Positions 1 to 42,114 of a stretch of 42,114 nucleotides of DNA are shown piece by piece. The notes under the pieces are model-generated. The model was given only the letters and a program-made list of their open reading frames with translations, was not told the origin of the DNA and made no database searches. How positions within the stretch are numbered: position 1 is the stretch's first letter; the number at the start of each line of letters is the position of its first letter. The DNA lies in IMG/VR virus record IMGVR_UViG_2561511241_000009, positions 1 through 42,114 of that record; one strand, written 5' to 3'. This DNA comes from a virus (taxonomy: Duplodnaviria > Heunggongvirae > Uroviricota > Caudoviricetes). The translations under genes were made by a program, and so were the position numbers.

Positions 1-378
1 ATGGACGAACAGTGGGGCTATGTCGGGGCTAAATCGCGCCAGCGCTGGCTGTTTTACGCGTATGACAGTCTCCGGAAGACGGTTGTTGCGCACGTATTCG
101 GTGAGCGCACTATGGCGACGCTGGGGCGTCTTATGAGCCTGCTGTCACCCTTTGACGTGGTGATATGGATGACGGATGGCTGGCCGCTGTATGAATCCCG
201 CCTGAAGGGAAAGCTGCACGTAATCAGCAAGCGATATACGCAGCGAATTGAGCGGCATAACCTGAATCTGAGGCAGCACCTGGCACGGCTGGGACGGAAG
301 TCGCTGTCGTTCTCAAAATCGGTGGAGCTGCATGACAAAGTCATCGGGCATTATCTGAACATAAAACACTATCAATAA
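1..378 (+). CDS. insB: IS1 transposase InsB, C-terminal portion (5' end outside window)
   Basis: Translation [22 protein letters not shown]...NIKHYQ recalled as IS1 InsB C-terminal half. Confidence 0.9.
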
Positions 379-393
379 GTTGGAGTCATTACC
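1..393 (+). mobile_element. IS1 insertion sequence, right-hand ~390 bp (element continues left of window)
   Basis: Sequence ends with the canonical IS1 terminus ...ATAAAACACTATCAATAAGTTGGAGTCATTACC at 393; ORF 1-378 matches InsB C-terminus (...[15 protein letters not shown]). Confidence 0.93.
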
Positions 394-2180
394 GGAAAAC
401 GAGCCTGACATACCGAGGTTGGAGACAGATTAATAGCAAAACGGTGAGCGGGCATCTTCGCTCTGTTTTCAGCCATAAATTGCAGCGTATGCTCAATGAC
501 CCACATGTCGATACTCGACGATAAACCAAATTCGTGCGCGACCGGCAAGAAGCTATCGGGGCTGATCAGTTCATCATTCTCACCTTTCATGCGCAGAAGA
601 ATTTCATGGTAAACATCACCACGCATACCGGTAATCGGCTGGGCCATCAGGAAAAAATGGTTGTGTTCCAGCGCCTGCTGTAGTCGATTCATCATCGCGA
701 CTTTATCTTTCAATTCGCGTTGCAAATACATTGCCCCGCGACGCTGCATATTTTCCGGGGCGTTGGTCACGATGGAAAGTTCGGCGACCGTATTTAGCTC
801 TCCCAGCAGCAGGTAGATATGATTCACTGGCGAGCGCACATAGCAGTAACTGACGCCAATCTGCGGTTGCATCGGCATGCCATCCCAAAAGAAACGAAAT
901 TGCTTGAGATGGCTATCCAGTGCGGTAATGCGCTCCTGGTGCGATTCTGTATTCAGTCGCAGCGCGAGATCGTTACCCGAAAGCTGATAAACATCTTCAC
1001 CCGGTTCCAGCAAGGGTGACAGCCAGTGAGAAAGTTTTTGCTTGTATTGAATCCGCAGCATGATGCCATAGTTCTTAACCAGCATTTCCATGCCAGGGAT
1101 GCGTAAATAACAAAGCGCAGACCAGGGGGCATCACGCAACGCGCGATTCAGGGCGCGAACATTTGGCAGATGAACCACCGGGTCCACATACGCAAGCCGC
1201 TGAATGCGTCTGACTACCGCTCTCTGACGGGTTGCCAGTACAGCCATATAATTGACAATAAAAGAGAATACCAGATAACTGGAGGAGGTTATGGTCAGCT
1301 GCGTGGTATAGCCAGGATAAATGGGAATGTAATTTTGATAGCTGTGGATGCTGATCATCAACACGACCGCCCAGAGCAGCGAAATCAGCTTATAACCATA
1401 GCGCATCGCTCCCCACATCATCAGGGGCAGCAATAATGACAAGGTATAATTGGTGCTAAAAATTGTGCTTTTTTCATTTAACGGCATGCATAACAGCAAC
1501 AATAAAGCACCTAATGCCAGTAGCCAGAGCGCGAACTCTTTTTTGGTGACTTTGGCATCAACCTGCTGTTTTAATTGCGAATAATAGCTACGTAAATAAA
1601 ATGGATTTCGCACTACCCGAATGATGAAGTAGCACAGCGGGACACCGATCAGATTACCCACCAGTAAGGCCTGATAATTGATTAAAGTCCCGAGGTTAAA
1701 AGGCATGACACCGACCAGATTTTCTCTGCTCGCCAGTAATCCTACAAATGCAGCAAACTGGAAAAGTATCAGAAACAGCGTTGCAGGAAACACAATCTGC
1801 CAGAATATACGCTGGGAAATTAAACGGGTATCACCATGTGAAACGTTGTTACGCCGGGGAGTAAAGACCCTGTAACCGCCCCAACAGAGAATGATAATGA
1901 TAATAAAATTAGCCGTTAATGATAGCGTTTCGTAAAAACCCAGCTCTGCATATTTGCGGACAAAAATCCCTAAGGCGATCCCTGGCAATGCCGCCCAGCT
2001 GAAAAACATCATCATGCTGATCATCAGTGCCAGAGGCAGATAAAAGAGAAAAACCTCACCGGAAGAAATATGCGCGAAAGTATTAATGTGGGCGAAAATG
2101 GGCAAGATTAAAGAAGGCAGGAACAGCGGAAGCCCCCACCATTTATCACGTATTTTTATATAAGTTGCATTCAGTTTCAT
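394..2180 (-). pseudogene. pdeF: c-di-GMP phosphodiesterase PdeF/YfgF-like gene (MASE1, degenerate GGDEF, EAL), 3' end truncated by IS1
   Basis: 602-aa ORF 372-2180: multi-TM N-terminus, central domain lacking GGDEF, EAL domain start (YHEILLRM...); reading frame runs into IS1 and stops at 372; synteny with yfgG/yfgH/yfgI. Confidence 0.7.
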
Positions 2181-2531
2181 AGATGCTCAGCAGAATCCCC
2201 CACATCCTGAAGGAGGTGTATTCAGACAGGCATCCCACCTGACTTCGAATGATGATTATTCATCACTATAGAGAGCATTGATTCTAAGTGTCATATGAAA
2301 GTACCAATTGATATATATCAAACAAAATAACCCTGATTAATGAATTATTACGTTTATCATGTTAATTCATCATTATTACATCATCATTGTAAATAATTAA
2401 ATTAACTTCCATAACATTAAAATATGTATCCACTGACGCTTTTTTACATAACGAAGAATTGACCATTTTGTCCTGTTGTGCCTTAATGTAAGTACCGTCC
2501 ACAGCGTGGGACATACTTCAAGGAACCTTTT

Positions 2532-2723
2532 GTGAGTCAGGCAACCAGTATGCGAAAACGACACCGATTTAACAGTCGCATGACCCGTATCGTACTGCTC
2601 ATCAGCTTTATCTTCTTCTTTGGCCGTTTTATCTACTCGTCCGTCGGTGCCTGGCAGCACCATCAGAGCAAAAAAGAAGCTCAGCAATCCACACTCTCCG
2701 TCGAATCACCGGTACAACGTTAG
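2532..2723 (+). CDS. yfgG: small membrane protein YfgG-like (63 aa)
   Basis: 63-aa ORF MSQATSMRKRHRF... with one hydrophobic helix; position next to pdeF. Confidence 0.75.
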   Translation: MSQATSMRKRHRFNSRMTRIVLLISFIFFFGRFIYSSVGAWQHHQSKKEAQQSTLSVESPVQR

Positions 2724-3033
2724 CGGTTACCTTCTCCACTTTCACAGAACATAACGGCACTTCGCTGTCGGATGCTTTTGCTGTTTGGGATTATCAAAGC
2801 GGCAGATATTCTTTCATCTTAAATTTTACGTCTTTATCCTGACTGATGTTTATCCTGTTTGGCTGCGAAATAAATATAAAATTAATATATATGTTGTAAT
2901 GATATATTTTTATAAATTATTCCCTGCGTGAATTTTAATAAATTTAATCTATCCCTTTATACGCAATACATTTACTTTCCTCTTTTGATGATCTTAAATG
3001 TCTTATTTTTCGTAATGTGTATAACAAGGAATA

Positions 3034-3552
3034 GTGATGAAATTTAAAAAATGTCTTCTGCCTGTGGCAATGTTAGCGTCATTCACTCTGGCAGGATGCC
3101 AGTCAAATGCTGACGATCATGCTGCCGATGTTTATCAAACCGATCAACTGAATACCAAACAAGAAACTAAAACCGTTAATATTATTTCCATTCTTCCCGC
3201 AAAAGTTGCCGTAGACAACTCCCAAAATAAACGGAACGCACAAGCCTTCGGCGCGCTTATTGGCGCAGTCGCTGGCGGTGTTATCGGCCACAACGTCGGG
3301 TCTGGCAGCAATTCCGGAACGACGGCAGGTGCAGTTGGCGGCGGAGCTGTAGGCGCGGCAGCGGGTTCTATGGTGAATGATAAAACCTTAGTGGAAGGTG
3401 TTTCTTTAACCTATAAGGAAGGCACCAAAGTGTATACCTCTACCCAGGTGGGTAAAGAGTGCCAGTTTACGACAGGTTTAGCCGTTGTTATTACCACGAC
3501 GTATAACGAAACGCGTATTCAGCCAAATACCAAATGTCCTGAAAAGAGCTAA
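3034..3552 (+). CDS. yfgH: glycine-zipper lipoprotein YfgH-like
   Basis: Signal peptide with lipobox LAGC; Gly/Ala-rich glycine-zipper segment (GALIGAVAGGVIGH...AGAVGGGAVGAAAG); start may be the second Met at 3037. Confidence 0.75.
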   Translation: MMKFKKCLLPVAMLASFTLAGCQSNADDHAADVYQTDQLNTKQETKTVNIISILPAKVAVDNSQNKRNAQAFGALIGAVAGGVIGHNVGSGSNSGTTAGAVGGGAVGAAAGSMVNDKTLVEGVSLTYKEGTKVYTSTQVGKECQFTTGLAVVITTTYNETRIQPNTKCPEKS

Positions 3553-3567
3553 TAATCAGGAGGAGTC

Positions 3568-4107
3568 ATGAAGAAAGTTTTTCTTTGCGCCATCTTAGCC
3601 TCCTTAAGCTATCCGGCTATCGCCTCATCATTGCAGGATCAACTCTCTGCTGTCGCAGAAGCGGAACAGCAAGGTAAAAATGAAGAGCAAAGGCAGCATG
3701 ACGAATGGGTCGCGGAGCGCAACAGGGAAATCCAGCAAGAGAAGCAACGTCGCGCAAATGCCCAGGCCGCCGCTAACAAAAGAGCGGCAACGGCAGCGGC
3801 AAATAAGAAAGCTCGTCAGGATAAACTGGACGCCGAAGCCTCTGCGGACAAAAAACGCGATCAAAGTTATGAAGATGAGCTACGCAGCTTAGAGATTCAG
3901 AAACAAAAACTGGCGCTGGCAAAAGAAGAAGCCCGCGTTAAGCGAGAAAACGAATTTATCGATCAGGAACTGAAGCACAAAGCTGCGCAAACCGATGTGG
4001 TGCAATCTGAAGCTGACGCCAACAGAAATATGACTGAAGGCGGTCGCGATCTGATGAAAAGCGTGGGCAAAGCAGAAGAGAACAAATCGGACAGCTGGTT
4101 TAATTAA
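3568..4107 (+). CDS. yfgI: secreted coiled-coil protein YfgI-like
   Basis: AGGAGG RBS 6 nt upstream; signal peptide; charged Q/K/E/R-rich body; 179 aa. Confidence 0.75.
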   Translation: MKKVFLCAILASLSYPAIASSLQDQLSAVAEAEQQGKNEEQRQHDEWVAERNREIQQEKQRRANAQAAANKRAATAAANKKARQDKLDAEASADKKRDQSYEDELRSLEIQKQKLALAKEEARVKRENEFIDQELKHKAAQTDVVQSEADANRNMTEGGRDLMKSVGKAEENKSDSWFN

Positions 4108-4151
4108 TCGATGTTAGTAACTTCAATCCTATAATTCTTGAAGATAAAAAA

Positions 4152-4178
4152 CCCTCTGTAGTAACAGAGGGTTTTGTT
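4152..4178 (+). terminator. rho-independent terminator (bidirectional-looking)
   Basis: CCCTCTG-tagtaa-CAGAGGG hairpin followed by TTTTGTT; A-run on the other side. Confidence 0.75.
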
Positions 4179-4310
4179 CATTCATAGTGCAGGGTCAAAT
4201 CATTCCCACTCAATTATTTACGGATACCATAACCAATTGAGTTATAACATTTTTCTAAAGTTCAATTTTTCCAGTACCGTTTTATATACCGTCACCGGAA
4301 ATCAGTACCT

Positions 4311-4799
4311 CTATTTTTGCTTCTTCAATGAGTCGTATTGCTGCTCGCAGAATTCCCCTGCAATCCGATACTTTTCAGCCTCAACTGCTGTTGCGTTGTA
4401 AACTCGGTTGCTTTCTTCAAGCATGTCGGCGAGCACACCAATGACCTTGCTGGCTGGCGTGCCAGAGGGGAAAGATCCGGTATAGTGTTCGGCGAGTCGC
4501 TTGGTATTGTCAAGCTCGGCGCGCATGCTGTCAGCAACGGTATTAGCATACTCAGCATCAGCAAGCGCCGCATCGATACGGGATTGTGCTTCACGTTCAA
4601 TTTGTGTTTTCTCCTGCTCACGCTGTGACCTGAACTTATCATCAGCCTGTTTCTGATCTTCCTTCGCCTGCGCATACCCGGCGTCGTACTGACGACTGCC
4701 GTGTGCATTCCAGGCTACAACTCCTGATATGACCAGAACAGCGAGCATCGCCATGATAACCAACTGTTTCCAGTATGCTTTTGCGAATGCCCAGATCAT
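4311..4799 (-). CDS. i-spanin Rz-like
   Basis: N-terminal TM helix then coiled-coil periplasmic region; start overlaps endolysin stop (ATGA); contains embedded lipoprotein ORF. Confidence 0.75.
4325..4573 (-). CDS. o-spanin Rz1-like lipoprotein embedded in Rz (+1 frame)
   Basis: Internal Met starting [17 protein letters not shown] (lipobox LTAC), Pro-rich; fully nested inside Rz. Confidence 0.7.
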   Translation of the reverse strand: MRRLLMLSMLIPLLTACAPSLTIPSDSPNTIPDLSPLARQPARSLVCSPTCLKKATEFTTQQQLRLKSIGLQGNSASSNTTH

Positions 4800-5425
4800 A
4801 CCACCAGCACCTTACTGGCAGTGATGTACCGCGCGCGCCGGTCGTCGATGCCGTTCCGGCCACCATTGATAATCAGAGTTACACGTGCAATATCGCCGGT
4901 ATACTTCATGCATCCTTTGCTGGCGAAGAACCACGCCGCGCTACGAGCCGCGTATTCGTCCTGCGCCAGCAGTTCAGGATTCTCCAGCAGGTCAACTTTC
5001 AGACCGTTTCCGCAGTCACGATAGTTATTCAAACCGGTAATCTGGATAAGCCCGCGCCCACGGTAATTCCAGCCATCGCCTGGAGCATTGTTACCCATGC
5101 GTTTGCTGTACACCAGATTTGCGATCGCGCGCTGGCGATCGAGTGGCAATGGTGGCTCACCAGCACGGCGGCCCAGTGCGTTAGCCTGTCCCTGGGTGAG
5201 ACGCCCAGCCCGAACGAAGTTAGCCAGTCCGGTGACGCTGTAGTTGAAATTTTCCTGCAACCGATTGAAGCCCCCAGACTCATGCCCGACCTGAGCAATA
5301 AACATTGCCTGATCTTCGGGTTTGCTGATACCAAACTCTTTCATCGCAGAAGTTATATGCGAGAACCAGCGTGCGGCCAGCGCCTCGCTAATACCAGCAG
5401 CTCGCTGGAATTGTTTAATCTCCAT
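4796..5425 (-). CDS. endolysin, glycoside hydrolase family 19 (chitinase-like)
   Basis: Motifs [12 protein letters not shown] and [16 protein letters not shown] typical of GH19 lysozymes; sits between holin-like genes and Rz. Confidence 0.85.
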
Positions 5426-5723
5426 GTTTAGACCTCGTTATTTTGAAAATCTGAACGACGTTACCGCGCGTTTTAACAACCGCAGCAAGCATGACAGCGT
5501 TGATAATGACCTCAGATAAATCCACAGCCATTGGCGTGCGTAGCCATATTGCATAGACAGCACGAACTGGAATACTGGCCGCAGCAACAATCAGAAAATA
5601 AGCAAGCCAGCCTCCCCATCTTCGGTGTTGAGAACCGTTACGCCGGAATGTGACAACACGAATTGCTATGCCAGTACAAATAACTGCATTGGTGATAAGC
5701 AAAAAAAGCTCATGCGTTACCAT
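5415..5723 (-). CDS. lysis-cassette membrane protein (holin/antiholin-like, 3 predicted TM)
   Basis: 102 aa, three hydrophobic helices, basic C-terminus; overlaps both neighbours. Confidence 0.5.
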
Positions 5724-6114
5724 CGTCTTTTCTCCCCGGAATTAACTCTCGTGGATTATCGGAGCGGTGATAAAGCCATATACCAATTCGCACGGCGACA
5801 ATTGACGACACAAATGCACCAGCAGAGAAGACGATCCCTTTCTCGAAAGAGTCCTGCGTGATGGTAGGGATCAGGCTGGCTACACCGATAAGGATGGATG
5901 CTGTAGGTTTGTAAAAGAGAAGGCCGCAGAGGAAACTGAGCATAGACAGGAGAACCCGGCGATGAATGGGATACTCGATGGCTGAGGTAACAAAAATTAC
6001 CGCCCCAGCCAAAGCTCCCAAAGCCACCTCTGGAGGAACCCCTGCTATCACCGCAGCAAGAGAACCCGCACTAAGCCACTGATTTAAAGACTCACTGGTT
6101 AGCTGAACTGACAT
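5710..6114 (-). CDS. putative holin (4 predicted TM)
   Basis: Hydrophobic helices and charged C-tail; first gene of cassette; ATG at 6114 with GGTGG RBS (track ORF extends to GTG at 6123). Confidence 0.6.
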   Translation of the reverse strand: MSVQLTSESLNQWLSAGSLAAVIAGVPPEVALGALAGAVIFVTSAIEYPIHRRVLLSMLSFLCGLLFYKPTASILIGVASLIPTITQDSFEKGIVFSAGAFVSSIVAVRIGIWLYHRSDNPRELIPGRKDDGNA

Positions 6115-6359
6115 AAAAACCACCGTTTAATGTGCATAACGAACCCCTTAGTTGGTGATCACATTATACACAATAAACCATATGTGGTTTAAAAACATTA
6201 GGCAGATCTTAACGATATTACCATATATGTAGTTCTGTTAAGGTGAACTACAATCATAACTAAGTAATTAATTGATAGTTCACAATATTTTTGAATGCAC
6301 AGGAAGCGTATGTCATTGATTATTAGTGACATGAAAATTAGCCATAATAAAGCTATACT

Positions 6360-8387
6360 TTATGCTGTCGCATTCCACTCTCCTGTATTCATCACCCACG
6401 CTGATACCACCCTTGAATATACCAATGTGGCTGTGGTCATTTTGATCTGAGATGTATTTGCTCCTGTGACATTTACTGGAACCCCTGCAATAGATAGCGA
6501 TGATATATTTGAACCCCTGAGAATAAATCCAATCTTCTGACCATCATATGGCGTCCCTGTAAATGATATGTTTTCTCCTGATATAACATTACGTCTATAC
6601 CAAGAGAATCCCATATTAATATCAACAGTATTATCTGATAACTGAAGAACACCATTTCTGTTAACTTTTGCCGACGAAAGAACACCAAGATCTGCTGATG
6701 TAATTCCCTGGTCTGATTTCCATGTGTTGATATTAACTACAATGTTGGTCACTGTGGCATCAGAACCTCCATCAATTTTAAAGAATCCACCTGCTCTTGA
6801 TCCATAGACAGGCTCATCAATCAAAGCATTTAGGGTGAGATTGCTTGCACTATAGGCGTTTGCTGGCAGACCAGCAGTTGTTGATGAGTGAGTACAACGG
6901 TGAAATAAAGCACCTACAGAACTCGACATTCTTACGTCTGACGAGCTATTGTTTTCAAAGTACATACCGTAGACTTTTGTACCTTGCGCTTGGTCAAGGA
7001 ACCCATATTTACTGCAATTTTGACTAAATCCACCTACAAATACTACGGCTTCAGTCGGGAATGTATTCACATAGTCCCACGTCGTCTCACCATTAAGACC
7101 ATGCCTAACAATTATTCCGTATTGCGGCATATCAATTTCTGGAGTGCCTGAATAACCATTAAAACCAGTAACTGTTATAGCATTTGCGCCGTTTCTTAAA
7201 AGAAGTCTAATTGATCCAGTGCCACCACCGATAACTTCACAGCCATCTACTTTTAGCCCGTAACATAGAGTGCCAATTTCAATTCCAACGTTGTTGGCGG
7301 CAGTTCCCATATTGACCCACATCATGTCAAGATGTCCATGGTTTCTGAACTTTATCCCTACAAATCCTCTACACCCTGTCTTCCCGCTAATGTCAATTCT
7401 CACGTTGTGTAACTTAACATTCCTTACTCCATTCCCTCCTGAAATTGTCGGATCGCAGGTCATTACTGTCATGTTATTGTTTGCAGGATATAATGTTGCT
7501 CCAGGATCCCACCAAATTTCCGTGTTTGGATATATCGCCCATGCTGTGCTGGTTGTATAAGTTCCTGATGAAACGTATATCTGACCAGCTGATGAAAGGA
7601 TTGACTGTATCTGAGTAGTATTCATAGATGGGTAAATAACCTTCGACGGCTTAACGCTACCTTTATAAGGGTAATCTTCCCAAATGCTGTTCCCGCCCCA
7701 CGAACTACCAACATGCTTATCGAACCCAGGCTGCGCGATCTGTAATAATACGTCAGATGCTGAACCGGATGGTGGCAGTACAGGATAAGGGTTACCTGCA
7801 CTGTCAAACGCAACTATTTTATTTGCCCTAGTCGCTGCGTCAGGAAGTTGAGGGATTTGCTCAGGCACTCGTAGGGTGCGGCTGTAATTATTGCTTGCCA
7901 GCGAGTCGACATAATTCTTTGTAGCCGCGTCCTGTTGGCGTATGGGATCGCGAAGATTTCTAATATAGTTGTTCAAAGCATCATAATAGTTTGCCACGAA
8001 TGATGGCTTGCGAAGCGCTAGGCTAAACCAACTTCTAACCTGCTGTATCAGCATCGTCAGTTTATCGAATGCGTCTTCATGCACCTCAGCGAAGAACTTA
8101 CCCTGGTTGCGCAGATCGGTATCCTGCGTAACCGGTAGCTCTCTTGATATAGAAATCTGATAACCGTTAACCAACGCCTTCGACAGAATTACATTGCCGC
8201 CGTTATACCCTCCCGCACCAGTGACTATGTAATCAGTATCAAGAATCAGCTCTGTGATGTTCTCGTTCAGGTCAACAACCTGCACTACTAAATCAGATTT
8301 CTGGAAAATCCTGAAGGTATAAGGGAATGTCGTTGTAACACCGTTACCGGTGTATTCGTTGTGGTCAACTTCGGTTGAGACCGTCAT
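6360..8387 (-). CDS. tailspike / tail fibre receptor-binding protein with T7 gp17-like N-terminal anchor domain
   Basis: N-terminus YTGNGVTTTFPYTF...VVQVVD...ISISRELPVTQDTDLRN parallels T7 tail-fibre N-domain pattern; long Gly/Asn/Thr-rich body; visibly AT-richer than flanks. Confidence 0.7.
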   Translation of the reverse strand: MTVSTEVDHNEYTGNGVTTTFPYTFRIFQKSDLVVQVVDLNENITELILDTDYIVTGAGGYNGGNVILSKALVNGYQISISRELPVTQDTDLRNQGKFFAEVHEDAFDKLTMLIQQVRSWFSLALRKPSFVANYYDALNNYIRNLRDPIRQQDAATKNYVDSLASNNYSRTLRVPEQIPQLPDAATRANKIVAFDSAGNPYPVLPPSGSASDVLLQIAQPGFDKHVGSSWGGNSIWEDYPYKGSVKPSKVIYPSMNTTQIQSILSSAGQIYVSSGTYTTSTAWAIYPNTEIWWDPGATLYPANNNMTVMTCDPTISGGNGVRNVKLHNVRIDISGKTGCRGFVGIKFRNHGHLDMMWVNMGTAANNVGIEIGTLCYGLKVDGCEVIGGGTGSIRLLLRNGANAITVTGFNGYSGTPEIDMPQYGIIVRHGLNGETTWDYVNTFPTEAVVFVGGFSQNCSKYGFLDQAQGTKVYGMYFENNSSSDVRMSSSVGALFHRCTHSSTTAGLPANAYSASNLTLNALIDEPVYGSRAGGFFKIDGGSDATVTNIVVNINTWKSDQGITSADLGVLSSAKVNRNGVLQLSDNTVDINMGFSWYRRNVISGENISFTGTPYDGQKIGFILRGSNISSLSIAGVPVNVTGANTSQIKMTTATLVYSRVVSAWVMNTGEWNATA

Positions 8388-8491
8388 GTTAAATCTCCAG
8401 ATAGTCGCAGCACCCGTTGCGCCGCATATCCGGTTATTCTATTACCTGAAAAACCATATATGGATAGACAACCCATAAATACGAACAGATA

Positions 8492-8506
8492 TTACCTTTC
8501 AGGTGA
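8492..8506. promoter_or_regulatory. operator-like palindrome TTACCtttcaGGTgA
   Basis: Member of the recurring (A/T)TTACC-N5-GGTAA(T/A) family; one mismatch; ~40 bp upstream of LexA box. Confidence 0.55.
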
Positions 8507-8543
8507 TTCGCAAAACGTGCTGGATAGCAAATAAATTATTTGA

Positions 8544-8563
8544 TACTGTATATTTATACAGTT
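8544..8563. promoter_or_regulatory. LexA (SOS) box
   Basis: TACTGTATATTTATACAGTT = CTGT-N8-ACAG, near-identical to the E. coli consensus TACTGTATATATATACAGTA; 20 bp upstream of ATG 8583. Confidence 0.8.
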
Positions 8564-8582
8564 ATTGCATGGAGAAGATAAG

Positions 8583-8840
8583 ATGCAGCAGTATCACTAT
8601 CCACTGGAAGACGGATTTACCGAAAGGATTCACACGCCGGGAGGCGTTAGATCACTGGTGGAGGGATCGCACTTGATGAAATTACTCCGGGAGCTCGATA
8701 AGGATGGATTTAATGTCGATGGCCCACTTGCCGAACTGACTGCACTGATTAACTACGTCACCAGCTCACAGATGTCTATGCGGGATCTGCAAACACATCT
8801 CGACTATTGTGCCGAACAATTACGAAAACAAACCAGATAA
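8583..8840 (+). CDS. small antirepressor-like protein (stand-alone antirepressor C-terminal domain)
   Basis: GGAG RBS; 85 aa; strongly similar to the C-terminal 65 aa of the BRO-N protein at 9156-9866 (IHTPGGVRSLVEGSHLMKLL...RDLQTH vs IHSPSGVLGLTENSLLMNLL...RDIQTH). Confidence 0.6.
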   Translation: MQQYHYPLEDGFTERIHTPGGVRSLVEGSHLMKLLRELDKDGFNVDGPLAELTALINYVTSSQMSMRDLQTHLDYCAEQLRKQTR

Positions 8841-8871
8841 GGTTTGCAATTACCAAGTGGAGTGCTTATAT

Positions 8872-8886
8872 TTACCTTTGCGGTAA
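8872..8886. promoter_or_regulatory. operator-like palindrome TTACCtttgcGGTAA
   Basis: Perfect match to the recurring palindrome, in the 300-bp non-coding gap upstream of the BRO-N gene. Confidence 0.55.
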
Positions 8887-8976
8887 ATTTACATCGCACT
8901 CCTCTTGTGCCATAGTAATCGGGCACTGGAAAAATCCAGTGCCGGGATTGGCGTCCCGAGTTACTAAGTGGCGCAT

Positions 8977-8999
8977 ACCACGCCAGACGTGGTTTTTTT
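8977..8999 (+). terminator. putative rho-independent terminator
   Basis: CCACG-ccaga-CGTGG then TTTTTTT. Confidence 0.55.
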
Positions 9000-9155
9000 A
9001 TGCGTTAAGCACAGCCATATCCGAATTATGGTGGGCTGGGCAGGGGTCCGAAAGGACGCCGGTACCACTTAGGCCGGTACGCCAACCTTGTCCAGTTCAC
9101 CACCAGTAATTGGCGTTGCGGTGGTGATTAAAATCACTAAGTGGAGATAACCACC

Positions 9156-9866
9156 ATGGCTAATGCTCAAACTGCCATCTTCAAATTTGAATCTGTTAAC
9201 CCTATCCGTTCCATCATTATCGATGGCCAACCATGGTTTGTAGCCCAAGACGTTTGTAGTGCGCTGCGTATCCAAAACGTCACCCAATCACTTGAAAAAC
9301 TGGATGATGATGAAAGGTCTATGTTCAACATAGGGCATGAACATCGTGCAATTTTTGATAGCCGAGTAAAAGAGCTCAACATCATCTCCGAGTCAGGCCT
9401 CTACACACTGATCCTCCGCTGCCGCGATGCGGTGACACCAGGCACTATCCCCTACCGCTTTCGTAAATGGGTTACAGGTGAGGTTCTTCCTCAGATCCGC
9501 CGCACCGGAAGTTACATTAAAGACTCGCTCCCGCAGGAAGAACGCATAAAGATGGTTGCCGACCAGGTAGCCAACGCCACGGCGTCAGCAGTAATACAGG
9601 CAATGAAGATAGAGAACAAAACCTACAGTGCCCCACTGAAGCCCGGCTACCGCAGCCTGATTCACTCGCCGTCTGGTGTTCTCGGCCTGACGGAGAACTC
9701 ACTGCTGATGAATCTGCTGAACCAGTTGCAGGACGACGGGCACGACGTATCTGGCGCGGCGGCGGAGCTGACCACCATGTTCTGCTACATCGTCGGTGTG
9801 AGCAAATGCCTGCGTGATATCCAGACGCACGCGGAGTACATCAACGACAAGGCAGGGTTCTTCTGA
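9156..9866 (+). CDS. BRO-N domain antirepressor (KilA-C/Ant-type C-terminus)
   Basis: N-terminus IFKFESVNPIRSIIIDGQPWFVAQDVCSAL fits BRO-N pattern; C-terminus paralogous to 8583-8840 product; GGAG RBS before ATG 9156 (track ORF starts at GTG 9141). Confidence 0.7.
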   Translation: MANAQTAIFKFESVNPIRSIIIDGQPWFVAQDVCSALRIQNVTQSLEKLDDDERSMFNIGHEHRAIFDSRVKELNIISESGLYTLILRCRDAVTPGTIPYRFRKWVTGEVLPQIRRTGSYIKDSLPQEERIKMVADQVANATASAVIQAMKIENKTYSAPLKPGYRSLIHSPSGVLGLTENSLLMNLLNQLQDDGHDVSGAAAELTTMFCYIVGVSKCLRDIQTHAEYINDKAGFF

Positions 9867-9875
9867 CAGAACGGC

Positions 9876-9896
9876 GGCACAGGGATGTGCCTTTAA
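9876..9896 (+). terminator. weak terminator-like hairpin
   Basis: GGCACA-ggga-TGTGCC then TTTAAATAATT. Confidence 0.4.
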
Positions 9897-9939
9897 ATAA
9901 TTCTGTACAGATTGCAGACTGTGGGTGAATAGCGTACTA

Positions 9940-9954
9940 TTACCTTAAAGGTAA
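9940..9954. promoter_or_regulatory. operator-like palindrome TTACCttaaaGGTAA
   Basis: Perfect palindrome immediately abutting the AGGAGG RBS of the 9967 ORF. Confidence 0.55.
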
Positions 9955-9966
9955 AGGAGGCGCGAT

Positions 9967-10134
9967 ATGACAGCGTTGAAAAATCGTACTCAGCACAATG
10001 AACAAGCCAAGCAATGCTGGGATGTCATTGGAAAAGTTATGCTTGGCCGCGCAAGCAAAGAGCGCGACAAGGATATGGTTTACCAGACAGGAACATCTTT
10101 CAGCGACTTCAAGGCGGCATTTCGCTCCAAATAG
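9967..10134 (+). CDS. hypothetical small protein (55 aa)
   Basis: AAGGAGG RBS with 6-nt spacer to ATG; open 55-codon frame; absent from ORF track (below 60 aa). Confidence 0.5.
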   Translation: MTALKNRTQHNEQAKQCWDVIGKVMLGRASKERDKDMVYQTGTSFSDFKAAFRSK

Positions 10135-10154
10135 AAGCACATCAGGAGTTTTCC

Positions 10155-10595
10155 TTGAAGTTTAACATTAGAATATCTAATAGTTTTCTACATGGGGAAA
10201 GCAACACCCCTTTCGCTGTAGACGGACCTTTCCTTACTGATGATGAAATAAAAATCATACAAAGTTTTTTAGAGGATGTTGCCAATGGAAGGGCGCTTGT
10301 TGGAAAAAACAAGCCCTCGTGGGTTGATGATAACCATGATAAAATTCCCGGCTCAGACAATTATGAGCAAGAGAATTATTGGCATTATCATTGTGGGCCA
10401 ACATGGTATCCAAACACATTTAAGAATTATACCATTAACTTAAATTTCAACCCTGGCGGAATGCATTCTAATGAATGCATTCATTATGCAAAAAATGATA
10501 ATGAAATTGTCATTGTTGGATTTTCAAGAGAACACATACCTTTCCTTTCATCAGATGGAAATAACAATCCGCTTTTTAATGATGAAGAAGAATAA
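10155..10595 (+). CDS. hypothetical protein, AT-rich cargo gene (TTG start proposed, 146 aa)
   Basis: AGGAG then 6 nt then TTG at 10155; no in-frame ATG before residue ~130; strong AT-rich codon bias (many N/K/I/F); acidic C-tail; no recognisable family. Confidence 0.45.
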   Translation: MKFNIRISNSFLHGESNTPFAVDGPFLTDDEIKIIQSFLEDVANGRALVGKNKPSWVDDNHDKIPGSDNYEQENYWHYHCGPTWYPNTFKNYTINLNFNPGGMHSNECIHYAKNDNEIVIVGFSREHIPFLSSDGNNNPLFNDEEE

Positions 10596-10689
10596 GCCCG
10601 CGCTGCGGGATTTTTTGTGGACGAAACAAAAGTCAGTGCTAACACTCATTGACGCCACATTGAGGTGGCTTATAGATGGAAATTTCACA

Positions 10690-10851
10690 ATGAAAAAAGC
10701 ATTTGCTGCACTGTTCGTTTTGTTGTCTCTGGTAGCTTCAACTCAGGCCTTTGCCGGTCGTTGTCAGCACGACAGCGACACTGCTGCTGACGGCTCCCGC
10801 TGCGGTGGGCGTTCTGCGGATTCCCGCCCGGGTGGCGGTGGCATTCGTTAA
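10690..10851 (+). CDS. hypothetical secreted small protein (53 aa, signal peptide, 2 Cys)
   Basis: MKKAFAALFVLLSLVASTQAFA signal peptide with AxA cleavage site; Gly/Arg/Asp-rich mature part; weak RBS. Confidence 0.4.
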   Translation: MKKAFAALFVLLSLVASTQAFAGRCQHDSDTAADGSRCGGRSADSRPGGGGIR

Positions 10852-10857
10852 AAACAA

Positions 10858-10873
10858 GGCCGCGAAAGCGGCC
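10858..10873 (-). terminator. terminator hairpin for the leftward structural operon
   Basis: GGCCGC-gaaa-GCGGCC; on minus strand followed by TTGTTTTTAA. Confidence 0.6.
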
Positions 10874-10889
10874 TGTGACATGTCACGAC

Positions 10890-11303
10890 TTATAAAGATG
10901 ACTGATATTTTACAACTCTGTTCATGGCATCTTTTTTCACCGAGCTGATATCAGTTCTTATTTTGGCTTCGTCATTACTGCTTATCATGCTATTAATTTT
11001 TTGCACTGACATGCCGTTTCTTTCAGCCATTGCACATACAGCAGCATCGTATGAAGAACTCGCTGCGATGGATATCACCTTGTTACACTCAAACACAGCA
11101 CCTTCAGCAATATCAGATGCCGATGAGGCTGGCTTGGTATAAGTCTTGACGTAGTGATCAATACAACTATCCTTCGCCGTCTTGGCAAGAGAAAAATCCA
11201 TTTTAACTTTGTCGCAATATGCCTTATCAACACCGTCATAAACATCATAGGATGTCGAGCAAGCGGATATCAAAAATACCGATAACAGCAATAATTCCTT
11301 CAT
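10890..11303 (-). CDS. phage lipoprotein (cargo; superinfection-exclusion candidate)
   Basis: Signal peptide plus lipobox (LISAC); AT-rich; last gene of the leftward structural operon. Confidence 0.6.
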   Translation of the reverse strand: MKELLLLSVFLISACSTSYDVYDGVDKAYCDKVKMDFSLAKTAKDSCIDHYVKTYTKPASSASDIAEGAVFECNKVISIAASSSYDAAVCAMAERNGMSVQKINSMISSNDEAKIRTDISSVKKDAMNRVVKYQSSL

Positions 11304-11312
11304 TGTTGTTCC

Positions 11313-13787
11313 TTATTGCGGAGTGACATCCTGAGGTCGCCACCAGTATGTCTGGTTAAACTCTTTCTTCGAACGTTGCTCCATTTTACGCAAATAGCCT
11401 GGTGAAAAATACTCCTGCATCTGATTAAAGATCATGTGATCGAGAGCCGCCTTCAAGTACCAGAGATTCGCACCAGGCATCAAACCTTTCCCAAGCTTAA
11501 CCAGATCACCACCAGTCTGCTCATTCTTCCCTTCCACAGCATTTAACGGTATGCCCTGAGCAATCTTCACTACGTCATCAACCAGACCAGCTACCGGGCC
11601 AAGCATCGACGCTAGTGCGCCGCTCCCGTACCTGGTGTGGTCAGAGAAAAGAAAATCACCATACAACCCTGCCCCACCACCTTTTAAAAATGCATTTATC
11701 CAGAATTTAACCATGTTGTCACCGGTCATTTCTTTTGGATTTCTCCCATTAATAAGATCAGTAATCTGCATGGAAAGAGCACCAAGCATGGTTGTGCTTG
11801 CTAAAAACGTTGCTATATATGCCGCACGCCCACCAGCAGACGGCATCCCCATAGCTCTATGCCAGTGACGCATAACTACCGAGATAGGGAACGATTTAAA
11901 CAGGAAAACACTTCTCGTTAATTCACCTTTCCATGTTCCACGCTGAAGACCAGACCCTACGAACATCCGTTCACGTGCGCCCGGTGTAATAACAGCCATA
12001 TCAACTTCTTCAGTTACGGCACCGAGCAGTTTACGCATTGCCTCAAATTTCACACGTTCAGGCTCACCAAGATGTTTAACTGCTGAATCAGGGATACGCA
12101 TAATGCTTTCCGGTGTCAGCATCGTATTATTACCGTTCCCCCAGTCCTCCTGTTGCGCCAGCTTCCATACGCTCCAGTCTGTGTCAGTAATCCCTTTGCT
12201 TTTCAGGATACGAAAATCATAGTCATCGAGGCTACGAAGGTCTGGTGTCCGTGACACTACTTCTCCCAGGCTTCCCATCATGGTTACGCCATAGGCGCGC
12301 TTGTGCGCATCTGACCATGCTGTAAGCCCACTGGCACGCATTACCGCCGTTGCCGCCCAACGAGACACTGACGGCCCCATATTATCCATCGCCCAGCGGT
12401 TAACGCTGCCAAGTAGAGATTCCATCGCCAGACCAGCGCGGCGCGCCCGCGCAAGTTCTGTACGGTTCGTTGGGTCCATAGCTTCAAGCTGGTTGCGGAA
12501 TAACTGGTTCATTGGAAGGTTGGTAACCTTCGCAGACAGATACATGGTTCCAAGATCAGAGAACGATGACAGCAACGCGGATCCGAGTCTGCTGGCAACC
12601 AGCCAGTTGCGGATATTGTCAGACCATCGCGCGATGTGCGGATTCGCTACAGGCTGTGTCTTTCCGGAAATAAAGTTGTACAGGTTCTCTGTTTTGTTCG
12701 CCAGCCGCTCGACTTTACCGGTTTTACTCGGGTTAGCTGTTGCCGTTTCTGCCTTAACCTGATCAAGAAGGGAGCGGAAAACATGATCGGGGTTTGGACC
12801 ATATGTTTCCACCAGTGCAATATCTTTACTGATACCTTCCAGGTGACCGACCATGATTTCCCATAGAGAGCGATCGCCATAAAGTTGCTGATATTGCAGA
12901 TAGGAATCTGCATCTTTGAAATGTATCTGTCGTGATGCATTACCACGGTTAGCACGTGCGCCGGAAATTCGCATTCCGGTATCAGTAAGCTTATTCAGCC
13001 CACCAGTAGCGATCGTGTTATAAGCCTCTCCAAGAAATGCAGACAACTCGGCATCGTTCATCAGTTGTCCATCGGCTCGGATATAATATTTGCGATCCAG
13101 CTTACCTATAACATCGCTAACCCACTTATCCTTTGATACCGCCCCAACCTTTTCCATAGAATGATGTTGAGGGATCCCCCAGTTTTCGAGATAGCCAATG
13201 TCCCCACCAGCATCATTAAACCGGCGGCGCAGTAGCTCTGTCACTTCTCTCCACGCCTTAGCACCTTTTCTTGCTTTAGCATTGCCAGTATTTTGCCCCC
13301 GCATTTCATATACCAGGTCACGTACGCCCGCTTCATCTTCAAACAGACCAAAAAAGCGAGGATCAACTGCTTCGAATGCCTCCTGCAATTGACTCAATGC
13401 ATAATCACGGGTGGCTTTTGTTCTGGATTCAACAGAGAGGAAATTCGATTTACCGTCTGCATTAAAAGCAATAGTACGGTTAAGAGCGCCAAGTTTCCCA
13501 TCAGCCCCTTGATAGCTATTGATAAATTTATCCAATCTCTGACGTGCGGCTATAGTGAGGGCCACACGACGTTTCTTTAATGCCGCTTCTCGCTGTAATT
13601 CTTCAGATGCCAATTGTGCTGCACGATATAGCCGCTCTGATTCGGAAAGTTGTCTCCACGACATCGGGTCATCACGAGCAATGGAGCGCATATTTCGATA
13701 AATGCGGTCTTCAATGTTCTGTATTTCTCGCGCCGTTAACGTGCGCTGCGCCGCCTGCTGGACCGCTTGTATACATTCCTGTCTCAT
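11313..13787 (-). CDS. large internal virion (core/ejection) protein, 824 aa
   Basis: One of three consecutive large structural-module genes between tail tubular genes and tailspike, as in T7-like/epsilon15-like podoviruses. Confidence 0.5.
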   Translation of the reverse strand: MRQECIQAVQQAAQRTLTAREIQNIEDRIYRNMRSIARDDPMSWRQLSESERLYRAAQLASEELQREAALKKRRVALTIAARQRLDKFINSYQGADGKLGALNRTIAFNADGKSNFLSVESRTKATRDYALSQLQEAFEAVDPRFFGLFEDEAGVRDLVYEMRGQNTGNAKARKGAKAWREVTELLRRRFNDAGGDIGYLENWGIPQHHSMEKVGAVSKDKWVSDVIGKLDRKYYIRADGQLMNDAELSAFLGEAYNTIATGGLNKLTDTGMRISGARANRGNASRQIHFKDADSYLQYQQLYGDRSLWEIMVGHLEGISKDIALVETYGPNPDHVFRSLLDQVKAETATANPSKTGKVERLANKTENLYNFISGKTQPVANPHIARWSDNIRNWLVASRLGSALLSSFSDLGTMYLSAKVTNLPMNQLFRNQLEAMDPTNRTELARARRAGLAMESLLGSVNRWAMDNMGPSVSRWAATAVMRASGLTAWSDAHKRAYGVTMMGSLGEVVSRTPDLRSLDDYDFRILKSKGITDTDWSVWKLAQQEDWGNGNNTMLTPESIMRIPDSAVKHLGEPERVKFEAMRKLLGAVTEEVDMAVITPGARERMFVGSGLQRGTWKGELTRSVFLFKSFPISVVMRHWHRAMGMPSAGGRAAYIATFLASTTMLGALSMQITDLINGRNPKEMTGDNMVKFWINAFLKGGGAGLYGDFLFSDHTRYGSGALASMLGPVAGLVDDVVKIAQGIPLNAVEGKNEQTGGDLVKLGKGLMPGANLWYLKAALDHMIFNQMQEYFSPGYLRKMEQRSKKEFNQTYWWRPQDVTPQ

Positions 13788-13792
13788 TTAAT

Positions 13793-15595
13793 TTAACCTC
13801 TCAAGAAACACGCCACAGCGACATCAAACAGGCTGGAATCCTGTATTGCCTGCTCACTTTCCCTGTTCGCTTCATCCAGTACTTCACGCGCGCTGCGCGA
13901 TTGTGGATTACCATCATCATCCAGCACGGTGATTATCATGTCCGGAGATTCAAGCAGCGAGTCTTCAGCTATACGCAGATCAATATCTCCTGCCGGATCT
14001 GCCATCATTTTTTGTTCTGTCTGTTGCAATATCTTACCGGGCTCAAAAGGAGCTACTTCGTCTGGCGTCCTGACCTCTGCTGTTTTATAGAATGAAACAG
14101 CCTGAGCATTAAGTTCACTTTCTGCCTGCTGTCGTCGTGCCAGTTCTGCTCGAGCTTCAAAAAACTGACCGCCAGGCTCATGCGGTGCCAACGCGTTACG
14201 GGAAAATTCCAGGCGCTCTTGTGCCTGCCGGATTCGTTGGTCAATATCGCGAAGTCTGACCTGTTTATCTGATCGAGCACGAGACAAAGCTTTACCGCTA
14301 CCGGTTGGCTCTTCTGCAAGAATTTGTGCGCGCTGTTCAGTGAGATTTTCAATAATTCGTTGGCTATTAGCGATTTCAGACTGGTAAACCTGTCTATCGC
14401 CACGCGGCAAAAGCTGCGCGGCCTGTTCTTCAAGCAACCGATTTTCTATAGCGCGCGCCGTTACTCCATCATCTACAGATGACAGAGCCTCATTAACTGC
14501 CTGAGACAGCAGACTCTTGCGCCCAAGAATTTCACTGAAAGATGCAGACTCAACAATGCTGGCAACGTCTACAGGTCTCCCCTCGCTAACATCAGACATA
14601 GCTTTTCTCAGAGCCTGAATGTGAGAATTGCGCGAAAGCACGTTGATCGGCACGCCTGGCGCAATATCAATTTCAGCATGATGAGCGGCATTCGCCGCCA
14701 GTGCAGCATCAACATCAACTGGTGAAAAATTTGGTGCGCTTGTAGACTCGCCGCGAGAGTTAATAAATCTGCCGACACCACCAAACGCCACCCCAAGAAC
14801 AGCATCAATAGCAATTGCCTGTCGATCCAACACATCATACTGGTTAGCCATTTCGCTATAGCCACCATCACGAAGCGTTTTTGCAGTAAGCCCACGCTGT
14901 GCCATACCGAACGCAATATTTGTACCTGCGGCATAGGCAATATCTGGCGTTGCACGTACTGCTGTTGCTGCGGCGCGTCGCACTGAACTTTCACCCGTCC
15001 GCGCAAGCTGAGCCGCCACACCTTCCGCCAGCGCACCGCCAGCACGTAACCCGAGGCTCATTGGGATCAGTGTTCCGGCACCAGCAGTAATACCCTGCAC
15101 TAATCCTGCTTCCTGCGCCGTCCTGAAATCAACACCCTGTGCTGTCAGCCGTTCAAACTCAGAAAAACCCTGTAGCGAAGTTACCGCCGCTGCACCTCCG
15201 ACCGGACCACCGAGCGTTGTACCGACAACAGCCTGCCCGCCCATATCGAACAACCCATAAAGAACCTGCCCGGCGGTTCCGGTTGTCGCGGCATCAGGCG
15301 TCAGCCGCTTAACCTGCTGCTCTGCTAGTTTTCTCTGCTCGGCAATGTATGAAACTGAAGTGTCATTGAGCGAGGTGTTTTCGTTAACAAACTGAGCAAT
15401 CGGGGATACGATTTTATCCATCCCTGCCCATAGCAACTGGTCTGGCTTTGCCACCAGCCCGGAGTACAAACCAGACAATGCCGCTCCTACAGCATTGTCG
15501 AAAAAACCAACATCGCTGTTAAAGCCAGCTGGATTTGATGCTGCTTCGTCAAGCTGCTGATTCTGGTTTACTGGATTAAGGCCAAAGTAACTCAT
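13793..15595 (-). CDS. internal virion (core/ejection) protein, 600 aa
   Basis: Ala/Gly-rich, coiled-coil segments; start overlaps upstream gene stop. Confidence 0.5.
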   Translation of the reverse strand: MSYFGLNPVNQNQQLDEAASNPAGFNSDVGFFDNAVGAALSGLYSGLVAKPDQLLWAGMDKIVSPIAQFVNENTSLNDTSVSYIAEQRKLAEQQVKRLTPDAATTGTAGQVLYGLFDMGGQAVVGTTLGGPVGGAAAVTSLQGFSEFERLTAQGVDFRTAQEAGLVQGITAGAGTLIPMSLGLRAGGALAEGVAAQLARTGESSVRRAAATAVRATPDIAYAAGTNIAFGMAQRGLTAKTLRDGGYSEMANQYDVLDRQAIAIDAVLGVAFGGVGRFINSRGESTSAPNFSPVDVDAALAANAAHHAEIDIAPGVPINVLSRNSHIQALRKAMSDVSEGRPVDVASIVESASFSEILGRKSLLSQAVNEALSSVDDGVTARAIENRLLEEQAAQLLPRGDRQVYQSEIANSQRIIENLTEQRAQILAEEPTGSGKALSRARSDKQVRLRDIDQRIRQAQERLEFSRNALAPHEPGGQFFEARAELARRQQAESELNAQAVSFYKTAEVRTPDEVAPFEPGKILQQTEQKMMADPAGDIDLRIAEDSLLESPDMIITVLDDDGNPQSRSAREVLDEANRESEQAIQDSSLFDVAVACFLRG

Positions 15596-18105
15596 TGCGG
15601 AATATCTCCGGAGAATCTCTGACGCTTCTGTGTCAGATTAAGAACAACGGGAGAACCATCATCTTTCAGTAGATAACCAGTACCAAGTTTCACCAGGTAC
15701 TGACTATCGCCGTAACTTTGCAAACCATACTGACCAGGCGGTGTTTTTATCCCGGAGCCGACAACTTGTTCATTCCAAGCCTGATTAACCTGCTTATCGA
15801 ATTGCTCTGCAGACATTCCCCACGGCAAAAGGACATTCCCCATTCCGTTATAGTCATGCACGCCACCTGTAGCTACGTTAACAGCCTGTTTCCAGACATC
15901 ATTGTCAATTTCGCCTGATACCACGCCTTTTTTCGCCATCACACCAGCGTAATAATCCTTTGCGATCTCGTATGCCATTGATGCTCCCTGAGCGTCACCA
16001 GCAAATGCATCCTTCACCATGTCAGAAAACTCAAAGCGAAGATCAGCATCTTTAGGCATCGGAATACCTTTCGCGTCATCAGTACCTTTACGAGCCGCCG
16101 CGCCAGCAAGAATTGTCTGCGCAGCGGTTTCAGGAGACACGGAAACATCCGGATTAAACCAGTTTTTTTCTGCCAAAATACCACCTGGCTTATCCATCAG
16201 TATCCCGGCAACGGCAGCAGATGGAGCGTTGGCACTGATCTGCTGTAGTGCTGACATATACACCTGCCCACCACCAGTGCTCTGCCTGATGGTATCGAGA
16301 TATGCTGCCTGTTGGGAAACGGGCGCATCACGAAAGAAAACACCGATCTGATTGGCCTCGTCTTTGGAAAAGAACGTCAGTGGAGTGCCATATGACTTAG
16401 CAAGGTCACTGACCTGAGCAGCTCGCAAGGCAACGCTCTGTCCAAAGTTATCCTTATTGCTCATGTCGATAGGCTTTGCCTGTCCGGCGGCAAGAGAGAA
16501 CTGTACAGGATCAGCCTGTCGCTGCTTTATCACCTGACTTGCAGCCGACACAACGTTGTCATAAAGAGCGGCTCGTGCCGCATAACCCTCCCCTGTCTCA
16601 CCAGTATCCGGGCGTAATTGCTCAACATATGCTGTAATGCTGCTTGTCGGCATGTTGCGGAAAGAGCCTATATACTGTCCGGCGATTTGCGTATTTCTGA
16701 ACTCGGTATATCGCAGGTTTCCTTCTCTGACTCCATAAGCTGCAATAAAATCAGCCTCACCAGGTGGGTTAGGAAATTCAACGCCACGCATATACGCAGC
16801 TGTCGCATCGCGAACCTGGCTGTCAATCATCGTTTTATATTCAGCCTGCTGCTGCCGACGCAGTTGATCCGCCTGTCGCATAAAACTTGCCTGCGCCTCA
16901 GGAGATGCCGCATCGAATGCTGCATTACCGGTATAGCGTTTGGTGTTGGTTGGAATTGTTGATAAACCAAGTGCTGCACTGACACCAGCAGTTAACTGCT
17001 GATCACTGTATGGCTGGCTACCGTTCTCATGATGGATAATGGCTGCACAAAGCGCCTTCAGGGTATCAGGATTAGATGCATCGAGAGGCTCATCAGCAGA
17101 AACGCCAAGTTGTTCGCACACTGCTTTGATATACGACATAGTGTCATTTTTATCAGTAGGCGGTGCCCAGCGATTAATTATCTCGCTGACGGTATCAATA
17201 CCCTGCCTCTGATACGACATCAGGTTCCGCCCTAATGCACGAATCCCGTGTTCAGGTGTTTCGAATTTCGCAAATCGACCATCATCACCGGTCTGGCCTA
17301 CCCACGGATTAGTTTTGCTGTATTCGAGATTTCCTGGGTTATTGTTGCGTATGCCACGGGCACGCTCGGAAGAGTCACTATCTGCTACAGCACGGCGAGC
17401 TCCAGCTGCAGTATCACTTAACTCGCCATTACTTTGGATGAATGCGGTCGCATTGTTTGCCGACCACTGGGACAATGCGGCATCAGCAACCTTCTCTTTA
17501 AACTCGATTTTCTTGGCCTGTATTTGCTCGTCGCTCCAGCCATGCGCAATGCCGTAATCCTCAATTTGCTGGAAAGTTTGCTTATTAGCCAATATGTATG
17601 CGGCGTTGTCGCCATACAATGCTGCGGCATTTTTACCATTGTTCAGCAGCGTAGCCTGAAACTGGCCTTCTTCGTAGGCATTTATTTGCCCTATCTCGTG
17701 CCGCCCGGCCTGCGTAGTGAACTGAATGCGCTGCTGCTGCGCCTGCTGCATGAAAGCATTACGAGCCTGTTCATCCGGCAGCGACATAGCCAGTTGTTCG
17801 ACCTGAGCATCAAACTGCTGCGTATACTCATGGCCTTTTCCAATAGCATTTTTCCCTTTCAGGTTAAGCAATCCTGTTTCAGGATTATTCAGCAGATCAC
17901 TGCTTATCTGACTGAGGTTAAGAGATGCCTCCTGAGCCAGAGCGATATTGGCACGCTGTTTTGCCTGACCAAAAACATCAATAGCCTCTGCCCCTGCCCG
18001 AACAAAAGCATCACCAATACCTGGCTGAGAAAACGTCTGCAAGCCTGCTGACTGAACTCCACGGCTCTCAACCTGACGTCCGGATACTGTTGGTACGACT
18101 GGCAT
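15592..18105 (-). CDS. internal virion protein with possible cell-wall-degrading segment
   Basis: Central RGIRNNNPGNLEY...FAKFETPEHGIRALGRNL segment resembles virion muralytic domains; GGAGG RBS before Met at 18105 (track ORF extends to 18180). Confidence 0.45.
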   Translation of the reverse strand: MPVVPTVSGRQVESRGVQSAGLQTFSQPGIGDAFVRAGAEAIDVFGQAKQRANIALAQEASLNLSQISSDLLNNPETGLLNLKGKNAIGKGHEYTQQFDAQVEQLAMSLPDEQARNAFMQQAQQQRIQFTTQAGRHEIGQINAYEEGQFQATLLNNGKNAAALYGDNAAYILANKQTFQQIEDYGIAHGWSDEQIQAKKIEFKEKVADAALSQWSANNATAFIQSNGELSDTAAGARRAVADSDSSERARGIRNNNPGNLEYSKTNPWVGQTGDDGRFAKFETPEHGIRALGRNLMSYQRQGIDTVSEIINRWAPPTDKNDTMSYIKAVCEQLGVSADEPLDASNPDTLKALCAAIIHHENGSQPYSDQQLTAGVSAALGLSTIPTNTKRYTGNAAFDAASPEAQASFMRQADQLRRQQQAEYKTMIDSQVRDATAAYMRGVEFPNPPGEADFIAAYGVREGNLRYTEFRNTQIAGQYIGSFRNMPTSSITAYVEQLRPDTGETGEGYAARAALYDNVVSAASQVIKQRQADPVQFSLAAGQAKPIDMSNKDNFGQSVALRAAQVSDLAKSYGTPLTFFSKDEANQIGVFFRDAPVSQQAAYLDTIRQSTGGGQVYMSALQQISANAPSAAVAGILMDKPGGILAEKNWFNPDVSVSPETAAQTILAGAAARKGTDDAKGIPMPKDADLRFEFSDMVKDAFAGDAQGASMAYEIAKDYYAGVMAKKGVVSGEIDNDVWKQAVNVATGGVHDYNGMGNVLLPWGMSAEQFDKQVNQAWNEQVVGSGIKTPPGQYGLQSYGDSQYLVKLGTGYLLKDDGSPVVLNLTQKRQRFSGDIPQ

Positions 18106-18650
18106 TATAATCCTCCGGGTAATCTGGTTCCTGCTGCTGCCCCGATTGGCGCAGGAGTGCTTTGAGTAAACGGACTCCACGTCCCACCAAACATCTGGTA
18201 CGCACCGTATGCCTTCAGAGGCGCGGTGAGCAATGTTGTTGCTGCTCCCACATTCCCCTGTTTACGGGCTGAACTGGCTTCTGCTTTATAGTTGGCAGCC
18301 TGAACCTGATAACCGTAAGCCTCGCGTTGCGCGTTATTCACCGTCGTCAGCGAATCAAGAGCGCCAAACTGGGCAGTGTCGCCAAATATATCCAGCGCGT
18401 TACCTGTAGATAAATCAGCGCCGGTAGCCCCCATTGTCGCCGCCTGTGTACCAAGCCGCTGTCGGGTCTCTCTGCGCCGTTGCTCAGCTTCAGCGTTACC
18501 TCTGTTTATTGCATCATTTGCCTGAGCTGTGGCTATATCTGCGTTCGCTTCTGCAACCTTCGAGACATACTTTCCCTGTTGGTACTGGGTGTATGCCTGA
18601 ATGCCACTCATGGCGAGCATTGCGCCACCAGCAATAACCGGATCGCACAT
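18105..18650 (-). CDS. virion structural protein (hypothetical, 181 aa)
   Basis: Position in structural operon; Ala/Gln-rich. Confidence 0.4.
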   Translation of the reverse strand: MCDPVIAGGAMLAMSGIQAYTQYQQGKYVSKVAEANADIATAQANDAINRGNAEAEQRRRETRQRLGTQAATMGATGADLSTGNALDIFGDTAQFGALDSLTTVNNAQREAYGYQVQAANYKAEASSARKQGNVGAATTLLTAPLKAYGAYQMFGGTWSPFTQSTPAPIGAAAGTRLPGGL

Positions 18651-19114
18651 TATTTTCTCTCCATGTGAAATCTGTGGAAATTAAGACCAAGAGCACCATA
18701 AGGCGCGGCTTCTTCAAGCCTGAATCCAAGCCAGTGCAGCCATGCTTTGGCAACATGGTTTCGCTCGTCGACGTAGTTTTCCAGGCGCGGATAAACTGCC
18801 AGCATCTGCTGCAATACAGGGCGGCAGTGGCGCAGAAATGTCTTCTGATATTTTTCAATACGGCTGGTTCCTACCAGCCAGGGCGTACCATTGCCACCGA
18901 TCATTGACGCCGGAGATACGCCAAACATGGTTACCAGTTCTCCGTTCGCAAATCCTGACCAGGCCATAGTCGCAGTACGCAGACCAACACGCAGCGCATC
19001 TTCGGTAGTCATCAGTGATACCGCATACAGTTCGTCAATATCAGCCTGACGAACATCCGGCAAAATCATCTGAAGATGCTCTTCGGTTGCGGGAATAATT
19101 TGAACATCGATCAT
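18650..19114 (-). CDS. virion structural/assembly protein (hypothetical, 154 aa)
   Basis: Position in structural operon; start/stop overlaps with neighbours. Confidence 0.4.
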   Translation of the reverse strand: MIDVQIIPATEEHLQMILPDVRQADIDELYAVSLMTTEDALRVGLRTATMAWSGFANGELVTMFGVSPASMIGGNGTPWLVGTSRIEKYQKTFLRHCRPVLQQMLAVYPRLENYVDERNHVAKAWLHWLGFRLEEAAPYGALGLNFHRFHMERK

Positions 19115-21585
19115 CAGAATCCCCCAACAGTAAGGCGAGGAATAACGGCAAGAACAGACAGCGGCAACGGGTCAAGCTGACGGATTTTTACACGTCCGTT
19201 TTTGCCCCAGTTACTGTCCAGTTTCACTTCTACTTTTCCGGTAGCATCATCAACAGGATCATCGTAGAACTCGAATTCACGCTGTGGATATTCGTACCAT
19301 TTACCGCCAGGCGTAGTCGCCCAGATGCCGCGGCTGGCATTCACAACCAGAGTAACGGACGGGATCACCTGTTTTTTGTCCAGCAGCGTTTCCTGTCCGT
19401 TAATGTTGATATCCAGTGTTTCGAATTCAGCAGTTATTGGCAGGCCGATGTGCACTACAGCCCCCGGAGATTCCAGCGTGACGGCACCTCCGGAAACTAC
19501 TTTCTGTGGTTCCACGTTCGCATCAGAGAGAATGTTTACGGTCTGGCCTTCAAGATGAGACAGGCCTCCAAATGTCCGGCGCGCCATCTGCCAGTTCGTG
19601 GTGGCCACATTCCTGAGGGATGGCGGGACGTTCCTGTTAGCACGAACCACTACAGCGGTATTGCTGGTTACAGAAATAATGTCGCAACGTAATTCTTTTG
19701 ACACTTCATCGCCAGTACCAGGATCAGTTCCGGTATAAGGGAACTGTAGTTGCGCGCCGACATCACTACTGGTGAAGTACGCACCACCAGAAACACTGAT
19801 TGTATATTCCGCACGGTAATCCCATTCACCAGAACCACCAGTGATGGTCATCGTTCTGTCAGACGTATTTCTTCCATCATAGCTAAGGCCAGAATCAACA
19901 AAGAAAGCATCTTCATCGCTGGTAAATAAACGGCTGGACAGCCGCTCGATGTATCTCACTGTTTGCCCGTTAACGGTTCGGTTAACGACGAAATACACCG
20001 CATCTTCATTGCCTTCGCTGATACTGCATGTGCTTTCATATTTTCCGGTACTGGATTGTGGTGCCCATGCAAAAACCTGCTGATCACGCAAATAGGTCAT
20101 CACCAGTAATTTACCGTCATCACGAATGCAGAAGGCGCTGGAGTAAGGGACAATCGAGAAGCACCAGTCAACAATGCTGTGCTTCTGAAAAAGATGATTG
20201 GCAAGGATGGTCAGGTCGTTCCCCTGATAGCCGTCAACATCGAATGAGTAGGCCAGATCACGGACAACACTGCCTTTCTCCTGGACGAACAGAGCAATAT
20301 TCGCCACGGCAATTGGTGGGACATTGCTCGAGCCATTTGATCCCTGAGAGCTGAATGCAAATGATGATGGGGCAAGCACTTTGTTCTGGTCGCCAGTGAT
20401 GACGTACTCACCTCCGGAAGTCAGCGCCACCAGCGAACCAACATCAATCAGGTGACGGATCTCATTAACCTGACGCCCGGCATAGGTGTAGATAATTCTG
20501 TCGTCATCCTGCGTAGGATTGCTTTTGCCAAAATCCTTATAATCCCCGGTACGGCTGGCCCAGATAGTCTGAGGGAACGCAGTCGATGCGGCGAAGTAAA
20601 GGCGTTGTTGATAATAAACAACAGTGCCAGGATAACCGTTAATACTGTCCCAGGCATATTTAGCCCATTTATAGCTGGCATTATCCTCGCCAACTACCTG
20701 CGAAGGGATATAGGAAATCACCTCGGCAGTTGCAGTAGTTCCATTTGCAGCAGAGATACGGGCAATGCCAAAACCACTGTGCAGATACTCCCACTCAATG
20801 CCGGTATCATCATCACCGGATCCGCCCCAGCCATCCCATGATGTGCCTTCTGTATGCGAAGGGCGCAAAGTGCCTGTTTTGCCTGCTGTAACGGCGCGAT
20901 AGTAGTTACTGTCTGCACGGCGAATATCGCCAATCGACGTACTCTTACTGGTTTCCCATACCGGCACAGAATCCACTGCAGGCTGTTCCAGATAGAACAA
21001 TTTGCCTACCTGCTCCGCGCCAAAAATTGAGGCGCTTGCCGTTAACGTAATTGTCCCGGTGCTGGCGCTGGCATAAACCGTCACTGACTCGTCAATATTG
21101 ATATCTTCAAATGGCCCGTTCTTCGTTACCACATCAACCAGTTGCCAGTTGTCATGCGCATAGCGGCGCAACTCTTTCGGCGGGTATGCCGGATGAACCA
21201 GCGTAAGCACGTCTGCGCTTTGCGTGAATTTAATTCGGAACAGATCGGCTTCAGTATATGGCGTGGCAATTTCATAAATAACATTGCTGCTGTTCAGCAC
21301 CAACGCACCATCTTTGATAACGCGCATGTACTGGTGTCCGAACTCCAGAGCATAAGTCTGAACCGTCGAGAACTGGAACGGGATTAGGCGGCATTTCCGA
21401 TTTGGGTATTTGGCGGCACCGACAAAACGCGTACCAGGTCGATTCTCAACGCCGCCATACTGCCGCACGATAAAGTTATCGCACTTGCGCAATGCCACCT
21501 GGTACTTCGCCATGTCGATACGACCGTACAACGACGGTCCAATCTCACCACCGGCAAAGCTGGGCTGGATCCAACTGATAGCCAT
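19114..21585 (-). CDS. tail tubular protein B-like (nozzle), 823 aa
   Basis: Size and N-terminus MAISWIQPSFAGGEIGPSL parallel T7 gp12 (MALISQSIKNLKGGISQQP pattern); follows tubular A-like gene. Confidence 0.55.
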   Translation of the reverse strand: MAISWIQPSFAGGEIGPSLYGRIDMAKYQVALRKCDNFIVRQYGGVENRPGTRFVGAAKYPNRKCRLIPFQFSTVQTYALEFGHQYMRVIKDGALVLNSSNVIYEIATPYTEADLFRIKFTQSADVLTLVHPAYPPKELRRYAHDNWQLVDVVTKNGPFEDINIDESVTVYASASTGTITLTASASIFGAEQVGKLFYLEQPAVDSVPVWETSKSTSIGDIRRADSNYYRAVTAGKTGTLRPSHTEGTSWDGWGGSGDDDTGIEWEYLHSGFGIARISAANGTTATAEVISYIPSQVVGEDNASYKWAKYAWDSINGYPGTVVYYQQRLYFAASTAFPQTIWASRTGDYKDFGKSNPTQDDDRIIYTYAGRQVNEIRHLIDVGSLVALTSGGEYVITGDQNKVLAPSSFAFSSQGSNGSSNVPPIAVANIALFVQEKGSVVRDLAYSFDVDGYQGNDLTILANHLFQKHSIVDWCFSIVPYSSAFCIRDDGKLLVMTYLRDQQVFAWAPQSSTGKYESTCSISEGNEDAVYFVVNRTVNGQTVRYIERLSSRLFTSDEDAFFVDSGLSYDGRNTSDRTMTITGGSGEWDYRAEYTISVSGGAYFTSSDVGAQLQFPYTGTDPGTGDEVSKELRCDIISVTSNTAVVVRANRNVPPSLRNVATTNWQMARRTFGGLSHLEGQTVNILSDANVEPQKVVSGGAVTLESPGAVVHIGLPITAEFETLDININGQETLLDKKQVIPSVTLVVNASRGIWATTPGGKWYEYPQREFEFYDDPVDDATGKVEVKLDSNWGKNGRVKIRQLDPLPLSVLAVIPRLTVGGF

Positions 21586-22193
21586 CAGGACAACCTCGCA
21601 ATGGTAAACTCGTCAACCGGTGGCTGTGGTTCCTGTGATTCATTCTGGCTATGCGAGCCAGCACTAAGAATCACGCGATTGTACATATTGAGGGCAAACG
21701 TACCGAGGTCTGCATTCCCAGTCAGCGCCATGTTAATAGCTGCCGCAAGACGCCAGGCCAACGCCTCCATAAAAATGGCATCAAACATGTTCACATCTGA
21801 AACGCGAGAGACATACTTGAGCCATGCCTGCGGCTGGTCTGTGTAGATCAACTTTCCTGTTCCGTTGGTGTCTGCACCAACTTCGTACTGAACGCGCATT
21901 GCTGCTGTTGGATTGCGTACACCAGGAAGCATAATTTCAGTAATGCGCAGACAATCGGACGGGTACTGGTACGCATATTCCCAGTCAGGCGGTGGATTGC
22001 TCGTATCTGCAAGCGCCACGCGTTTGGTAGCAAAGTTCCAGTCAAAATCAGAAAGAACAGCATCACGGCAGGCCTCAAAGTGCAGCGAACATTCACCCGC
22101 TTCCTTGCTGGCTTCCGTCAGGCTGTTAATACTGCGGCTGTTGCCAATATTGGACAGCGCACGATTACAGATCTCTACTACAGAGGCCATCAC
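21585..22193 (-). CDS. tail tubular protein A-like (adaptor), 202 aa
   Basis: Size and N-terminal pattern (ALSNIG...SL.E) similar to T7 gp11. Confidence 0.5.
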   Translation of the reverse strand: MMASVVEICNRALSNIGNSRSINSLTEASKEAGECSLHFEACRDAVLSDFDWNFATKRVALADTSNPPPDWEYAYQYPSDCLRITEIMLPGVRNPTAAMRVQYEVGADTNGTGKLIYTDQPQAWLKYVSRVSDVNMFDAIFMEALAWRLAAAINMALTGNADLGTFALNMYNRVILSAGSHSQNESQEPQPPVDEFTIARLS

Positions 22194-22519
22194 TCACCTC
22201 CGTTACCGTACAGAGTTTCAGCCGCTGATTTTTCTACATCCCTGGAAACAGGAGCGATCGCCATATCAGTGATCTGCAGATCGGCGCTGCGATTAACACC
22301 ATCGTCAGTTTCTCTGGCAGACAGGCCTCGAATAACAGCCTTTGCAGTTATCATCACTTCTGTTCCGACGCCCTGAGGTTGCGCCTTCAGCTTATTCAAT
22401 GTGTCGTTATTAAGAGTGATGCACAGCCCCCACGGGTATTCATCGCGAGTTCTGGTTTCTCCGCTCTCATCCTGGTAGCTGTCAGTGCCGGTTTTGAGGT
22501 TTACGAGTTCCATATACAC
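22190..22519 (-). CDS. hypothetical virion protein (109 aa)
   Basis: ORF in structural operon; ATGA overlap with downstream gene. Confidence 0.4.
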   Translation of the reverse strand: MYMELVNLKTGTDSYQDESGETRTRDEYPWGLCITLNNDTLNKLKAQPQGVGTEVMITAKAVIRGLSARETDDGVNRSADLQITDMAIAPVSRDVEKSAAETLYGNGGE

Positions 22520-22563
22520 TCCTGCAATAAAGGGGCCGAAGCCCCTTGTCTGATTCGCGAGGC

Positions 22564-22908
22564 TTACACGCCCAGTTCTTTACGCTTATCTGCGATCTTC
22601 TCGCGGAGCGTTTCGGCTTTGGCGTTATGGTGTGGCTTCTCGTTAAAGAGCAATTCGTACTCTTCACGGAGCTTATCCAGTTCATCATCATCTGACACAT
22701 CGTTGATGATTTTGGTGCTGGTTGCTGCCATTGACACCTTTCCTGCAACTTTTGCTTTTGCCTGTCTGGCTGCATCGTTAACAGGTTCCAGTGCGCTACC
22801 AGGCTCACCTTCGTATTCGATTTCTGCCCCCTCCGGCCACAGAGTGTTATGGATATGAGAGAGGCGCAGAACGCGGTATCTTGGTTTCTCACCTGACATC
22901 GATATCAC
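22564..22908 (-). CDS. hypothetical virion protein (114 aa)
   Basis: ORF in structural operon; followed by GGGGC-cgaa-GCCCC hairpin. Confidence 0.4.
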   Translation of the reverse strand: MISMSGEKPRYRVLRLSHIHNTLWPEGAEIEYEGEPGSALEPVNDAARQAKAKVAGKVSMAATSTKIINDVSDDDELDKLREEYELLFNEKPHHNAKAETLREKIADKRKELGV

Positions 22909-22909
22909 C

Positions 22910-23347
22910 TTAACCAGTTACTTTTGAGCGGATCGGATACGGCGTATTGGCATCAACATCAAGACTGATACCAGCAGTGAATTCGCCAGCCGTTAGTGGG
23001 CCGGTTGCGACGGAGTAGTTAACACGCAGATATCGCTGAACACCGGCAGGCACCTTTGCAGAAACAACTCGTTTACCTGCTGTCAGGGCGGTCTTTGCCA
23101 GTGCGCCACTATCATAAATAGTGGTCCATGAGCTGTTATTCTCACTCGTCTGCAACTGGATGTTTACAGTTGCATTACCGCTTGCCGCGGCGGCTGTGTT
23201 AACCAGCGCCCAAAACTCAAGCGGGTAACCCACGCCGATATCACGACGTTTTCCGTCAATTGGACCGAGATCGATTACGTCAGTAGAAGCCGCGGTATTC
23301 GTAACCGCCTGAGCTTCGGAGAACATCAACAGTTTGTCGGTGATCAT
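22910..23347 (-). CDS. hypothetical capsid-associated protein (145 aa)
   Basis: Immediately downstream of major capsid gene; Ala/Thr/Gly-rich. Confidence 0.4.
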   Translation of the reverse strand: MITDKLLMFSEAQAVTNTAASTDVIDLGPIDGKRRDIGVGYPLEFWALVNTAAAASGNATVNIQLQTSENNSSWTTIYDSGALAKTALTAGKRVVSAKVPAGVQRYLRVNYSVATGPLTAGEFTAGISLDVDANTPYPIRSKVTG

Positions 23348-23398
23348 CTTCTTTCTCCATTAGTGGGTCTGTTACGACCCACAGGTTAATAACAGGCG

Positions 23399-24391
23399 TT
23401 ACACCACGCGGGCTTCTGTTTCCAGAAGCGCATCAGTTTCACGGATTGGTACACCACGGAATGAAGTCCACCACTCGCCTTCTGTCTCTTTTACGCTGAT
23501 CGCCAGAGATGTTTTCTCCAGAGATTGCAGATCAAGAGCCTGGCCTACAGTGCGGTTCATGTAGAACACCGGGCGACCCATGCCACGATTTGGAATGCGA
23601 TGCAGTGCTTTAACCATCAACTTCGCAATATTTGCGGCAGAGGAAGGTTCTGAAAGATTGCTGACATCGATGTTTGCAATGCGAACAACATAACGCCAGT
23701 CACGCAGAGCAAGTCCGTTATCCCATTTGTAATGGGTACGGTAGCCTTCGTACTTGCCGCCATTAACATCTTCCAGTGTCACCTGGCCTTTATCTTCCAT
23801 CTGAATGCCAGCCTTCTGCCCTTTCGGGAAGATGCCATGCACGGTGTTTTCGCCCCACACCACTAACCAGATGGAGGTGTTATCTGTACCCGTGCCACCA
23901 GCATCAATGATGTTCTGAGCATTACCCGCAGACAGGCTGGAATAGCGGGAGGACAGTCCCATAAACTGCTGAGGGTTAACGCTGGAATCACCATAAAATA
24001 GCGTCTGCGCCATCTGCTGATTCATCGCTTCAATAAATGCGCGGTCTTCAGACAGGCGGAATTCGGCGGTATTGCCGTTCAGATCAGCCAGTGACTTATC
24101 GACTTCAGCATAGGTTTCCAGCATGCCAACGGAATCGGTTACCTGCACTGTGGTTGATTTGCTTGGCTGTACGCCATAGTTCAGCAAACGCCAGGTAGCT
24201 GAAGGTAAACCAGAACGAATGGTGGTTCGGTGTCCGGTAGGAAGGTTCCCTTCGACAAAAAGCATATCCTGAAGGATCGGGTTAGTTTGACCGAGAAGCT
24301 CGATAATCTTATCGACTTTCCCGTTTGGATCGACGCGCTTACCCCAGTCAGCCAGCGTTAGCGCAGTTAAGCCTTTAACAGCCATTGTCAT
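23399..24391 (-). CDS. major capsid protein (330 aa)
   Basis: Size and position after scaffold gene; no family motif verified. Confidence 0.7.
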   Translation of the reverse strand: MTMAVKGLTALTLADWGKRVDPNGKVDKIIELLGQTNPILQDMLFVEGNLPTGHRTTIRSGLPSATWRLLNYGVQPSKSTTVQVTDSVGMLETYAEVDKSLADLNGNTAEFRLSEDRAFIEAMNQQMAQTLFYGDSSVNPQQFMGLSSRYSSLSAGNAQNIIDAGGTGTDNTSIWLVVWGENTVHGIFPKGQKAGIQMEDKGQVTLEDVNGGKYEGYRTHYKWDNGLALRDWRYVVRIANIDVSNLSEPSSAANIAKLMVKALHRIPNRGMGRPVFYMNRTVGQALDLQSLEKTSLAISVKETEGEWWTSFRGVPIRETDALLETEARVV

Positions 24392-24399
24392 TTCCTCTC

Positions 24400-25101
24400 T
24401 TATTTGCCATAGAGCACTTCGGCCGCACTACGCTGGCCTTCATTACCACCGGTGACCATGCCATCTTCAGACATCGCCTTTCCGATTTTCACGAACGTTT
24501 TGACCAGATCAGGGTGATTACCCAGCCCGGTGGTGTTCAGATATTCTTTGAGTTCAGGTGTCCCGAACTGGTCAAGCGCACGCTGTGCGGCGCTAAGGTT
24601 AGAAATCAACTTGTCGCCACCGATTTCTTTGTCAGCTTTTACATCAGCAGCCCACTGCTCGGTTGTTTTCTGCCAGGCTTCTGCCTGGCGCTGCTGAACA
24701 CCTGCCAGAATCTTCGGATAAGCATCAACCAGCTTTTGCGCTTGCTCGTTGGTCAGGTTTAGTTCTCGCGCCACCGGCTCGAATTCCTTCAACGCTTCTG
24801 TATCCAGCTCTACGCCTTCGGCAGCCTGAAACTCGTACTTCTCCGGCGCACCATCCGGTTTATCGCCGTCCTTTTTTTCACCCTGCTTATCGCTTTCAGA
24901 CTTTTTGTCATCAGCAGGTTTATCGCCATCAGCAACAGGTTGCGGCTTATCACCTTCTTGTTGTGATGGATCACCAACTGGAGCATGGTTATCACCTGCA
25001 GGCGCTGATGGTTCTGACGCAGCCGGAGCTGCTCCACCATCGACTGGTTGCTCATTGCAAAGACGGCGATACAGCAAACGCTCAAATAAATTCATGATCA
25101 C
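24400..25101 (-). CDS. scaffolding protein
   Basis: Low-complexity acidic/Pro/Ala-rich N-half, helical C-half; between portal and capsid genes. Confidence 0.6.
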   Translation of the reverse strand: MIMNLFERLLYRRLCNEQPVDGGAAPAASEPSAPAGDNHAPVGDPSQQEGDKPQPVADGDKPADDKKSESDKQGEKKDGDKPDGAPEKYEFQAAEGVELDTEALKEFEPVARELNLTNEQAQKLVDAYPKILAGVQQRQAEAWQKTTEQWAADVKADKEIGGDKLISNLSAAQRALDQFGTPELKEYLNTTGLGNHPDLVKTFVKIGKAMSEDGMVTGGNEGQRSAAEVLYGK

Positions 25102-25394
25102 TCCTGTTCACTGGCCTCTTTGGCCATCTTCAAATACTGTTCAGGGCAATGCGCCATAACGCGCTGAAACAGTTCCAGCGCCAGATTGCGTTGCCCCTCA
25201 TTAAATGCCATTGCCATAGCATCCATCGGAGAGATAGCGGAAAACACACGGCCTTTCTCCAGCACAGACCAGACAACGCGACGCCCCTGTTCACTGCTCA
25301 TGACAAAGCGAATGTCATCAATTTCACGCTGTGCCATGTCACGTTGCTTACGGGCGTTTTCTTCTTTCAGTTGATCGTCTTCGTAATCTGTCAT
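25098..25394 (-). CDS. hypothetical head-assembly protein (98 aa)
   Basis: Overlapping start/stop with portal and scaffold genes. Confidence 0.45.
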   Translation of the reverse strand: MTDYEDDQLKEENARKQRDMAQREIDDIRFVMSSEQGRRVVWSVLEKGRVFSAISPMDAMAMAFNEGQRNLALELFQRVMAHCPEQYLKMAKEASEQE

Positions 25395-27070
25395 TGTGAT
25401 TGCCCACCCTGACCACTAACTGCATTCGCCATAGCTGACAAAACACTCGGATCCGAAGTTTTAGCTTCGCTTAGCGTCTTGGCACCCTGTGCCGCCGCCA
25501 TCCCCATGGCCATCATTTGTTGCTGCTGTTGTTGCTGTGCCCGTTGCTGGCGAGCCTGCTCAACCTGTTCCTGCGGAACAATGACGGTTGGAGACACTCC
25601 GGACATATCAGCGAATGCATCGATCGCCTGATCAACGTTGAGTTTGTCGAGAGCTTCTGGTTTCGCTTGCGCAAGTTGACCAATGAAGTTAACCGTGGAC
25701 GCCAGACTGGACAGGCCGATAGACTTCTGCGCCTGAGCCATGACGGAAATGTATTCGACCTTCAGGGGCATGCCTTCCATCGCGTCAGGCGGTGGCGGCA
25801 ACATGTTTTTACGCACCATCATCGAGAAAGCGCGGTCAATGAGAGGATTAAGACATTCGTCGTTCAGACGCTCCAGAACCGGCCCCAACATCAGAAGTTT
25901 TTCTTCTTTCATTTCGATCACCGCTTCAACAGGCATCGAGCGGGTATTGATGTTCTGCAACATCATGAACAGATCGACAAAGTAGGCGCTGTTAATGATT
26001 TGACGAGTGTCCTGAATGTCTGCCACCAAATCTGCTGTACTGGGGTTAACCAGATAAGCAGGCCTGAAACCATCCTGACCAGTAATCTGATCGATATACG
26101 TGATGTCGCCAGGAAGAAGGGAGGCACGCTGATTCTTGAGGGAAATCGGAGCAACCATCGGCGGATTGGTGGCTTTATCAATCAACTGCGACTTGCGCTT
26201 CTGGAGAAGCTGCAATGCCTTAACAGGTCCAAGCGCCAGCATGCCCGGGCATGATGATCCATAAACATCTTCGCCGTTAACTTCCCAGCGCGGAGCCATA
26301 ATTGGAAACTCATCGAATCCGGACTCACGCAACAACTTGTCGTTATCGCCACCAACCTCGTAATAAACCGATTTGAATGGCTTGTTCTTGCTATCCAGCT
26401 TCGATGTATCGCGGTCAATGTTCGGGTAAACCGAATGCATCACTTCAATCCACTTCTCGTAGGTGCCGCTTTCCCACATGCTTTTTACGGATTCGCTGAC
26501 GTTATTTAGCCCGAACTCCTGAACAAGCTGACGAACAGTCATAGAGAACTTGCGAAAACAGGTGTCCACACTGCCACGAGGTGAGTTAGCCAGGTAGTAA
26601 CTGCCTATCGTGAATGGCATTGTGCGAATGATGTCCTCGTCATCCTCCAGCACTGCCATTGCACCAGTGCTGTATGTGCCGAGGCTTCCGTATAACTGCG
26701 GCAGCGACTGATAGAGATTCGACTTATTGAACATATCGTTCATGCGGTTCTGCACCGCCTCAAGCCACAACTTAACAGGGCCATAATCCATCATTTCAGG
26801 ATCTGGCGTAGCCAGGCGAAACCACGGACGCGCGGGGCTTGTGATGCCTGACATCATGCCGCTGGCGAGAGTGCGCGCCGCCATAGTCCCGGTCGAATCA
26901 ATAATGCGTGTATTGCGTCGATCGTTACGGTTGACCTCAGAAGTCAGAAAGCGGGAACCACGCGGGTTGATGTAATCACTCAACTCGCGCCAGTGCGGCT
27001 CGAACGACTGACGCTCGCTTTCAAGTTGTGCGAACTGTTTGTTCAATCGCTCTTTAGTTGTTTCCGCCAT
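25391..27070 (-). CDS. portal (head-tail connector) protein, 559 aa
   Basis: Size and position between terminase and scaffold; GGAG RBS; Q-rich C-terminal tail. Confidence 0.7.
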   Translation of the reverse strand: MAETTKERLNKQFAQLESERQSFEPHWRELSDYINPRGSRFLTSEVNRNDRRNTRIIDSTGTMAARTLASGMMSGITSPARPWFRLATPDPEMMDYGPVKLWLEAVQNRMNDMFNKSNLYQSLPQLYGSLGTYSTGAMAVLEDDEDIIRTMPFTIGSYYLANSPRGSVDTCFRKFSMTVRQLVQEFGLNNVSESVKSMWESGTYEKWIEVMHSVYPNIDRDTSKLDSKNKPFKSVYYEVGGDNDKLLRESGFDEFPIMAPRWEVNGEDVYGSSCPGMLALGPVKALQLLQKRKSQLIDKATNPPMVAPISLKNQRASLLPGDITYIDQITGQDGFRPAYLVNPSTADLVADIQDTRQIINSAYFVDLFMMLQNINTRSMPVEAVIEMKEEKLLMLGPVLERLNDECLNPLIDRAFSMMVRKNMLPPPPDAMEGMPLKVEYISVMAQAQKSIGLSSLASTVNFIGQLAQAKPEALDKLNVDQAIDAFADMSGVSPTVIVPQEQVEQARQQRAQQQQQQQMMAMGMAAAQGAKTLSEAKTSDPSVLSAMANAVSGQGGQSQ

Positions 27071-27084
27071 TTCAATGACTCCGG

Positions 27085-27291
27085 TTACTGACCAAGCAGC
27101 GTTTTACCGCTGGTATTAGCGGTTGATGTGTCGCCCTGAGAACCGGTAAGCAGCGTAGAACTACGACCAGCAGCAGCGCGACGGCGACGAGTTTCTTCGT
27201 CGCGGGCATCAACAACGGCGGCATCCTGCTCCTGTGGTGCTGCCTGAACTTCTGGTGTTGCAGGCACTGATGGTGAGCTACCCATGCACAT
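27085..27291 (-). CDS. hypothetical small disordered protein (68 aa)
   Basis: Has the same ACGGAGTCATTGA-ATG RBS context as the portal gene. Confidence 0.4.
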   Translation of the reverse strand: MCMGSSPSVPATPEVQAAPQEQDAAVVDARDEETRRRRAAAGRSSTLLTGSQGDTSTANTSGKTLLGQ

Positions 27292-27381
27292 ATCAATGAC
27301 TCCGTACGCAATTAAATTATTACCAATTTAACCACATATGATTTATTTATCGTAGGTAGTTGACATTTAACGCACGAATTA

Positions 27382-27396
27382 TTACCTTTCAGGTAA
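27382..27396. promoter_or_regulatory. operator-like palindrome TTACCtttcaGGTAA overlapping a TTGACA promoter
   Basis: TTGACA at 27360-27365; perfect palindrome 17 bp downstream where a -10 would lie. Confidence 0.55.
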
Positions 27397-27718
27397 GCAT
27401 AGAGTGCATTCCTGTTATTAACCTGACTGGCTTGTCGTTAAATTGAACAGGTGGAGTGAGCTTTTATTTTGAGCAGTACGGCGTATGGCACATGCGCCGA
27501 TAGCGGTCTGGATACGTTTAAGGGGCACCCTCCCTTGCTCGGGCAAACGAACCAGGTAGCCGGAATGTGCAAGTCGAGCGGTTTTATGCCGCGCACGGGG
27601 ATTCACCATCCCGGCGATTCGGTGTGACGCCTCGGAAGAGACGAGGGTACAACGATGAGAGCATTTATGGAGCCGCGACAAAGTGTGGTGCCTTAACAGG
27701 CTAAGTGCTCTCAGCGTT

Positions 27719-27795
27719 GTGGCATTAGCTCAGTCGGACAGAGCAACCGCCTTCTAAGCGGTTGGTCGCAGGTTCGAATCCTGCATGCCACGCCA
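27719..27795 (+). tRNA. tRNA-Arg (anticodon UCU)
   Basis: Manual fold: acceptor GTGGCAT/ATGCCAC, D-stem GCTC/GAGC, anticodon stem ACCGC/GCGGT with loop CTTCTAA, T-arm GCAGG-TTCGAAT-CCTGC, discriminator G, encoded CCA. Confidence 0.9.
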
Positions 27796-27838
27796 GAATC
27801 ACGCCTAAGGACCGTGATGCCAGAAGTTCCAGGGGCTT

Positions 27839-27880
27839 GGCGGTGATGGTTTCCCTTGAAGGACTATCACCGCCCTTTTT
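27839..27880 (+). terminator. rho-independent terminator after tRNA
   Basis: GGCGGTGAT...ATCACCGCC 9-bp stem then CTTTTT. Confidence 0.6.
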
Positions 27881-27958
27881 ACAGCAGGACGCCATTGCGA
27901 TGACTTCATGCTGTAAACCCGTACAGCCACGGAAGGCATAACTCATTGCTTCCAGTTC

Positions 27959-27982
27959 GCCCGGTTCGCCGGGCATTTTTTA
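27959..27982 (+). terminator. second hairpin with T-tract, abutting the RBS of the 27998 gene
   Basis: GCCCGG-ttcg-CCGGGC then ATTTTTT. Confidence 0.55.
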
Positions 27983-27997
27983 AGGTGAGATTAGACT

Positions 27998-28369
27998 ATG
28001 AGTGACAAAGACATTGAATCTGAAATTCAGGCTAAAGGTTTAGCCGCGCCGCGCGTTACGCCAGACCATATCGAGAGCATTATTGCTCAGGAGGCATATT
28101 TCACAGCAGAAGATGGTGCCTTTGGCGTAGCCATAAAAGCGAAACATACTGGCGGAGAGGTAAACTACCAGCCGCACGAATCACTTTCTCTGCTGACGTT
28201 CTGCGTCCTGGTGCTGCGCAACGGCTTCACCGTCACCGGAGAGAGCGCCTGTGCAAGCCCGGAAAACTTTGATGCAGAAATTGGTCGGAAGATTGCCCGA
28301 CAGAATGCTGTAAACAAAATCTGGATGCTTGAAGGTTACTTGCTGAAGCAGAAGTTAAGCGAGCAATAA
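27998..28369 (+). CDS. hypothetical phage protein (possibly N4 Gp49 / Sf6 gp66-like family)
   Basis: 123-aa ORF on the opposite strand to its neighbours; family assignment from memory only. Confidence 0.45.
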   Translation: MSDKDIESEIQAKGLAAPRVTPDHIESIIAQEAYFTAEDGAFGVAIKAKHTGGEVNYQPHESLSLLTFCVLVLRNGFTVTGESACASPENFDAEIGRKIARQNAVNKIWMLEGYLLKQKLSEQ

Positions 28370-28459
28370 CACCGTGACATATCACAAACAGCCAGCCTAT
28401 GAGCTGGCTTTGTTTTATCCTCATCAGAGGATATCAACGACATTATCCCCTCAAGCGGA

Positions 28460-29935
28460 TTAAGCATAGGGATCGTAATCTGTGATGGCCTTGCCTTGCT
28501 GGTTCTGCTGCCCGGGAAGTCGCAGGCGCTTTGACACCGGGAAAGCAAACGTCAGCAGTAGCGCATCGCCTTTACCAGGCGAACGCCCAAGCCGCTCCTT
28601 GATATCTTCCTTCGGTTCGATAACGATTTTACCGTCCACTCGAACTTTGTACTCTGCCGCAGACAGGTCGTCCGCTGTTTCCTGGTCATCCAGCATGCCG
28701 CCCAGCCTCAGCCATGTCTTGCATGAGTTGAACATCTCCCCACGCTTGTTGAGCATCTGCGGGTCAGTAGACGCGCCACCGAACGGAACAAGTTGCCATG
28801 TACGACCCCATCCGTCACCGATTGATTTCAGACCGGTTCCGTAACCGAAGTCGATGAACACTGCGTCAGCCTGGTACTGGTCTTCAAAGTCAGCGATACG
28901 CTTCGCCATTATCAGATCGTCAGTGGTCTTGTTGCCAGTCCACAGCACCTTACTGTGCAGCCCCTGCCGCAGGTATATCACAGCGTCATCAACGCCGGAG
29001 TATGCCGGGTCAACGCCGATTATCACCGGAGCGTGTGCCACCTGCGCAGCAGTTACCACCCGTTTCATTGCCTCGTCAGTAAGACCGGTAGGGATAAACT
29101 GCAATTCAGATGCATCAGGAAATATGCCGCGCACACGGATTTTAACGAAGTCGCTGTCTTCCCCGTAGTCATCAACCCATTTCTGTAATTGCTGCTTGTT
29201 AGTACCTTCCACCGTCCGGCTGTCAATCTGTGCAGTTTTCCAGCGGTGTTTATATTTGCGGAAACATTCGCGGAAACGCCCGGTGTTACGCGTCGGGTTC
29301 CCGAACGCCACCCAGATGATTTCGGTGTCTTCGTCCGTAAGCGCACCCTCGGCAACTTCCCACACCAGATCCGCAATGTTCGACGCTTCATCAAACACCA
29401 CGATGATGCGTTTGCGCTCGTTGTGTAGTCCCGCGAACGCCTCAGTGTTGTGCTCAGACCAGGGGATTGCGTCAGCGCGCCACCGCTTGTCGTGCCCAGG
29501 GTCATTGCTGTACATCGCGGTAGCGGTACAGGTAAACCAGTCTTTCGTGATAGCAAGATTTGACCACTTGATAATTTCCGGCCAGGTCTTCGTTCGTAGC
29601 TGGTTGTCGGTGTTGGCGGTCACCACCACCTTGCAGTCCTCGCAGGTCGACATGCCCCAGTTAATCAGCATTGAGATGAAAGCTGACTTGCCGATGCCGT
29701 GGCCGGATGCGCGGGCCAGCATCAACGGCTGGTGACGCGTCGCCGGGTTCTGCAGGTGATCGCGTATCTCGCGGAATGCGTCTGCCTGCCACTTACGCGG
29801 ACCGGTGGCGTGCGCCAGCTCTGTGCCTTCCTCGCCCCACGGAAACGCATACAGCGCATAGCCCAGCGGGTCATACGTGAACGAGGCGATATCCTCGACG
29901 AGTTGCTCTTCCGGCGACATGGCTGCGGCTGTCAT
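28460..29935 (-). CDS. terminase large subunit
   Basis: Walker A-like ASGHGIGKS; C-terminal nuclease-like region; 491 aa; ATGA overlap with small subunit. Confidence 0.85.
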   Translation of the reverse strand: MTAAAMSPEEQLVEDIASFTYDPLGYALYAFPWGEEGTELAHATGPRKWQADAFREIRDHLQNPATRHQPLMLARASGHGIGKSAFISMLINWGMSTCEDCKVVVTANTDNQLRTKTWPEIIKWSNLAITKDWFTCTATAMYSNDPGHDKRWRADAIPWSEHNTEAFAGLHNERKRIIVVFDEASNIADLVWEVAEGALTDEDTEIIWVAFGNPTRNTGRFRECFRKYKHRWKTAQIDSRTVEGTNKQQLQKWVDDYGEDSDFVKIRVRGIFPDASELQFIPTGLTDEAMKRVVTAAQVAHAPVIIGVDPAYSGVDDAVIYLRQGLHSKVLWTGNKTTDDLIMAKRIADFEDQYQADAVFIDFGYGTGLKSIGDGWGRTWQLVPFGGASTDPQMLNKRGEMFNSCKTWLRLGGMLDDQETADDLSAAEYKVRVDGKIVIEPKEDIKERLGRSPGKGDALLLTFAFPVSKRLRLPGQQNQQGKAITDYDPYA

Positions 29936-30528
29936 TCTTCACCACCAGCCTGCTCTATGACGCGGCGCCGGGCGGCGGCCATGCGGTCGGCGATGGTGAC
30001 CGTGCCGGAAACCTCCAGGCGCTCTTTGAACGCGTTAACGTCGACGTGCTTACCAATCAGTTCGAGGTTCTTCATCTTGTCAGGCCATTTAATTTTTTTG
30101 AGGATTGTCTCTATCGAATCCTCGTTCATGTTCATGATGGTCGATGACAGATCAAAGCCACTAAGCGTAGTGCGCCAGATTTTCGGCCACTCGCGGATTG
30201 GCTTAAGACTCCCATCGTCGTTGAGGATATCAATCACGTCCATCTGGTCGATCTCCACCAGGCGCATGAGAACGTAATCAGCACTGACGCGCATTCGTTT
30301 GTTGCGCTCCTCCATCAGCTCGGCAATCCGTTTTTGAATGCGTTCATCGCGCATCATGACACTGGCTTTAACTGCCGCTGTATTTGGGGAGAATCCTGCG
30401 TTAATCGCTGCCTGAGTCTGGTTTTCAGGCGTTTTGATGTATGACTGGCAATAAGCCTCCTGCATTGCTGTTAGTGGCTTAAATTGCGTTGATTTGCGTT
30501 TATAGGTTTTAGGTTCAGCAGGCATCAT
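29932..30528 (-). CDS. terminase small subunit
   Basis: Directly upstream of and overlapping large subunit; GGTGG RBS before Met at 30528 (track ORF extends to 30606). Confidence 0.65.
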   Translation of the reverse strand: MMPAEPKTYKRKSTQFKPLTAMQEAYCQSYIKTPENQTQAAINAGFSPNTAAVKASVMMRDERIQKRIAELMEERNKRMRVSADYVLMRLVEIDQMDVIDILNDDGSLKPIREWPKIWRTTLSGFDLSSTIMNMNEDSIETILKKIKWPDKMKNLELIGKHVDVNAFKERLEVSGTVTIADRMAAARRRVIEQAGGEE

Positions 30529-30646
30529 AACCACCGTGGTAATAGTTACCGTTGTGGTAATAGTACCATGCAAAATAAAGCCGCCATAGTTGGCGGCAGT
30601 ATTCAAAACCCATCAAATTCATCATGCATAATCTACTCGTGACATG

Positions 30647-30985
30647 TCACACTATTAATTTCGTTTCATGCCAGCCTTTAGTCACCCAGCATTGCGAGTC
30701 ACCATTACACGGGCATGAATTCACAGGAACTCTCTCGCCGCACTTACCGCAACGTTTTCTGCTGATCGATTTTATACGCCCGTGCACGCGTGCATCATCC
30801 TGGCGGATCAGTAACGCTATATACTCACCAAATTCGTAAGGCGCACGCCCGGGGCGACGCGTGGCACAGTTACGCTCCAGCATTTCAATTTCCTGAGCAT
30901 CAAGCACAATCTCCAGCTTACGCACACCAGATGCAGCTTGTCTGGCTCTCTGAGCGGCTTTGCGCTCTGCTGCTGATTTAGCCAT
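30647..30985 (-). CDS. hypothetical protein with basic N-terminus and Cys-rich C-terminus (possible regulator)
   Basis: CxxC...CPC cluster suggests a zinc ribbon; no His, so not HNH. Confidence 0.4.
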   Translation of the reverse strand: MAKSAAERKAAQRARQAASGVRKLEIVLDAQEIEMLERNCATRRPGRAPYEFGEYIALLIRQDDARVHGRIKSISRKRCGKCGERVPVNSCPCNGDSQCWVTKGWHETKLIV

Positions 30986-31331
30986 TCTGATTTTCCTGCA
31001 TCATGAGAAATACAATCATGGCGGCTCGGAGTGGATTATTCGCATGAAAGCAAATGTTCTCGGCATTAAAAACAGCTGACCACTCACCGCGAGATTGGTG
31101 GCAGGTTAGACTGATTTTATTATCAACAATAATAGGCCATGCATCCGATGGATTATTGCAGTAGTCAGGTAAAGGGTTTAATGGCTCAAAAGTTGTATCA
31201 GCATTTCCGTAATACCATTTGTTGGTGTTATTCCCTGATGTTTCCGGTTTACATGCCCAAAGGCCTTTAAAAATTATGTCTCCTACCATTCTGTTAATTT
31301 CAAAATCACTTAACTGTGAATAGTCCATCAT
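30978..31331 (-). CDS. DUF2591-like phage protein
   Basis: Starts MMDYSQLSDFEINRMVG; ATGA overlap with upstream gene supports start at 31331 (track ORF over-extended to 31475). Confidence 0.45.
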   Translation of the reverse strand: MMDYSQLSDFEINRMVGDIIFKGLWACKPETSGNNTNKWYYGNADTTFEPLNPLPDYCNNPSDAWPIIVDNKISLTCHQSRGEWSAVFNAENICFHANNPLRAAMIVFLMMQENQNG

Positions 31332-31870
31332 TTCGCCTCCTGCGGCGGTTCTGGCAGCGGCATCCAGTACAAGGCGTTCCCTAACCACGATAAAGTGCCG
31401 TCGCTCAACTCCACGTATTCCCCTTGTACCTGTCCTGCCATATACTCGCCGTGCTTTGAATAAATTAAAATCCAATCATCTTGAGGGGGCATTCGCTCAC
31501 TACAGCTTATCCAACCATCCGGAGTTACCGGATGGGGTCCAGCGAACTCGGGCATGTCAGGACCTTTTCTGATAGCTTTAGCCAGCTCCAGCGGGTCATC
31601 GTAAAGCCAGTCGCCAGTTTGTGGGTGATTTGCTTCTGCAAGCTGCGCAGCCCATTCAAGACCATCTTTTTGACCTTGGAGATAATCAAGCGGCAACTCT
31701 TCATGATTACTTGCAGGTTCTGCACTATCAGCTTCGCGCCGCTTCTGTAGCTCTGCTGCCATCGCTCTCACGACTTCAACTGGTGCCCTTGCAGCAAACT
31801 CTATGTTGGTGATCAGCTCATTAAGATATTGCTCGCTGGGATACTGTTTCTTATTGGTAATAGTGGTCAT
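31328..31870 (-). CDS. DUF551-like phage protein
   Basis: C-terminal DGW..W..LP.PP signature typical of DUF551. Confidence 0.45.
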   Translation of the reverse strand: MTTITNKKQYPSEQYLNELITNIEFAARAPVEVVRAMAAELQKRREADSAEPASNHEELPLDYLQGQKDGLEWAAQLAEANHPQTGDWLYDDPLELAKAIRKGPDMPEFAGPHPVTPDGWISCSERMPPQDDWILIYSKHGEYMAGQVQGEYVELSDGTLSWLGNALYWMPLPEPPQEAK

Positions 31871-32382
31871 GCCGCGTTTCCTTCTTTCTTATTAACAATT
31901 ACACCGTCATATATTTCATTAAGGTGCCCTCTCAACTCCATGCGCCTTAATGCAGATAACATGTAATCGCATTCAACCTGCTTATTTCCAGTAAATGGCT
32001 TATCGTCAGGATTACCCCAACAGCAATTACCATTGGGCCACCCATGTACTTTCCGTACTCTTCCGTTAATAACGTGAAGTAATCCCCAGCCGGGAGGTAA
32101 ATCCTCAACTGAAATAATTCCCGGCTCACTAATAAAGAATCGCCAGTCGCCCATGCCAAGTGAGGGATTTTTACGGAAACGCTTTTTTCTATCTGCCAAC
32201 AAGTCAGCACGAGAACACTTCGCCTCTATCAGGCATGATGCTGAATTTCTGAATCCCATAGCATCTGGCTGTTCTCCGGTACTGGTTACAGCAACAAAGC
32301 GGTCATGAAAGCAAACCTTGAACCCGTTGCGCTTAAGGAACTTGTACGCAATCTGACAGAGTTCGCGGTGTGTTAACGCCAT
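31867..32382 (-). CDS. PD-(D/E)xK nuclease-fold-like hypothetical protein
   Basis: Candidate catalytic pattern PDAMGF...CLIEAKCS (D...ExK). Confidence 0.35.
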   Translation of the reverse strand: MALTHRELCQIAYKFLKRNGFKVCFHDRFVAVTSTGEQPDAMGFRNSASCLIEAKCSRADLLADRKKRFRKNPSLGMGDWRFFISEPGIISVEDLPPGWGLLHVINGRVRKVHGWPNGNCCWGNPDDKPFTGNKQVECDYMLSALRRMELRGHLNEIYDGVIVNKKEGNAA

Positions 32383-32386
32383 ATCA

Positions 32387-33478
32387 TCACTCTCCTTTGA
32401 TGCGAATGCCTGCGGCGCGGATTGCAGCGATGACTTCAGAAACTTTGTATGCCATTACCGTTTGGTAATCATCGTGAAAATCTGTTCGATGAAGCATGCT
32501 GCTACGTTCCGGGAGCGATATTTCCCGAGCATCCAGTTCCTTAACGTGTTCCTCCAGTTCGTAGACCCTGCATTGTTCTCTATCATCAATCAGATATAAC
32601 CCAAGACATTCGCTTTCTACCCAACCGCCAAAATCATGATCGTAACGCTCACATGAAAACTCACCGTCACCGTCCTTTGTTGGAATGGTGTAACTATCTA
32701 ATGGGCCACCATATGTCGGCACATTTCCCAATGTTGGATGCTCAATCCACATGAAAAATGCACGTCCGGTTATTGGGCAAATATCTGGCCGCCATTGGTT
32801 ACGAACAGCCTTGGTTTCGGATAATTCTTCAGCGTGTTGTTTTACTTCCTCAAGCTCAACGCGCAGCTTCCCTACCGTAAGCGCAATATCCTCGTTCTCC
32901 TGGTCACGGCGTTTGATGTATTGCTGGTTTCTTTCCCGTTCATCCAGCAGTGCCAGCACGGTTTCTGGTCCGGTCAGAAAAGACTTATTGATAAATCCGT
33001 GATTGAACGCAGCAGCAAGACGGCTTGCGGTGTAGTTAATCCCCTCGTTGCGTGCCTCCGCACGTATTTCAGCCAGGAAAGCGTCGGTGGCTGTGGTTTC
33101 GATATCGTTAATTTCAGGAAGAATCTCTTCCCATGTAGCGATATCGCCATTCAAATGCCACCCGGCAATTCCACTGGAGTTATCCGCAACACTCCGAACG
33201 GCTTCAATAGTTTCATGCATTGCCGCATTCTCCGCCGCCAGCGCCGAAAACTTCTCGTGTGCCAACTTAACAGCCGAATCAGCCTGCTTAATTGACTCAA
33301 TCGCTTTCTGCTGGCCTTCGGCCAGCGCATTAGCACGCGCCAGTTGCACTTCCAGTTGCGTTGCCAAATCGCTGAGCAGCTTTGCCACACTGCGCATATC
33401 AACGGCACCACATTCAGCTTTCAGTTCCGAAGCCATCTCATGCCCGGCGGCAACTAACCCTTTGATATTACTTTCCAT
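32387..33478 (-). CDS. Ead/Ea22-like protein
   Basis: Coiled-coil N-half, acidic Trp/Cys-containing C-half; position in early region. Confidence 0.45.
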   Translation of the reverse strand: MESNIKGLVAAGHEMASELKAECGAVDMRSVAKLLSDLATQLEVQLARANALAEGQQKAIESIKQADSAVKLAHEKFSALAAENAAMHETIEAVRSVADNSSGIAGWHLNGDIATWEEILPEINDIETTATDAFLAEIRAEARNEGINYTASRLAAAFNHGFINKSFLTGPETVLALLDERERNQQYIKRRDQENEDIALTVGKLRVELEEVKQHAEELSETKAVRNQWRPDICPITGRAFFMWIEHPTLGNVPTYGGPLDSYTIPTKDGDGEFSCERYDHDFGGWVESECLGLYLIDDREQCRVYELEEHVKELDAREISLPERSSMLHRTDFHDDYQTVMAYKVSEVIAAIRAAGIRIKGE

Positions 33479-33539
33479 CTTTACCCTCGCTTATCCACAT
33501 AACTTATTGATTACATTGATAACTAAAAAGATCGTCGAT

Positions 33540-33887
33540 TCAGAATTCTTCGATGTTCCAGCCACCACCTGCTTTCTTTGGTTTAACCGTTACCCCGATG
33601 ATTCGGAACGGATACTGATCTGCGGCTACTTTGGTTTTCACCCTGGCGTCGTCGGTCCAGAATCCCCCTTTCACTTCGTGCAGTTCCATCTCTCCGGTGG
33701 CGAGCATCACAGCAAAATCGGGCGTATAGAACGTGTTGTCGGCTAACCGCAGCTTGATACCCTCGAATCGATACCAGGCGATTTCCCCTGCGCGTTTACG
33801 CTGCTCAAGGTGCTGGCAATACGCAGATTCTGTTTTGTTCATCTGGCCTGTTTTGAGTCGACCAAGAGCCTGTATCTGTTTTCTCAT
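33540..33887 (-). CDS. PD-(D/E)xK nuclease-fold protein (DUF1064/VRR-NUC-like)
   Basis: Motif YTPDFAV...MELHEVKGG (D...ExK). Confidence 0.45.
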   Translation of the reverse strand: MRKQIQALGRLKTGQMNKTESAYCQHLEQRKRAGEIAWYRFEGIKLRLADNTFYTPDFAVMLATGEMELHEVKGGFWTDDARVKTKVAADQYPFRIIGVTVKPKKAGGGWNIEEF

Positions 33888-33890
33888 GAT

Positions 33891-33905
33891 TTACCCTTGA
33901 GGTAA
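33891..33905. promoter_or_regulatory. operator-like palindrome TTACCcttgaGGTAA
   Basis: Perfect palindrome overlapping the RBS of the 33887 gene. Confidence 0.5.
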
Positions 33906-33953
33906 TTAAAAACCACATAAGACACAAAATCAATAGAGTTTAGAATATTTTAT

Positions 33954-33968
33954 TACCCAATAGGTAAT
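33954..33968. promoter_or_regulatory. operator-like palindrome TTACCcaataGGTAA
   Basis: Perfect palindrome 63 bp from the previous site. Confidence 0.5.
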
Positions 33969-34004
33969 TATTGAGACGTAAAAAAATGCGCTATCGCGCT
34001 GGTA

Positions 34005-34787
34005 TTACTTGATAAATCCTGCCGCCTTTCCCCGCCTGTATTCCTCCATCAGCCACTGCGCCGGTGTTATTCCCCCCAGGGTGGCGGCGTTAGGCATGCA
34101 CCCGAAACTTCGCCCTGGTGGATGGTAAACGTCTCTCCCTGTGTCCGGAGGCGTACTCATGGGTTCTGGCTTTGCCTGTATGCTGATCACCGGATCGGGT
34201 ATCTGCTGTCCGGAAGCCACCTTTTTCGCCCAATCATCGAGCAGCCTGCGCGCGTGTTTCTCAACCTCAATCTCGCTAAGCTGGCGCTGATACATTGCGC
34301 GGCGGGTATCACATACAACCCAGTACATAACCGGATGTCGCCACGGGAATCTTTCTGGACCACCAGGATATAAACTTTTTTCCTTGCTGTACCGATGAAA
34401 CTCCGCCATCACATCGTCAATGGTGACGCCAAGAACCATCTTGCTGTCTTTGCACCACTTGATGAATTGCCCAGGCGACGGCCAGAACGGAGATTCACTG
34501 GCGCGGGCGTGGCGCATACCAGCGTTAACCTGTTCCATTGTAGTGATCCCATTCTCCAGAAACGCAAGCATCCATTGTTTTCGAAATTCGTTTAGCTTTC
34601 CCTGTTCGCTGATAGCAGCGATGCTGCCTGGAAATGCAGCCTGCAACTGGACAAACATTTCGTTGAAAATTCTTGCAACCTGCTCCTTCTTTGCCCTTTC
34701 ATCGTCAGCAGAAGCAACCACCGTCGAGTGGTCATGCCCACCACGAAAGCGATAGTACTCATTAAGAAGTTCTGGAGTTGATTTCAT
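34005..34787 (-). CDS. lambda P-like replication protein (helicase loader)
   Basis: Segment FRKQWMLAFLENGITTMEQVNAGMRHAR...PSPGQFIKWC matches recalled lambda P core; GAGG RBS before Met at 34787. Confidence 0.65.
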   Translation of the reverse strand: MKSTPELLNEYYRFRGGHDHSTVVASADDERAKKEQVARIFNEMFVQLQAAFPGSIAAISEQGKLNEFRKQWMLAFLENGITTMEQVNAGMRHARASESPFWPSPGQFIKWCKDSKMVLGVTIDDVMAEFHRYSKEKSLYPGGPERFPWRHPVMYWVVCDTRRAMYQRQLSEIEVEKHARRLLDDWAKKVASGQQIPDPVISIQAKPEPMSTPPDTGRDVYHPPGRSFGCMPNAATLGGITPAQWLMEEYRRGKAAGFIK

Positions 34788-35619
34788 CCCACACCTCATC
34801 TATCCAGTCAGTGTTATGCCAGTCAAGGCTCTTTCTGACTTCACCTGATTTCTGTCTACAGAACTGGATGCGCCTTGCCAGCTTCTGCTCCCACTGCGCC
34901 TGATGGTATGCCTTACCCTCAGCCATCCAGTAAATTCTGAACTCTGCAAGTTCCTGTGCCGTTGGCAGACTGTCCAGGTAGATCCCCTGCAATGAGCTTT
35001 TCCGAAGAAAGTCATCTGATGGCTGCCATTGTTCATGCATGACAAATTTGCCTAATTGCCCTGGCCCACCAGGAGGAACAAAGTTATTCATCACGGCGTT
35101 GTTTGCGCCGGGGTCATGAGGCACAGAATCCCCGTTTTTTGTCCTGCTCTCCCTCTCTTGGTTAAATGACTGGTTATATGACTGGTTCTGGATCCCGTTT
35201 TTGGGATCATTCAACATCCCGTTTTTGGGATCATTCAACATCCCGTTTTTGGGATCATTCAACATCCCGTTTTTGGGTATATTCCCGTTTTCGGTAACAT
35301 TACCGTTTTCGGGTTCATTGCCCCCCTCCCGGTTGCCTTTAATGTTCCCGTTTTTGGTTATATTAAGAGAGAAAACCCGCACTCTTTTTGTCGCTCCCTT
35401 TCTCTCTCCGGTATCTGAAATAAGCCCCATTTTCATGAGCGATATAAGCCCGGCCTGCACGGTTTTTTTATTCAGACAAGTGTCTTTAACGAGACGTTCT
35501 ATGCTGGGGTAGCAGAGGTTATATTCATCGGCTCTGTCAGCCATCGAGAGCAGTATGAGCTTTAATGACGAGCTACCTGGATCTGTCTCCCAGGCCCAAT
35601 CTGTTGCATGTCTGCTCAT
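34762..35619 (-). CDS. lambda O-like replication initiator with internal iterons
   Basis: N-terminal wHTH-like domain, repeat-encoded linker (PKNGMLND x3), C-terminal domain; directly upstream of P-like gene. Confidence 0.6.
   Translation of the reverse strand: MSRHATDWAWETDPGSSSLKLILLSMADRADEYNLCYPSIERLVKDTCLNKKTVQAGLISLMKMGLISDTGERKGATKRVRVFSLNITKNGNIKGNREGGNEPENGNVTENGNIPKNGMLNDPKNGMLNDPKNGMLNDPKNGIQNQSYNQSFNQERESRTKNGDSVPHDPGANNAVMNNFVPPGGPGQLGKFVMHEQWQPSDDFLRKSSLQGIYLDSLPTAQELAEFRIYWMAEGKAYHQAQWEQKLARRIQFCRQKSGEVRKSLDWHNTDWIDEVWDEINSRTS
35192..35320. repeat. iteron array (candidate replication origin) inside the O-like gene
   Basis: Three perfect tandem 24-bp units ATCCCGTTTTTGGGATCATTCAAC (35192-35263) plus degenerate copies; each unit contains the palindrome ATCCC-N6-GGGAT. 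Confidence 0.65.
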
Positions 35620-35634
35620 GATTAATCTCCGCTA

Positions 35635-35835
35635 TCAGCTTGAATGTTGTGGGGAGGAATTAATCATGATCTGCTTAATCTCTGCCCTGATGCGACGGTT
35701 TGATTCCATGGTGCACTCAACACAGTGTCCGTTGTAAACCCAGCGTTCACTGTCATGTCCGTGCTTACATGGTTTTCCGGTGTAGTAGCGTTTAAGTCCG
35801 CGCTTTGCGGCATCAATACGTGTAATGATTTCCAT
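35635..35835 (-). CDS. small zinc-ribbon protein (hypothetical regulator)
   Basis: CKHGH...CVEC Cys/His cluster; AGGG RBS before Met at 35835. Confidence 0.4.
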   Translation of the reverse strand: MEIITRIDAAKRGLKRYYTGKPCKHGHDSERWVYNGHCVECTMESNRRIRAEIKQIMINSSPQHSS

Positions 35836-35925
35836 GGTAAGCCCTGTTATTAGTATTGGGATTACGGTCATTTTGTGCTGACACAAAAAAAAGATCAACC
35901 AGATTTGGTTTTTTATTACCTTTGA

Positions 35926-35940
35926 GGTACGAATAGATAT
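35926..35940. promoter_or_regulatory. operator-like palindrome TTACCtttgaGGTAc
   Basis: One mismatch; between Cro-like and zinc-ribbon genes. Confidence 0.45.
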
Positions 35941-35985
35941 GAAAAGACCGCCGGGTGGCGGTCTACAGAGGGTTGTAGCTGGATA

Positions 35986-36216
35986 TCATGAGTAGAAGAA
36001 GTATGCCAGTTCTGCTTTTGAGCGCAGCCATTGTCTTGTTTTACAGGCTTTAAAAAGCCCATTCATCAATACTTTACCTGGCATTTTGCGCTTACCTGTT
36101 AAGTGAGTATGGATATAGTGACTCGTCGTTCCGGCTTCCTGTGCGAAGGCTTCACGCTCATCCGGAGTAAGTGCAAGCCAGTGCTTTTTGAAATCGAAAT
36201 GTCCGTTATCGCTCAT
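35986..36216 (-). CDS. Cro-like HTH regulator (YdaS/DicC-like)
   Basis: 76 aa; first gene of leftward early operon, divergent from repressor; putative HTH AFAQEAGTTSHYIHTHL. Confidence 0.5.
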   Translation of the reverse strand: MSDNGHFDFKKHWLALTPDEREAFAQEAGTTSHYIHTHLTGKRKMPGKVLMNGLFKACKTRQWLRSKAELAYFFYS

Positions 36217-36252
36217 AGCTATTGCCTGATATTTATTTCAGATAATAAATAT

Positions 36253-36315
36253 TCACCCATAAGGTAACAAAAATCAAGGATAGTTACCTATGAGGTGCAT
36301 TTACCTGTTGGGTAA
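36253..36315. promoter_or_regulatory. OR-like operator cluster (three palindromes) in the divergent repressor/cro region
   Basis: TCACCcataaGGTAA (36253-36267), TTACCtatgaGGTgc (36284-36298), TTACCtgttgGGTAA (36301-36315). Confidence 0.65.
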
Positions 36316-36370
36316 TATTGCTTTAAATTGAATCATCTACTGATTCATATATGAGACGATTTTCCAGAAA

Positions 36371-36955
36371 ATGAAAAGTATCCAGGACGTCCGCAGGCAA
36401 AATCTCAACGACTTGATCGACCGTGAATTCAATGGTGTTCAGACGCGGATGGCAGAAAAACTTGGAACTCAGGCAAATCTGGTAAACCGCTGGGCTCTTG
36501 GCAAGAAGGTTATCGGCGACCAAGTTGCACGAAAAATTGAAGCTGCCGCCAATAAACCCCGTAACTGGCTTGATATCGATCGCTCGCTTTCTCAGGAAGG
36601 TTTTCAGCCTGTCGGCCCAAGCGACATTGGCCAGCTGGCGGCTCACAACCTGGAACGCTGGATGAGCGAAAGCCGCGACCTTTCAACACAGGGAAAACTT
36701 CACCGCGCATCCGGCGTAGCCCAGGTGACAATCAGCCGCCTGTTAAACAATGAGGTCAGCGTTTCCATTTCCACCCTGGAGAATGTTGCATCCGCATTCG
36801 GGCGTCACGGCTATGAATTACTGATTCACCCGCACGACCCTGCGACCATCAACTATGATCGCTCGCGCTACGCATTGTTACCCGAAACCGAGAAAGCAAA
36901 GATCGAAAGTTACATTGAATTTGTCATCAACCAGAACGAAAAAAACAAACAATAA
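36371..36955 (+). CDS. phage repressor, tandem HTH (XRE-type), no S24 peptidase domain
   Basis: Two HTH-like segments (TRMAEKLGTQANLVNRW and ASGVAQVTISRLLNNEV); no Ala-Gly/Ser-Lys autocleavage module; divergent from Cro-like gene. Confidence 0.6.
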   Translation: MKSIQDVRRQNLNDLIDREFNGVQTRMAEKLGTQANLVNRWALGKKVIGDQVARKIEAAANKPRNWLDIDRSLSQEGFQPVGPSDIGQLAAHNLERWMSESRDLSTQGKLHRASGVAQVTISRLLNNEVSVSISTLENVASAFGRHGYELLIHPHDPATINYDRSRYALLPETEKAKIESYIEFVINQNEKNKQ

Positions 36956-36977
36956 AACCATATTTTTCAGTAAGTAA

Positions 36978-36999
36978 GCCGCCTTATGGCGGCTTTTTT
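36978..36999 (+). terminator. rho-independent terminator after repressor gene
   Basis: GCCGCC-ttat-GGCGGC then TTTTTT. Confidence 0.8.
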
Positions 37000-37012
37000 A
37001 TTGCCTATTCGA

Positions 37013-37027
37013 TTACCTAACGGGTAA
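37013..37027. promoter_or_regulatory. OL-like operator palindrome TTACCtaacgGGTAA
   Basis: Perfect palindrome between repressor terminator and rightward operon. Confidence 0.6.
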
Positions 37028-37074
37028 TTTTTTTAACTCATATCTATTGACATCAAACCATATACGCATAATTA

Positions 37075-37089
37075 TTACCTCAACGGTAA
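37075..37089. promoter_or_regulatory. OL-like operator palindrome TTACCtcaacGGTAA
   Basis: Perfect palindrome 20 bp upstream of the RBS of ORF 37109. Confidence 0.6.
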
Positions 37090-37108
37090 CAGACCGAGGT
37101 AACAAGTT

Positions 37109-37261
37109 ATGCAGTGGAAAATCATCAACGGTTGGTACTGCGTTACTGCATGCGGATTCATGAGCTGGAAGTTCCGCACCTTACAGGAAGGCATTAAGTG
37201 GGCTTTCGTCAGCAAAGAAGCTCGCGATGTGGCCAACGATAACGAGATATGGGAGGGCTGA
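37109..37261 (+). CDS. hypothetical small protein (50 aa)
   Basis: GAGG RBS; Trp/Cys-rich; first gene of rightward operon; below ORF-track size cutoff. Confidence 0.4.
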   Translation: MQWKIINGWYCVTACGFMSWKFRTLQEGIKWAFVSKEARDVANDNEIWEG

Positions 37262-37263
37262 TA

Positions 37264-37563
37264 ATGAACGTTAATCAGCAGAAAAATCTTCAAAAAATCA
37301 TGCTGGCATTCGACAAGGACTACCGCCTGTCAGAACAGCTATATGACCGACAAGTTGAACTGATTGAGAGTATCCGGCTTCATCAACTGGCATCAACTTT
37401 CGACGTTGTAACAGTTAAAGGCGTTCGCCAGGAAGTACTGGAGGCCGCTAAAGACAGCCCTGAGTTCGAAGAACTAATGGATGCCTACCGGCGCGAGGCA
37501 ATGGCAATTATCGCCCGCTGGGATCTGGCTGATCAGATTGATGGGCAGAGGGACGCGGCATGA
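37264..37563 (+). CDS. hypothetical protein (99 aa)
   Basis: GGAG RBS before ATG 37264 (track ORF extends to 37249); ATGA overlap with next gene. Confidence 0.45.
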   Translation: MNVNQQKNLQKIMLAFDKDYRLSEQLYDRQVELIESIRLHQLASTFDVVTVKGVRQEVLEAAKDSPEFEELMDAYRREAMAIIARWDLADQIDGQRDAA

Positions 37564-38381
37564 ATCCGGGAATTTATTTCGATATCAGCAACGAGGACTA
37601 CCACGCCGGTGACGGCGTGAGTAAGTCGCAGCTAGATATGGTGGCTAAGAACCCTGCCCTTCTGAAATGGGTGAAGGCTGCTCCGGAAGACGAAGAGAAG
37701 AAGTCTGCACTGGATATGGGTACTGCTCTGCACTGTCTGCTTCTGGAACCTAGAGAGTTTGACAAACGCTTCATCGTTTCACCGAAATTCGATCGTCGGA
37801 CAAAACAAGGTAAAGCTGACGAAGAGGCATTTATTCGTGATGTAGCGGATATGGGGATTTCGGTACTTGATGCAGAGCAGTGGCGAAAACTGGAGCTGAT
37901 GCGTGATAGCGCAATGGCTCACCCGGCGGCACGCTGGATGCTGGAAGCACCTGGTTACTGCGAAGCATCAATGTACTGGAACGATGAAGAGACGGGTGAG
38001 TTGTGCCGAATTCGTCCAGACAAATGGCTGAACGAGCACAACGTAATCGTCGACGTGAAAAAGGTTGCAGATATGGATCGTTTTGCTCGCCACATCGAGG
38101 AATTCCGCTACCACGTGCAGGACGCAATGTACCGTGAAGGCGCAATGAGGGTTACTGGTCAGCCGCATGGTTTTTTCTTTCTTGCCGTGAGCGAAAGCAT
38201 TGATTGTGGTCGGTATCCGGTACGCGTGTTCGAGCTGGATGCGAAGGATGTCGATACCGGGCACGCTCTGTTCCGCCGGGATCTGAATACCTATCACGAA
38301 TGCCGCATCAATGATGAATGGGGTGGCGTGGAAATTATTAAACGCCCTGACTGGGCACGTAAACAGGATATGTACATATGA
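37560..38381 (+). CDS. RecE-like PD-(D/E)xK exonuclease (DUF3799-type)
   Basis: GIYFDISNEDYHAG N-terminus and candidate catalytic D/E-x-K residues (IVDVKKV); translationally coupled to RecT-like gene. Confidence 0.55.
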   Translation: MNPGIYFDISNEDYHAGDGVSKSQLDMVAKNPALLKWVKAAPEDEEKKSALDMGTALHCLLLEPREFDKRFIVSPKFDRRTKQGKADEEAFIRDVADMGISVLDAEQWRKLELMRDSAMAHPAARWMLEAPGYCEASMYWNDEETGELCRIRPDKWLNEHNVIVDVKKVADMDRFARHIEEFRYHVQDAMYREGAMRVTGQPHGFFFLAVSESIDCGRYPVRVFELDAKDVDTGHALFRRDLNTYHECRINDEWGGVEIIKRPDWARKQDMYI

Positions 38382-39319
38382 GCAACAACATCGCAAACAT
38401 CAACGCACCAGTAGACACAGCAATCGCTGGCACTGCTGCAACTATTTTCAGCCCAGACGGCTTGAACCAACTGATGAAATTCGCCGAGGTAATGGCGCAA
38501 AGCCGCGTAACGGTACCGGCGCACCTCGCCGGGAAACCAGCTGATTGCATGGCCGTGGCAATGCAGGCTGCGCAGTGGGGAATGAACCCGTTTGCCGTGG
38601 CTCAGAAAACCCATGTTGTGAACGGCACGCTAGGTTATGAAGCCCAATTAGTAAACGCAGTTATCTCAACAATGTCGCCAACAAAAGATCGCATCAACTA
38701 CGAGTGGTTCGGGCCGTGGGAACGCGTGATCGGTAAGTTTGTTGAGAAAACATCCAAAAACGGCAATCCGTATATCGCACCAGGCTGGACTATAAAAGAC
38801 GAAGAAGGCTGCGGTGTTCGCGTATGGGCAACCATGAAGGGAGAGGATCAACCTCGAGTGCTCGAGTTAATGCTGTCTCAGGCACAGGTAAGAAACTCCA
38901 CACTTTGGGCCAGCGATCCGAAACAACAACTCGCATACCTTGCGACAAAACGCTGGTCTCGCTTGCACTGTCCTGACGTAATCATGGGCGTCTATACACC
39001 TGACGAATTACAGGAAACGGCACCGCGCGTTGAGCGAGACATTACTCCGCAAACAACTACGGCTGCGGGAATTAATAGTCTGATCAACGCTAAAACAGTG
39101 AAAAAGCCTGATGAGCAAACGCGTAAAGCGGATAGCCGTGATCCAGAAGAAATGCTGATGGCCTTTACCAGCGCAGCGATGAATTACAGCACTGTCTCCG
39201 AACTGGATAAGGCTTACAAATACATTGCACAAAAACTTTCAGATGATGACGAACTGCTGGCAAAAGCCACCGACGTTTACAGCGTTCGTCGGGAAGAATT
39301 AAACGAAACATCTATGTAA
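38378..39319 (+). CDS. RecT-like single-strand annealing protein
   Basis: Follows exonuclease with overlapping start; composition and size fit RecT/Sak-type proteins; assignment from memory. Confidence 0.5.
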   Translation: MSNNIANINAPVDTAIAGTAATIFSPDGLNQLMKFAEVMAQSRVTVPAHLAGKPADCMAVAMQAAQWGMNPFAVAQKTHVVNGTLGYEAQLVNAVISTMSPTKDRINYEWFGPWERVIGKFVEKTSKNGNPYIAPGWTIKDEEGCGVRVWATMKGEDQPRVLELMLSQAQVRNSTLWASDPKQQLAYLATKRWSRLHCPDVIMGVYTPDELQETAPRVERDITPQTTTAAGINSLINAKTVKKPDEQTRKADSRDPEEMLMAFTSAAMNYSTVSELDKAYKYIAQKLSDDDELLAKATDVYSVRREELNETSM

Positions 39320-39368
39320 CCACCACCGCGGCGCCACGCGCGCCGCACTGCAACCAAGAGAGGTATTT

Positions 39369-39617
39369 ATGAAAGGTGCATTAGGTAAGAAGGAACTCCT
39401 GGCGGTGGTGCCACTGTCATGGAGCACTATCGACCGTATGGAGCGCGCAGGGGAATTTCCTAAACGCTGGTATATCACTGACAAACGCTGCGCATGGAAC
39501 CGTGACGAAGTTGAGCGTTGGCTTGATGAACGTCAGGCAGCAAGCCCGGCAGAGTTCCAAGGTAAAAAGCCTCCTGTTCAGCAACGTGTATATCGTCCTG
39601 TGAGCAACGCTGCATGA
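39369..39617 (+). CDS. AlpA-family HTH regulator / excisionase-like
   Basis: 82 aa; LSWSTIDRMERAGEFPK pattern typical of AlpA/Xis-like proteins. Confidence 0.55.
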   Translation: MKGALGKKELLAVVPLSWSTIDRMERAGEFPKRWYITDKRCAWNRDEVERWLDERQAASPAEFQGKKPPVQQRVYRPVSNAA

Positions 39618-39726
39618 GTGCGCTGCTAAGGCACTGGAGCAAATGGTCAGGATGGTACTTATTCCTGGCCTCTGTTTCAGCATGGCTTTATCTGCTGGCA
39701 TTAATTTTCAGAGAGGGTTGGATTAA

Positions 39727-40026
39727 GTGAGAAAGTTAAGCCGACTTGAAAAATATCACATGAACAAGGTTTCAATGCGCAGTCCGTCAAAGATTGTCGC
39801 CGTTACTCCTGCGGCGATAGAGATCGAAAAACGCGCGATTGAAAGAGAGAAAAAAGGGCAGTTCCGCATTGCCGCTCACCTTTGGCTTCAGTGTATGGAT
39901 GTTGCTTCTGGTGATGTTGAGCGTGCAAGGATCGCGGTTCGCAGGGACCAATGTATCACAAAAGGTAACGGCCTTCGCCGTGGCGACTATAGCGGCATAG
40001 GATGTTGTGGGGTGGTTTATGACTAA
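39727..40026 (+). CDS. hypothetical protein (99 aa)
   Basis: ORF overlapping the methyltransferase start; no family recognised. Confidence 0.35.
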   Translation: MRKLSRLEKYHMNKVSMRSPSKIVAVTPAAIEIEKRAIEREKKGQFRIAAHLWLQCMDVASGDVERARIAVRRDQCITKGNGLRRGDYSGIGCCGVVYD

Positions 40027-40669
40027 GAAATACACACTAATCTATGCAGATCCACCCTGGGTATACCGGGACAAAGCCGCAGATGGTAATCGCGGTGCCG
40101 GCTTTAAATATCCTGTTATGAGTGTGCTGGATATCTGCCGCCTTCCTGTGTGGGATTTGACCGCTGAAAACTGTCTGTTGGCCATGTGGTGGGTGCCAAC
40201 ACAACCACTCGAAGCACTAAAAGTTGTTGAAGCCTGGGGATTTCGTCTGATGACGATGAAGGGCTTCACGTGGATAAAATGTGGTAGCCGACAACCAGAT
40301 AAACTGGTTATGGGTATGGGACACATGACTCGCGCCAATAGTGAAGATTGCCTGTTTGCGGTAAAGGGAAAACTACCTACGCGCATTAATGCAGGGATCG
40401 TTCAGTCATTTACCGCACCGCGGCTTGAGCATTCAAGAAAACCAGATATCGTTCGTGAAAAACTTGTGCAATTGTTAGGCGATGTTTCTCGCATTGAACT
40501 GTTCGCCCGCCAGTCGTCTCATGGCTTCGATGTTTGGGGTAATCAGTGCGAAGACCCGGCAGTGCAACTACATCCTGGATACGCGTTGGATATTGGCGGA
40601 TTAACAAATGCATTCAGCAATGCTCCGCTGTCACCAACAGACAACCAGGGGCGGGAGCGTGCAGCATGA
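40019..40669 (+). CDS. MT-A70-family DNA N6-adenine methyltransferase
   Basis: DPPW catalytic motif (LIYADPPWVY); GGGGTGG RBS before ATG 40019 (track ORF extends to GTG 40007). Confidence 0.8.
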   Translation: MTKKYTLIYADPPWVYRDKAADGNRGAGFKYPVMSVLDICRLPVWDLTAENCLLAMWWVPTQPLEALKVVEAWGFRLMTMKGFTWIKCGSRQPDKLVMGMGHMTRANSEDCLFAVKGKLPTRINAGIVQSFTAPRLEHSRKPDIVREKLVQLLGDVSRIELFARQSSHGFDVWGNQCEDPAVQLHPGYALDIGGLTNAFSNAPLSPTDNQGRERAA

Positions 40670-40860
40670 ACAGGGCATCACCAGCAGATTTAAGGAAATG
40701 CCTTGAAACTGCAAACATGCTTGCACACAGCGGGATCAGGTTTGTTCCAATTCCCGCTGTCACTGATGCTGAATTTGCAACGCTGTCAGCAATATTCGCA
40801 GACAAAATTGAATCACTGGCAGCAGAAGCCGAGATGGAAGAAAATCAGCAGAATAATTAA
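40666..40860 (+). CDS. hypothetical small protein (DUF1382-like, 64 aa)
   Basis: ATGA start/stop overlap with methyltransferase gene. Confidence 0.4.
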   Translation: MNRASPADLRKCLETANMLAHSGIRFVPIPAVTDAEFATLSAIFADKIESLAAEAEMEENQQNN

Positions 40861-40863
40861 ACG

Positions 40864-42114
40864 TTATTCCCCCGCCATCCACTTCTCAAACTTCGACGGG
40901 GAGAACGGAATCAGATCCGTATGCTCCCCGTTAATCCAGGAATCAATCATATCGGCCCACTGCTGCAACATGTAGGCGCGCTGTCTGGCGTATTCCGCTT
41001 TGTTATATACGGCGCGCACACCTTTCTGCTCATGTGCCAGAGCCTTTTCAATCCAGTCTGAAGGATAACCAGCCTCATGCAACAACGTACTGGCTGTACG
41101 GCGCATATCATGTACAGTGAAGTCCTGAATATGCTCACCATCTTCATTTATTATTTTCACCGTTCTGTCGATCAGAGAGTTCAGCGCGGCATTAGATAAT
41201 GGCTTCCGGAAATTGTAACGACCAGGAACCAGATATTCACTTCCACCAGCGCACATCTGCAACCCGATTAATATATCCTGTGCCTGTTTAGGCAGGTAAA
41301 TAACGTGCGCCCGACTTCCCTTCATGCGGTCTGAAGGAATTGTCCATGTCCATTTTTTAAAATCTATTTCATCCCACGTTGCATTGGTGAATTCGCCTTT
41401 ACGAACCATAGTGATAAGCACCAGCTTTAAAGCCATTTTCATAGTGCCCATAGCACCAATGGCATCCAGCATACGGAAGAACAGACCAATTTCTTCTGGT
41501 GTCAGTGTTCGCTCTCGTGGTTTAAATATGGCGATAGACGAAGGTTTAATGTCAGCCGCAGGATTAAACAAACCATGACCACGGTCATTGGCGTGACGGT
41601 ATACGCTGCTGATGATCTCCCTGGCCTGTACTGCTGTTGCCCGGCCACCGCGTTCGACAATCCGGTCACATAAATCACGAACCATCGATGTGGTAATTTC
41701 AGCCATCATTTTGTTGCCAAGAACCGGAAGTATGTCACGGTCGATCACCGCCTGTTTCATTGCGCGGGTACTGTCAGCCAGGATGACGTGTTTCATATAA
41801 CTGTCGGTATGTACCGCAAACGTCTCGGCACCACGAATCTTTTTGATACCGTCACGTTTAGCCGCAGCCGGTGACTGGCCTGCTTTAAGCAGCTTCTTTG
41901 CAGCAATCAGTTCTTCCCGCGCTTCTGCCAGGCTGATACCGTCACGCCCATACTGCCCGATTACCAGTGTTTCGCGGCGACCGTTGATACGGTAGTCATA
42001 GCGAAATGAGACCGTACCTGACGTAAGCACAGCTACATACAGCCCGTCACGATCGGAGACTTTGTACAGTTTGTCCTGCGGCTTGAGGTTTTTTAATTTT
42101 GTATCGGTAAGCAC
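40864..42114 (-). CDS. tyrosine integrase, P4-type (N-terminus at window edge, possibly incomplete)
   Basis: N-terminus LTDTKLKNLKP...YKVSDRDGLYVAV; C-terminal catalytic region with HDMRRT...AHEQKGVRAVY; first codon in window is GTG. Confidence 0.85.
   Translation of the reverse strand: MLTDTKLKNLKPQDKLYKVSDRDGLYVAVLTSGTVSFRYDYRINGRRETLVIGQYGRDGISLAEAREELIAAKKLLKAGQSPAAAKRDGIKKIRGAETFAVHTDSYMKHVILADSTRAMKQAVIDRDILPVLGNKMMAEITTSMVRDLCDRIVERGGRATAVQAREIISSVYRHANDRGHGLFNPAADIKPSSIAIFKPRERTLTPEEIGLFFRMLDAIGAMGTMKMALKLVLITMVRKGEFTNATWDEIDFKKWTWTIPSDRMKGSRAHVIYLPKQAQDILIGLQMCAGGSEYLVPGRYNFRKPLSNAALNSLIDRTVKIINEDGEHIQDFTVHDMRRTASTLLHEAGYPSDWIEKALAHEQKGVRAVYNKAEYARQRAYMLQQWADMIDSWINGEHTDLIPFSPSKFEKWMAGE

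Follow-up and report, generated by a model that had tools for sequence, protein, structure and literature searches.

The tailspike gene described here joins a particle-binding anchor conserved across its phage genus to a predicted beta-helix module that is also found behind other kinds of N-terminal domain. We conclude that it is very probably the tailspike of an epsilon15/phiV10-like (Uetakevirus) prophage at the yfgI/guaA site of an O149-type E. coli, composed of that anchor and a recombined beta-helix module whose most likely receptor is the O149 antigen. In the mechanism that we propose, residues ~226-675 would be a receptor-binding module gained by recombination behind the genus-conserved anchor (residues 1-214). 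By analogy with other tailspikes, the module would assemble as a trimer that binds O-antigen and most probably cleaves it hydrolytically, which would open a way for the virion down to the outer membrane.

The window (the whole stretch of DNA analysed, 42,114 nucleotides) contains an epsilon15-like prophage genome of ~39 kb, bordered on the left by the host genes ppx, pdeF and yfgG/H/I and on the right by its integrase (Table 1). The tailspike gene has the virion structural genes on one side and the holin/GH19 endolysin/Rz cassette on the other, in a backbone that is syntenic with phiV10, TL-2011b, phiv142-3 and HEMP4 at 84-94% nucleotide identity, with similarity on both flanks. Its product is identical to RefSeq WP_000218927.1 (E. 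coli rl0044, ETEC1749 and others), matches phrog_1640 ('tail protein') and phrog_20656, and is encoded in exactly this form on 318 contigs.

Table 1. Features of the tailspike locus and its surroundings, in window coordinates
Feature	Coordinates	Strand	Remarks
Tailspike gene	6360..8387	minus	675 aa, ATG start, stop codon 6360-6362; from the ORF list
N-terminal anchor, residues 1-214	7746..8387	minus	Uetakevirus-conserved particle-binding domain; GC 46.8%
Remote homologue of the T7 gp17 N-terminal domain (PF03906), residues ~8-165	7893..8366	minus	Suggested by profiles and intermediates
Junction, residues 215-245, including QPGFDKHVGSSWGG	7653..7745	minus	Recombination boundary between residues 214 and 226
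Right-handed parallel beta-helix, residues ~246-570	6678..7652	minus	Predicted glycan-binding, probably glycan-cleaving body
Sub-segment, residues ~249-459	7011..7643	minus	DNA virtually identical to that of L008, a contig of a P22-like phage
C-terminal beta-rich domain, residues ~571-675	6363..6677	minus	Lowest-GC part of the gene, most variable sub-module
AT-rich spacer	6124..6359	.	236 bp, 30.5% GC; tailspike stop codon to holin gene
Flanking lysis cassette	4311..6123	minus	Pfam matches; 87-89% nucleotide identity to phiV10, TL-2011b and phiv142-3; context, outside the module
Rz-like DUF2514	4311-4799	minus	Lysis cassette, Pfam match
GH19 endolysin	4796-5425	minus	Lysis cassette, Pfam match
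Two holins	5415-5723 and 5710-6123	minus	Lysis cassette, Pfam matches
Integrase	40864-42114		Right end of window

Conserved anchor and exchanged module

The anchor is 78% identical in amino acids to that of phiV10 (over residues 1-227) and 72% to that of epsilon15 (residues 1-254), with PAS61 falling within the same 72-78%; across phiV10 gp25, epsilon15 gp20 and TL-2011b, whose tailspikes occupy the same gene position and share the plan of an anchor plus an exchangeable module, the range is 68-78%. At the DNA level, identity to Uetakeviruses is 85-88%. Residues 1-156 match the solved N-terminus of the Dpo31/Dpo36 tailspikes (E = 7.5e-25), and the anchor alone is common to 19 PHROG families. 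These values bear out the conserved N-terminal anchor of the initial annotation, as does the distribution of the gene among 5,426 complete E. coli genomes, 502 of which match it partially and six as a whole; among the matches listed, the partial ones cover solely the region coding for the N-terminal 160-214 residues. A genus-conserved anchor of this kind has been described as the first 205 amino acids of the phiV10 receptor-binding protein (RBP), in a study that found receptor-binding domains to be exchanged among Uetake-, Lederberg- and Kutterviruses in a manner that tracks the host O serogroup (Pas et al. 2023, PMC10408124).

The same annotation described the anchor as T7 gp17-like, and this part of the claim stands in a weaker form. 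Direct comparison gives no match of the anchor to T7 gp17 by BLASTP, and the protein's own score against PF03906 is 13.9 bits, below the gathering cut-off of 25.2, with only residues 135-165 aligned. Intermediates and profiles do connect the two: six homologues that are 55-63% identical to the anchor reach 36-39 bits across positions 7-152 of the 157 in the model, and hhalign places the anchor profile against residues 11-171 of T7 gp17 with E = 0.022 over 146 colinear columns. The anchor thus appears to be a remote superfamily relative of the T7 gp17 N-terminal, tail-binding domain, and nothing closer is supported. Beyond that domain the two proteins differ, T7 gp17 continuing as a coiled-coil fibre with a gp37-like tip and the prophage protein as a predicted beta-helix spike.

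Beyond residues ~215-300, the receptor-binding parts of the Uetakevirus tailspikes are unrelated to the one described here. DNA similarity to Uetakeviruses stops at residue 214 (read along the window, it resumes past the module at positions 7747 for TL-2011b, 7906 for phiV10 and 8041 for phiv142-3), and similarity to P22-like (L008) and siphovirus-type (L010) alleles starts at residue 226/227; the other breakpoint of the module is the stop codon. The C-terminal module occurs behind three distinct N-terminal domains, and a PGGDKxVGSSWGG motif is common to proteins of all three anchor types. In the tailspikes of P22-like phages and Enterobacter hormaechei prophages (proteins P0002-P0008; contigs L008, L010, L013 and L014), the module is 91-96% identical in protein, and the anchors are instead PF09008, the P22 head-binding domain (P0003, P0004), or PF18668, an Ackermannviridae-type tailspike N-terminus (P0005-P0008). 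The closest alleles in DNA, at 93-98% identity, come from E. hormaechei and metagenomic phages. Assembly chimeras are an unlikely source of the shared C-terminal regions, since these turn up repeatedly across independent assemblies from NCBI, ENA and Logan.

Within the module, identity to the L008 allele is uneven: it runs at 98-100% in sliding windows across residues ~249-459, with a single difference in 525 nucleotides (99.8% identity) over residues 246-420, and falls to 60-76% beyond residue ~465 and to 60-80% in the remainder overall. The module is itself a mosaic of smaller segments. The most variable of these, the C-terminal domain, has confident strands predicted at residues 573-668 and a local GC content of 27-31% at residues 579-609; it is 74-88% identical in amino acids to relatives whose beta-helix is 96-100% identical, and 67.6% identical in nucleotides to L008 and L010.

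Downstream of the stop codon, backbone similarity to phiV10, TL-2011b and phiv142-3 ends at positions 6187-6230. Where the window has only an AT-rich spacer between tailspike and holin genes, a gene for O-antigen modification is present in phiV10 (oac) and in TL-2011b (369 amino acids). We assign the spacer no regulatory role, because promoter and terminator scans of positions 5900-8900 performed no better than on shuffled sequences. In L008, L010, L013 and L014, gtrC and gtrB follow the module, with gtrA also called in L008 and L014, and a single block of 4.1 kb, comprising the module and gtr genes, is common to L008 and L010 at 93.6% identity; the window has no gtr genes after the module.

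Base composition travels with the module

The tailspike gene has a GC content of 43.2%, against 49.3% for the prophage (4311 to end) and 48.9% for the whole window. Residues 1-230 have a GC content of 46.8% and a GC3 of 48%, and residues 231-675 have 41.5% and 33%. The drop occurs at GC3 and GC1, and amino-acid content does not account for it because GC2 is higher in the C-terminal part. Local composition does differ from the rest of the prophage, where just 1.5% of 1,275-bp windows (mean GC 49.2%, SD 3.1) are as low as the C-terminal part of the tailspike gene. The ten lowest such windows start at 5911-6411 and therefore each overlap the module and the spacer downstream of the stop codon, and codons ~231-675 together with that spacer form the lowest-GC 1.3-kb stretch of the prophage. 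Compared with the 29 prophage genes of at least 300 nt (GC 49.8 +/- 4.0, GC3 49.4 +/- 6.8), the receptor-binding part, with its GC3 of ~33%, lies at z ~ -2.4. Flanking genes range from the holins (45.0% and 50.4%) through Rz (51.8%), BRO-N (51.9%) and the structural genes (49-54%) to the endolysin (55.2%), and the only prophage genes below the tailspike gene are two short accessory ones at 10155-10595 (34.9%) and 10890-11303 (39.4%). The description of the gene as markedly AT-richer than its flanks consequently holds for its C-terminal two thirds and the downstream spacer, whereas the gene as a whole is only moderately so (z ~ -1.6 for both GC and GC3).

AT-richness is the norm for the tailspike cassette in all Uetakeviruses checked; it is the mark of a common pool from which modules are exchanged, and no peculiarity of the prophage described here. 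In phiV10, TL-2011b and phiv142-3, the receptor modules have a GC content of 36-42% and a GC3 of 26-32%, the O-antigen modification genes beside the tailspike in phiV10 and TL-2011b have 30-31% GC, and the O149 wzx-wzy segment has 28.5%. Such values also fit the view that low GC reflects a constraint or mutational regime at the locus, one common to every tailspike receptor module and to the seroconversion genes next to it, and carries no foreign trace. We consider this unlikely. Whether it resides in a P22-like phage or an Enterobacter prophage, the same module allele holds 41-43% GC, and a second allele of the module's C-terminal half has 49% GC and 47% GC3 at the equivalent gene position, so composition tracks the allele and not the locus; moreover, horizontal exchange is evident independently of composition. 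Low GC is thus a property of the module that moves with it between phage backbones. The window has A/T at 103 sites where L008 has G/C and the reverse at 45 (with the direction of change not polarised by an outgroup), a shift that reflects two distinct alleles of the C-terminal half. The horizontal swapping of the C-terminal region that the initial annotation had proposed is accordingly upheld by the three anchors, by breakpoints at residues 214-226 and the stop codon, and by a low GC content that travels along.

A predicted beta-helix with candidate catalytic residues

In the predicted monomer, the body that follows the anchor is a right-handed parallel beta-helix, and not the non-enzymatic fibre against which the depolymerase reading had originally been set; the N-terminal 245 residues are modelled poorly, with pLDDT below 50. 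The top structural match among viral models is TSP1 of the agtreviruses MK-13, Ag3 and ChubbyThor (Ackermannviridae, with Shigella boydii hosts), to which the module is 62% identical over residues 250-675. These TSP1 proteins differ in their PF18668 N-terminus, which serves the branched multi-spike complex of a lytic myovirus, and in a GC content of 46%, compared with 41% here, and 62% identity lies below the 75% at which RBP subtypes are defined (PMC10408124).

The solved endoglycosidases of P22, Sf6, HK620, Det7 and CBA120 (TSP2 and TSP3) share the order of an N-terminal particle-binding domain followed by a right-handed parallel beta-helix, yet at 9-12% sequence identity their catalytic residues cannot be mapped onto the module. 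More generally, a catalytic site is not transferable, because the whole protein contains no Pfam domain above threshold and the nearest solved structures are just 9-14% identical in sequence. A Glucodextran_B match in Pfam (12.8 bits) is noise, and a sequence search of the PDB returned relatives for the anchor and neck only and none for the module.

Residues E384, E478 and D484, together with several arginines and aromatics, are invariant in 28 members down to 30% identity, and on this conservation alone we name the three acidic residues as candidate catalytic carboxylates. Codon differences from the L008 allele comprise 116 synonymous and 35 non-synonymous changes, as for a gene whose function has been retained, and the beta-helix is under very strong purifying selection. 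Depolymerase activity is what we infer from fold and family. That the beta-helix is instead a binding-only adhesin without catalysis is rather improbable given these invariant residues and the strength of selection, and the characterised podovirus O-antigen tailspikes (P22, Sf6 and HK620) are endoglycosidases. For an enzyme acting on the O149 antigen, a lyase mechanism looks unlikely, since the O149 cluster holds genes for the synthesis of rhamnose, for two glycosyltransferases and for a pyruvyl transferase, and none for a uronic-acid pathway.

Association with the O149 antigen

Serotypes of the carrier strains were not found in the literature, and O-types were read directly from the O-antigen loci. 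The strain that matches the window best, rl0044, has wzx and wzy annotated 'O149 family', accompanied by a pyruvyl transferase. The O149 cluster is present in 11 of the 5,426 genomes, among them five of the six that carry the whole tailspike gene (Fisher p = 7e-14, the genomes not being independent). The association covers six genomes. Four of these strains came from pigs in Europe and Japan, are either named as ETEC or carry no label, and may share a clonal origin. The chicken isolate GPEC1258 is also O149. In the sixth carrier, ETEC4085, the cluster is of type O138 and its wzx is frameshifted; this strain seems to belong to the same lineage and to have had its O-antigen cluster replaced. Phage E212 (ETEC K88), considered as a lead to a P22-type variant, was dropped, its tailspike being reported as HK620-like.

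The association extends beyond E. coli. The O149 Wzy matches a S. boydii Wzy cluster at 100% identity, and the antigens of E. coli O149 and S. boydii type 1 have been described as identical (PMC6156305). Phage MK-13 lyses S. boydii type 1 only (PMC6853846); it has several tailspikes, any of which may read that antigen. Enterobacter hormaechei, Cronobacter turicensis 564 and Vibrio cholerae have O149-type loci with an unchanged gene order, and relatives of the module come from these same taxa. C. turicensis 564 has a module relative and an O149-type locus in one record; among the matches listed, it is the only such case, with no overlap between module homologues and O149-type wzy in Enterobacter or Vibrio assemblies.

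The most likely receptor is therefore the E. coli O149/S. boydii type 1 O-antigen, a rhamnose/GlcNAc repeat with pyruvylated GlcNAc, which would make the tailspike a putative O149 RBP subtype. O149 is not among the 14 subtypes defined so far (PMC10408124), and neither O149 nor the tailspike accession appears in the accessible part of that study's supplementary material. A broader proposal, which we hold to be evenly balanced, is that the module represents an uncharacterised family of beta-helix depolymerases (absent from Pfam, and at most 14% identical to any solved relative) specific for the pyruvylated O149/S. boydii 1 O-antigen. This family would track that locus in E. coli, Shigella, Enterobacter, Cronobacter and possibly Vibrio, on at least four phage backbones and usually as a module plus gtr cassette (4.1 kb in L008 and L010), here without seroconversion genes, and with recombination inside the beta-helix near residue 460.

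The link to O149 could also be purely vertical, stemming from one ancestral pig-ETEC lysogen, in which case the tailspike would be uninformative on receptor specificity. The pig origin of the four European and Japanese carriers agrees with such descent, as does the position of the prophage at one chromosomal site, by yfgI, in ETEC1749 and rl0044, the two carriers whose flanks were examined. We nonetheless give this account little credence: five carriers have a 100% identical tailspike although the backbones vary (87-100% coverage, 97.8-99.8% identity), one carrier comes from a chicken, and the cross-genus match of module family and O149-type loci is independent of E. coli clonality. We think it very unlikely that the module binds another glycan co-inherited with the pig ETEC O149 clone, such as a capsular K antigen, so that the O149 link is indirect: pig O149 ETEC are often typed O149:K91, association alone does not separate O149 from other glycans of a lineage that supplies four of the five O149 carriers, and ETEC4085 retains the gene despite its O138 cluster, but module relatives occur in S. 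boydii type 1 phages and in prophages of taxa with O149-type loci, including the same Cronobacter genome, the chicken isolate is O149 as well, and gtrABC-type genes, which modify O-antigens, follow the module in four other backbones.

With the O149 O-antigen as its most likely receptor, the tailspike is a clear but ordinary case of phage host-range domain exchange. It leaves current understanding unchanged, as the principle has already been described for Uetakeviruses and Lederbergviruses (PMC10408124). The locus offers a clean teaching case, with breakpoints placed to within a few codons, one module behind three kinds of anchor, and a composition that travels with the module. O149 is a leading ETEC serogroup in post-weaning diarrhoea of pigs. 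If defined, an O149-specific module could serve to detect O149/S. boydii 1 bacteria, or be grafted onto phages or tailocins to target them, much as the phiV10 tailspike has already been used for O157.

Anchor and exchangeable module of the tailspike

In the tailspike of this prophage, an exchangeable beta-helix module is joined to a genus-specific anchor, and the breakpoints can be mapped in the DNA. The ORF lies where the initial annotation had placed it (see table), within an epsilon15/phiV10-like (Uetakevirus) prophage that extends from about 4.3 kb up to the window end, beyond the E. coli chromosomal genes ppx, pdeF, yfgG, yfgH and yfgI at the left end. Along the minus strand, the prophage encodes an Rz-like DUF2514 protein, a GH19 endolysin, two holins, the tailspike, virion genes and then the integrase. 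The closest complete genome is the pig isolate E. coli rl0044 (99.8% identity over 10 kb), in which the prophage sits between yfgI and guaA. The two prophages differ over about 28400-35700 of the window: three rl0044 genes (Ser/Thr phosphatase, ArdA and one hypothetical) lack a counterpart there, and the terminase and DnaT-like genes match only partially (95-98% identity). The backbones are thus mosaic, in contrast to the tailspike, which is conserved at 100%. The prophage also carries a tRNA-Arg between its terminase and portal regions, and an ORF out of frame inside the Rz-like gene, with a lipoprotein box 'LLTAC', is consistent with an Rz1-like outer-membrane spanin; phiV10 has one annotated (PhiV10p30a).

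Coordinates of features in the window
Feature	Position	Strand	Remarks
Low-GC region	1501-3000		lowest GC of whole window (37.5-40%)
Rz-like gene	4311-4799		DUF2514
Rz1-like ORF	4325-4708	-	
Tailspike ORF	6360-8387	-	ATG start, 675 aa
Tailspike, side divergent from L008	6363-7000		residues 465-675
Tailspike, side matching L008	7011-7643		residues about 249-459
Short accessory gene	10155-10595	+	GC 34.9%
Short accessory gene	10890-11303	-	GC 39.4%
tRNA-Arg	27719-27795	+	anticodon TCT
Integrase	40864-42114		at window end

Over residues 1-227/254 the protein shares 72-78% identity with the tailspikes of phiV10 and epsilon15, and 19 PHROG families share the N-terminal part only. The gene is matched in part in 502 of 5,426 complete E. 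coli genomes and as a whole in only six; among the partial matches listed, the shared region encodes the first 160-214 residues. The anchor had been called T7 gp17-like, which stands as remote homology through intermediates and profiles and not as a direct match: the tailspike itself scores 13.9 bits on PF03906, under the 25.2 cut-off, and BLASTP against T7 gp17 gave no match. Homologues 55-63% identical to the anchor score 36-39 bits over almost the full PF03906 model, and the anchor profile aligns colinearly with T7 gp17 residues 11-171 (E = 0.022). The solved relative of the anchor is the Dpo31/Dpo36 tailspike (E = 7.5e-25, residues 1-156).

That the C-terminal part is a swapped module is well supported. 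Searches with residues 231-675 find it at 91-96% identity both behind the P22 head-binding domain (PF09008; P0003, P0004) and behind an Ackermannviridae-type tailspike N-terminus (PF18668; P0005-P0008); in three Shigella boydii phages (MK-13, Ag3 and ChubbyThor), TSP1 carries a version that is 62% identical. DNA similarity to Uetakevirus backbones ends at 6187-6230 and is regained from 7747, 7906 or 8041 onward in different phages; a P22-like phage contig (L008) and a siphovirus-type prophage (L010) are similar to the window between residue 226/227 and the second base after the stop codon. These limits place the junction within residues 214-226, 'LLQIAQPGFDKHV', adjoined by a GSSWGG motif common to all three anchor types. 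The L010 host is not E. coli and is probably Enterobacter, because its yedD-amyA site is shared with L014, another locus carrying the module. One module, several anchors and mapped breakpoints thus bear out the proposal of a conserved N-terminus with an exchanged C-terminal region. Exactly the same anchor-plus-exchanged-domain design is known from Uetakevirus receptor-binding proteins (RBPs): their anchor corresponds to residues 1-205 of the phiV10 RBP, they swap receptor-binding domains with those of Lederbergviruses and Kutterviruses, and their subtypes follow host serogroup (Pas et al. 2023, PMC10408124).

The module is itself mosaic. In DNA, the stretch for residues about 249-459 is essentially identical to L008, and that for residues 465-675 shares only 60-76% with it; near residue 460, within the beta-helix, there is a recombination breakpoint. 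L013 and L014 carry alleles with 93-98% identity over residues 234-594 and divergence beyond; variability is greatest in the C-terminal domain (571-675). Codon differences from L008 comprise 116 synonymous and 35 non-synonymous changes, so the gene is under purifying selection. Four other backbones have gtrC and gtrB next after the module (gtrA is also called in L008 and L014), and in L008 (6364-10473) and L010 (6400-10509) module and gtr genes form one 4.1-kb block of 93.6% identity; behind more distant homologues lie other O-antigen modifiers. No O-antigen modifier gene adjoins the tailspike in the window's prophage. It looks as though the module is carried along with genes for modifying its own receptor; this prophage has it without them.

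Base composition of the cassette

Sliding-window and per-gene GC confirm that the tailspike gene is AT-rich (43.2% GC versus 49.3% for the prophage), and locate the deficit in its C-terminal two thirds and the spacer. GC is 46.8% (GC3 48%) for residues 1-230, 41.5% (GC3 33%) for residues 231-675 and 30.5% in the 236-bp spacer 3' of the stop codon. The C-terminal drop is seen at codon positions 3 and 1; GC2 is higher there, and amino-acid content is therefore not its cause. Only 1.5% of the prophage's 1,275-bp windows are as low, and the ten lowest all overlap the module and spacer. Relative to 29 prophage genes that are 300 nt or longer (GC 49.8 +/- 4.0, GC3 49.4 +/- 6.8), the whole gene has a z of about -1.6 and the module's GC3 about -2.4, and only two short accessory genes fall below the tailspike in GC. 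These two, the lowest in the prophage, lie in the variable accessory region from the BRO-N gene to the virion genes, have no Pfam match and are probably acquired 'moron' genes. The window's overall minimum is chromosomal, towards the 3' end of pdeF and around yfgG.

Low GC moves together with the module: the tailspike's allele keeps a GC of 41-43% (GC3 31-35%) in a P22-like phage and an Enterobacter hormaechei prophage, and for the C-terminal half there is another allele, 8 points higher, at 49% (GC3 47%). In the Uetakeviruses compared, phiV10, TL-2011b and phiv142-3 (L005, L006, L007), the receptor modules are equally AT-rich (GC3 26-32%), though unrelated in sequence, and the O-antigen modification genes adjoining the phiV10 and TL-2011b tailspikes have a GC of 30-31%. 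The module is thus 'compositionally foreign', as first proposed, relative to the backbone; AT-richness is also normal for the cassette in this genus.

Fold, receptor and proposed activity

AlphaFold2, run on a 28-sequence alignment, gave pLDDT >90 for most of residues 246-675 and <50 for residues 1-245; the module is not a fibre, the alternative that the initial annotation had allowed for. E384, E478, D484 and several arginines and aromatics are invariant across 28 members, down to 30% identity, and are candidate active-site residues by conservation.

The rl0044 O-antigen locus contains rmlBDAC, wzx, a pyruvyl transferase, wzy, GT2 and DUF1972 genes, with wzx and wzy annotated 'O149 family'. 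Its wzx-wzy segment is present in 11 of 5,426 genomes, including five of the six tailspike carriers (Fisher p = 7e-14, for genomes that are not independent). The sixth, ETEC4085 (L004, NZ_CP122634.1 1915001-1965000), combines an identical tailspike with an O138 cluster whose wzx is frameshifted. From dgcE to wcaJ its protein accessions are those of rl0044, and from wzxC on they differ, beside an IS1397 copy; this comparison suggests that an O149-lineage lysogen had its O-antigen cluster replaced by recombination after lysogeny. O149 Wzy has a 100% match in a Shigella boydii Wzy cluster. The O149 and S. boydii type 1 antigens are described as identical (PMC6156305), and it is only S. boydii type 1 that MK-13 lyses (PMC6853846).

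The next Wzy homologues belong to Enterobacter hormaechei (58% identity), Cronobacter turicensis 564 (56%) and Vibrio cholerae (41%), and every one of them is part of a locus arranged as in O149 (rmlBDAC or rmlBADC, wzx, pyruvyl transferase, wzy, GT2, DUF1972; L015, L017, L027/L028, L030/L031). Relatives of the module come from those taxa too, and for C. turicensis 564 a single record contains both a module homologue and an O149-type locus. Of the indirect arguments that the module family may read O149-type O-antigens, this taxonomic match is the strongest.

By analogy with the tailspikes of P22, Sf6, HK620 and epsilon15, we propose that the spike would sit as trimers on the tail, bind O149 polysaccharide along the beta-helix and cut it. 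A hydrolase is more likely than a lyase, since no uronic-acid pathway was found in the O149 cluster and the repeat consists of rhamnose and GlcNAc, with 4,6-pyruvylated GlcNAc. O149 is not one of the 14 RBP subtypes of PMC10408124, nor was it found in the supplements searched, and our literature search found no paper characterising an O149-specific tailspike. An O149-specific depolymerase is a plausible reading of this protein, and its value would be mainly practical, in targeting pig ETEC O149 and S. boydii 1.

Follow-up and report, generated by a model that had tools for sequence, protein, structure and literature searches.

A dispersed palindrome as the predicted operator of the repressor Rep in an epsilon15/phiV10-type prophage

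Palindromes of the form (A/T)TTACC-N5-GGTAA(T/A) recur in a 42,114-nucleotide stretch of DNA (the window) that consists of E. coli host flank and a Uetakevirus prophage of the epsilon15/phiV10 kind inserted at guaA, which raises the question of which protein recognises them and which genes it controls. A scan of the window gave 9 exact matches to TTACCNNNNNGGTAA against 0.02 expected (starting at 8872, 9940, 27382, 30546, 33891, 33953, 36301, 37013 and 37075) and 13 matches with up to one mismatch against 0.66 expected, the one-mismatch palindromes being those at 8492, 30528, 35916 and 36253; another palindrome, at 36284, has two mismatches. The strong enrichment claimed in a preliminary description of this DNA is thus borne out, with nine exact copies instead of the eight given there. 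Most of its twelve coordinates stand, except that 33954 becomes 33953 and 35926 becomes 35916; a tandem pair at the small terminase gene (30528/30546) and a weak candidate at 6218 had been overlooked. All copies were said to be intergenic, and indeed none of the 15 palindromes in the window overlaps a gene call, intergenic DNA making up only 8.2% of the prophage. The enrichment also stands when intergenic sequence only is shuffled (0.003 exact and 0.13 one-mismatch matches expected; 9 and 13 observed). Outside the window, 43 nt from its right end, a sixteenth palindrome precedes int.

A PWM trained on three other phages only and then applied to the window returned 12 matches above 18 bits; on shuffled DNA the mean of the maxima was 10.9 bits and the 95th percentile 14.9 bits. 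Palindromes 6218, 36284 and 30528 do not score above the best shuffled matches, and what argues for them is solely their conserved position. Three related genomes (epsilon15, SPC32H and Tyrion) carry the palindrome at matching positions. Between the window and epsilon15, identity is 93% in the half-sites, 47% in the central five bases and 56% in the flanks. Seven sites with the motif are already protein_bind features labelled 'repressor' in the epsilon15 RefSeq record; they coincide with matches of the motif scan, and sites at the corresponding positions are present in the window.

These sites are predicted, with a probability of about 0.85, to be the operators of Rep, the maintenance repressor of this epsilon15/phiV10-type prophage. 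The repressor gene and that of one candidate competitor for the same DNA are:

36371..36955, plus strand: rep, prophage repressor; two HTH domains, one N-terminal and a second of HTH_3 type, plus a C-terminal tail
35986..36216, minus strand: first gene of the leftward operon, 76-aa candidate Cro-like regulator (phrog_35 'transcriptional repressor', E = 9.5e-13)

Rep is 100% identical to phiV10 gp40 and matches the crystallised SPC32H Repressor over residues 1-190 (PDB 5D50_A, E = 4e-42). Pfam assigns to it HTH families only (HTH_3 and a YdaS-type HTH) and no Peptidase_S24 domain. Alignment with the Rep proteins of epsilon15, SPC32H and Tyrion shows two HTH domains in tandem and, C-terminally, an oligomerisation region; the window Rep is of the phiV10 sequence type and has 43% identity to epsilon15/SPC32H Rep, despite which NLVNRW, the putative recognition helix, does not vary.

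Another phage regulator might be the main binder, either the 76-aa protein or the phrog_536 regulator (30647-30985). The former matches a repressor PHROG, as listed above, while Pfam and PDB returned no match for it; lambdoid Cro uses the same operators as CI; and the phrog_536 gene lies just upstream of the terS operators. However, the epsilon15 record credits the sites to the repressor, and the invariant recognition helix of Rep parallels the invariant half-sites. SPC32H Rep is described, in a secondary account, as a tetramer on palindromic DNA sites (PMC9638917), and overexpression of ORF21 of phage ZX5, a repressor stated to have the same sequence as this Rep, left no free phage and shut down lysis-gene transcription, endolysin and holin transcripts decreasing by about 99.99% (PMC9782041). 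We therefore consider a different main binder improbable. Operator sharing by the Cro-like protein fits the assignment to Rep as well: the 76-aa protein may bind the sites of Rep in addition, with no contradiction between the two.

With Rep taken as the binder, the early region contains the following predicted operators (all palindromes are given without strand):

37074..37090: PL-like operator of the rightward recombination operon, the promoter-proximal one; exact match (37075), overlaps -10/+1
37012..37028: distal operator; exact match (37013), 62 bp upstream of the preceding one and just past the rep terminator
36300..36316: OR-like operator closest to rep; exact match (36301)
36283..36299: middle OR-like operator, adjoining the preceding one; two mismatches, PWM 12.2 bits
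36252..36268: OR-like operator; one mismatch (36253), within the spacer of the leftward promoter
35915..35931: operator just past the terminator (35964-35945) behind the 76-aa gene; one mismatch (35916)
33952..33968: distal operator of the DUF1064/nin-like genes, which form the second leftward unit; lies behind the replication-gene terminator, exact match (33953)
33890..33906: proximal operator of the DUF1064/nin-like unit; exact match (33891), 62 bp from the preceding one

The lambda-like layout noted earlier is confirmed, with three sites between rep and the divergent small regulator gene and two flanking the strong promoter past the rep terminator (36976-36995). This promoter (TTGACA-17-AATTAT, 37047-37075) ends inside the proximal operator, in a register kept in 4 phages, and the 62-bp spacing of the pair is also found in epsilon15, SPC32H and Tyrion. 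The OR-like site closest to rep has counterparts at epsilon15 33341, SPC32H 34390 and Tyrion 34980, the middle one corresponds in position to exact sites in epsilon15 (33358) and SPC32H (34407), and the third is spanned by the leftward promoter TTGTTA-17-TATTAT (36270-36242, minus strand). At 35915 the variant half-site CGTACC is shared with Tyrion (35365); a clear promoter is absent there, and the site is for this reason probably an auxiliary or roadblock site. The terminator that precedes the 33952 operator, the site with the highest PWM score (26.4 bits), is annotated in phiV10. Its proximal partner overlaps the -10 of a minus-strand promoter (TTGATT-17-TTTAAT; register kept in 4 phages), and the right half of this operator extends into the ribosome-binding site. 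When both promoters and all four phages (window, epsilon15, SPC32H and Tyrion) are considered, the 62-bp spacing occurs in 8/8 operator pairs.

The remaining positions given in the preliminary description (both antirepressor genes, the cargo operon, the tRNA-side promoter and the inside of the leftward operon) were confirmed. Outside the antirepressor region, the predicted operators are:

30545..30561: first of a tandem pair upstream of terS; exact match (30546), overlaps an extended -10
30527..30543: second of the pair, 18 bp further downstream, with its end 2 nt from the terS start codon; one mismatch (30528)
27381..27397: between the head operon (minus) and the tRNA-Arg + gp49_66-family unit (plus); exact match (27382)
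9939..9955: cargo-operon operator; exact match (9940), overlaps a promoter -10 (TTGCAG-17-TACTAT) and precedes the ribosome-binding site
6217..6233: weak candidate upstream of the lysis cassette; degenerate, PWM 13.0 bits (6218), alone not significant

The extended -10 at 30545 (TGgTACTAT, minus strand) is kept as TGnTACTAT in 4 phages, and the epsilon15 counterpart of this operator (12-27) is labelled 'repressor' in its record; those of the 30527 operator are at epsilon15 30 and Tyrion 85. The 27381 operator covers the -10 of a rightward promoter (TTGACA-17-TACCTT) whose TTGACA register is kept in 4 phages, and it too has a counterpart labelled 'repressor' in epsilon15 (2931-2947). The position of the 6217 candidate equals epsilon15 24704, SPC32H 24782 and Tyrion 26408. 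The cargo operon (9967-10595) belongs to a module that is found with a site in TL-2011b as well (11438). Repression of a moron-like cargo operon in a lysogen is unusual, a point that was counted against the assignment of the sites to Rep.

The antirepressor region comprises:

8491..8507: predicted operator with the minus-strand tail-fibre gene on one side and the plus-strand small ant gene on the other; one mismatch (8492)
8546..8561: LexA box CTGTATATTTATACAG in the ant promoter, flanked by its -35 (TTGATA) and its -10; conserved in relatives
8584..8841, plus strand: ant, small SPC32H-type antirepressor (PDB 5D50_E 'Anti-repressor protein', E = 5.5e-47)
8871..8887: predicted operator of the isrK-like / C4 RNA / Bro-N-Ant unit; exact match (8872) at promoter TTGCAA-17-TATATT (8844-8872)
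9156..9866, plus strand: second antirepressor, with a Bro-N domain and an Ant-like C-terminal domain (residues 155-231 versus 5D50_E, E = 2.2e-13)

In TL-2011b the homologue of the second antirepressor carries the annotation Bro-N domain protein. Upstream of the second antirepressor gene of the window a C4 antisense RNA was found at 9024-9107 (Rfam RF01695, 66 bits versus a gathering score of 45), and the 8871 operator has counterparts in Tyrion (21393) and TL-2011b (10386). The 8491 operator corresponds to epsilon15 19895-19911, labelled 'repressor'; a possible plus-strand promoter next to it (TAGACA-17-GATATT, 8465-8493) is not conserved in epsilon15. The LexA-controlled small Ant, predicted inducer of the switch, had not been recognised in the preliminary description.

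Operators typically overlap the -10/+1 of sigma-70-like promoters, and their register with the promoter is conserved; at 35916, 8492 and 6218 a conserved promoter in this register is not convincingly present. The palindromes could also act in RNA, as hairpins hiding ribosome-binding sites or as processing or termination signals. The copies at 9940 and 33891, for which a role of this kind had been raised, adjoin ribosome-binding sites, and every 21-mer can be folded into a 4-8-bp hairpin (-2.0 to -6.4 kcal/mol). Such hairpins are weak, however, and one-arm variants are uncompensated (8492 GGTGA, 36253 TCACC, 35916 GGTAC, 30528 TAACC); the 93% conservation of half-site sequence points to bases read by a protein and not to a stem. 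In six cases the -10 ends within the palindrome, so that the predicted transcript would begin inside it, without the left arm, and several sites (37013, 33953) precede the -35 altogether. The RNA-level role thus finds no support and we hold it to be very improbable. Equally little credence is due to the motif being a phage-specific promoter or initiation element for RNA polymerase or a sigma-like factor: it is in fixed register with the -10 at at least six sites, but the distal copies 37013 and 33953 come before the -35, no single promoter register suits the tandem OR and terS sites and 35916, a perfect dyad is typical of dimeric HTH binding, and the known biology of homologous Rep speaks against it.

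From the motif, its enrichment and conservation, the promoter overlap and the homologies, we infer binding of the palindromes by Rep, bridging by the tetramer and an order of events as follows. By homology, the N-terminal HTH domains of Rep would pair on each palindrome, with Rep acting as a tetramer. Bound Rep would keep RNA polymerase out, since the majority of operators overlap the -10/+1 of a promoter of sigma-70 type. Two promoters have a second operator exactly 62 bp (about six helical turns) upstream, and therefore one tetramer could occupy both sites at once, clamping the promoter. The prophage would be split into terminator-insulated transcription units, nearly each with its own operator: the recombination, Cro-like/replication, DUF1064/nin-like and terS late operons, the head/tRNA and tail-fibre/ant regions, the lysis cassette, int, the Bro-Ant unit and the cargo operon. 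The earlier proposal that the repressor directly silences cargo, antirepressor and early loci is supported at the level of sequence, and the predicted network is wider, extending to terS, the head-operon region, lysis, tail fibre and int. After DNA damage, if SPC32H is a guide, LexA would leave the ant promoter and Ant would bind Rep and strip it off the DNA, so that all units are freed together; the second antirepressor, freed too, would strengthen the switch. More tentatively, and with the odds somewhat against it, epsilon15-like phages may share a flat design in which each unit, including late packaging, head, tail-fibre, lysis and int, is terminator-insulated and directly repressed by the same Rep tetramer, without an antitermination/late-activator cascade, and in which the 62-bp clamped promoters match the uncommon 'trans' mode in which the tetramer binds.

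The operator system is already known from the epsilon15 annotation and from work on the SPC32H repressor family, and is not a discovery of this analysis. With the Rep/Ant/LexA switch of epsilon15, SPC32H, phiV10 and vB_EcoP_ZX5 the prophage shares homologous Rep and Ant, a LexA box in the ant promoter and ATTACC-N5-GGTAAT at matching positions (the seven annotated as repressor-binding in epsilon15 among them). It differs in adding lineage-specific sites at the Bro-N-Ant unit and the cargo operon, and in having two sites, not three, at the PL-like promoter. The resemblance to the OR/OL of lambda CI lies in 17-bp dyad sites over promoters, in a divergent rep/Cro-like pair with three operators between (36252-36316), and in two sites (37012-37090) at a strong recombination-gene promoter just downstream of the rep terminator. 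Unlike CI, Rep is without a self-cleaving Peptidase_S24 domain and would, by homology, be inactivated by an antirepressor; operators are found at about ten loci, not two, and units are terminator-insulated, each then with its own operator. An N or Q antiterminator was not noticed in a non-systematic inspection.

P1 C1 also holds many unlinked operons under one repressor through dispersed operators, and the P1/P7 immI arrangement (c4 - icd - ant) is mirrored by an operator-controlled promoter (8844-8887) followed by C4 RNA and an antirepressor (9156-9866). P1 has asymmetric operators and, in C1, a repressor unrelated to Rep, whereas the sites described here are perfect dyads and Rep matches SPC32H Rep, with no P1 C1-like match in PDB and Pfam searches; in P1 late genes are under C1 indirectly, whereas operators are here directly at late operons. 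Mycobacteriophage L5 gp71 likewise has many sites genome-wide, the 'stoperators', which are asymmetric, orientation-dependent and inside transcription units, where they stop elongation; the sites of this prophage are in contrast symmetric, strictly intergenic and mostly over promoters. Finally, Rco of plasmid pLS20 and other looping repressors with p53-like domains share their tetramerisation fold with SPC32H Rep, whose domain is described, in a secondary account, as p53-like and as one of a kind associated with DNA looping (PMC9986798). The conserved 62-bp pairs are what a bridging tetramer would need, and since 62 bp is short, bridging by Rep would amount to promoter clamping and not to the formation of long loops.

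Nine copies of the palindrome TTACC-N5-GGTAA in the window are exact (0.02 expected); allowing one mismatch raises the count to 13 (0.66 expected), and the copy at 36284 carries two mismatches. When a position weight matrix (PWM) trained only on sites of phages epsilon15, SPC32H and Tyrion was run on the window, 12 matches scored 18-26 bits (mean shuffle maximum, 10.9 bits). Weaker matches were found at 6218 (13.0 bits), 36284 (12.2) and 30528 (10.9); since these lie near the shuffle maximum, it is their conserved position, not their score, that supports them. The preliminary description had listed 12 copies, eight of them exact and all intergenic. That list was essentially right, apart from the number of exact copies (nine), two positions (33953 instead of 33954 and 35916 instead of 35926) and the omission of a tandem pair at 30546/30528. 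Intergenic placement holds for all 15 sites in the window, with no gene overlap; intergenic DNA makes up only 8% of the prophage, and shuffled intergenic DNA alone gave 0.003 exact and 0.13 near-exact matches. A sixteenth site, 43 nt past window position 42114 and upstream of int, reads ATTACCTTAAAGGTATA on the minus strand (L006 777-793); it is kept in epsilon15, SPC32H and Tyrion, and the att core and the guaA 3' end come after it. A literature search on motif strings returned nothing relevant. The epsilon15 paper reportedly gives the consensus ATTACCWDWWNGGTAAT.

The scan and the motif counts in relatives and in shuffled DNA revealed both strong enrichment and conservation. Sites with at most one mismatch number 15 in epsilon15, 18 in SPC32H and 15 in Tyrion, against about 0.5-0.75 expected, and the great majority occupy corresponding positions:

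Upstream of a gene or operon: terS (tandem pair); head operon; lysis genes; int
Elsewhere: the ant/tail-fibre gap; downstream of rep; the gap between rep and the divergent gene; the pair after the replication genes

Twelve window sites were paired with an epsilon15 counterpart; identity is 93% in the half-sites, 47% in the central five bases and 56% in the flanks. The repressor (Rep) is just 43% identical between these phages, yet its N-terminal helix-turn-helix (HTH), including NLVNRW, is invariant, in keeping with the unchanged half-sites. The epsilon15 RefSeq record contains seven protein_bind features labelled 'repressor / lysogeny', all instances of the motif and taking in the terS, head-operon and tail-fibre/ant sites; phiV10-type records have no operator annotation.

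Positions 1 to ~4200 of the window are E. coli chromosome; beyond them lies a prophage of the genus Uetakevirus (epsilon15/phiV10 group). Host genes (Pfam and TL-2011b annotation) and the main regulators are as follows:

372-2180: MASE1-EAL (pdeF-like) gene, host flank
2532-4107: small host genes, host flank
8546-8561: near-consensus LexA box CTGTATATTTATACAG, between -35 and -10 of the small ant promoter
8584-8841, plus strand: small antirepressor (small Ant)
8923-9107: isrK-like sRNA (Rfam RF01394, 66 bits) and C4 antisense RNA (RF01695, 66 bits), between the 8871 operator and Bro-Ant
9156-9866, plus strand: second antirepressor (Bro-Ant)
36371-36955, plus strand: Rep

The record of phage TL-2011b counts this host flank as phage DNA. 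The last position of the window coincides exactly with the int start codon; in E. coli UMNK88 the att core and then the guaA 3' end come after int, guaA being the known integration site of the group (PMC9782041). The immunity region (35900-37110; rep with the OR-like and OL-like operators) is 100% identical in UMNK88 and is present at >=80% coverage in 540 of 5426 complete E. coli genomes (~10%), mostly at 95-99% identity.

The whole of Rep aligns with 5D50_A, the repressor crystallised from Salmonella phage SPC32H (E=4e-42); according to Pfam, Rep has HTH domains and lacks a self-cleavage domain. It is 100% identical to phiV10 gp40 and, as stated in PMC9782041, to the ZX5 ORF21 repressor, whose overexpression in ZX5 abolished free phage and lowered endolysin and holin transcripts by ~99.99% (PMC9782041). 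Small Ant is homologous to the antirepressor chain of SPC32H (5D50_E, E=5.5e-47). A PHROG labelled 'transcriptional repressor' is the match of the 76-aa gene that diverges from rep, which makes this gene a reasonable Cro-like candidate. It had also been suspected of being an SPC32H-type Ant on account of a CTG-N10-CAG box at 36226; this was rejected, there being no PDB match and the real Ant lying at 8584-8841. The box, a weak LexA-like sequence (CTGATATTTATTTCAG, 36226-36241) just upstream of the start of the gene, is kept in Tyrion and not in epsilon15 or SPC32H.

Several operators, labelled here by the first base of the 17-bp form (A/T)TTACC-N5-GGTAA(T/A), overlap a predicted promoter:

8871: promoter TTGCAA-17-TATATT
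9939: promoter TTGCAG-17-TACTAT
27381: covers the -10 of a TTGACA promoter directed at the tRNA
30545: extended -10, TGgTACTAT
33890: TTGATT-17-TTTAAT, minus strand, register as at 37074
36252: within the spacer of TTGTTA-17-TATTAT, directed at the 76-aa gene
37074: promoter TTGACA-17-AATTAT, whose end is the operator's first two bases

The four registers compared across phages (37074, 33890, 30545 and 27381) are kept in all four. No convincing conserved promoter with a -10 overlapping the operator was found at 35916, at 6218, on the tail-fibre side of 8492 or on the head-operon side of 27382. The PL-like (37074/37012) and nin-like (33890/33952) promoters each have another operator placed exactly 62 bp upstream, immediately past a terminator, and this spacing, ~six helical turns, recurs in 8/8 pairs across the four phages. 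PMC9638917 reports that SPC32H Rep binds palindromes as a tetramer whose DNA-binding pairs are drawn from different dimers, and PMC9986798 describes its tetramerisation fold as one associated with DNA looping. A natural model would therefore be a single Rep tetramer bound to the two operators of a pair, and the 62-bp pairs offer a simple test of how the tetramer engages DNA.

Homology, conserved positions, promoter overlap and the epsilon15 annotation argue that the palindromes are the Rep operator set, as first proposed. A secondary suggestion, that they may have a role at the RNA level, drew on two sites that overlap or abut ribosome-binding sites; such sites adjoin because the leaders are very short. 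It is not supported: folding predicts weak hairpins (-2.0 to -6.4 kcal/mol), changes at variant sites are not compensated in the other arm, and transcription is predicted to begin within the palindrome.

As putative Rep operators, the sites also reach accessory units. In Bro-Ant, a Bro-N-type N-terminal domain is joined to a C-terminal one that matches the small Ant of SPC32H (E=2.2e-13), and the prophage thus has two Ant-type proteins under separate control, one by LexA and the other by Rep and C4 RNA. Within the C4 RNA, CCACTTAG (9065-9072) finds its complement CTAAGTGG in two places: 9137-9144, overlapping the Bro-Ant ribosome-binding site, and 8964-8971. Two further units and a repeat array were located:

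9967-10595: cargo operon under operator 9939, encoding a 55-aa protein (phrog_8607) and a phrog_5954 protein
27719-27795: tRNA-Arg(TCT), preceded by the TTGACA promoter at 27360, which is under Rep control
35202-35269: three 24-bp repeats in tandem, TGGGATCATTCAACATCCCGTTTT, within the DnaT-like replication gene

Pfam gave no match for the cargo operon proteins; in RefSeq, the TL-2011b homologue of the phrog_5954 protein is a YafO-family toxin. A toxin-like module under a prophage repressor is unusual. The tRNA-Arg is found at the matching place in SPC32H and is absent in epsilon15. The 24-bp repeats are probably origin iterons. A CCATATATGG-like palindrome followed by TTT occurs at 8454-8463 and 6178-6187, ~40 nt from the tail-fibre-upstream and lysis-upstream operators, and relatives carry it at equivalent places. 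A late-promoter element is one possible role; CCATATATGG as a second regulatory palindrome was not established (3 against 1.09 expected in the window, 2 against 1.09 in SPC32H). The epsilon15 record has an IHF site in the tail-fibre/ant region.

In the proposed mechanism, Rep would sit on operators at almost all transcription units, each of which is insulated by terminators. On DNA damage LexA would leave the small ant promoter, and small Ant, by homology with SPC32H, would strip Rep off the DNA, so that the units would be turned on at the same time; Bro-Ant, itself under Rep control, would strengthen the switch. The site list with its promoter registers helps in predicting the prophage genes that stay silent in a lysogen, the toxin-like cargo operon and the second antirepressor among them.

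The observation is real, its main interpretation is right and the system is already known for Uetakevirus; motif, binding protein and scattered distribution being on record for the genus, it carries little weight as a discovery. Possible incremental additions are the lineage-specific operators of the cargo operon and the Bro-Ant unit, the constant promoter register, the invariant 62-bp pairs, and the view of late operons as under direct Rep control. The Rep-Ant-LexA switch was reportedly worked out in SPC32H, with structure and function covered. The layout is like that of lambda, although Rep is unlike the self-cleaving CI. The sites here are symmetric and lie at promoters, and so lack what defines P1 C1 operators and L5 stoperators. 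The likeness to P1 is in the scatter of the operators and in the unit of C4 RNA and antirepressor, the order of isrK-like sRNA, C4 RNA and Bro-N-Ant being similar to that of P1 immI.

Follow-up and report, generated by a model that had tools for sequence, protein, structure and literature searches.

How does a prophage whose repressor has no recognizable autocleavage domain come to be induced, and what would a second antirepressor gene, directly behind the first, contribute? We examined these questions in a window of 42,114 nucleotides (the whole stretch of viral DNA analyzed), which is a Uetakevirus prophage and is 100% identical to E. coli UMNK88. From its sequence, we read the region as the anti-immunity locus of an E. 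coli prophage of the Uetakevirus type represented by epsilon15, phiV10 and SPC32H, with two antirepressor cassettes in tandem. The explanation that we favor, and to which we assign a probability of about 0.78, covers both cassettes: the first would provide a LexA-controlled antirepressor, Ant, and the second a BRO-N::Ant fusion gated by the repressor Rep and by the antisense RNA C4, both proteins acting against Rep.

The first cassette consists of ant (8583..8840, plus strand), whose 85-aa product is 88% identical over 83 aa to SPC32H_020 ('ant') and matches chain E of PDB 5D50, the SPC32H Ant, with an E-value of 5.5e-47; the protein falls in PHROG 450. By this homology it is a stand-alone antirepressor and an orthologue of SPC32H Ant. 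The PDB holds two entries for the Ant/Rep switch of SPC32H, 5D50 and 5D4Z. The Ant domain has no model in Pfam or NCBIfam, where the sole match was to DUF724 and below threshold, and its family is tiny, with 60 clusters recovered from 1.84 billion proteins by an exhaustive profile search. Homologues in which the domain is fused to another are visible only by that kind of search; a word-indexed search with Ant returned near-identical stand-alone Ants and no fusions. In the phage collection, the records with Rep homologues and those with Ant homologues, 35-36 in number, are essentially one set.

A candidate LexA box (SOS box; 8544..8563, plus strand, TACTGTATATTTATACAGTT) ends 19 nt before the ant ATG at 8583, and the Shine-Dalgarno sequence of ant, GGAG, occupies 8571-8574. 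The box has two mismatches to the 20-nt consensus and is the sole match with three or fewer mismatches in 42 kb; none of 100 shuffles gave any match, and the whole window holds only three CTGT-N8-ACAG cores. The near-consensus LexA box claimed at this position in the initial annotation is therefore real. It is also kept across genera, in SPC32H and phiV10. In SPC32N the homologous box is altered from ACAG to AAAG, and over the 601 bp compared (19600-20200) only one further difference separates SPC32N from SPC32H. Together with the shuffles, the conservation and the lack of an S24 domain in the repressor, described below, this makes it very improbable that the box is fortuitous and that induction proceeds in some other way, for instance through RecA-mediated cleavage. 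The -35 and -10 elements of ant could not be assigned with confidence from the sequence. A promoter-like site on the plus strand at 8465-8493 is not kept in SPC32H and is probably a chance match.

The proposed target of Ant is encoded by rep (36371..36955, plus strand). Its 194-aa product is homologous over residues 1-190 to chain A of PDB 5D50, SPC32H Rep (E-value 4e-42), to which it is 42% identical. Pfam recognizes HTH_3 at residues 106-147 and a weaker N-terminal HTH at 21-61, and finds no Peptidase_S24 domain either in the repressor or in the neighboring immunity-region proteins; the earlier description of a two-HTH repressor lacking an S24 domain is thus borne out. We predict that Rep combines an N-terminal DNA-binding HTH with a C-terminal Ant-binding domain and is not autocleavable. 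The Rep of SPC32H is an uncleaved tetramer that is taken apart by tetrameric Ant (secondary literature). Since identity to SPC32H is 42% for Rep against 88% for Ant, conservation of the Ant-Rep interface is an assumption of our model. In the lysogen, host LexA would occupy the SOS box of the ant promoter; upon DNA damage LexA would be removed and the 85-aa Ant made. By homology to SPC32H Ant, this protein would then bind non-cleavable Rep at its C-terminal domains and take it off its TTACC-N5-GGTAA operators, resulting in lytic growth.

Sites of this operator family (TYACC-N5-GGTRA) are strongly enriched in the window, with 11 exact occurrences against 0.09 expected. Two are in the rep-cro spacer, at 36253 and 36301, with an additional motif at about 36285 that was read by eye. 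Another (8492..8506, TTACCTTTCAGGTGA) is located in the divergent control region of the tailspike gene and ant. It is kept in SPC32H and phiV10 despite diverged flanks, and its centre-to-centre distance to the LexA box, 54.5 bp, is equal in SPC32H. The initial annotation proposed that the prophage is induced through an antirepressor released from LexA control and not through autocleavage of its repressor; this proposal is supported by the conserved spacing of box and operator, by the 88% identity to SPC32H Ant and by the matches to 5D50. LexA-controlled Ant has been described in Salmonella phages (literature), and this mode of induction is already established biology.

The palindrome at 8492 had also been taken as a sign that ant is under repressor control. 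The palindrome is real and belongs to the operator family, and control of ant by Rep through it is plausible from the sequence, but the element could just as well act on the divergent tailspike-lysis operon on the minus strand (6360-8387 and downstream). That it controls this operon and not ant has, in our estimation, somewhat less than an even chance. The site precedes the tailspike start by about 112 bp (114 bp in SPC32H) and any plausible -35 element of ant by about 35 bp, and the plus-strand ant region splits the tailspike-lysis genes from the other late genes, so that they need a control region of their own. However, the distance from the LexA box is just as well conserved, a consensus scan detected no convincing minus-strand promoter beside the site, and a single operator here could serve both genes or pair by looping with the one at 8872.

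That second operator (8872..8886, an exact TTACC-N5-GGTAA) abuts the -35 of the putative promoter of the next cassette, in the manner of Op51 of P1. Counted from the 5' end of isrK, it occupies position -51 (-51..-37) in 113 of 126 related loci; in phiV10 the half-sites of its counterpart are retained and the spacer is altered. A third Rep-type operator, also exact (9940..9954), is found just 3' of a -10-like TACTAT (9935-9940), and is followed by ORFs of 55 aa (9967-10134, PHROG 8607) and 146 aa (10155-10595, PHROG 5954), both of unknown function.

The gene of the second cassette (9156..9866, plus strand; PHROG 130/450) encodes a protein of 236 aa. Pfam places a Bro-N domain (PF02498) at residues 17-112 with an E-value of 4.7e-19, and the phiKO2 antirepressor shares 50% identity with this part. 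Residues 155-232 are Ant-like: they align to the 85-aa product without gaps at 41% identity over 78 aa (E-value 3e-16), with 22 columns invariant between stand-alone and fused forms. The C-terminal domain also matches 5D50_E ungapped at an E-value of 2.2e-13, which settles the domain homology. Pairwise alignment thus upholds the relationship that had been described as close similarity of the 85-aa product to the C-terminal ~65 aa of the BRO-N protein, but the match is somewhat longer and less close than stated. The same C-terminal domain occurs behind exchanged N-terminal domains, namely Bro-N, AntA, Rha and ORF6N, and the Ant of solved structure represents, as a protein of its own, the C-terminal module of these antirepressors. 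The second cassette is absent from SPC32H and epsilon15, and in phiV10 the fusion is truncated; it is therefore dispensable for the basic life cycle. The initial annotation was correct that this is an antirepressor locus, but the characterized antirepressor is the 85-aa gene, and the BRO-N protein is an accessory derivative of it.

What the first reading missed is the c4/isrK switch that governs the BRO-N gene. The 316-bp spacer between this gene and ant is predicted to hold a complete antisense-RNA switch of the P1/P7 c4 type. A consensus scan points to a promoter on the plus strand at 8888..8916 (-35 TTTACA, 17-nt spacer, -10 CATAGT), 7 nt upstream of the 5' end of an IsrK-like RNA (8923..8999, plus strand; Rfam RF01394, 66 bits against a gathering score of 50). 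This RNA carries the c4 targets a1 (8948-8954) and b1 (8964-8971) and ends, by scan and fold, in an intrinsic terminator (8977-8993 plus U7, to 8999); the match to the c4-a1b1 family (RF03163), at 40.9 bits, is below the gathering score of 46.7. C4 itself (9024..9107, plus strand; RF01695, 66 bits against a gathering score of 45) has a predicted fold that agrees with the family secondary structure (z = -4.5) and places b' (9065-9072) within the loop of a hairpin and a' (9079-9085) within a single-stranded bulge. A second pair of targets, a2 (9110-9116) and b2 (9137-9144), lies on the same strand within 9110..9146, and b2 overlaps the Shine-Dalgarno sequence GGAG (9143-9146) of the BRO-N gene. 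The a' and b' segments are exactly complementary to both a1/b1 and a2/b2, with matches of 7 and 8 nt. Moreover, a1/a'/a2 and b1/b'/b2 co-vary in phiV10, TL-2011b, phiv142-3 and about 120 IMG/VR loci, where at least four 'a' and at least six 'b' alleles change in concert at all three sites. An Ant-domain ORF follows C4 in 111 of the 126 related loci; its N-terminal domain varies among Bro-N, AntA and ORF6N, and its C-terminus is constant. We found no icd-like ORF between the C4 end at 9107 and the antirepressor ATG at 9156 and no orf45-like coupling ORF of comparable size between 8999 and 9156; C4 contains only a 14-codon ORF.

From this arrangement we infer that the second cassette works as an immI-type module like that of P1 and P7, its promoter being flanked by a Rep operator. 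The transcript would run from the IsrK-like leader, with its a1/b1 decoys and leaky terminator, through C4 to the BRO-N::Ant gene, and C4 would pair with a2/b2 over the ribosome-binding site of the fusion gene. In the lysogen the second antirepressor would therefore be silenced twice, at the promoter by Rep and at translation by C4, and it would be made only if Rep were gone or if a phage with a non-matching c4 allele entered the cell. Its Ant-like C-terminal domain would then inactivate Rep, and thereby either reinforce induction or enable the phage to overcome the Rep-based immunity of a related resident prophage, as between P1 and P7. In all E. coli Uetakeviruses of the phage collection Rep is 98.5-100% identical and the c4 alleles differ among them. 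A near-invariant repressor combined with differing c4 alleles is the P1/P7 pattern, and we counted it in favor of this reading of the second cassette.

It is unlikely, though the fusion Ant domain is just 41% identical to Ant and its target could differ, that the fusion is aimed at the repressors of other prophages, as in cross-talk of the Gifsy/Fels type, or that it has a DNA-directed Bro-N function unrelated to immunity. Non-cognate action of antirepressors is documented in Salmonella (PMC3121763), and the dispensability of the cassette in SPC32H and phiV10 would also fit such a role. On the other hand, the Ant domain family is as small as described above and co-occurs with Rep homologues in the phage collection, the fusion promoter has a Rep operator at a fixed position, and diversification of c4 on an invariant Rep makes sense if Rep is the target. 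Less probable still is that the fusion serves as a modulator of Ant, forming mixed oligomers with it that damp or delay SOS induction. The homologous domain common to both proteins, which tetramerises in SPC32H Ant (secondary literature), and the invariant columns would suit mixed oligomers; however, the c4/IsrK modules of P1, N15 and Gifsy-1 all gate positive-acting antirepressors, and 19 of the 126 related loci have the fusion and its operator but no small ant found within 4 kb upstream. Inactivation of Rep by the fusion stays the role that we prefer.

The two cassettes may also be connected through RNA. No intrinsic terminator precedes that of isrK downstream of ant, so the a1/b1 decoy would form part of the 3' UTR of the SOS-induced ant mRNA. 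The decoy could titrate C4, as the short IsrK does in Gifsy-1, and so turn on the fusion gene. In Gifsy-1, an IsrK-type RNA activates translation of the downstream antirepressor and induces the prophage (PMC4825925). We regard this coupling, together with a parallel role of the c4 alleles as a second, RNA-based layer of immunity specificity, as a tentative proposal. If the coupling is true, it would convert the reversible LexA signal into a self-reinforcing commitment; if c4 alleles do diversify on an invariant Rep in this capacity, they would add a layer of immunity specificity among the E. coli Uetakeviruses, as between P1 and P7.

At least part of the locus is present in 535 of 5426 complete E. 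coli genomes, and its genes are labelled 'hypothetical protein' in RefSeq. The LexA-Ant-Rep switch would then explain how, in about a tenth of complete E. coli genomes, DNA-damaging drugs or bacteriocins can induce a Uetakevirus prophage although its repressor is not cleaved. As the mechanism of the first cassette is documented for SPC32H, the value here is one of annotation. In the E. coli phages, in addition, a copy of the Ant module is subject to a c4/IsrK RNA switch that follows ant immediately. From the diversification of c4 alongside an identical Rep we predict that related prophages compete and show RNA-based heteroimmunity, and this is experimentally tractable.

Among known systems, the closest to the first cassette is SPC32H, whose Ant/Rep/LexA switch is reportedly the subject of papers by Kim and Ryu in J Virol in 2013 and by Kim et al. 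in PNAS in 2016. In both phages ant is orthologous and located between the tailspike and virion-protein genes, the LexA box and upstream operator have the same spacing, the operators belong to the TTACC-N5-GGTAA family, and the homologous Rep carries two HTH modules but lacks an S24 domain. However, ant stands alone in SPC32H, whereas here it is followed by a 2.4-kb block comprising isrK, c4, the BRO-N::Ant gene, two ORFs and a lipoprotein gene, and Rep is only 42% identical. The likeness to Gifsy phages and coliphage 186 drawn in the initial annotation holds for regulatory logic, in that Tum (186) and GfoA/GftA (Gifsy) are likewise small SOS-induced proteins that inactivate a non-cleavable repressor, but the true family is that of SPC32H Ant. 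Pfam and PDB searches detected no relationship of Ant to Tum, GfoA or GftA and returned only SPC32H Ant, and there is no DinI partner gene here.

The second cassette invites comparison with the immI region of P1 and P7, in which the c4 antisense RNA, icd and ant follow one another under control of C1 at Op51. C4 belongs to the same Rfam family, the layout of a1 b1, a' b' and a2 b2 with b2 over the ribosome-binding site is shared, a primary-repressor operator is (here by prediction) at the promoter, the antirepressor gene is downstream, and c4 alleles differ between phages with one primary repressor. In contrast to P1 and P7, there is no icd-like ORF, so C4 is predicted to act directly on the antirepressor ribosome-binding site; the antirepressor is of BRO-N::SPC32H-Ant type rather than P1 Ant1/2, and the phage is an integrating podovirus. 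Phage N15 has a locus, immA, in which antA/antB is controlled by a c4-like RNA, an RNA-gated anti-immunity antirepressor, and its two antirepressor loci are apart and encode unrelated proteins. The isrK-orf45-anrP region of Gifsy-1 also begins with a leader of the isrK Rfam family with a leaky terminator, followed by a processed C4-like RNA (STnc1160) and an antirepressor gene, and its short leader RNA activates translation in trans (PMC4825925). Unlike Gifsy-1, the present locus has no orf45, and its leader is directly downstream of a LexA-controlled gene. With N15, whose AntC is under LexA control (PMC3121763), our prophage shares the possession of both an SOS-controlled and an RNA-gated antirepressor, but here the cassettes are adjacent and share an effector domain. 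The locus is therefore mostly known in its parts, LexA-Ant-Rep induction being documented for SPC32H, and what is new is the adjacency of this switch to an RNA-gated paralogue that reuses the Ant domain.

The initial annotation was sound in each element that it reported for the antirepressor locus. The near-consensus LexA box (TACTGTATATTTATACAGTT, 8544-8563) has 2 mismatches to the 20-nt LexA consensus and is the sole site in the window with three or fewer mismatches, with none in 100 shuffles. It ends 19 nt before the ATG (8583) of ant (8583-8840), which has a GGAG eight bases before that ATG. As claimed, the 85-aa Ant product resembles the C-terminal part of the BRO-N protein (9156-9866; Bro-N domain at residues 17-112), aligning without gaps to residues 155-232 (41% identity, E = 3e-16). 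The repressor was described as having two HTH modules and no S24 domain, and this holds for the product of 36371-36955 (Rep), in which two HTH regions were found; an S24 peptidase domain was absent from Rep and from all neighbouring proteins checked. A fortuitous LexA box or RecA-mediated repressor cleavage is effectively excluded by the failure of the box to arise in shuffles, its conservation in SPC32H and the lack of S24.

A tblastn search of phage genomes placed the 85-aa protein in 35 records, including Salmonella phages SPC32H and SPC32N, whose counterpart is 88% identical and annotated 'ant: anti-repressor protein'. It also matches chain E of PDB entry 5D50 ('Anti-repressor protein', E = 5.5e-47), and Rep matches chain A ('Repressor', E = 4e-42). 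The ant promoter regions of the window and SPC32H are alignable, with the LexA box and the upstream palindrome conserved. Kim and Ryu are said to have found in 2013 that two nucleotides distinguish SPC32N from SPC32H and that Ant is made constitutively because one of them falls within the LexA site; in the 601-bp region that we compared there were 2 differences, one of which turns ACAG into AAAG in the box's right half-site. Secondary papers describe the SPC32H Rep as an uncleaved tetramer that comes apart when two of its dimers are bound by tetrameric Ant, and they put LexA self-cleavage before Ant synthesis. Based on the ant orthology, the 5D50 matches and the conserved promoter region, the interpretation of induction by a LexA-derepressed antirepressor is supported; the mechanism is correct and already established for the SPC32H orthologue. 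The LexA box and ant (cassette A) would form the SOS trigger, as known for that orthologue. Ant is highly conserved relative to SPC32H, yet identity falls to 42% for Rep, its presumed target. Either Ant binds Rep at a small conserved patch, or the Ant sequence is held by another constraint, for example its own tetramer.

The palindrome at 8492 is one of 11 exact TYACC-N5-GGTRA sites in the window, against 0.09 expected, and 13 sites are found when one mismatch is permitted. Sites of this type lie at 8492, 8872, 9940, 27382, 30546, 33891, 33953, 35916, 36253, 36301, 37013 and 37075; those at 36253 and 36301, with another at about 36285 recognized by eye, occupy the spacer between rep and the cro-like gene, and others lie downstream of rep and ahead of several operons. 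SPC32H has 18 sites of the family (0.74 expected), three between rep and cro and one ahead of ant, and in each of the two phages 54.5 bp separate the centre of the operator from that of the LexA box. From these sequence comparisons we infer that TYACC-N5-GGTRA is the Rep operator. The 8492 operator might serve the divergent tailspike-lysis operon; it could repress ant, that operon or both, as the sequence is compatible with each. Sites of the form TTACC-N5-GGTAA occur throughout the prophage and precede many of its operons (13 here, 18 in SPC32H), a layout like that of the multi-operator P1 C1 repressor and unlike the single switch of lambda.

Overlooked by the initial annotation, the 316 bp that separate ant from the BRO-N gene are not spacer but hold isrK and C4 elements. 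Rfam assigned isrK to 8923-8999 (66 bits, gathering score 50) and a C4 antisense RNA to 9024-9107 (66 bits, gathering score 45); its c4-a1b1 match was below threshold. In C4, b' (CCACTTAG, 9065-9072, hairpin loop) is exactly complementary to CTAAGTGG, and a' (ACGCCAA, 9079-9085, bulge) to TTGGCGT. The targets lie upstream of C4 in the leader (b1, 8964-8971; a1, 8948-8954) and downstream (a2, 9110-9116; b2, 9137-9144), where b2 overlaps a GGAG (9143-9146) in Shine-Dalgarno position for the ATG at 9156. This layout is the design of P1/P7 immI, where the ribosome-binding site preceding the antirepressor is occluded by C4, an antisense control described for P1 in the literature. In phiV10 and TL-2011b, b' is CCTTTTAG and both b1 and b2 are CTAAAAGG; in phiv142-3, a' is AGACCAA and both a1 and a2 are TTGGTCT. 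About 120 IMG/VR loci with the isrK hairpin carry at least 4 'a' and at least 6 'b' alleles, all three positions always being matched. Such matched changes across phages and loci speak for a functional pairing.

Upstream of the isrK 5' end is a promoter-like site (TTTACA, 17 nt, CATAGT; 8888-8916), abutted by the Rep-type operator at 8872-8886, which corresponds to the operator of C1 at the immI promoter of P1. Of 126 related loci, 113 have this operator at exactly -51, and phiV10 retains its half-sites with a changed spacer. The 8872 operator, together with the -35 element of the isrK promoter, falls within a strong hairpin (8856-8905, AAGTGGAGTGC...GCACTCCTCTT). Lacking a U-tract, this hairpin is not a terminator. 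Its 5' arm includes AAGTGG, a partial b-type target for C4. The C4 5' stem (ATGGTGG, 9028-9034) is complementary to the BRO-N start-codon region (CCACCAT, 9151-9157) and the 3' stem (9097-9104) to 9120-9127; pairing of the latter two would put a2 in the loop of a hairpin. These extra complementarities suggest alternative cis structures, as in Gifsy-1 isrK.

Precedents in P1, N15 and Gifsy-1, taken with the anatomy here, indicate that the leader, C4 and the BRO-N::Ant fusion gene (cassette B) would constitute a doubly locked anti-immunity gene. Across all E. coli Uetakeviruses of the phage collection, Rep is 98.5-100% identical but c4 alleles differ, as in P1 and P7, which have a common primary repressor and owe their heteroimmunity to c4; this argues that the target of the fusion would be Rep itself. 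The fusion might instead act on foreign repressors, for which Gifsy/Fels cross-talk provides a precedent (PMC3121763), or might form mixed oligomers with Ant. Downstream of the ant stop codon, the first terminator found by scanning and folding is that of isrK, so that the a1/b1 decoy should form the 3' end of the ant mRNA. Induction of Gifsy-1 requires the short IsrK RNA, which acts in trans to switch on translation of the downstream antirepressor (PMC4825925). We speculate that SOS-driven ant transcription here would likewise supply a1/b1 decoy RNA and so unlock the second antirepressor too.

An exhaustive profile search of 1.84 billion proteins returned only 60 Ant-domain clusters (50% identity), some stand-alone (~85-95 aa) and others C-terminal in proteins of 130-320 aa whose N-terminal domain is Bro-N, AntA, Rha or ORF6N. 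Judging from this survey, the solved Ant is the free-standing form of the effector module of modular phage antirepressors. An Ant-domain ORF follows C4 in 111 of the 126 related loci, with a nearly constant C-terminus behind N-termini that are Bro-N (96), AntA-like (14) or ORF6N-like (1). A LexA box with an ~85-aa ORF occurs within 4 kb upstream in 98 of the 126, directly adjacent in 71 and with a 0.8-1.1-kb insertion between in 27, as in TL-2011b; the tandem of ant and cassette B is thus common. The insertion (~0.83-1.14 kb; 27/126 loci, within L006-L125 of IMG/VR and at 2963-4051 of L003, TL-2011b) falls exactly between ant and the isrK operator, so that transcription of ant would no longer be coupled to the terminator of isrK. 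Cassette B is accessory, since it is missing from SPC32H and its fusion is truncated in phiV10. TL-2011b has an additional P22-type arc-sar RNA-ant module (L003, 5960-7144), giving three antirepressor genes under three separate controls (LexA, c4 and sar/Arc).

The nearest phage records to the window are HEMP4, phiv142-3, TL-2011b and phiV10, all Uetakevirus (epsilon15-like podoviruses). Positions 8400-10200 are 100% identical to the E. coli UMNK88 chromosome. Among 5426 complete E. coli genomes, 132 match these positions with a coverage of at least 80% and 535 match them in part. The antirepressor region is bordered by genes of the opposite, minus strand: the tailspike gene (6360-8387) on one side and, from 11313 onwards, those for the large virion proteins on the other. 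Behind the third Rep-type operator are two plus-strand ORFs of 55 aa (9967-10134) and 146 aa (10155-10595), belonging to PHROGs 8607 and 5954, both of unknown function, and without a match in Pfam or NCBIfam. The corresponding site of TL-2011b is occupied by a YafO-family toxin pair, so the two ORFs may mark a slot for cargo or for toxin-antitoxin-like genes. The interval from the antirepressor block to the virion genes holds a 137-aa lipoprotein-like ORF (PHROG 8691; 10890-11303, minus strand) and a short ORF whose N-terminus resembles a signal peptide (within 10471-10851, plus strand), both probably lysogenic-conversion cargo. A tRNA-Arg (anticodon TCT; 27719-27795, plus strand) lies within the prophage, and SPC32H is annotated with tRNA-Arg at the equivalent place.

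The core LexA-Ant-Rep mechanism is a published, structurally solved system. What is new is the c4/IsrK gate, the reuse of the Ant domain behind exchangeable N-termini, the fixed Rep-type operator and the diversity of c4 alleles beside a constant Rep. All of this combines known parts and amounts to a good annotation and a testable model, not to a new kind of system.

Follow-up and report, generated by a model that had tools for sequence, protein, structure and literature searches.

The window analysed here, a stretch of 42,114 nucleotides, is filled between positions 11313 and 30528 by a minus-strand structural operon. Its genes for the small (terS, 29932-30528) and large (terL, 491 aa, 28460-29935) terminase subunits are followed, likewise on the minus strand, by a portal unit that consists of a 68-aa first gene (27085-27291) and the portal gene (559 aa; 25391-27070; PF12236 Head-tail_con, E=2e-186), whose product is of the T7 type. 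The head genes (22190-25394, minus strand) encode a 233-aa protein at the scaffold position (24400-25101), the major capsid protein (330 aa; 23399-24391; PF20911 epsilon15 GP7, E=2e-148), two small proteins, a 98-aa protein, and a gp10-like capsid staple (22190-22519). The scaffold called in the initial annotation is present as a protein, and its role follows from position only: databases label the family 'protease' (phrog_458), and neither Pfam nor the PDB yielded a match. The adjoining minus-strand segment (19114-22193) encodes the adaptor/connector (202 aa; 21585-22193) and the nozzle (823 aa; 19114-21585), which had been placed at the T7 gp11 and gp12 positions; they match the solved tail of the podovirus Carin-1 (8ck1_E, E=3e-26, and 8ck1_A, E=1e-218), and the epsilon15 record holds an HHpred note tying epsilon15 gp11 to the T7 tubular protein A. 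Capsid, adaptor and nozzle are of the epsilon15 type. Two small internal virion proteins (18105-19114, minus strand; phrog_418 and phrog_308) comprise one of 181 aa that belongs to the T7 gp14 family (PF24072 T7_gp14, E=2.6e-7) and one of 154 aa that is weakly gp13-like (PF11090, E=0.088). Three large internal or ejection 'core' proteins (11313-18105, minus strand; phrog_684, 1145 and 992/1044; phiV10 p18-p20) have 824 aa (epsilon15 gp17-like), 600 aa (gp16-like) and about 837 aa (gp15-like, with a lytic transglycosylase region). The structural transcription unit ends with the gene for a 137-aa lipoprotein-like moron (10890-11303, minus strand), which stands in place of phiV10 p21; no family was found for it, and there is no phiV10 homology across 10888-11312. 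The T7/epsilon15 order proposed for these portal, capsid, adaptor, nozzle and core genes was confirmed, and by profile and structure searches the virion proteins fall into podovirus families rather than siphovirus or myovirus ones.

A tail fibre with a T7 gp17-like N-domain had been counted among the structural genes as well. The protein in question is a 675-aa tailspike (PHROG tail fibre/spike families) encoded outside this interval at 6360-8387 on the minus strand; its N-terminal part (residues 1-156) shares homology with the D1 domain that anchors the Carin-1 tailspike to the tail (Dpo31/8ck1, E=7.5e-25), its match to PF03906 is partial and sub-threshold (E=0.007; 16.5 bits against a cutoff of 25.2), and BLASTP against T7 gp17 found nothing. 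Since pairwise BLASTP with T7 gp9, gp11, gp12 and gp17 gave nothing significant, the relationship with T7 is an ancient rather than a recent one. Every ORF longer than 250 aa was without a match to RNA polymerase families, as the initial annotation had stated; the host RNA polymerase must therefore transcribe everything. The minus-strand lysis cassette (4311-6123), syntenic with phiV10 p27-p30, encodes a membrane/holin-like protein (5710-6123), a holin (5415-5723), an endolysin (4796-5425) and an Rz-like spanin (4311-4799), with Pfam matches to Phage_holin_8, Phage_holin_3_7, Glyco_hydro_19 and DUF2514.

The temperate functions include a minus-strand replication module (34005-35619) with an initiator carrying HTH_36 and DnaT domains (34762-35619), within which iterons lie (35193-35364), and a lambda-P-type helicase loader (34005-34799; PF06992, E=4e-53); of the lambda-like O/P pair called earlier, P stands and O does not. 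The recombination/integration arm (37249-42114) carries plus-strand genes for a RecE-like exonuclease, RecT, AlpA/Xis-like and PerC-like proteins, and an MT-A70 methylase, and on the minus strand the P4-type integrase (40864-42114; Arm-DNA-bind_3 and Phage_integrase), correctly named from the start, whose start codon is the end of the window. The immunity region (35986-36955) comprises a cro-like gene (35986-36216, minus strand), operators within 36250-36316, and the gene for the Rep repressor (36371-36955, plus strand), a protein that is homologous to SPC32H Rep over its full length (5d50_A, E=4e-42), has no autocleavage domain and maintains lysogeny. An 85-aa Ant antirepressor (8583-8840, plus strand) matches 5d50_E, 'Anti-repressor protein' (E=7e-47), and downstream of a LexA (SOS) box, TACTGTATATTTATACAGTT (8544-8563, plus strand; CTGT-N8-ACAG, conserved in the alignment), its gene begins. 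Judged from these homologies, the immunity switch is of the SPC32H type, in which a Rep tetramer is combined with a LexA-controlled Ant antirepressor, a mechanism established for SPC32H by Kim et al. 2016 (as described in bioRxiv 10.1101/2021.09.07.459249 and PMC9986798). Hence, the Cro/repressor immunity that had been proposed is correct as to a Cro-like gene and a repressor, while the repressor is not lambda-CI-like. Plus-strand isrK-like (8923-8999) and C4 antisense RNA-like (9024-9107) genes, both Rfam gathering-level matches of 66 bits, precede a Bro-N gene (9141-9866; Bro-N Pfam).

Positions 11313-30528 are colinear in gene order with Escherichia phage phiV10 and 97.2% identical to it across 100% of their length, 10 phage records cover at least 80% of this interval, and the flanking arms share 89-97% identity with phiV10, TL-2011b and phiv142-3; gene content and order agree with phiV10 and epsilon15. 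In 5,398 E. coli genomes, the chromosome region pdeF-yfgG-yfgH-yfgI matches positions 1-4214/4309, and the left prophage/host junction zone lies at 4198-4309, host yfgI ending at 4107 and phiV10 homology beginning at 4198. The interval 11313-30528 is thus very probably the block of late genes, for virion and packaging, in a phiV10/TL-2011b-like Uetakevirus (an epsilon15-like temperate podovirus) that is integrated beside yfgI.

The Rep operator, a 17-bp motif (ATTACC-N5-GGTAAT), has 16 matches in the window (1.4 expected); phiV10 has 15 and epsilon15 has 18, in orthologous positions between genes. Predicted operators are found at both early promoters and directly upstream of the terS, portal, tailspike and lysis units, and the epsilon15 GenBank record already marks repressor sites at the orthologous places upstream of terS ('repressor', 12-27), gp3/portal and the tailspike. 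The early rightward promoter (TTGACA-17-AATTAT, 37047-37075, within 37012-37090, plus strand) is flanked by operators at 37012-37028 and 37074-37090, 62 bp apart from centre to centre. Tandem operators (30545-30561 and 30527-30543, within 30527-30568, minus strand) abut the terS ATG and overlap a conserved extended -10-like TGgTACTAT (30560-30568). Further minus-strand control regions precede the portal unit (27316-27397: operator 27381-27397, TCATATGTGGTT box 27330-27343, -10-like AATAAT at about 27316-27321), the tailspike unit (8436-8507: operator 8491-8507, CCATATATGGTT box 8452-8465, -10-like TAGAAT at about 8436-8441) and the lysis unit (6163-6233, conserved in phiV10, epsilon15 and Tyrion: operator-like site 6217-6233, AACCACATATGGTT box 6176-6189, -10 TATAAT at about 6163-6168). 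These late promoter blocks are kept across four phages while their flanks diverge; the three predicted promoters have a conserved -10, no -35, and a CCATATATGG box centred near -27. Because similar boxes are present at early sites too, the CCATATATGG box may serve as a Cro-type operator and not as part of late promoters.

The early leftward operon is closed by the minus-strand intrinsic terminator tA (30580-30597; GCCGCC-AACTAT-GGCGGC plus T-run), which is annotated in the phiV10 and epsilon15 records; a GC-rich hairpin with a T-run before terS is kept in phiV10, epsilon15, Tyrion and 66FD. A bidirectional terminator (28390-28409) separates the converging terL and p03-like genes, the latter (27998-28369) belonging, together with a tRNA-Arg(TCT) gene (27719-27795), to an opposite-strand moron unit (27719-28369, plus strand) that also contains two terminators. 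Another intrinsic terminator (10857-10874) marks the end of the structural operon. The computed folds of the terminators before terS, after terL and after the structural operon are strong hairpins with T-runs.

The last gene of the early operon (30647-30985, minus strand) encodes an undescribed 112-aa protein with a ribbon-helix-helix (RHH) domain and a zinc-finger-like Cys cluster; 390 relatives of this gene are found in IMG/VR. Its stop codon is overlapped by the palindrome GTGACATGTCAC (site A, 30639-30650). The palindrome GTGACATATCAC (28374-28385) forms site B (28374-28409) with the bidirectional terminator, and a second copy of GTGACATGTCAC (10875-10886) is followed directly by the terminator of the structural operon (site C, 10857-10886, minus strand). 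These three positions carry a perfect 12-mer in the window and, at their orthologs, in phiV10, epsilon15 and Tyrion, and a GTGAC-NN-GTCAC motif coincides with the stop codon of the 112-aa-type gene, or lies close to it, in all seven lineages compared, including N15, ZF40, a P2-like Yersinia phage, Pantoea AH07 and Vibrio K308. This motif, just before terminators at three conserved places, is a candidate cognate site of the 112-aa protein.

The question of how the late genes are switched on can be reduced to a handful of conserved DNA sites plus a single small, uncharacterised regulator. We suggest that DNA damage would cause LexA cleavage and production of Ant, which would take apart Rep tetramers, so that early and late units would all be directly derepressed. 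The portal, tailspike and lysis units would use conserved -10-only promoters, with the CCATATATGG box probably bound by another phage factor governing their timing or level, and the 112-aa protein would bind GTGAC-AT-GTCAC immediately before the terminators of the early operon, the p03 moron unit and the structural operon, controlling the amount of transcription that passes these boundaries. If all late units are derepressed together with the early genes, there would be no true 'late' class. Since no transcript data for phages of the epsilon15/phiV10 group were found in the searchable literature, the promoters, the occupation of the operators and the sign of the RHH protein's effect are read from sequence only; for the latter we lean towards promotion of read-through, with insulation nearly as likely, although RHH proteins are usually repressors. 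As a whole, this model is tentative, with a chance of holding somewhat short of even.

The 112-aa protein might alternatively act in the manner of lambda Q, being loaded on RNA polymerase at site A so that the terminators tA, tB and tC are ignored and one long late transcript, from the early operon or a site-A promoter, runs through the terS, structural, tailspike and lysis genes, the internal promoter-like blocks being minor. Its gene is in the classical Q position, directly before terS in Uetakeviruses and where early and late genes meet in ZF40, the Yersinia P2-like phage and Vibrio K308; the candidate site precedes a strong conserved terminator and is overlapped by a promoter-like GTGACA-17/18-(TAAATT/CATGAT), and the terminators and opposite-strand morons that break up the late region would be no obstacle to a processive complex. 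However, the site-A element is weak, its spacing from the terminator varies (41 nt in the window against 22 nt in epsilon15), no promoter accompanies site B or site C, and the conserved operator, box and -10 blocks before the portal, tailspike and lysis units speak for transcription that starts independently at each. A Klebsiella relative, moreover, has a LexA-controlled umuD-like gene between site A and terS, with no terminator evident there. The RHH fold is unlike any known Q fold. A possible TraR-like module would suggest direct contact with RNA polymerase, but the similarity is marginal: Pfam PF01258 is absent in 57 members of the protein family, Foldseek gave no hit, and the DxxDxA motif required for TraR activity (PMC9239242) is missing. 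Taken together, we consider Q-style antitermination unlikely.

Doubtful to a similar degree is an insulating role, in which the terminator-adjacent RHH protein would act as a roadblock that strengthens termination and separates early, moron and late units, shielding terL/terS and the ant operon from antisense read-through, while the late genes would need only the removal of Rep. Site B is oriented so as to act on the terminator of the p03 unit on the opposite strand, an arrangement more in keeping with insulation than with antitermination. However, the site found in N15 and Pantoea AH07 stands directly before the next co-directional gene without a terminator; the terminators are already strong by themselves, and a conserved zinc-finger module is hard to explain in a roadblock protein.

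Simple read-through of the early leftward operon into terS, as the initial annotation implied, is highly improbable. These co-oriented genes are 40 bp apart on the mechanical ORF call only, in which a TTG start at 30606 extends terS and translates one terminator and two operators; its epsilon15 and Tyrion counterparts begin with MPAEPK, which corresponds to the ATG at 30528/30525 in the window. The puzzle of an early operon running into the terminase genes thus arose from an over-extended ORF. The true gap (30529-30646) is 118 bp long and holds the conserved palindrome, the hairpin with its T-run and then the two operators, and more terminators follow after terL and the structural operon. Just as improbable is that the GTGACATGTCAC sites are mimics of matS bound by the host Ter-macrodomain protein MatP: the phage site has 12 bp, not 13, which rotates the half-sites by about 36 degrees, no true matS is present, the site accompanies the phage gene in different hosts and types of phage while its central dinucleotide varies, and prophages avoid matS (PMC3603311). 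A novel, recent recombinant of a T7-like lytic phage and a lambdoid prophage, suggested by the T7-like gene order and by lambda-P and Ea22/NinX-type genes, has next to no probability and is ruled out by the sharing of the whole arrangement with the long-known epsilon15 and phiV10 at 77-97% nucleotide identity, by prophage tail genes in 535 of 5,426 complete E. coli genomes (about 10%), and by the BLASTP results with T7 proteins.

The initial gene calls were mostly right, with some details wrong, and their broad reading of a podovirus virion module joined to temperate replication, immunity and integration genes is correct. Since the region belongs to a known phiV10/epsilon15-type prophage (genus Uetakevirus), a common and already described E. 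coli type, the "mosaic" is the ordinary, published genome plan of this group and not a newly seen one. The label of 'lambdoid-style control' is only loosely true: there is neither a lambda-type CI nor lambda O, and the early-operon proteins scanned match neither N nor Q families.

The virion-gene block at window positions 11313-30528 belongs to a phage of a common, named and published type. Megablast of this region against 50,697 phage records returned Escherichia phage phiV10 (NC_007804), which aligns along 100% of the query at 97.2% identity, another nine records with at least 80% coverage (among them the O157 typing phages 9 and 10, vB_EcoP_ZX5, phiv142-3, PAS61, HEMP4 and Enterobacter phage Tyrion), and Salmonella phage epsilon15 (NC_004775) at about 77%. 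Matches to the structural region at 60-80% identity also came from 65 Synechococcus phage records. The arms of the window match phiV10, TL-2011b and phiv142-3 in a mosaic fashion at 89-97% identity, and, gene by gene, the RefSeq genome of phiV10 (genus Uetakevirus) follows the same order as the window. The window phage shares both nucleotide similarity and gene order with a recognised member of this genus, and it encodes two proteins characteristic of it, an epsilon15 gp7-type capsid protein (330 aa; Pfam GP7 of epsilon15, PF20911, E=1.8e-148) and a gp10-type staple protein; the staple gene falls into phrog_825, and identical DNA carries the RefSeq label 'gp10: capsid staple protein'. The initial annotation had described a mosaic phage with a podovirus-type virion module under lambdoid-style control. 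This observation is real, but the whole-genome comparison leads to the phiV10/epsilon15 type, and the mosaic reading is the textbook description of epsilon15-like phages and thus already known, not novel. Several of its details (the size of the early/late gap, the lambda O protein, the lambda-type repressor, the gp17 domain and the scaffold label) need correction.

Tail genes of this type are present in 535 of 5,426 complete E. coli genomes, and a single-protein search with one small early protein of the window found relatives encoded on 390 IMG/VR stretches, returning only near-identical E. coli prophages. Window positions 1 to ~4214 are host chromosome, in which pdeF (yfgF, MASE1-EAL) is cut by an IS1 copy at 1-378 and followed by yfgG, yfgH and yfgI; this flank was found in 5,398 of the 5,426 complete E. 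coli genomes. The other end of the window coincides exactly with the start codon of the integrase gene. With a host flank at one end and the integrase start codon at the other, the window represents a prophage in its integrated state, trimmed at gene boundaries. The phage record TL-2011b (JQ011317) also matches window positions 677-4198 and hence seems to contain host chromosomal DNA.

Gene calls together with Pfam, PHROG and PDB matches bear out the T7/epsilon15-like gene order and protein sizes originally proposed for the structural operon. The families of the T7 portal protein gp8 and the internal protein gp14 are both represented, by the 559-aa portal protein (Pfam Head-tail_con, PF12236, E=1.9e-186) and by a 181-aa protein (Pfam T7_gp14, PF24072, E=2.6e-7, above the curated cutoff). 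Two proteins of 823 and 202 aa fall into no Pfam family and match the 'Tail Nozzle' (E=1e-218) and the 'Connector Protein' (E=3e-26), respectively, of PDB 8ck1, the cryo-EM structure of the tail of the marine podovirus Carin-1. The tailspike, encoded outside the flagged interval at 6360-8387, is homologous over its first ~156 residues to D1, the domain that anchors the Carin-1 spike to the tail. From this homology of adaptor, nozzle and tailspike anchor to a solved tail, we infer a short-tailed, podovirus-type virion. Three large downstream proteins belong to PHROG virion/internal-protein families, and one of them contains a transglycosylase region. The 233-aa protein at the scaffold position has an acidic, proline-rich, low-complexity N-terminal half, is labelled 'protease' in databases and found no match in Pfam or PDB; from its position, a role as scaffold is plausible. 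At the end of the structural operon, a 137-aa ORF (10890-11303, minus strand) with a lipoprotein-like N-terminus (MKELLLLSVFLISACS) takes the place of phiV10 p21; it is probably a moron, since it has neither a family match nor phiV10 homology.

Pairwise BLASTP of T7 gp9, gp11, gp12 and gp17 against their window counterparts yielded nothing significant (E>0.3 for gp9, gp11 and gp12), so that the suggested correspondence of adaptor and nozzle with gp11 and gp12 holds at the level of the fold (8ck1, and an HHpred note in the epsilon15 record) but not at that of BLASTP. The equivalence of tail tubular proteins A and B and the scaffold with gp11, gp12 and gp9 is hence one of position and fold only. 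The tail fibre aligns with the T7 gp17 N-terminal domain (PF03906) over profile positions 123-153 only (E=0.0068; 16.5 bits versus a cutoff of 25.2). Because BLASTP was negative and the gp17 match is both partial and below threshold, the likeness to T7 is one of order, size, fold and two Pfam families, and not of close kinship. What the two phages share is the succession of portal, scaffold position, capsid, adaptor, nozzle, gp13/gp14-like proteins, core proteins with a transglycosylase, and fibre or spike. Unlike T7, the window phage is temperate, has the epsilon15 gp7-family capsid and lacks T7 promoters, and a Pfam scan of all ORFs above 250 aa, all of which were given other functions, found no family match to a phage RNA polymerase, in agreement with what had been noted before.

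The question of how the late genes are activated had been sharpened by an apparent gap of only 40 bp between the early leftward operon and the terminase genes. This value stems from a mechanical terS ORF (29932-30606, minus strand) that begins at TTG 30606; alignment with the TerS proteins of epsilon15 and Tyrion places the true start, MPAEPK, at ATG 30528/30525, and the real gap measures 118 bp. The 26 extra codons are translated regulatory DNA, comprising a terminator and two operators. The phiV10 terS annotation (positions 41-715 of that record) likewise starts at the upstream TTG and, judged by the same alignment, is probably 26-27 codons too long; this over-extended annotation spread from the phiV10 record and created the puzzle, which is now corrected. 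Read along the minus strand, the gap contains the palindrome GTGACATGTCAC (30650-30639), which overlaps the stop codon of the preceding gene, then an intrinsic terminator (GCCGCC-AACTAT-GGCGGC followed by TTTATTTT, 30597-30580), and finally two tandem 17-bp palindromes, ATTACCACAACGGTAAC and ATTACCACGGTGGTTAT, which end at the terS ATG. The terminator is annotated in both the phiV10 and epsilon15 records, and the first of the tandem palindromes is marked as a repressor-binding site in the latter.

The repressor in question is not of the lambda type that had been assumed. The 194-aa protein Rep (36371-36955, plus strand) consists of HTH domains only, contains no peptidase or S24 autocleavage domain of the kind that defines a lambdoid CI, and is a full-length homolog of the Rep protein of phage SPC32H (5d50_A, E=4e-42). 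A homolog of the SPC32H antirepressor Ant (5d50_E, 'Anti-repressor', E=7e-47) is encoded by the first gene of the opposite-strand operon (8583-8840, plus strand), and a near-consensus LexA box is present at 8544-8563 (plus strand), with its CTGT-N8-ACAG core at 8546-8561, 22 bp upstream of the ant ATG. The components of the SPC32H-type Rep/Ant/LexA switch are hence complete in the window. The SPC32H Rep protein is described as binding palindromic DNA as a tetramer that the Ant tetramer splits into dimers (Kim et al. 2016, as cited via bioRxiv 10.1101/2021.09.07.459249, PMC9986798). Since Rep lacks a peptidase domain and the Ant homolog is positioned behind a LexA box, induction of this prophage is predicted to proceed by antirepression and not by CI cleavage; by analogy to what was shown for SPC32H, it is SOS-inducible in this manner. 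SPC32H (PDB 5d50, 5d4z) and the window thus agree in full-length Rep and Ant homologs and in the LexA box ahead of ant; beyond SPC32H, the window possesses a second, C4/IsrK-RNA-associated Bro-N module. The interval separating ant from the Bro-N gene (9141-9866) has matches at the Rfam gathering level to the Hfq-binding RNA isrK (8923-8999, plus strand) and to the C4 antisense RNA (9024-9107, plus strand), and the arrangement looks like an RNA-controlled second antirepressor module of the P1 immI/Gifsy-1 type; the mechanical ORF at 8807-9109 is probably non-coding.

The lambda-like O/P replication of the initial annotation stood in its second half only. A lambda-P homolog is present (PF06992, E=4e-53), but the initiator carries HTH_36 and DnaT domains, does not belong to Phage_rep_O and is therefore not a lambda O homolog. 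Seven iterons (TCCCGTTTTTGGGATCATT-like, spaced at 18-24 bp) are situated within the initiator gene at 35193-35364, a cluster that presumably constitutes the origin. Because lambda also has its iterons inside the initiator gene, replication of the window phage is lambda-like in logic. No match to an N or Q antiterminator was obtained with Pfam, NCBIfam or PHROG among the early-operon proteins scanned, a search from which very small N-like proteins could escape.

Rep operators (ATTACC-N5-GGTAAT), searched with up to 2 mismatches and against 100 shuffles per genome, occur 16 times in the window (1.4 expected by chance), 15 times in phiV10 (1.2 expected) and 18 times in epsilon15 (0.9 expected); the observed count was attained in 0 of 100 shuffles in each of the three genomes. 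Some are found between cro and rep. One pair (37012-37090) flanks the promoter of early rightward transcription, TTGACA-17-AATTAT, and a second pair (33890-33968) separates the P gene from the early gene that follows it. The members of both pairs are 62 bp apart from centre to centre, a spacing that recurs in epsilon15 (32554/32616 and 35906/35968) and that would fit a single Rep tetramer spanning both sites of a pair. Further operators precede the gene at 10014-10595 of the antirepressor operon and each of the four late units, namely terS, the portal cluster, the tailspike and the lysis cassette. The depositors of the epsilon15 record had already labelled the operators ahead of terS, gp3/portal and the tailspike as sites of the repressor; that it acts directly on the late units had thus been predicted for this phage family before.

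An alignment of the upstream regions of three late units (portal cluster, tailspike and lysis genes) from the window, phiV10, epsilon15 and Tyrion shows in each one near-invariant stretch amid diverging flanks. Within this block the short palindrome (A)ACCATAT(A/G)TGGTT precedes, by 7-12 nt, a -10-like hexamer that reads TATAAT in the lysis, AATAAT in the portal and TAGAAT in the tailspike region; the alignment of the four phages revealed no recognisable -35 element in any of the three blocks. The palindrome, or second box, (A)ACCATATATGGTT, accompanies Rep operators at 6176-6189, 8452-8465, 8831-8844, 27330-27343, 35897-35910 and ~36345-36356, and is over-represented in the window (16 occurrences versus 3.5 expected). 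It also stands beside operators at early sites, including one just upstream of rep, so that a second regulator could bind there, the Cro-like protein being the obvious candidate. The terS region has no second box; a conserved extended -10-like element, TGnTA(C/T)TAT, overlaps the first terS operator instead. Within 27719-28369 (plus strand), a tRNA-Arg(TCT) is encoded opposite to the late genes; two strong terminators (27839-27874 and 27959-27974) follow it, the second only 24 nt before a p03-like moron gene (27998-28369, plus strand).

The last gene of the early leftward operon (30647-30985, minus strand) is unannotated and encodes a 112-aa protein with the beta-alpha-alpha fold of the ribbon-helix-helix (RHH; CopG/Arc/MetJ) class and a cysteine cluster in its C-terminal half. 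Within its family, C79 and C82 are invariant, C99 is near-invariant and the fourth cysteine varies, so that only the first CxxC is conserved. The three best PDB matches of the family profile are TraR, in two constructs, and YbiI, at marginal E values of 0.02-0.03, and hhalign of the family against the TraR/YbiI fragments gave 88% probability. Both are DksA/TraR-type zinc-finger proteins that bind RNA polymerase. The distant similarity to TraR indicated by these alignments is unproven. Membership of the TraR family itself can be rejected: the Pfam TraR model PF01258 matched 0 of 57 family members, and the DxxDxA tip is absent from the 112-aa protein, whose aligned segment reads R-R-P-G-x-x-P-Y. 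The activity of TraR requires this N-terminal tip motif (PMC9239242). An Ogr/Delta-type late activator is likewise rejected (0 of 57 members with a Pfam match), as is homology to MatP (hhalign E=0.15, negative BLASTP, no 13-bp matS in the window). Foldseek gave no match in favour of the TraR similarity, and a BFVD fold search recovered only a fragment of the same protein.

The palindrome at the stop codon of this gene recurs within the genome. By chance, 42 kb should contain ~0.0025 perfect copies of the 12-mer GTGACATGTCAC; the window has perfect copies at 30639-30650 (site A) and 10875-10886 (site C), and one with a single mismatch at 28374-28385 (site B). The same three positions are occupied in phiV10, epsilon15 and Tyrion, all perfectly in the latter two and with one mismatch at site A in phiV10, while the surrounding DNA is only ~77-81% identical. 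At each site a gene stop, the palindrome and an intrinsic terminator 0-41 nt further on follow one another, at the ends of the early leftward operon, of the opposite-strand p03-like moron (in its own direction) and of the structural operon. The site travels with the gene: GTGAC-NN-GTCAC occurs at or near the stop codon of the gene in all seven lineages, overlapping it in Salmonella 66FD, Klebsiella ST11-OXA245phi3.2, Pantoea AH07 (GTGACCTGTCAC) and a P2-like Yersinia phage (GTGACGCGTCAC), 3 nt after it for N15 gene 46 (GTGACTGGTCAC), 5 nt after it in the Pectobacterium myovirus ZF40, whose genome holds two more perfect copies elsewhere, and 226 nt downstream in Vibrio phage K308. Nearly all of 80 IMG/VR loci have the site at the stop codon, and most have a second copy after terL. 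The context of N15 gene 46 gave no hint on late control apart from the site. In Klebsiella phage ST11-OXA245phi3.2, a umuD-like gene (1795-2187) is inserted between the palindrome of the RHH gene and terS, equipped with a TTGACT promoter of its own and with a perfect LexA box (TACTGTTTAAATATACAGTA).

This co-inheritance indirectly supports binding of GTGAC-NN-GTCAC by the 112-aa protein as a dimer. The half-sites are identical to those of matS, GTGAC[AG]N[TC]GTCAC, at a spacing one base shorter, and the literature searched contains no mention of the motif. A CRP/FNR or LexA site was rejected on half-site spacing relative to the consensus sequences, and a Rep operator because the motif is absent from the immunity region. 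The palindrome can form only a mini-hairpin of 4-5 bp that does not compete with the terminator, which eliminates an RNA-level antiterminator.

Host RNA polymerase must transcribe the genes of this phage. In the lysogen, Rep would occupy the operators at both early promoters and ahead of each late unit; DNA damage would strip LexA from the ant promoter, Ant would disassemble Rep, and all units would become available. These derepression steps follow from the homology to a characterised system and from the operator map. The late blocks devoid of a -35 element probably depend on, or are influenced by, a second factor acting at the CCATATATGG box, and the RHH/zinc-finger protein at its terminator-proximal sites may set how much transcription passes the unit boundaries. 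We lean slightly towards read-through promotion by the RHH protein, because its gene holds the position of lambda Q in 5 of 7 lineages, the site lies upstream of the terminators in two places (tA and tC, beside sites A and C) and the protein possibly contains an RNA-polymerase-binding module. Nearly as likely, the protein insulates the unit boundaries, as would befit RHH proteins, which usually act as repressors, and as the orientation of site B suggests; the synteny and site placement just named speak for read-through promotion. A role of the RHH protein as a classical upstream activator of the terS promoter is rejected: the spacing from site A to the promoter-like element is 18 bp different in epsilon15 and in the window, and no promoter follows site B or site C. 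It is unlikely that transcription simply runs on from the early operon into terS, as the adjacency of the two units might suggest, given the conserved terminator in the gap. The literature searched contained no transcript mapping for the epsilon15/phiV10 group.

Read-through promotion by the RHH protein leads to a wider reading that we put forward tentatively and regard as rather doubtful: the 112-aa protein could represent an undescribed class of regulators, in which an RHH DNA-binding domain is combined with a TraR-like RNA-polymerase-contacting zinc-finger module and is loaded at matS-like GTGAC-NN-GTCAC sites that travel with the gene, and it could thus be the missing early-to-late switch of epsilon15-like phages. 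In Uetakevirus, these sites stand immediately before the terminators that bound the early, moron and structural units; the protein would act as a site-loaded termination modifier, analogous but unrelated to lambda Q, and would also operate in N15-like, P2-like and ZF40-like phages. If true, this would be a novel way of passing from early to late genes, present in ~10% of E. coli genomes and relevant to the engineering of phiV10-based reporter phages.

The phiV10/epsilon15 family is in use for O157 typing and reporter-phage diagnostics, and its capsid, tail and repressor structures have been solved. Re-finding the genome plan of such a well-known and very common prophage family carries little weight; the corrected terS start, immunity of the SPC32H Rep/Ant/LexA type in place of a lambda-like one, and the four operator-guarded late units, the shared CCATATATGG box and the RHH/zinc-finger protein with its co-inherited terminator-adjacent site as candidates for late control, are what the analysis contributes. 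Its remaining value lies in a sharpened, testable hypothesis on an uncharacterised regulator and its site.

Among known phages, phiV10 and its E. coli relatives TL-2011b, phiv142-3, vB_EcoP_ZX5 and PAS61 are closest; Rep, Ant, tRNA-Arg, the terminators and both palindromic motifs are at the same positions as in the window, and the recombination/integrase arm is 97% identical. The tailspike and its neighbourhood are mosaic relative to phiV10 (89% identity in pieces, with TL-2011b closest), part of the early nin-like region differs and, unlike the phiV10 group, the window has no oac between tailspike and lysis. The type member epsilon15 shares the genome plan, head and tail genes at ~77% nucleotide identity, the terminator after gp49 and perfect GTGACATGTCAC copies at three orthologous places; it differs as a Salmonella phage with another tailspike and other serotype-conversion genes, an extra methylase in the replication region and no annotated lambda-P homolog. 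With MatP-matS, the 112-aa protein has the RHH fold and the GTGAC/GTCAC half-sites in common, but it lacks the four-helix bundle and coiled coil and is paired with a 12-bp instead of a 13-bp site. TraR and YbiI align with its C-x2-C-G-x2-(I/L)-P zinc-finger segment, whereas the DxxDxA tip, the second CxxC and the PF01258 match of TraR are missing. The lambda Q/PR'/tR' system, finally, presents the same succession of last early gene, DNA site, promoter-like element, intrinsic terminator and first late gene. The window departs from it in having an RHH instead of a Q fold, three sites per genome, of which two lack a promoter, and late units with their own operator-controlled promoter-like blocks.

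Follow-up and report, generated by a model that had tools for sequence, protein, structure and literature searches.

A probable structured RNA family common to epsilon15-like, lambdoid and P1-type phages, found beside a prophage tRNA-Arg gene

Between the portal and terminase genes of an epsilon15/phiV10-like prophage, a tRNA gene on the opposite strand is preceded by about 320 nt with no credible ORF, which raises the question of what this long leader is and whether it belongs to the tRNA at all. We analyzed the locus within a 42,114-nt stretch of viral DNA, hereafter the window (IMG/VR record IMGVR_UViG_2561511241_000009), and compared it with related loci. If the RNA family described here is real, as its covariation says, then a pseudoknotted RNA of ~180 nt stands without an RNA annotation in every member record examined, including phage P1 (among the most studied of phages), Shiga-toxin-converting prophages and roughly one in five complete E. 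coli genomes.

Layout of the island, its promoter and its tRNA

The region 27360-28409 is a small plus-strand island set among the head genes of an epsilon15/phiV10-like prophage, which are read from the opposite strand (Table 1). It is flanked by the portal gene (25391-27070, minus strand) and by a minus-strand gene at 28460-29935 that adjoins the small terminase subunit, and whose product is a "terminase large subunit" in the annotation of epsilon15 but "hypothetical" in that of the near-identical E. coli prophage. The island transcript is predicted to carry, in order, a weak hairpin, an RNA module of ~245 nt, tRNA-Arg(UCU), two intrinsic terminators and a PF13876 gene.

Table 1. Features of the plus-strand island, with positions in the window and the basis of each call.
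Feature	Position	Strand	Basis
-35 box TTGACA, island promoter	27360-27365	+	read from sequence
Repressor operator palindrome TTACCTTTCAGGTAA, over the -10 position	27382-27396	.	13 copies in window
Imperfect leader hairpin, promoter-to-element interval	27401-27464	+	weak part of the island
Conserved structured RNA module, predicted (core 27479-27646 plus helix P6)	27479-27722	+	model R1, covariation
H1 hairpin, 7 bp, loop UGGCACA (27486-27492)	27479-27499	+	97% of cells paired
P2 helix (27508-27511 with 27552-27555) around variable-length insert	27508-27555	+	covariation
Near-invariant 19-mer GGUAGCCGGAAUGUGCAAG	27555-27573	+	sequence conservation
P3 variable hairpin	27578-27592	+	alignment (hairpins of differing sequence and length there; outside covariation scoring)
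P4 hairpin, 4 bp, loop UUCACCA	27598-27612	+	97.6% of cells paired
Conserved joining strand GGCGAUUCGGUGUGACG	27613-27629	+	alignment
P5 hairpin, 5 bp, loop GAAGAGA	27630-27646	+	4 of 5 pairs change on both sides
P6 long helix (27649-27667 with 27702-27720), branched interior	27649-27720	+	inverted repeat I1
tRNA-Arg(UCU) with encoded CCA	27719-27795	+	ARAGORN and Rfam tRNA model
Terminator 1 (T1): 14-bp hairpin, then CUUUUU	27839-27881	+	terminator scan; conserved in relatives
Extra hairpin between T1 and T2	27878-27917	+	inverted repeat I2, fold
Terminator 2 (T2): GCCCGG-UUCG-CCGGGC, then AUUUUUU	27959-27981	+	terminator scan (hairpin 27959-27974)
Cargo gene, 123 aa, PF13876 (N4 gp49 / Sf6 gp66 family)	27998-28369	+	Pfam E = 2.4e-35
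Terminator-like hairpin closing the island	28390-28409	.	called on both strands

The first-pass annotation had placed a TTGACA promoter, overlapped by an operator palindrome, at the head of the island, and comparison with relatives bears this out. The candidate -10 element is TACCTT (27383-27388), 17 nt from the TTGACA box, and since it is weak, a generic sigma-70 scan did not call a promoter at 27360. Spacing between the TTGAC box and the palindrome was constant in 15 of 18 aligned epsilon15-like relatives, the remaining three having an insertion. The palindrome itself (TTACC-N5-GGTAA) occurred 13 times in the window where 0.66 occurrences were expected and is therefore a genuine dispersed operator, with further copies flanking the isrK/C4/ant region and at 30528-30560, 33891-33967 and 35916-37089. 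Since this operator overlaps the island promoter, the promoter would be expected to fire once repression is lifted. Between promoter and module, the window's copy of the leader hairpin had a minimum free energy no better than that of shuffled sequences (z = +0.3), and its Klebsiella version was more stable (z = -1.6). The hairpin is one member of a long-hairpin motif that flanks the RNA core in relatives, and it looks related to an opposite-strand stretch that the epsilon15 record gives as an RNase III site.

The tRNA is complete, as had been claimed. ARAGORN called a tRNA-Arg(tct) with its anticodon at position 35, the Rfam tRNA model (RF00005) scored it at 73.3 bits against a threshold of 29, and its 3' end (27786-27795) reads ATGCCAC-G-CCA, i.e., the CCA is genomically encoded. 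Since the gene lies within the prophage, in a plus-strand island amid opposite-strand head genes, it is cargo, also as originally proposed. Its suggested use in decoding AGA for phage or cargo genes fared unevenly. E. coli averages about 2 AGA and about 1 AGG per 1000 codons, and since the ORFs of the window exceed this (AGA, 7.8; AGG, 5.0 per 1000), an AGA-decoding role is reasonable for the phage. These codons are concentrated in the large ORFs 6360-8387 and 11313-15595, which are probably tail genes, and in 34762-35619, whereas the neighboring cargo gene contains neither AGA nor AGG. The tRNA, presumably freed from the transcript by RNase P, may thus supplement AGA decoding for the large, probably tail, genes and for some probably early genes.

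Downstream of the tRNA, both of the hairpin/T-tract terminators originally described ahead of the gene at 27998 were found by a terminator scan, in which the T1 hairpin spanned 27839-27874 and was followed by CTTTTT. The interval 27836-27984 folded far better than shuffled sequences (z = -5.1), and five intrinsic terminator sites were predicted in the scanned region where 1.6 were expected. The T-run of T2 has its last base at 27981, and 16 nt separate it from the ATG at 27998, such that T2 directly precedes the ribosome-binding site of this gene and leaves no space for a promoter ahead of it. The T2 arrangement also precedes different cargo genes in relatives, and the cargo slot is variable, e.g., it holds a DUF2829 gene in one Klebsiella relative. 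A RyhB-like match at 27928-27982 (16.5 bits, E = 3.4) was discarded, as it consisted of a hairpin plus the terminator.

Structure and coding potential of the module

To characterize the leader, we looked for reading frames, known RNA families and conserved pairing. No reading frame stayed open across the leader in relatives, in agreement with the first-pass annotation; the shortest open stretch across the 19-mer was 5-27 codons in every frame, and differences in leader length, e.g., in the P2 insert of 26 to 50 nt, were not multiples of three. Two minus-strand ORFs (27418-27681 and 27725-27976) were considered as genes, had no Pfam match and were rejected. Searching 27397-27718 against Rfam 15 (4,227 models) gave no match to the module, either at the gathering threshold or at E <= 10, and in 27250-28050 the tRNA alone exceeded its threshold, the best match below threshold (E = 0.013) being the antisense of the tRNA itself. 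Likewise, we found no description of the module in the literature on P1 ban/trnI, on phiV10/epsilon15 or on put-like RNAs, nor with strings of the element's sequence.

Relatives of the window showed the stems to be conserved. Model R1 scored 177 bits on the window copy and 120-175 bits on relatives. Results of the covariation analysis showed that 96.6% of cells were paired, compared to 24-45% in slid-partner controls; 12 pairs changed on both sides, and none of 500 shuffles attained the observed covariation score. Support extended to H1, P2, P4, P5 and a pseudoknot formed with the P4 loop, with P6 supported by a separate comparison. For instance, H1 pair 12-24 was GC in 65 sequences and AU in 26, P2 pair 38-97 was UA in 49, CG in 43 and unpaired in none, and three of the four P4 pairs changed on both sides. 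The pseudoknot (PK2) joins GGUG (27621-27624) to CACC of the P4 loop (27604-27607); its pair 150-170 was CG in 72 sequences and AU in 20, and never unpaired, a pattern for which a single evolutionary event is possible. Since the module contains many G-U pairs (e.g., GU:52, UG:90) that would be A-C mismatches on the opposite strand, the plus strand is the functional one. A single-sequence minimum free energy fold of 27476-27722 was marginally better than shuffles (z = -2.0) and failed to reproduce the core; the structure therefore rests on comparison and not on energy.

The 19-mer was exact in 14 of 15 loci fetched from BLAST matches, and when members were retrieved with an independent motif, only five full-length ones deviated from it, each by 1 nt. 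Its UGUGC (27566-27570) may pair with GCACA of the H1 loop (27488-27492) to form a further pseudoknot, PK1; as this pairing is invariant, covariation neither supports nor refutes it. A possible GCC/GGC pairing of 27559-27561 with 27613-27615 also involves invariant bases only, and a natural variant, GGTAACC, would break the adjoining G-C pair (27558 with 27614 or so). At the 3' side, P6 overlaps the first two bases of the tRNA; its outer helix recurs with compensatory variants in other lineages and is absent from P1-type and some other members. On comparative grounds, then, 27479-27722 very probably represents a real, conserved, non-coding structured RNA family that is independent of the tRNA.

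Spread and genomic settings

The module was present in more than 119 IMG/VR contigs, 86 phage records and 591 plasmids (mostly P1-sized), and a wider query, 27300-28000, which includes the tRNA, matched 1,088 of 5,426 complete E. coli genomes. Among representative genomes, 24 carried the module, 22 of them Enterobacterales. The module is autonomous and not specific to tRNA-Arg: no tRNA lay within 700 nt in ~75 of 132 related loci, and in P1-type elements it is found downstream of tRNA-Ile (CAU), the P1 core starting about 19 nt past that gene. The original idea that the leader could be an ncRNA was broadly sound, and needs amending in that this is a self-contained module, not the leader of a tRNA. 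In annotation, the region should neither be labeled "tRNA leader" nor carry the spurious hypothetical ORFs of several records.

Three unrelated settings were distinguished, i.e., Shiga-toxin-type lambdoid phages, P1-type phage-plasmids and epsilon15/phiV10-like phages. In the lambdoid phages the module begins some tens of nt (about 50) past PL-type promoters, close behind the cI terminator. An S24/HTH repressor of the cI type was the upstream neighbor in 62 of 135 loci (67 with a second upstream ORF counted). The cI stop codon was followed by an intrinsic terminator in 47 of 51 distinct gaps, with the element starting 60-120 nt later. OL-like operators precede the element in mEp460, whose promoter is of the PL type, and in mEp390 the element lies about 48 nt past the likely start of a TTGACA-18-TACATT promoter. 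The P1 element lies in the ban operon, which C1 controls, with trnI on one side and ban on the other, ~2.3 kb from Pban (P1-type members are not promoter-proximal), and no terminator or obvious 3' end was found between it and ban; a polar CRISPRi screen of P1 scored every gene of this operon as non-essential. In each of the three settings the surrounding operon is, or appears to be, an early one under repressor control, containing long untranslated stretches that terminators often follow, and we consider it probable that the module is placed in an operon of this kind.

A same-strand terminator was detected within 350 nt downstream in 79 of 127 loci, a raw count with no matched background, which would fit terminators that polymerase has to cross as well as terminators belonging to the RNA itself. 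Many mEp390-type loci had no clear intrinsic terminator downstream, and in some lambdoid loci a convergent gene has its apparent terminator within about 20 nt downstream of the core. A search of 27 sources (the window, 23 loci bearing the element with flanks up to 10 kb, HK022 and epsilon15) gave no second copy on the PR side, and no locus had more than one copy except L033, where two copies on the PL side flank an inserted opposite-strand ORF. Most of the element has been lost, together with the tRNA, from epsilon15 and from locus L170, the latter still having the T2-cargo arrangement. The K-12 prophage CPS-53 has downstream genes of the yfdP/yfdQ type and lacks the element, and therefore no K-12 transcriptome data can be transferred. 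Representatives of the downstream early-left ORFs that were tested had no N-like Pfam domain.

Possible functions and known counterparts

What might such an RNA do? Our main reading, to which we assign a probability of about 0.3, is that the module is a cis-acting, put-like read-through RNA. It would act on the polymerase that has just transcribed it and protect elongation against both Rho and intrinsic terminators. Transcription could then cross the long untranslated stretch, T1 and T2 and reach the downstream gene, a job that HK022 putL, and lambda nutL with N, do at the same map position. The promoter-proximal early placement in lambdoid members and in the window is consistent with this, as are the same-strand terminators counted downstream, the lack of promoter space between T2 and gene 27998 and the tested early-left ORFs without an N-like domain. 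However, this support is wholly positional. There is one copy per locus and none on the PR side, unlike putL/putR or nutL/nutR, the P1 element is remote from its promoter in an operon of non-essential genes, and L170 retains the T2-cargo arrangement without most of the element. Moreover, some lambdoid cores soon meet a convergent gene's terminator, many mEp390-type loci have no clear terminator to be crossed, and the module, at 175-245 nt with two pseudoknots, contrasts with a put RNA of ~70 nt (PMC9378689). About as likely is a stable RNA, excised from early transcripts, that would act in trans by binding a conserved host component early in lytic growth. Cuts could be made by RNase P at the adjoining tRNA, and by RNase III or RNase E in the long hairpins that flank the core, and candidate partners include a nuclease, a defense protein, a ribosome or tRNA factor, or an RNA, with the T4 stable RNAs C and D and the P1 C4 RNA as comparable cases. 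A near-invariant single-stranded 19-mer and invariant loops, kept across phages that otherwise share almost nothing, would be explained in this way, and so would the abutting tRNAs in two settings (tRNA-Arg here, tRNA-Ile in P1), the long hairpins around the core, the tolerance of differing downstream contexts (convergent genes included), the variable accessory cargo of the neighboring slot (DUF2829 in the Klebsiella relative) and the dispensability of the element in P1 and its loss from epsilon15. However, no partner or target came to light, P1 offers no terminator or obvious 3' end ahead of ban, and strict placement after an early promoter and upstream of same-strand genes is more than a trans-acting RNA needs.

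The remaining explanations are less likely. A riboswitch-like aptamer, sensing a ligand or signal and gating ban, the early-left genes, or the tRNA and cargo, is rather unlikely: invariant junctions, two pseudoknots and variable peripheral stems do resemble aptamer conservation, the module sits ahead of different genes, and in P1 the sequence after the core could, by eye, sequester the ban ribosome-binding site (candidate pairing TCCTGA...TTAGGA), but we found neither an alternative pairing nor a conserved expression platform, the 3' domain and the downstream genes vary among lineages, a position in front of a tRNA would be unusual, and there is no ligand candidate. The compact pseudoknotted core with its invariant unpaired nucleotides, again together with tRNA adjacency in two settings, would also suit a self-cleaving or otherwise catalytic RNA that matures its neighbors; we regard this as distinctly improbable, given that the module matches none of Rfam's ribozyme families, that most members have no nearby tRNA and that E. 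coli already matures tRNAs. Conservation at the DNA level, with the segment serving as a signal in single-stranded DNA or as a linker or boundary that promotes module exchange by recombination between mosaic phages, would account for the location at mosaic junctions, the two L033 copies around an inserted ORF and an identity unusually high relative to the flanks. It would leave unexplained why compensatory changes preserve pairing and why frequent G-U pairs fit a plus-strand transcript only, and a linker needs neither pseudoknot covariation nor a fixed orientation to promoters, so that we judge it very improbable. Finally, a precursor specific to the tRNA-Arg gene, with incidental hairpins, is scarcely credible; module and tRNA are co-linear with no terminator in between, but the module occurs with no tRNA in many loci and beside a different one in P1, and covariation and near-invariant segments point to selection on the RNA itself.

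It is possible, and we put it forward tentatively, that P1, Shiga-toxin-type lambdoid prophages and epsilon15/phiV10-like podoviruses share a class of phage RNA that alone reprograms the host's transcription machinery or another invariant host machine, i.e., a second, structurally unrelated RNA-only solution to processive antitermination after HK022 put. To our knowledge, very few natural examples of RNA-only control of elongation exist, chiefly HK022 put. If the module does act in cis, a second and larger class would open a new way to study communication between nascent RNA and RNA polymerase or Rho; if it acts in trans, an early phage RNA directed against a conserved host target would bear on host takeover and possibly on counter-defense.

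Among known systems, HK022 put acts alone and in cis on RNA polymerase; each genome has two copies of this RNA of about 70 nt, which folds into two stems and a short triplex (PMC9378689). Like put, the lambdoid members of the family lie tens of nt past the promoter beyond cI, ahead of terminators and early genes. Unlike put, the module is 175-245 nt long, contains five or more helices plus one or two pseudoknots and, in contrast to putL/putR, has one copy per locus (the two in L033 both being on the PL side). Homology to put was rejected, as model R1 found nothing in the HK022 immunity region (24000-33000) and the architecture differs by description (PMC9378689). The module resembles the lambda nutL/N leader in lying at the start of the PL transcript and in being long, structured and untranslated. 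An RNase III site is also part of the lambda N leader, and in epsilon15 a neighboring hairpin is annotated as such a site. Unlike lambda nut/N, the module is also found in P1 and in podoviruses without an N system. No boxA/boxB pair and no N-like protein were recognized in the lambdoid loci looked at; in mEp460, a boxA-like string, CGCTCTTTTTACAA, is the tail of a terminator, no boxB was recognized, and the 126-aa downstream product has, by eye, no arginine-rich N terminus.

Other phage RNAs share some of these features. The P1/P7 C4 antisense RNA and isrK (RF01695, RF01394) are likewise small phage RNAs of repressor-controlled operons in the same kinds of phages, and both occur in the window, at 8923-9107; the module differs from them in sequence, structure and locus, and neither matched 27250-28050. 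ROOL and GOLLD are phage-associated structured RNAs that often lie beside tRNA genes, but at about 580-800 nt they are much larger than the module, are in Rfam, and gave no match here. The T4 RNAs C and D (species 1 and 2), phage RNAs without an assigned function, share their transcript with tRNAs and are released from it by the enzymes that process those tRNAs. Unlike these, most members of the module have no tRNA neighbor; like them, the module touches tRNA-Arg in the window and follows tRNA-Ile in P1.

A structured RNA module in early leaders

The region is 98% identical to Escherichia phage phiV10 and relatives (genus Uetakevirus, epsilon15-like), and prophages of complete E. coli genomes match it at up to 99.9% identity. 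In a near-identical prophage of strain EC361, the annotated minus-strand neighbours are portal, a 68-aa gene, a terminase-adjacent gene and the small terminase subunit, and the plus strand carries 'tRNA-Arg' and 'Gp49 family protein'; the minus-strand gene adjoining the small subunit is named terminase large subunit in epsilon15. BLAST with the leader alone matched 86 phage records, and ~27478-27725 also matched, at 71-84% identity, three groups that are not phiV10-like: lambdoid phages (mEp460, cdtI, 2H10, Ayreon, Stx2c- and Stx2a-converting phages, mEp390); P1, P7, D6, SJ46 and RCS47; and several Klebsiella phages, one Enterobacter phage and one phage filed under Stenotrophomonas. Nearly all matching records carry no annotation at this stretch or a doubtful 'hypothetical protein'. 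The shared module (27479-27722, + strand) has no match in Rfam 15, even at E <= 10, and is a structured RNA of phage early leaders of which we found no earlier description in Rfam or the searchable literature, although an earlier mention may exist.

No reading frame runs open through the element in every member, and a variable insert of 26-50 nt differs in length by amounts not divisible by three. When helices were marked by eye in a 92-sequence alignment and pairs counted, standard pairs filled 96.6% of cells, compared with 24-45% when the 3' partners were slid by 1-3 columns. Twelve of the 29 pairs change on both sides (258 cells vs 87 ± 12 in shuffles), and the observed covariation score was reached by 0 of 500 shuffles. 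The window copy scored 177 bits with a covariance model built from this alignment. G-U pairs are frequent, which shows the + strand to be the functional one. The CG to AU switch in the P4-loop pseudoknot may be a single evolutionary event, and the H1 loop GCACA could possibly form a second pseudoknot with UGUGC of the conserved 19-mer, the pairing bases of which never vary.

Coordinates of features in the window and in comparison loci
Feature	Position	Detail
TTGACA box	27360-27365	followed, after 17 nt, by TACCTT
Palindrome TTACCTTTCAGGTAA	27382-27396	includes TACCTT
TTACC-N5-GGTAA copies	8492, 8872, 9940, 27382, 30528, 30546, 33891, 33953, 35916, 36253, 36301, 37013, 37075	
H1	27479-27499	covariation-supported helix
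P2	27508-27511 with 27552-27555	UA in 49 sequences, CG in 43
19-mer GGTAGCCGGAATGTGCAAG	27555-27573	
P4	27598-27612	covariation-supported helix
Pseudoknot	27621-27624 (GGUG)	with P4 loop CACC; CG in 72, AU in 20; never unpaired
P5	27630-27646	covariation-supported helix
P6	27649-27667 with 27702-27720	long helix closing 3' domain; compensatory variants in other lineages
Long-hairpin units, window	27401-27464 and 27649-27722	
Long-hairpin units, L016	1813-1885 and 1976-2050	
Long-hairpin unit, L009	~1420-1495	
tRNA-Arg(tct)	27719-27795	+ strand; ARAGORN; sole tRNA in window
Terminator 1 (T1)	27839-27874	terminator scan
Terminator 2 (T2)	27959-27974	terminator scan
PF13876 gene	27998-28369	
isrK and C4 antisense RNA	8923-9107	side by side; 66 bits each (Rfam)
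241-aa ORF	9141-9866	directly downstream of isrK/C4
Module copies, L033	3987-4159 and 4794-4964	same strand, ~630 nt apart
Remnant, epsilon15 (L004)	2544-2637	
Remnant, L170	~6970 onwards	

P6, in place of which P1-type and certain other members have something different, appears to be a copy of a second recurring unit, a ~70-nt long hairpin ending G.GC.CTYYCAG.TGTG and found on either side of the core. A strict pattern for this unit gave 28 + strand hits, compared with only 2 on the opposite strand; relative to the 19-mer, all 28 lie between -100 and +800 nt, and 27 are no more than about 500 nt away; a similar stretch is annotated as an RNase III site in epsilon15. Within the leader, GUGCAUUCC (27403-27411) can form 9 pairs, 2 of them G-U, with GGAAUGUGC of the 19-mer (27563-27571). 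This pairing also appears in the MFE structure predicted for the long transcript; it may represent an alternative fold or be fortuitous. In Stx2a_1447 and SPN1S (L008 and L010), the 3' domain ~10-70 nt past the core holds a T-arm-like GCTGGTTCAATTCCAGAC, which hints at a fragment of tRNA lying between the core and whatever feature comes next.

Of the 15 loci taken from BLAST hits, 14 carry the 19-mer without a change. Scans found it in at least 119 IMG/VR contigs and, with one genome per species, in 24 genomes: 22 are Enterobacterales and two are metagenome bins classed as Bacillota or Oscillospiraceae, probably through mis-binning. The core is present in 591 plasmid records, most of which are P1-like, being non-mobilizable and about 90-100 kb in size. 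When members were retrieved by an independent motif, the H1 loop together with AGCGGTC, nearly the same set of loci came back, and the 19-mer deviated in only five full-length members, by one base each; its invariance is therefore no search artefact. The two copies in the IMG/VR contig L033 surround an opposite-strand 166-aa ORF, an arrangement that would fit insertion of a gene cassette by recombination between element copies. In epsilon15 and L170, a deletion has removed the tRNA and left a remnant that retains H1 and AGCGGTC, the rest of the element being lost; the break in L170 joins the 3' half of T1.

Operator control and genomic settings

The first-pass annotation described a promoter overlapped by an operator, and this was borne out. 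The spacing from the TTGAC box to the palindrome is fixed in 15 of 18 aligned epsilon15-like relatives while the intervening sequence varies, and the remaining 3 carry an insertion. A generic promoter scan made no call at TTGACA/TACCTT because the -10 is weak. Since TTACC-N5-GGTAA occurs 13 times in the window vs 0.66 expected by chance, the palindrome is the dispersed operator of this phage, and the island, a small + strand block (27360-28409), is probably silent in the lysogen and turned on once repression is lifted. Such scatter across the genome resembles that of P1 C1 and differs from lambda, whose operators cluster. Three of the palindromes (8492, 8872, 9940) flank the isrK/C4 region, and this block with its ORF resembles an immI (c4-ant) module of the P1/P7 type, here carried by an epsilon15-like podovirus.

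The same annotation took the region for the leader of tRNA-Arg, a reading that comparison overturned. That tRNA lies immediately downstream of the module in only ~30 of 132 related loci, tRNA-Ile(CAU) lies immediately upstream in ~25, all P1-type, and ~75 lack any tRNA within 700 nt, so the module cannot be called a tRNA leader. It recurs in lambdoid phages, in P1-type phage-plasmids and, as part of the island, in epsilon15/phiV10-like phages. In the lambdoid setting, a cI-type repressor with S24 peptidase and HTH domains is the closest gene upstream, on the same strand, in 62 of 135 loci, or 67 with the second upstream ORF included. The cI stop codon has an intrinsic terminator no more than 26 nt behind it in 47 of 51 distinct cases, and the element starts 60-120 nt later. 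The intervening gap in mEp460 holds operator-like palindromes of a half-site type shared with the cI-cro intergenic region, and a strong terminator hairpin follows, ahead of the first early-left gene; that in mEp390 holds TTGACA-18-TACATT, with the element starting ~48 nt past the likely transcription start. In P1-type members, the element lies between trnI and ban, within the C1-controlled ban operon. Each of the three settings is, or seems to be, an early operon under repressor control that includes long stretches without translation, and a terminator-like hairpin lies within 350 nt downstream on the same strand in 79 of 127 loci.

The tRNA, terminators and cargo slot

The tRNA-Arg(UCU) proved complete, as first annotated, with its 3' CCA encoded in the DNA and a score of 73.3 bits (threshold 29) with the Rfam tRNA model. 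Both terminators reported after it were recovered, and 27836-27984 folds into five hairpins (z = -5.1). The tRNA is ordinary phage cargo. AGA and AGG occur at 7.8 and 5.0 per 1000 codons in the ORFs of the window, mostly in the large ORFs 6360-8387 and 11313-15595, which are probably tail genes, and also in 34762-35619; they are almost absent from head genes, terminase genes and the gene at 27998. Some 65 Synechococcus cyanophage records matched the query in the phage collection, most at 90-95% identity, surprisingly close for phages so distant; the matches presumably fall on the tRNA segment. A weak RyhB-like match (27928-27982; 16.5 bits, E = 3.4) comprises a hairpin and then T2, the general 3'-end shape of an Hfq-binding sRNA, and is probably without meaning.

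The RBS of the PF13876 gene begins directly past the T-run of T2, and this slot holds differing cargo among relatives. In Klebsiella phage ST512-KPC3phi13.3 (L009 2011-2532), it encodes a protein annotated DUF2829, the family to which Tad2, an anti-defence protein acting against Thoeris, belongs.

Possible function and known systems

Early-promoter placement, a fixed orientation ahead of genes on the same strand, a long ribosome-free RNA downstream and frequent terminators jointly suggest an RNA that keeps polymerase going. We tentatively propose, as the reading with the best support and with a probability of roughly 0.3, that the module is a cis-acting element of early transcripts, the nascent RNA of which would keep RNA polymerase elongating by processive antitermination of the put kind or by shielding it from Rho. 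In the window, polymerase would thereby run past the tRNA and both terminators and on into the PF13876 gene. Several observations weigh against a simple account: searched loci hold one copy each, L033 alone having two; HK022, searched over its immunity region, and the K-12 prophage CPS-53 have none; epsilon15 and L170 keep only a remnant, and in L170 T2 still stands directly before the cargo gene; the P1 ban-operon genes scored as non-essential in a polar CRISPRi screen (PMC10695390); and an apparent terminator of a convergent gene comes right after the core in some lambdoid loci. About equally likely is an excised, stable RNA acting in trans on a conserved host component, for which T4 stable RNAs C and D and P1 C4 RNA offer analogies. 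A riboswitch-like sensor leader, a ribozyme or a linker acting at the DNA level would each be less likely.

For the proposed cis-acting element, HK022 put is the closest system in logic, and homology, size, architecture and copy number rule out the module as a member of it (PMC9378689). In lambdoid phages, the module sits where lambda has PL and nutL and where HK022 has putL; what it has in common with lambda nutL/N is not recognisable parts but position.

What the first reader, a model, noticed from the sequence alone, without database searches (positions are those of the whole stretch)
35192..35320. Iteron-type replication origin embedded in the O-like initiator gene
Three perfect 24-bp tandem repeats plus degenerate copies lie in frame in the linker region of the O-like gene, each containing ATCCC-N6-GGGAT. 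This mirrors lambda, where the origin iterons sit inside gene O, and the next gene is a P-like helicase loader.
Basis: partly seen in the sequence, partly recalled or inferred. Interest (0 to 1): 0.5.

Follow-up and report, generated by a model that had tools for sequence, protein, structure and literature searches.

The report
Replication origin inside prophage initiator gene
An E. coli prophage carries a row of seven near-identical short DNA sites in the middle of its replication-initiator gene, and comparison with about 150 related genes shows they are conserved as DNA, not as protein, so this is very probably an ordinary lambda-style replication origin in a less-studied initiator family.

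Summary
At 35192-35277 there are 3.6 perfect copies of a 24-bp unit, each holding ATCCC-N6-GGGAT. Degenerate copies lie at 35264-35315 and 35345-35360. That makes seven CCVAAAACGG cores within 163 bp, against 0.17 expected in the whole window.

They lie on the minus strand, in frame, between the two folded domains of a 285-aa initiator (34762-35619). A lambda-P-type helicase loader follows (41% identical to lambda P).

The origin reading is well supported, though only by comparison:
- 61 of 76 diverse homologues, from Vibrio and Acinetobacter to Desulfovibrio, carry at least 4 copies of a 10-mer at the same place. Controls give 1 of 59 and 0 of 72.
- In 58 of 71 arrays the same DNA motif is read in two or three reading frames, so the repeat is a DNA element.
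- In 71 close relatives, third-codon diversity in the cores is about 4.5 times lower than in the folded domains.
- Site number varies: 1-5 perfect sites among relatives.

"O-like" needs qualifying. The N-domain is Pfam HTH_36, not Phage_rep_O, and the C-domain is DnaT-like. A second repeat class (AACCAGTCAT, 35159-35187) marks a candidate unwinding region that is only moderately AT-rich. Binding and origin activity are untested.

Verdict: a new member of a known kind, of modest interest.

The parts
34762..35619 (-). Replication-initiator gene (285 aa). It has an N-terminal HTH_36 winged-helix domain (aa 18-67), a linker that holds the repeat array (aa 87-157), a DnaT-type ssDNA-binding domain (aa 189-261) and a C-terminal tail ending LDWHNTDWIDEVW.
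   Evidence: ORF list. Pfam HTH_36 E 2.4e-10 and DnaT PF17948 E 1.1e-14. PDB DnaT C-domain 4OU6/6AEP, E about 3e-19. PHROG phrog_1032 'replication initiation protein', E 5e-107. PGAP annotates the same CDS in E. coli EC361.
35192..35279 (-). Four sites spaced 24 bp apart, proximal to the candidate unwinding region. Three are perfect (sense strand GATCCCAAAAACGGGAT, at 35192-35207, 35216-35231 and 35240-35255). The fourth has a changed outer arm (35264-35279). Each has dyad arms ATCCC/GGGAT around an A5 tract, and the perfect ones carry GATC.
   Evidence: TRF 100% match, 3.6 copies. Pattern search. Among 80 close relatives the number of perfect sites is 1-5, with a mode of 2.
35282..35315 (-). 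Two degenerate sites spaced 18 bp apart (sense TTACCGAAAACGGGAA and AACCCGAAAACGGTAA).
   Evidence: TRF period-18 array. Family D2 of the repeat finder. CCGAAAACGG hits at 35285-35294 and 35303-35312.
35345..35360 (-). Isolated promoter-proximal degenerate site (sense TAACCAAAAACGGGAA). A 22-nt G-rich spacer separates it from the rest of the array, and that spacer is the most polymorphic stretch of the array in relatives.
   Evidence: the repeat finder D2. Core hit at 35348-35357. Polymorphism pattern.
35150..35191 (-). Candidate unwinding region, immediately after the last site. The sense strand reads CAGAACCAGTCATATAACCAGTCATTTAACCAAGAG, which is 2.4 copies of a 12-nt unit, and continues into a purine-rich run.
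   Evidence: TRF 35159-35187, period 12. The 30-mer starting at 35184 (35184-35155) is 63% AT with dG -35.1 kcal, against a regional mean of -40.2. Zero third-position diversity among 71 relatives. In relatives, homologous AGAAYCNNYCA repeats occur at period 12 (11 loci), 13 (10 loci) or 11 (2 loci), followed by an AT excess of +0.10 to +0.20. phiV10 has three copies.
35127..35144 (-). Possible eighth, very degenerate site (sense GACAAAAAACGGGGATTC) on the far side of the candidate unwinding region. Uncertain.
   Evidence: Read directly from the sequence. The repeat finder D7 pairs 35131-35142 with 35347-35358 at 92%. Not tested further.
34005..34787 (-). Lambda-P-type helicase-loader gene. 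It overlaps the initiator's 3' end by 26 nt.
   Evidence: Pfam Phage_lambda_P E 4.2e-53. 41% identity to lambda P, E 1e-47. phrog_109 'P-like helicase loader', E 2e-87. PGAP CDS.
36242..36270 (-). pR-like promoter candidate, placed so as to transcribe the cro-like gene, the small gene, the initiator and P, and so to read through the array.
   Evidence: Consensus scan TTGTTA-17-TATTAT, 9 of 12. It sits in the divergent repressor/cro-like intergenic region. This is a consensus match only.
35945..35964 (-). tR1-like intrinsic terminator candidate between the cro-like gene and the genes leading to the initiator.
   Evidence: Eight-pair stem with 6 GC pairs plus a T run. The phiV10 record annotates a putative rho-independent terminator at the equivalent place.

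Best explanation
The array is the initiator-binding part of the prophage's origin of replication, embedded in the initiator gene as in lambda.

Proposed mechanism, by analogy with lambda:
1. Dimers of the initiator's N-terminal winged-helix (HTH_36) domain bind the seven dyad-symmetric sites (ATCCC-AAAAAC-GGGAT). The sites all point the same way and each has a central A-tract, so the bound DNA is bent or wrapped into an O-some-like complex.
2. Strain from this complex, helped by rightward transcription through the gene, opens the adjacent region at 35150-35191 (AACCAGTCAT repeats followed by a purine-rich run).
3. The initiator's C-terminal part (a DnaT-type ssDNA-binding domain plus a tail) holds the opened DNA and recruits the P-like protein with host DnaB bound to it. 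DnaB is then loaded and replication starts.

What is shown: the anatomy, the statistics, conservation at the DNA level across the family, the domain identities and the gene context. What is inferred: binding, bending, the site of opening, the contact with P and origin activity.
For: 1. Seven cores lie within 163 bp on one strand, against 0.17 expected in 42 kb. TRF scores them as perfect 24-bp units.

2. The position and form match ori-lambda. Lambda's iterons (ATCCCTCAAAACGAGGGA) lie at nt 349-433 of the 900-nt O gene. Here ATCCCAAAAACGGGAT lies at nt 259-428 of 858.

3. The array is a family feature. Of 76 distinct homologues, 61 have at least 4 copies of a 10-mer (at most 1 mismatch) in nt 241-540. 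The controls give 1 of 59 (last 300 nt of the same ORF) and 0 of 72 (300 nt downstream).

4. The motif does not depend on reading frame. Site spacings of 17, 22 and 25 nt are common. In 58 of 71 arrays the motif is read in at least 2 frames, and in 34 in all 3. One DNA site is translated as PKNG, PKTE or SQKR in the same gene.

5. Among 71 close relatives, third-codon nucleotide diversity is 0.0066 in the cores and 0.000 in the 12-mer region. It is 0.030 in the N-domain, 0.031 in the DnaT domain and 0.051 in the non-core parts of the array.

6. The sites are dyads across the family, for example AACAGTCCC-AAAAAC-GGGACTGTT in L094. This fits binding by a dimer.

7. The wHTH-plus-array block always sits in replication modules, whatever the partner: P-like loaders, a DnaC/IstB-like AAA+ protein, a Toprim-DnaB fusion, or a DnaB-like helicase.

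8. The same module, at 94-96% nucleotide identity, is present in viable phages such as phiV10.

9. Site number varies between relatives, as it does between lambda (4 iterons) and Stx phages (6 iterons) (PMC7466680).

10. A PHROG family (phrog_15931, 482 aa) matches both the DnaT-like domain and the P-like protein in different parts of its profile. This suggests natural fusions of the two.
Against: - There is no experimental evidence of binding or origin activity for this family. I found none in the searchable literature.
- In the window itself all seven exact cores, and the possible eighth site, are read in one frame. The frame-independence argument therefore comes from relatives, not from this array.
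- The candidate unwinding region is only 63-67% AT. It is not the least stable stretch nearby, since the intergenic promoter regions are far less stable.
- Low diversity in the cores could partly reflect homogenisation among repeats, and it rests on few sites (21 and 14 third positions).
- The initiator is not a detectable sequence homologue of lambda O by BLASTP or Pfam, so the mechanism is transferred by analogy.
Confidence: 0.78

Rival explanations
1. The sites do bind the initiator, but they act mainly in regulation rather than as the place where replication starts. Possible roles are autoregulation, a roadblock, copy-number control or handcuffing. The true origin would lie elsewhere in the prophage.
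For: Iterons in plasmids also serve in control. In Stx phages the two extra iterons are only weakly bound yet still matter (PMC7466680). The region next to the array is only moderately AT-rich.
Against: In every characterised lambdoid module the in-gene array is the origin (PMC7466680; PMC8022706). In relatives a conserved second repeat class and an AT-rich stretch always follow the last site, which is the expected anatomy of iterons plus an unwinding element. No other repeat cluster of this kind exists in the window.
Confidence: 0.1
2. It is only a peptide repeat, or a neutral slippage-prone minisatellite, in a disordered Asn/Gly/Pro/Lys-rich linker, with no function at the DNA level.
For: In the window the repeat is in frame and encodes PKNGMLND three times. 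Copy number varies among relatives, as expected for a slippage-prone repeat. Perfect unit identity points to recent expansion.
Against: In homologues the same DNA motif is read in two or three frames (58 of 71 arrays) at spacings of 17, 22 and 25 nt, so the peptide is not what is conserved. The sites have dyad symmetry, which is meaningless for a peptide. Synonymous positions in the cores are depleted of polymorphism, while the inter-site spacer changes amino acids freely. The array persists across Gamma-, Beta- and Deltaproteobacteria-type hosts.
Confidence: 0.05
3. The half-sites of neighbouring units form hairpins (GGGAT-N8-ATCCC followed by a T run) that act as tandem intrinsic terminators against antisense transcription on the plus strand.
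For: The terminator scan lists three such hairpins at 35202-35269 on the plus strand.
Against: The stems are weak (6 pairs, only 3 of them G-C). The total count of terminator-like sites in the region is at chance level (4 found against 3.5 expected). The hairpins follow trivially from tandem dyad sites. Relatives with 17- or 22-nt spacing and different inter-site sequences would not keep them.
Confidence: 0.02

Closest known systems
Bacteriophage lambda ori-lambda with genes O and P
   Same: An array of dyad-symmetric sites with a central A-tract (TCCC...AAAAC...GGGA) lies in the middle of the initiator gene, in the linker between an origin-binding N-domain and a C-terminal part. A less stable, purine-rich stretch follows, and then a P-type helicase loader gene (41% identical to lambda P). 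The whole unit lies in the rightward early operon downstream of cro-like and repressor genes (PMC7466680).
   Different: There are seven sites rather than four, each 16-17 bp rather than 18-19 bp, and three units are perfectly identical. The N-domain is Pfam HTH_36, not Phage_rep_O. The C-domain is DnaT-like rather than lambda-O-type, and only the terminal xNTDWI motif is shared. The AT-rich region is much weaker and is built from 12-nt direct repeats.
Stx phages 933W and P27 (lambda-type origin with six iterons)
   Same: Iteron number differs between close relatives, and the initiator's linker length changes with it. Here there are 1-5 perfect sites and the gene length changes in 24-bp steps (PMC7466680).
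   Different: Those are true lambda O proteins and lambda iterons. Here both the protein family and the site sequence differ.
P22 gene 18 and phage L gene 18 in-gene repeat arrays
   Same: These are lambdoid initiator genes with their own in-gene repeats, inferred to be origins from sequence alone. Phage L has six imprecise 11-bp repeats, TGTCCAACGGA (PMC8022706). That motif resembles the GTCCCAACAATGG-type cores seen here in Acinetobacter relatives.
   Different: Their partner is a DnaB-type helicase (gp12), not a P-type loader. I did not test whether phage L gp18 belongs to the same HTH_36 family.
Phage phiV10 gp43/gp44 (Uetakevirus) and related E. coli prophages
   Same: This is the same replication module at 94-96% nucleotide identity. 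It has six cores and three 12-mers, and it is annotated by similarity as a replication initiation protein (DnaT family) plus a putative replication protein P.
   Different: phiV10 has a different C-terminal tail and one fewer perfect site. The record annotates no origin.
E. coli DnaT (primosomal protein I)
   Same: The C-terminal ssDNA-binding domain is clearly homologous (aa 189-261 against PDB 4OU6/6AEP, E about 3e-19).
   Different: DnaT has no sequence-specific DNA-binding N-domain and acts in PriA-dependent replication restart, not at an origin.

Membership tests
Lambda-type phage origin (iterons plus unwinding region inside the initiator gene, with a helicase-loader partner) | Four or more direct repeats of a dyad-symmetric site of about 16-20 bp, in one orientation, in the middle of the initiator gene | tested here: met
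   Seven cores at 35195-35357, all on the minus strand, with arms ATCCC/GGGAT, at nt 259-428 of the 858-nt gene.
Lambda-type phage origin (iterons plus unwinding region inside the initiator gene, with a helicase-loader partner) | An AT-rich, easily melted region directly on the promoter-distal side of the last iteron | tested here: inconclusive
   In the window, 35155-35184 is 63% AT with dG30 -35.1 against a mean of -40.2 (z about 1.5), which is weaker than lambda. Across 33 relatives there is an AT excess of +0.10 to +0.20 at +15 to +45 nt from the end of the array.
Lambda-type phage origin (iterons plus unwinding region inside the initiator gene, with a helicase-loader partner) | The repeats are constrained as DNA, not merely as the peptide they encode | tested here: met
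   The motif is read in at least 2 frames in 58 of 71 homologous arrays. Third-position diversity is 0.0066 in cores against about 0.030 in the folded domains.
Lambda-type phage origin (iterons plus unwinding region inside the initiator gene, with a helicase-loader partner) | A gene for a P-type helicase loader immediately downstream | tested here: met
   PF06992 E 4e-53, and 41% identity to lambda P.
Lambda-type phage origin (iterons plus unwinding region inside the initiator gene, with a helicase-loader partner) | The initiator binds the repeats, and the fragment supports initiator-dependent replication | not testable with these tools
   This needs EMSA or footprinting and a plasmid origin assay. 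I found no published data for this family.
Lambda O protein family (Pfam PF04492 Phage_rep_O) | The N-terminal origin-binding domain matches Phage_rep_O | tested here: not met
   The window protein matches HTH_36 (E 2.4e-10), and there is no PF04492 hit even at E up to 10. Lambda O matches PF04492 at E 6e-36. There is only an indirect link: both N-parts match phrog_678 and phrog_345.
Lambda O protein family (Pfam PF04492 Phage_rep_O) | A C-terminal P-interacting domain homologous to that of lambda O | tested here: not met
   BLASTP is not significant, and only LDxxNTDWI is shared (E 0.12). The PHROG families matched by the two C-terminal parts do not overlap. The Edwardsiella phage Edno5 homologue does have the lambda-type C-domain.
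DnaT (primosomal protein I) family | The C-terminal ssDNA-binding three-helix domain (PF17948) | tested here: met
   Pfam E 1.1e-14. PDB 4OU6, 6AEP and 2RU8, E 3e-19 to 3e-17.
DnaT (primosomal protein I) family | DnaT-type N-terminal domain and full-length architecture (179 aa, no HTH) | tested here: not met
   PDB matches cover only aa 188-263 of the query, which corresponds to DnaT residues 85-160. The N-terminus is HTH_36.
Iteron plasmid origins (RepA, pi, TrfA type) | Iterons outside the rep gene, with DnaA boxes and an AT-rich region alongside | tested here: not met
   The array is inside the initiator ORF. The nearest DnaA-box consensus (TTATCCACA, 33491-33499) is about 1.7 kb away, and the count of such boxes in the window is at chance level.

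The most novel reading that the evidence does not exclude
The initiator is a hybrid of a lambda-type origin binder and the host replication-restart protein DnaT. After the winged-helix domains assemble on the iterons, the DnaT-type domain would form a filament on the single strand exposed at the conserved 12/13-nt repeats and pass P-DnaB onto it. That would be an origin-specific, PriA-independent 'mini-primosome'. More generally, the wHTH + iteron + 12/13-mer block would be an ancient mobile origin cassette whose DNA sites dictate the linker peptide in any of three frames. The cassette would be plugged onto interchangeable C-domains and helicase or loader partners across Proteobacteria.
Probability: 0.2. 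Interest if true: 0.5.

Novelty: new member of a known kind. Interest (0 to 1): 0.3.

Why it matters
It gives a concrete, testable origin (about 35127-35360) for a replication module present in roughly a tenth of complete E. coli genomes (535 of 5426) and in phiV10-type phages, which are used as reporter phages.

The family-wide result, one DNA site translated in three frames within one gene, is a clean demonstration that an embedded cis-element can shape a protein linker. It also offers a simple computational criterion for calling in-gene origins in other phage initiators.

The pairing of a DnaT-type domain with a lambda-P loader is a small open question about how these initiators hand over DnaB.

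None of this overturns current understanding. It extends the lambda paradigm to another initiator family.

Tried and rejected
- Single-sequence AlphaFold2 model of the initiator: mean pLDDT 38.5 and pTM 0.25, so unusable. No fold search was run.
- BLASTP of the initiator against lambda O: no significant alignment. Pfam at E up to 10 gave no Phage_rep_O hit.
- Literature searches found nothing on this family's origin. I searched for the exact core CCAAAAACGG, for phiV10 with origin, for HTH_36 with iteron, and for DnaT-like phage initiators.
- The Weigel and Seitz 2006 review of phage replication modules is not held in the library.
- DnaA boxes: four TTWTNCACA matches in the window against 3.9 expected, and none within 1.2 kb of the array. 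Not part of the feature.
- Plus-strand hairpin 'terminators' within the array: rejected as a by-product of tandem dyad sites.
- Covariation between the recognition helix and the iteron sequence. The core is too conserved across the family (CCVAAAACGG, CCAACAATGG, and a CCCCCGAA type in Desulfovibrionaceae), and the differences follow phylogeny, so no independent test was possible.
- A strongly AT-rich unwinding element like lambda's was looked for and not found in the window.

Full report
**1. Observation**

The stated coordinates are exact. Tandem Repeats Finder gives 35192-35277 with period 24, 3.6 copies and 100% matches (unit ATCCCGTTTTTGGGATCATTCAAC). It also gives an overlapping degenerate array at 35265-35319 with period 18, and a separate 12-bp repeat at 35159-35187.

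The repeat finder aligns seven copies, including one outside the stated range at 35342-35365. TCCC-N6-GGGA occurs three times in the 42-kb window, all three here.

The 10-nt core CCVAAAACGG occurs eight times in the window. Seven of those lie at 35195-35357 on the minus strand. Dinucleotide-preserving shuffles give 0.17 expected, and none of 100 shuffles reached eight.

The array lies in a minus-strand ORF, 34762-35619 (285 aa), and is in frame. The 24-bp unit encodes PKNGMLND three times.

**2. What the genes are**

- The ORF has an N-terminal HTH_36 domain (aa 18-67) and a DnaT DNA-binding domain (aa 192-258). The repeats (aa 87-143) therefore sit in the inter-domain linker.
- The C-domain aligns to solved DnaT C-domains (4OU6, 6AEP) at E about 3e-19.
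- PHROGs places the protein in phrog_1032, 'replication initiation protein' (E 5e-107).
- The downstream gene is Phage_lambda_P (E 4e-53), 41% identical to lambda P.
- The window is a prophage identical to one in E. coli EC361. It lies next to guaA, with a repressor gene and a divergent cro-like gene upstream of the initiator.
- The same module occurs in 535 of 5426 complete E. coli genomes and, at 94-96% identity, in phiV10-type phages.

**3. Is it 'O-like'?**

By architecture and context, yes. By sequence family, not detectably.

- Lambda O matches Pfam Phage_rep_O. The window protein does not, even at E up to 10.
- BLASTP between the two is not significant, apart from a shared C-terminal LDxxNTDWI.
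- An indirect link exists. The N-terminal parts of both proteins match the intermediate profiles phrog_678 and phrog_345, 'replication initiation O-like'.
- The family is modular. The Edwardsiella phage Edno5 homologue has the same N-domain and array, but a lambda-O-type C-domain with P.
- Other members pair with a DnaB-like helicase (AP22), a DnaC/IstB-like AAA+ protein (L088) or a Toprim-DnaB fusion (L087).
- In the members scanned, a DnaT-type C-domain always went with a P-type partner (the window, L086, L094, L096).
- phrog_15931 matches both the DnaT-like domain and the P-like protein in different parts of its profile, which hints at natural fusions of the two.

**4. Comparison with ori-lambda**

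Lambda's four annotated iterons (ATCCCTCAAAACGAGGGA and variants) lie at nt 349-433 of the 900-nt O gene and are followed by the AT-rich tract (PMC7466680).

Here the sites (sense strand ATCCCAAAAACGGGAT) lie at nt 259-428 of 858. They have the same TCCC...A-tract...GGGA dyad form. They are followed by CAGAACCAGTCATATAACCAGTCATTTAACCAAGAG and a purine-rich run.

The whole array is strongly A-rich on the sense strand, with an AT skew of -0.38 to -0.46 on the plus strand.

**5. DNA element or peptide repeat? This is the key test**

I collected 80 close relatives from viral contigs and 80 diverse relatives from one genome per species, plus four phages. The hosts include Vibrio, Pseudoalteromonas, Marinomonas, Acinetobacter, Edwardsiella, Providencia and Desulfovibrionaceae.

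(a) Among 76 distinct diverse genes, 61 carry at least 4 copies of a 10-mer (at most 1 mismatch) within nt 241-540. The controls give 1 of 59 for the last 300 nt of the same ORFs and 0 of 72 for 300 nt downstream.

(b) Site spacings are often 17, 22 or 25 nt, so the same DNA motif is read in different frames. In L105, ACAGTCCCAAAAACGGA is translated TVPKTE, then QSQKRN, then a variant as SSNIGT. L088 reads SPKNG, IPKTE and PSQKR. In all, 58 of 71 arrays use at least 2 frames, and 34 use all three.

(c) The family consensus is a long dyad, for example AACAGTCCC-AAAAAC-GGGACTGTT in L094. That only makes sense as a protein-binding DNA site.

(d) In 71 unique close relatives, nucleotide diversity at third codon positions is:

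| Region | Third-position diversity |
|---|---|
| Iteron cores | 0.0066 |
| 12-mer region | 0.000 |
| N-domain | 0.030 |
| DnaT domain | 0.031 |
| Array, non-core positions | 0.051 |

The spacer between the first and second sites changes amino acids freely.

Together these results exclude a pure peptide repeat for the family. In the window itself all cores happen to be in one frame, so for this array the argument rests on homology.

**6. Copy-number variation**

Gene lengths among E. coli relatives differ in 24-bp steps: 858, 834 and 810. Among the 80 close relatives the number of perfect GATCCCAAAAACGGGAT sites runs from 1 to 5. The mode is 2 and the window has 3. phiV10 has 2 perfect sites, 6 cores and three copies of the 12-mer, against two in the window. 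This parallels the four iterons of lambda against the six of Stx phages (PMC7466680).

**7. Second repeat class and the unwinding region**

In the 34 relatives that share the in-frame CAGAAYC boundary, the last site is followed by 2-3 copies of AGAAYCNNYCA. The period is 12 in 11 loci, 13 in 10 loci and 11 in 2 loci, so again the repeat is often out of frame. In Vibrio phage Her, for example, AGAACCAGTCAT is read as QNQS and then as EPVI.

An AT excess of +0.10 to +0.20 follows at +15 to +45 nt.

In the window this region is only 63-67% AT, with a 30-nt stacking energy of -35.1 kcal against a regional mean of -40.2. It is a plausible unwinding element but not a strong one.

**8. Mechanism, as inferred**

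Initiator dimers would bind the seven phased, A-tract-centred dyads and wrap the DNA. This, together with transcription from a pR-like promoter candidate (36270-36242) through a tR1-like terminator candidate (35964-35945), would open 35150-35191. The DnaT-type domain and C-terminal tail would engage the single strand and the P-DnaB complex.

BLAST coverage classes suggest that the last 88 nt or so of the gene (the tail) travel together with the P gene, independently of the rest of the gene. That fits a tail-P contact, but I did not test it formally.

**9. Known or new?**

Calling an in-gene repeat array the 'likely origin' is routine for lambdoid phages, as for P22 and phage L gene 18 (PMC8022706). 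The proteins here are already annotated as replication initiator and P. I found no paper that defines the origin of this HTH_36/DnaT-type family.

The finding is therefore a correct, well-supported call of a new member of a known kind. The family-wide reading of the sites in three frames and the 12/13-mer element are small additions.

Confidence that this is the initiator-binding origin array is about 0.78. Interest is 0.3.

Noticed in passing
window 35191-35256: Four GATC (Dam) sites lie within 66 bp because each perfect site begins GATCCC and the last ends GGGATC. The window average is one GATC per 275 bp (153 sites, no overall excess). Edwardsiella phage Edno5 sites also carry GATC, but Vibrio phage Her sites do not. 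Dam or SeqA might influence origin use in the enterobacterial members.
   Followed up: partly
window 34762-34850 (initiator C-terminal tail) and 34005-34787 (P-like gene): BLAST hits in E. coli fall into three classes: full length, lacking the last 88-110 nt of the gene, or matching only those last 70 nt or so plus the start of P. The tail therefore seems to recombine as a unit with the P gene, independently of the rest of the initiator. phiV10 has a different tail.
   Followed up: partly
window 34762-35619 and 34005-34799 (PHROG matches): phrog_15931 (482-position profile, unknown function) is matched by the initiator's DnaT-like domain at profile positions 200-274 and by the P-like protein at positions 353-452. 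This suggests that fused DnaT-like/P-like proteins exist in other phages.
   Followed up: no
window 35945-35964 (minus strand): A strong intrinsic-terminator-like hairpin (AGACCGCCACCCGGCGGTCT plus a T run) lies between the cro-like gene (35986-36216) and the small gene (35635-35844), in the position of lambda tR1. The phiV10 record annotates a putative terminator at the same place.
   Followed up: partly
window 35635-35844 (minus strand): A small conserved ORF sits directly upstream of the initiator (69 aa as scanned here; PGAP aa from the internal ATG at 35835, ending at 35635). It is phrog_1081, of unknown function, and its Cys/His-rich sequence (CKHGH...CVEC) looks like a zinc ribbon. It occupies the place where lambda has cII. 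Function unknown.
   Followed up: no
window 27719-27795 (plus strand): A tRNA-Arg (anticodon TCT) is encoded within the prophage, between the structural and early regions.
   Followed up: no
window 33491-33499 (plus strand): A single perfect DnaA-box consensus (TTATCCACA) lies about 1.7 kb from the array, between the DUF1064 and Ea22-like genes. The count of such boxes in the window is at chance level.
   Followed up: partly
window 38754-38763 (plus strand): The only copy of the iteron core (CCAAAAACGG) outside the array lies inside the RecT-family recombinase gene. It is probably a chance match.
   Followed up: no
L160 (Desulfovibrionaceae) nt 271-400 of the initiator ORF: A GC-rich version of the array has seven copies of CGCCCCCGAA-type sites at spacings of 17, 17, 17, 22, 22 and 22 nt, read in all three frames. 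The architecture therefore survives a complete change of base composition.
   Followed up: partly
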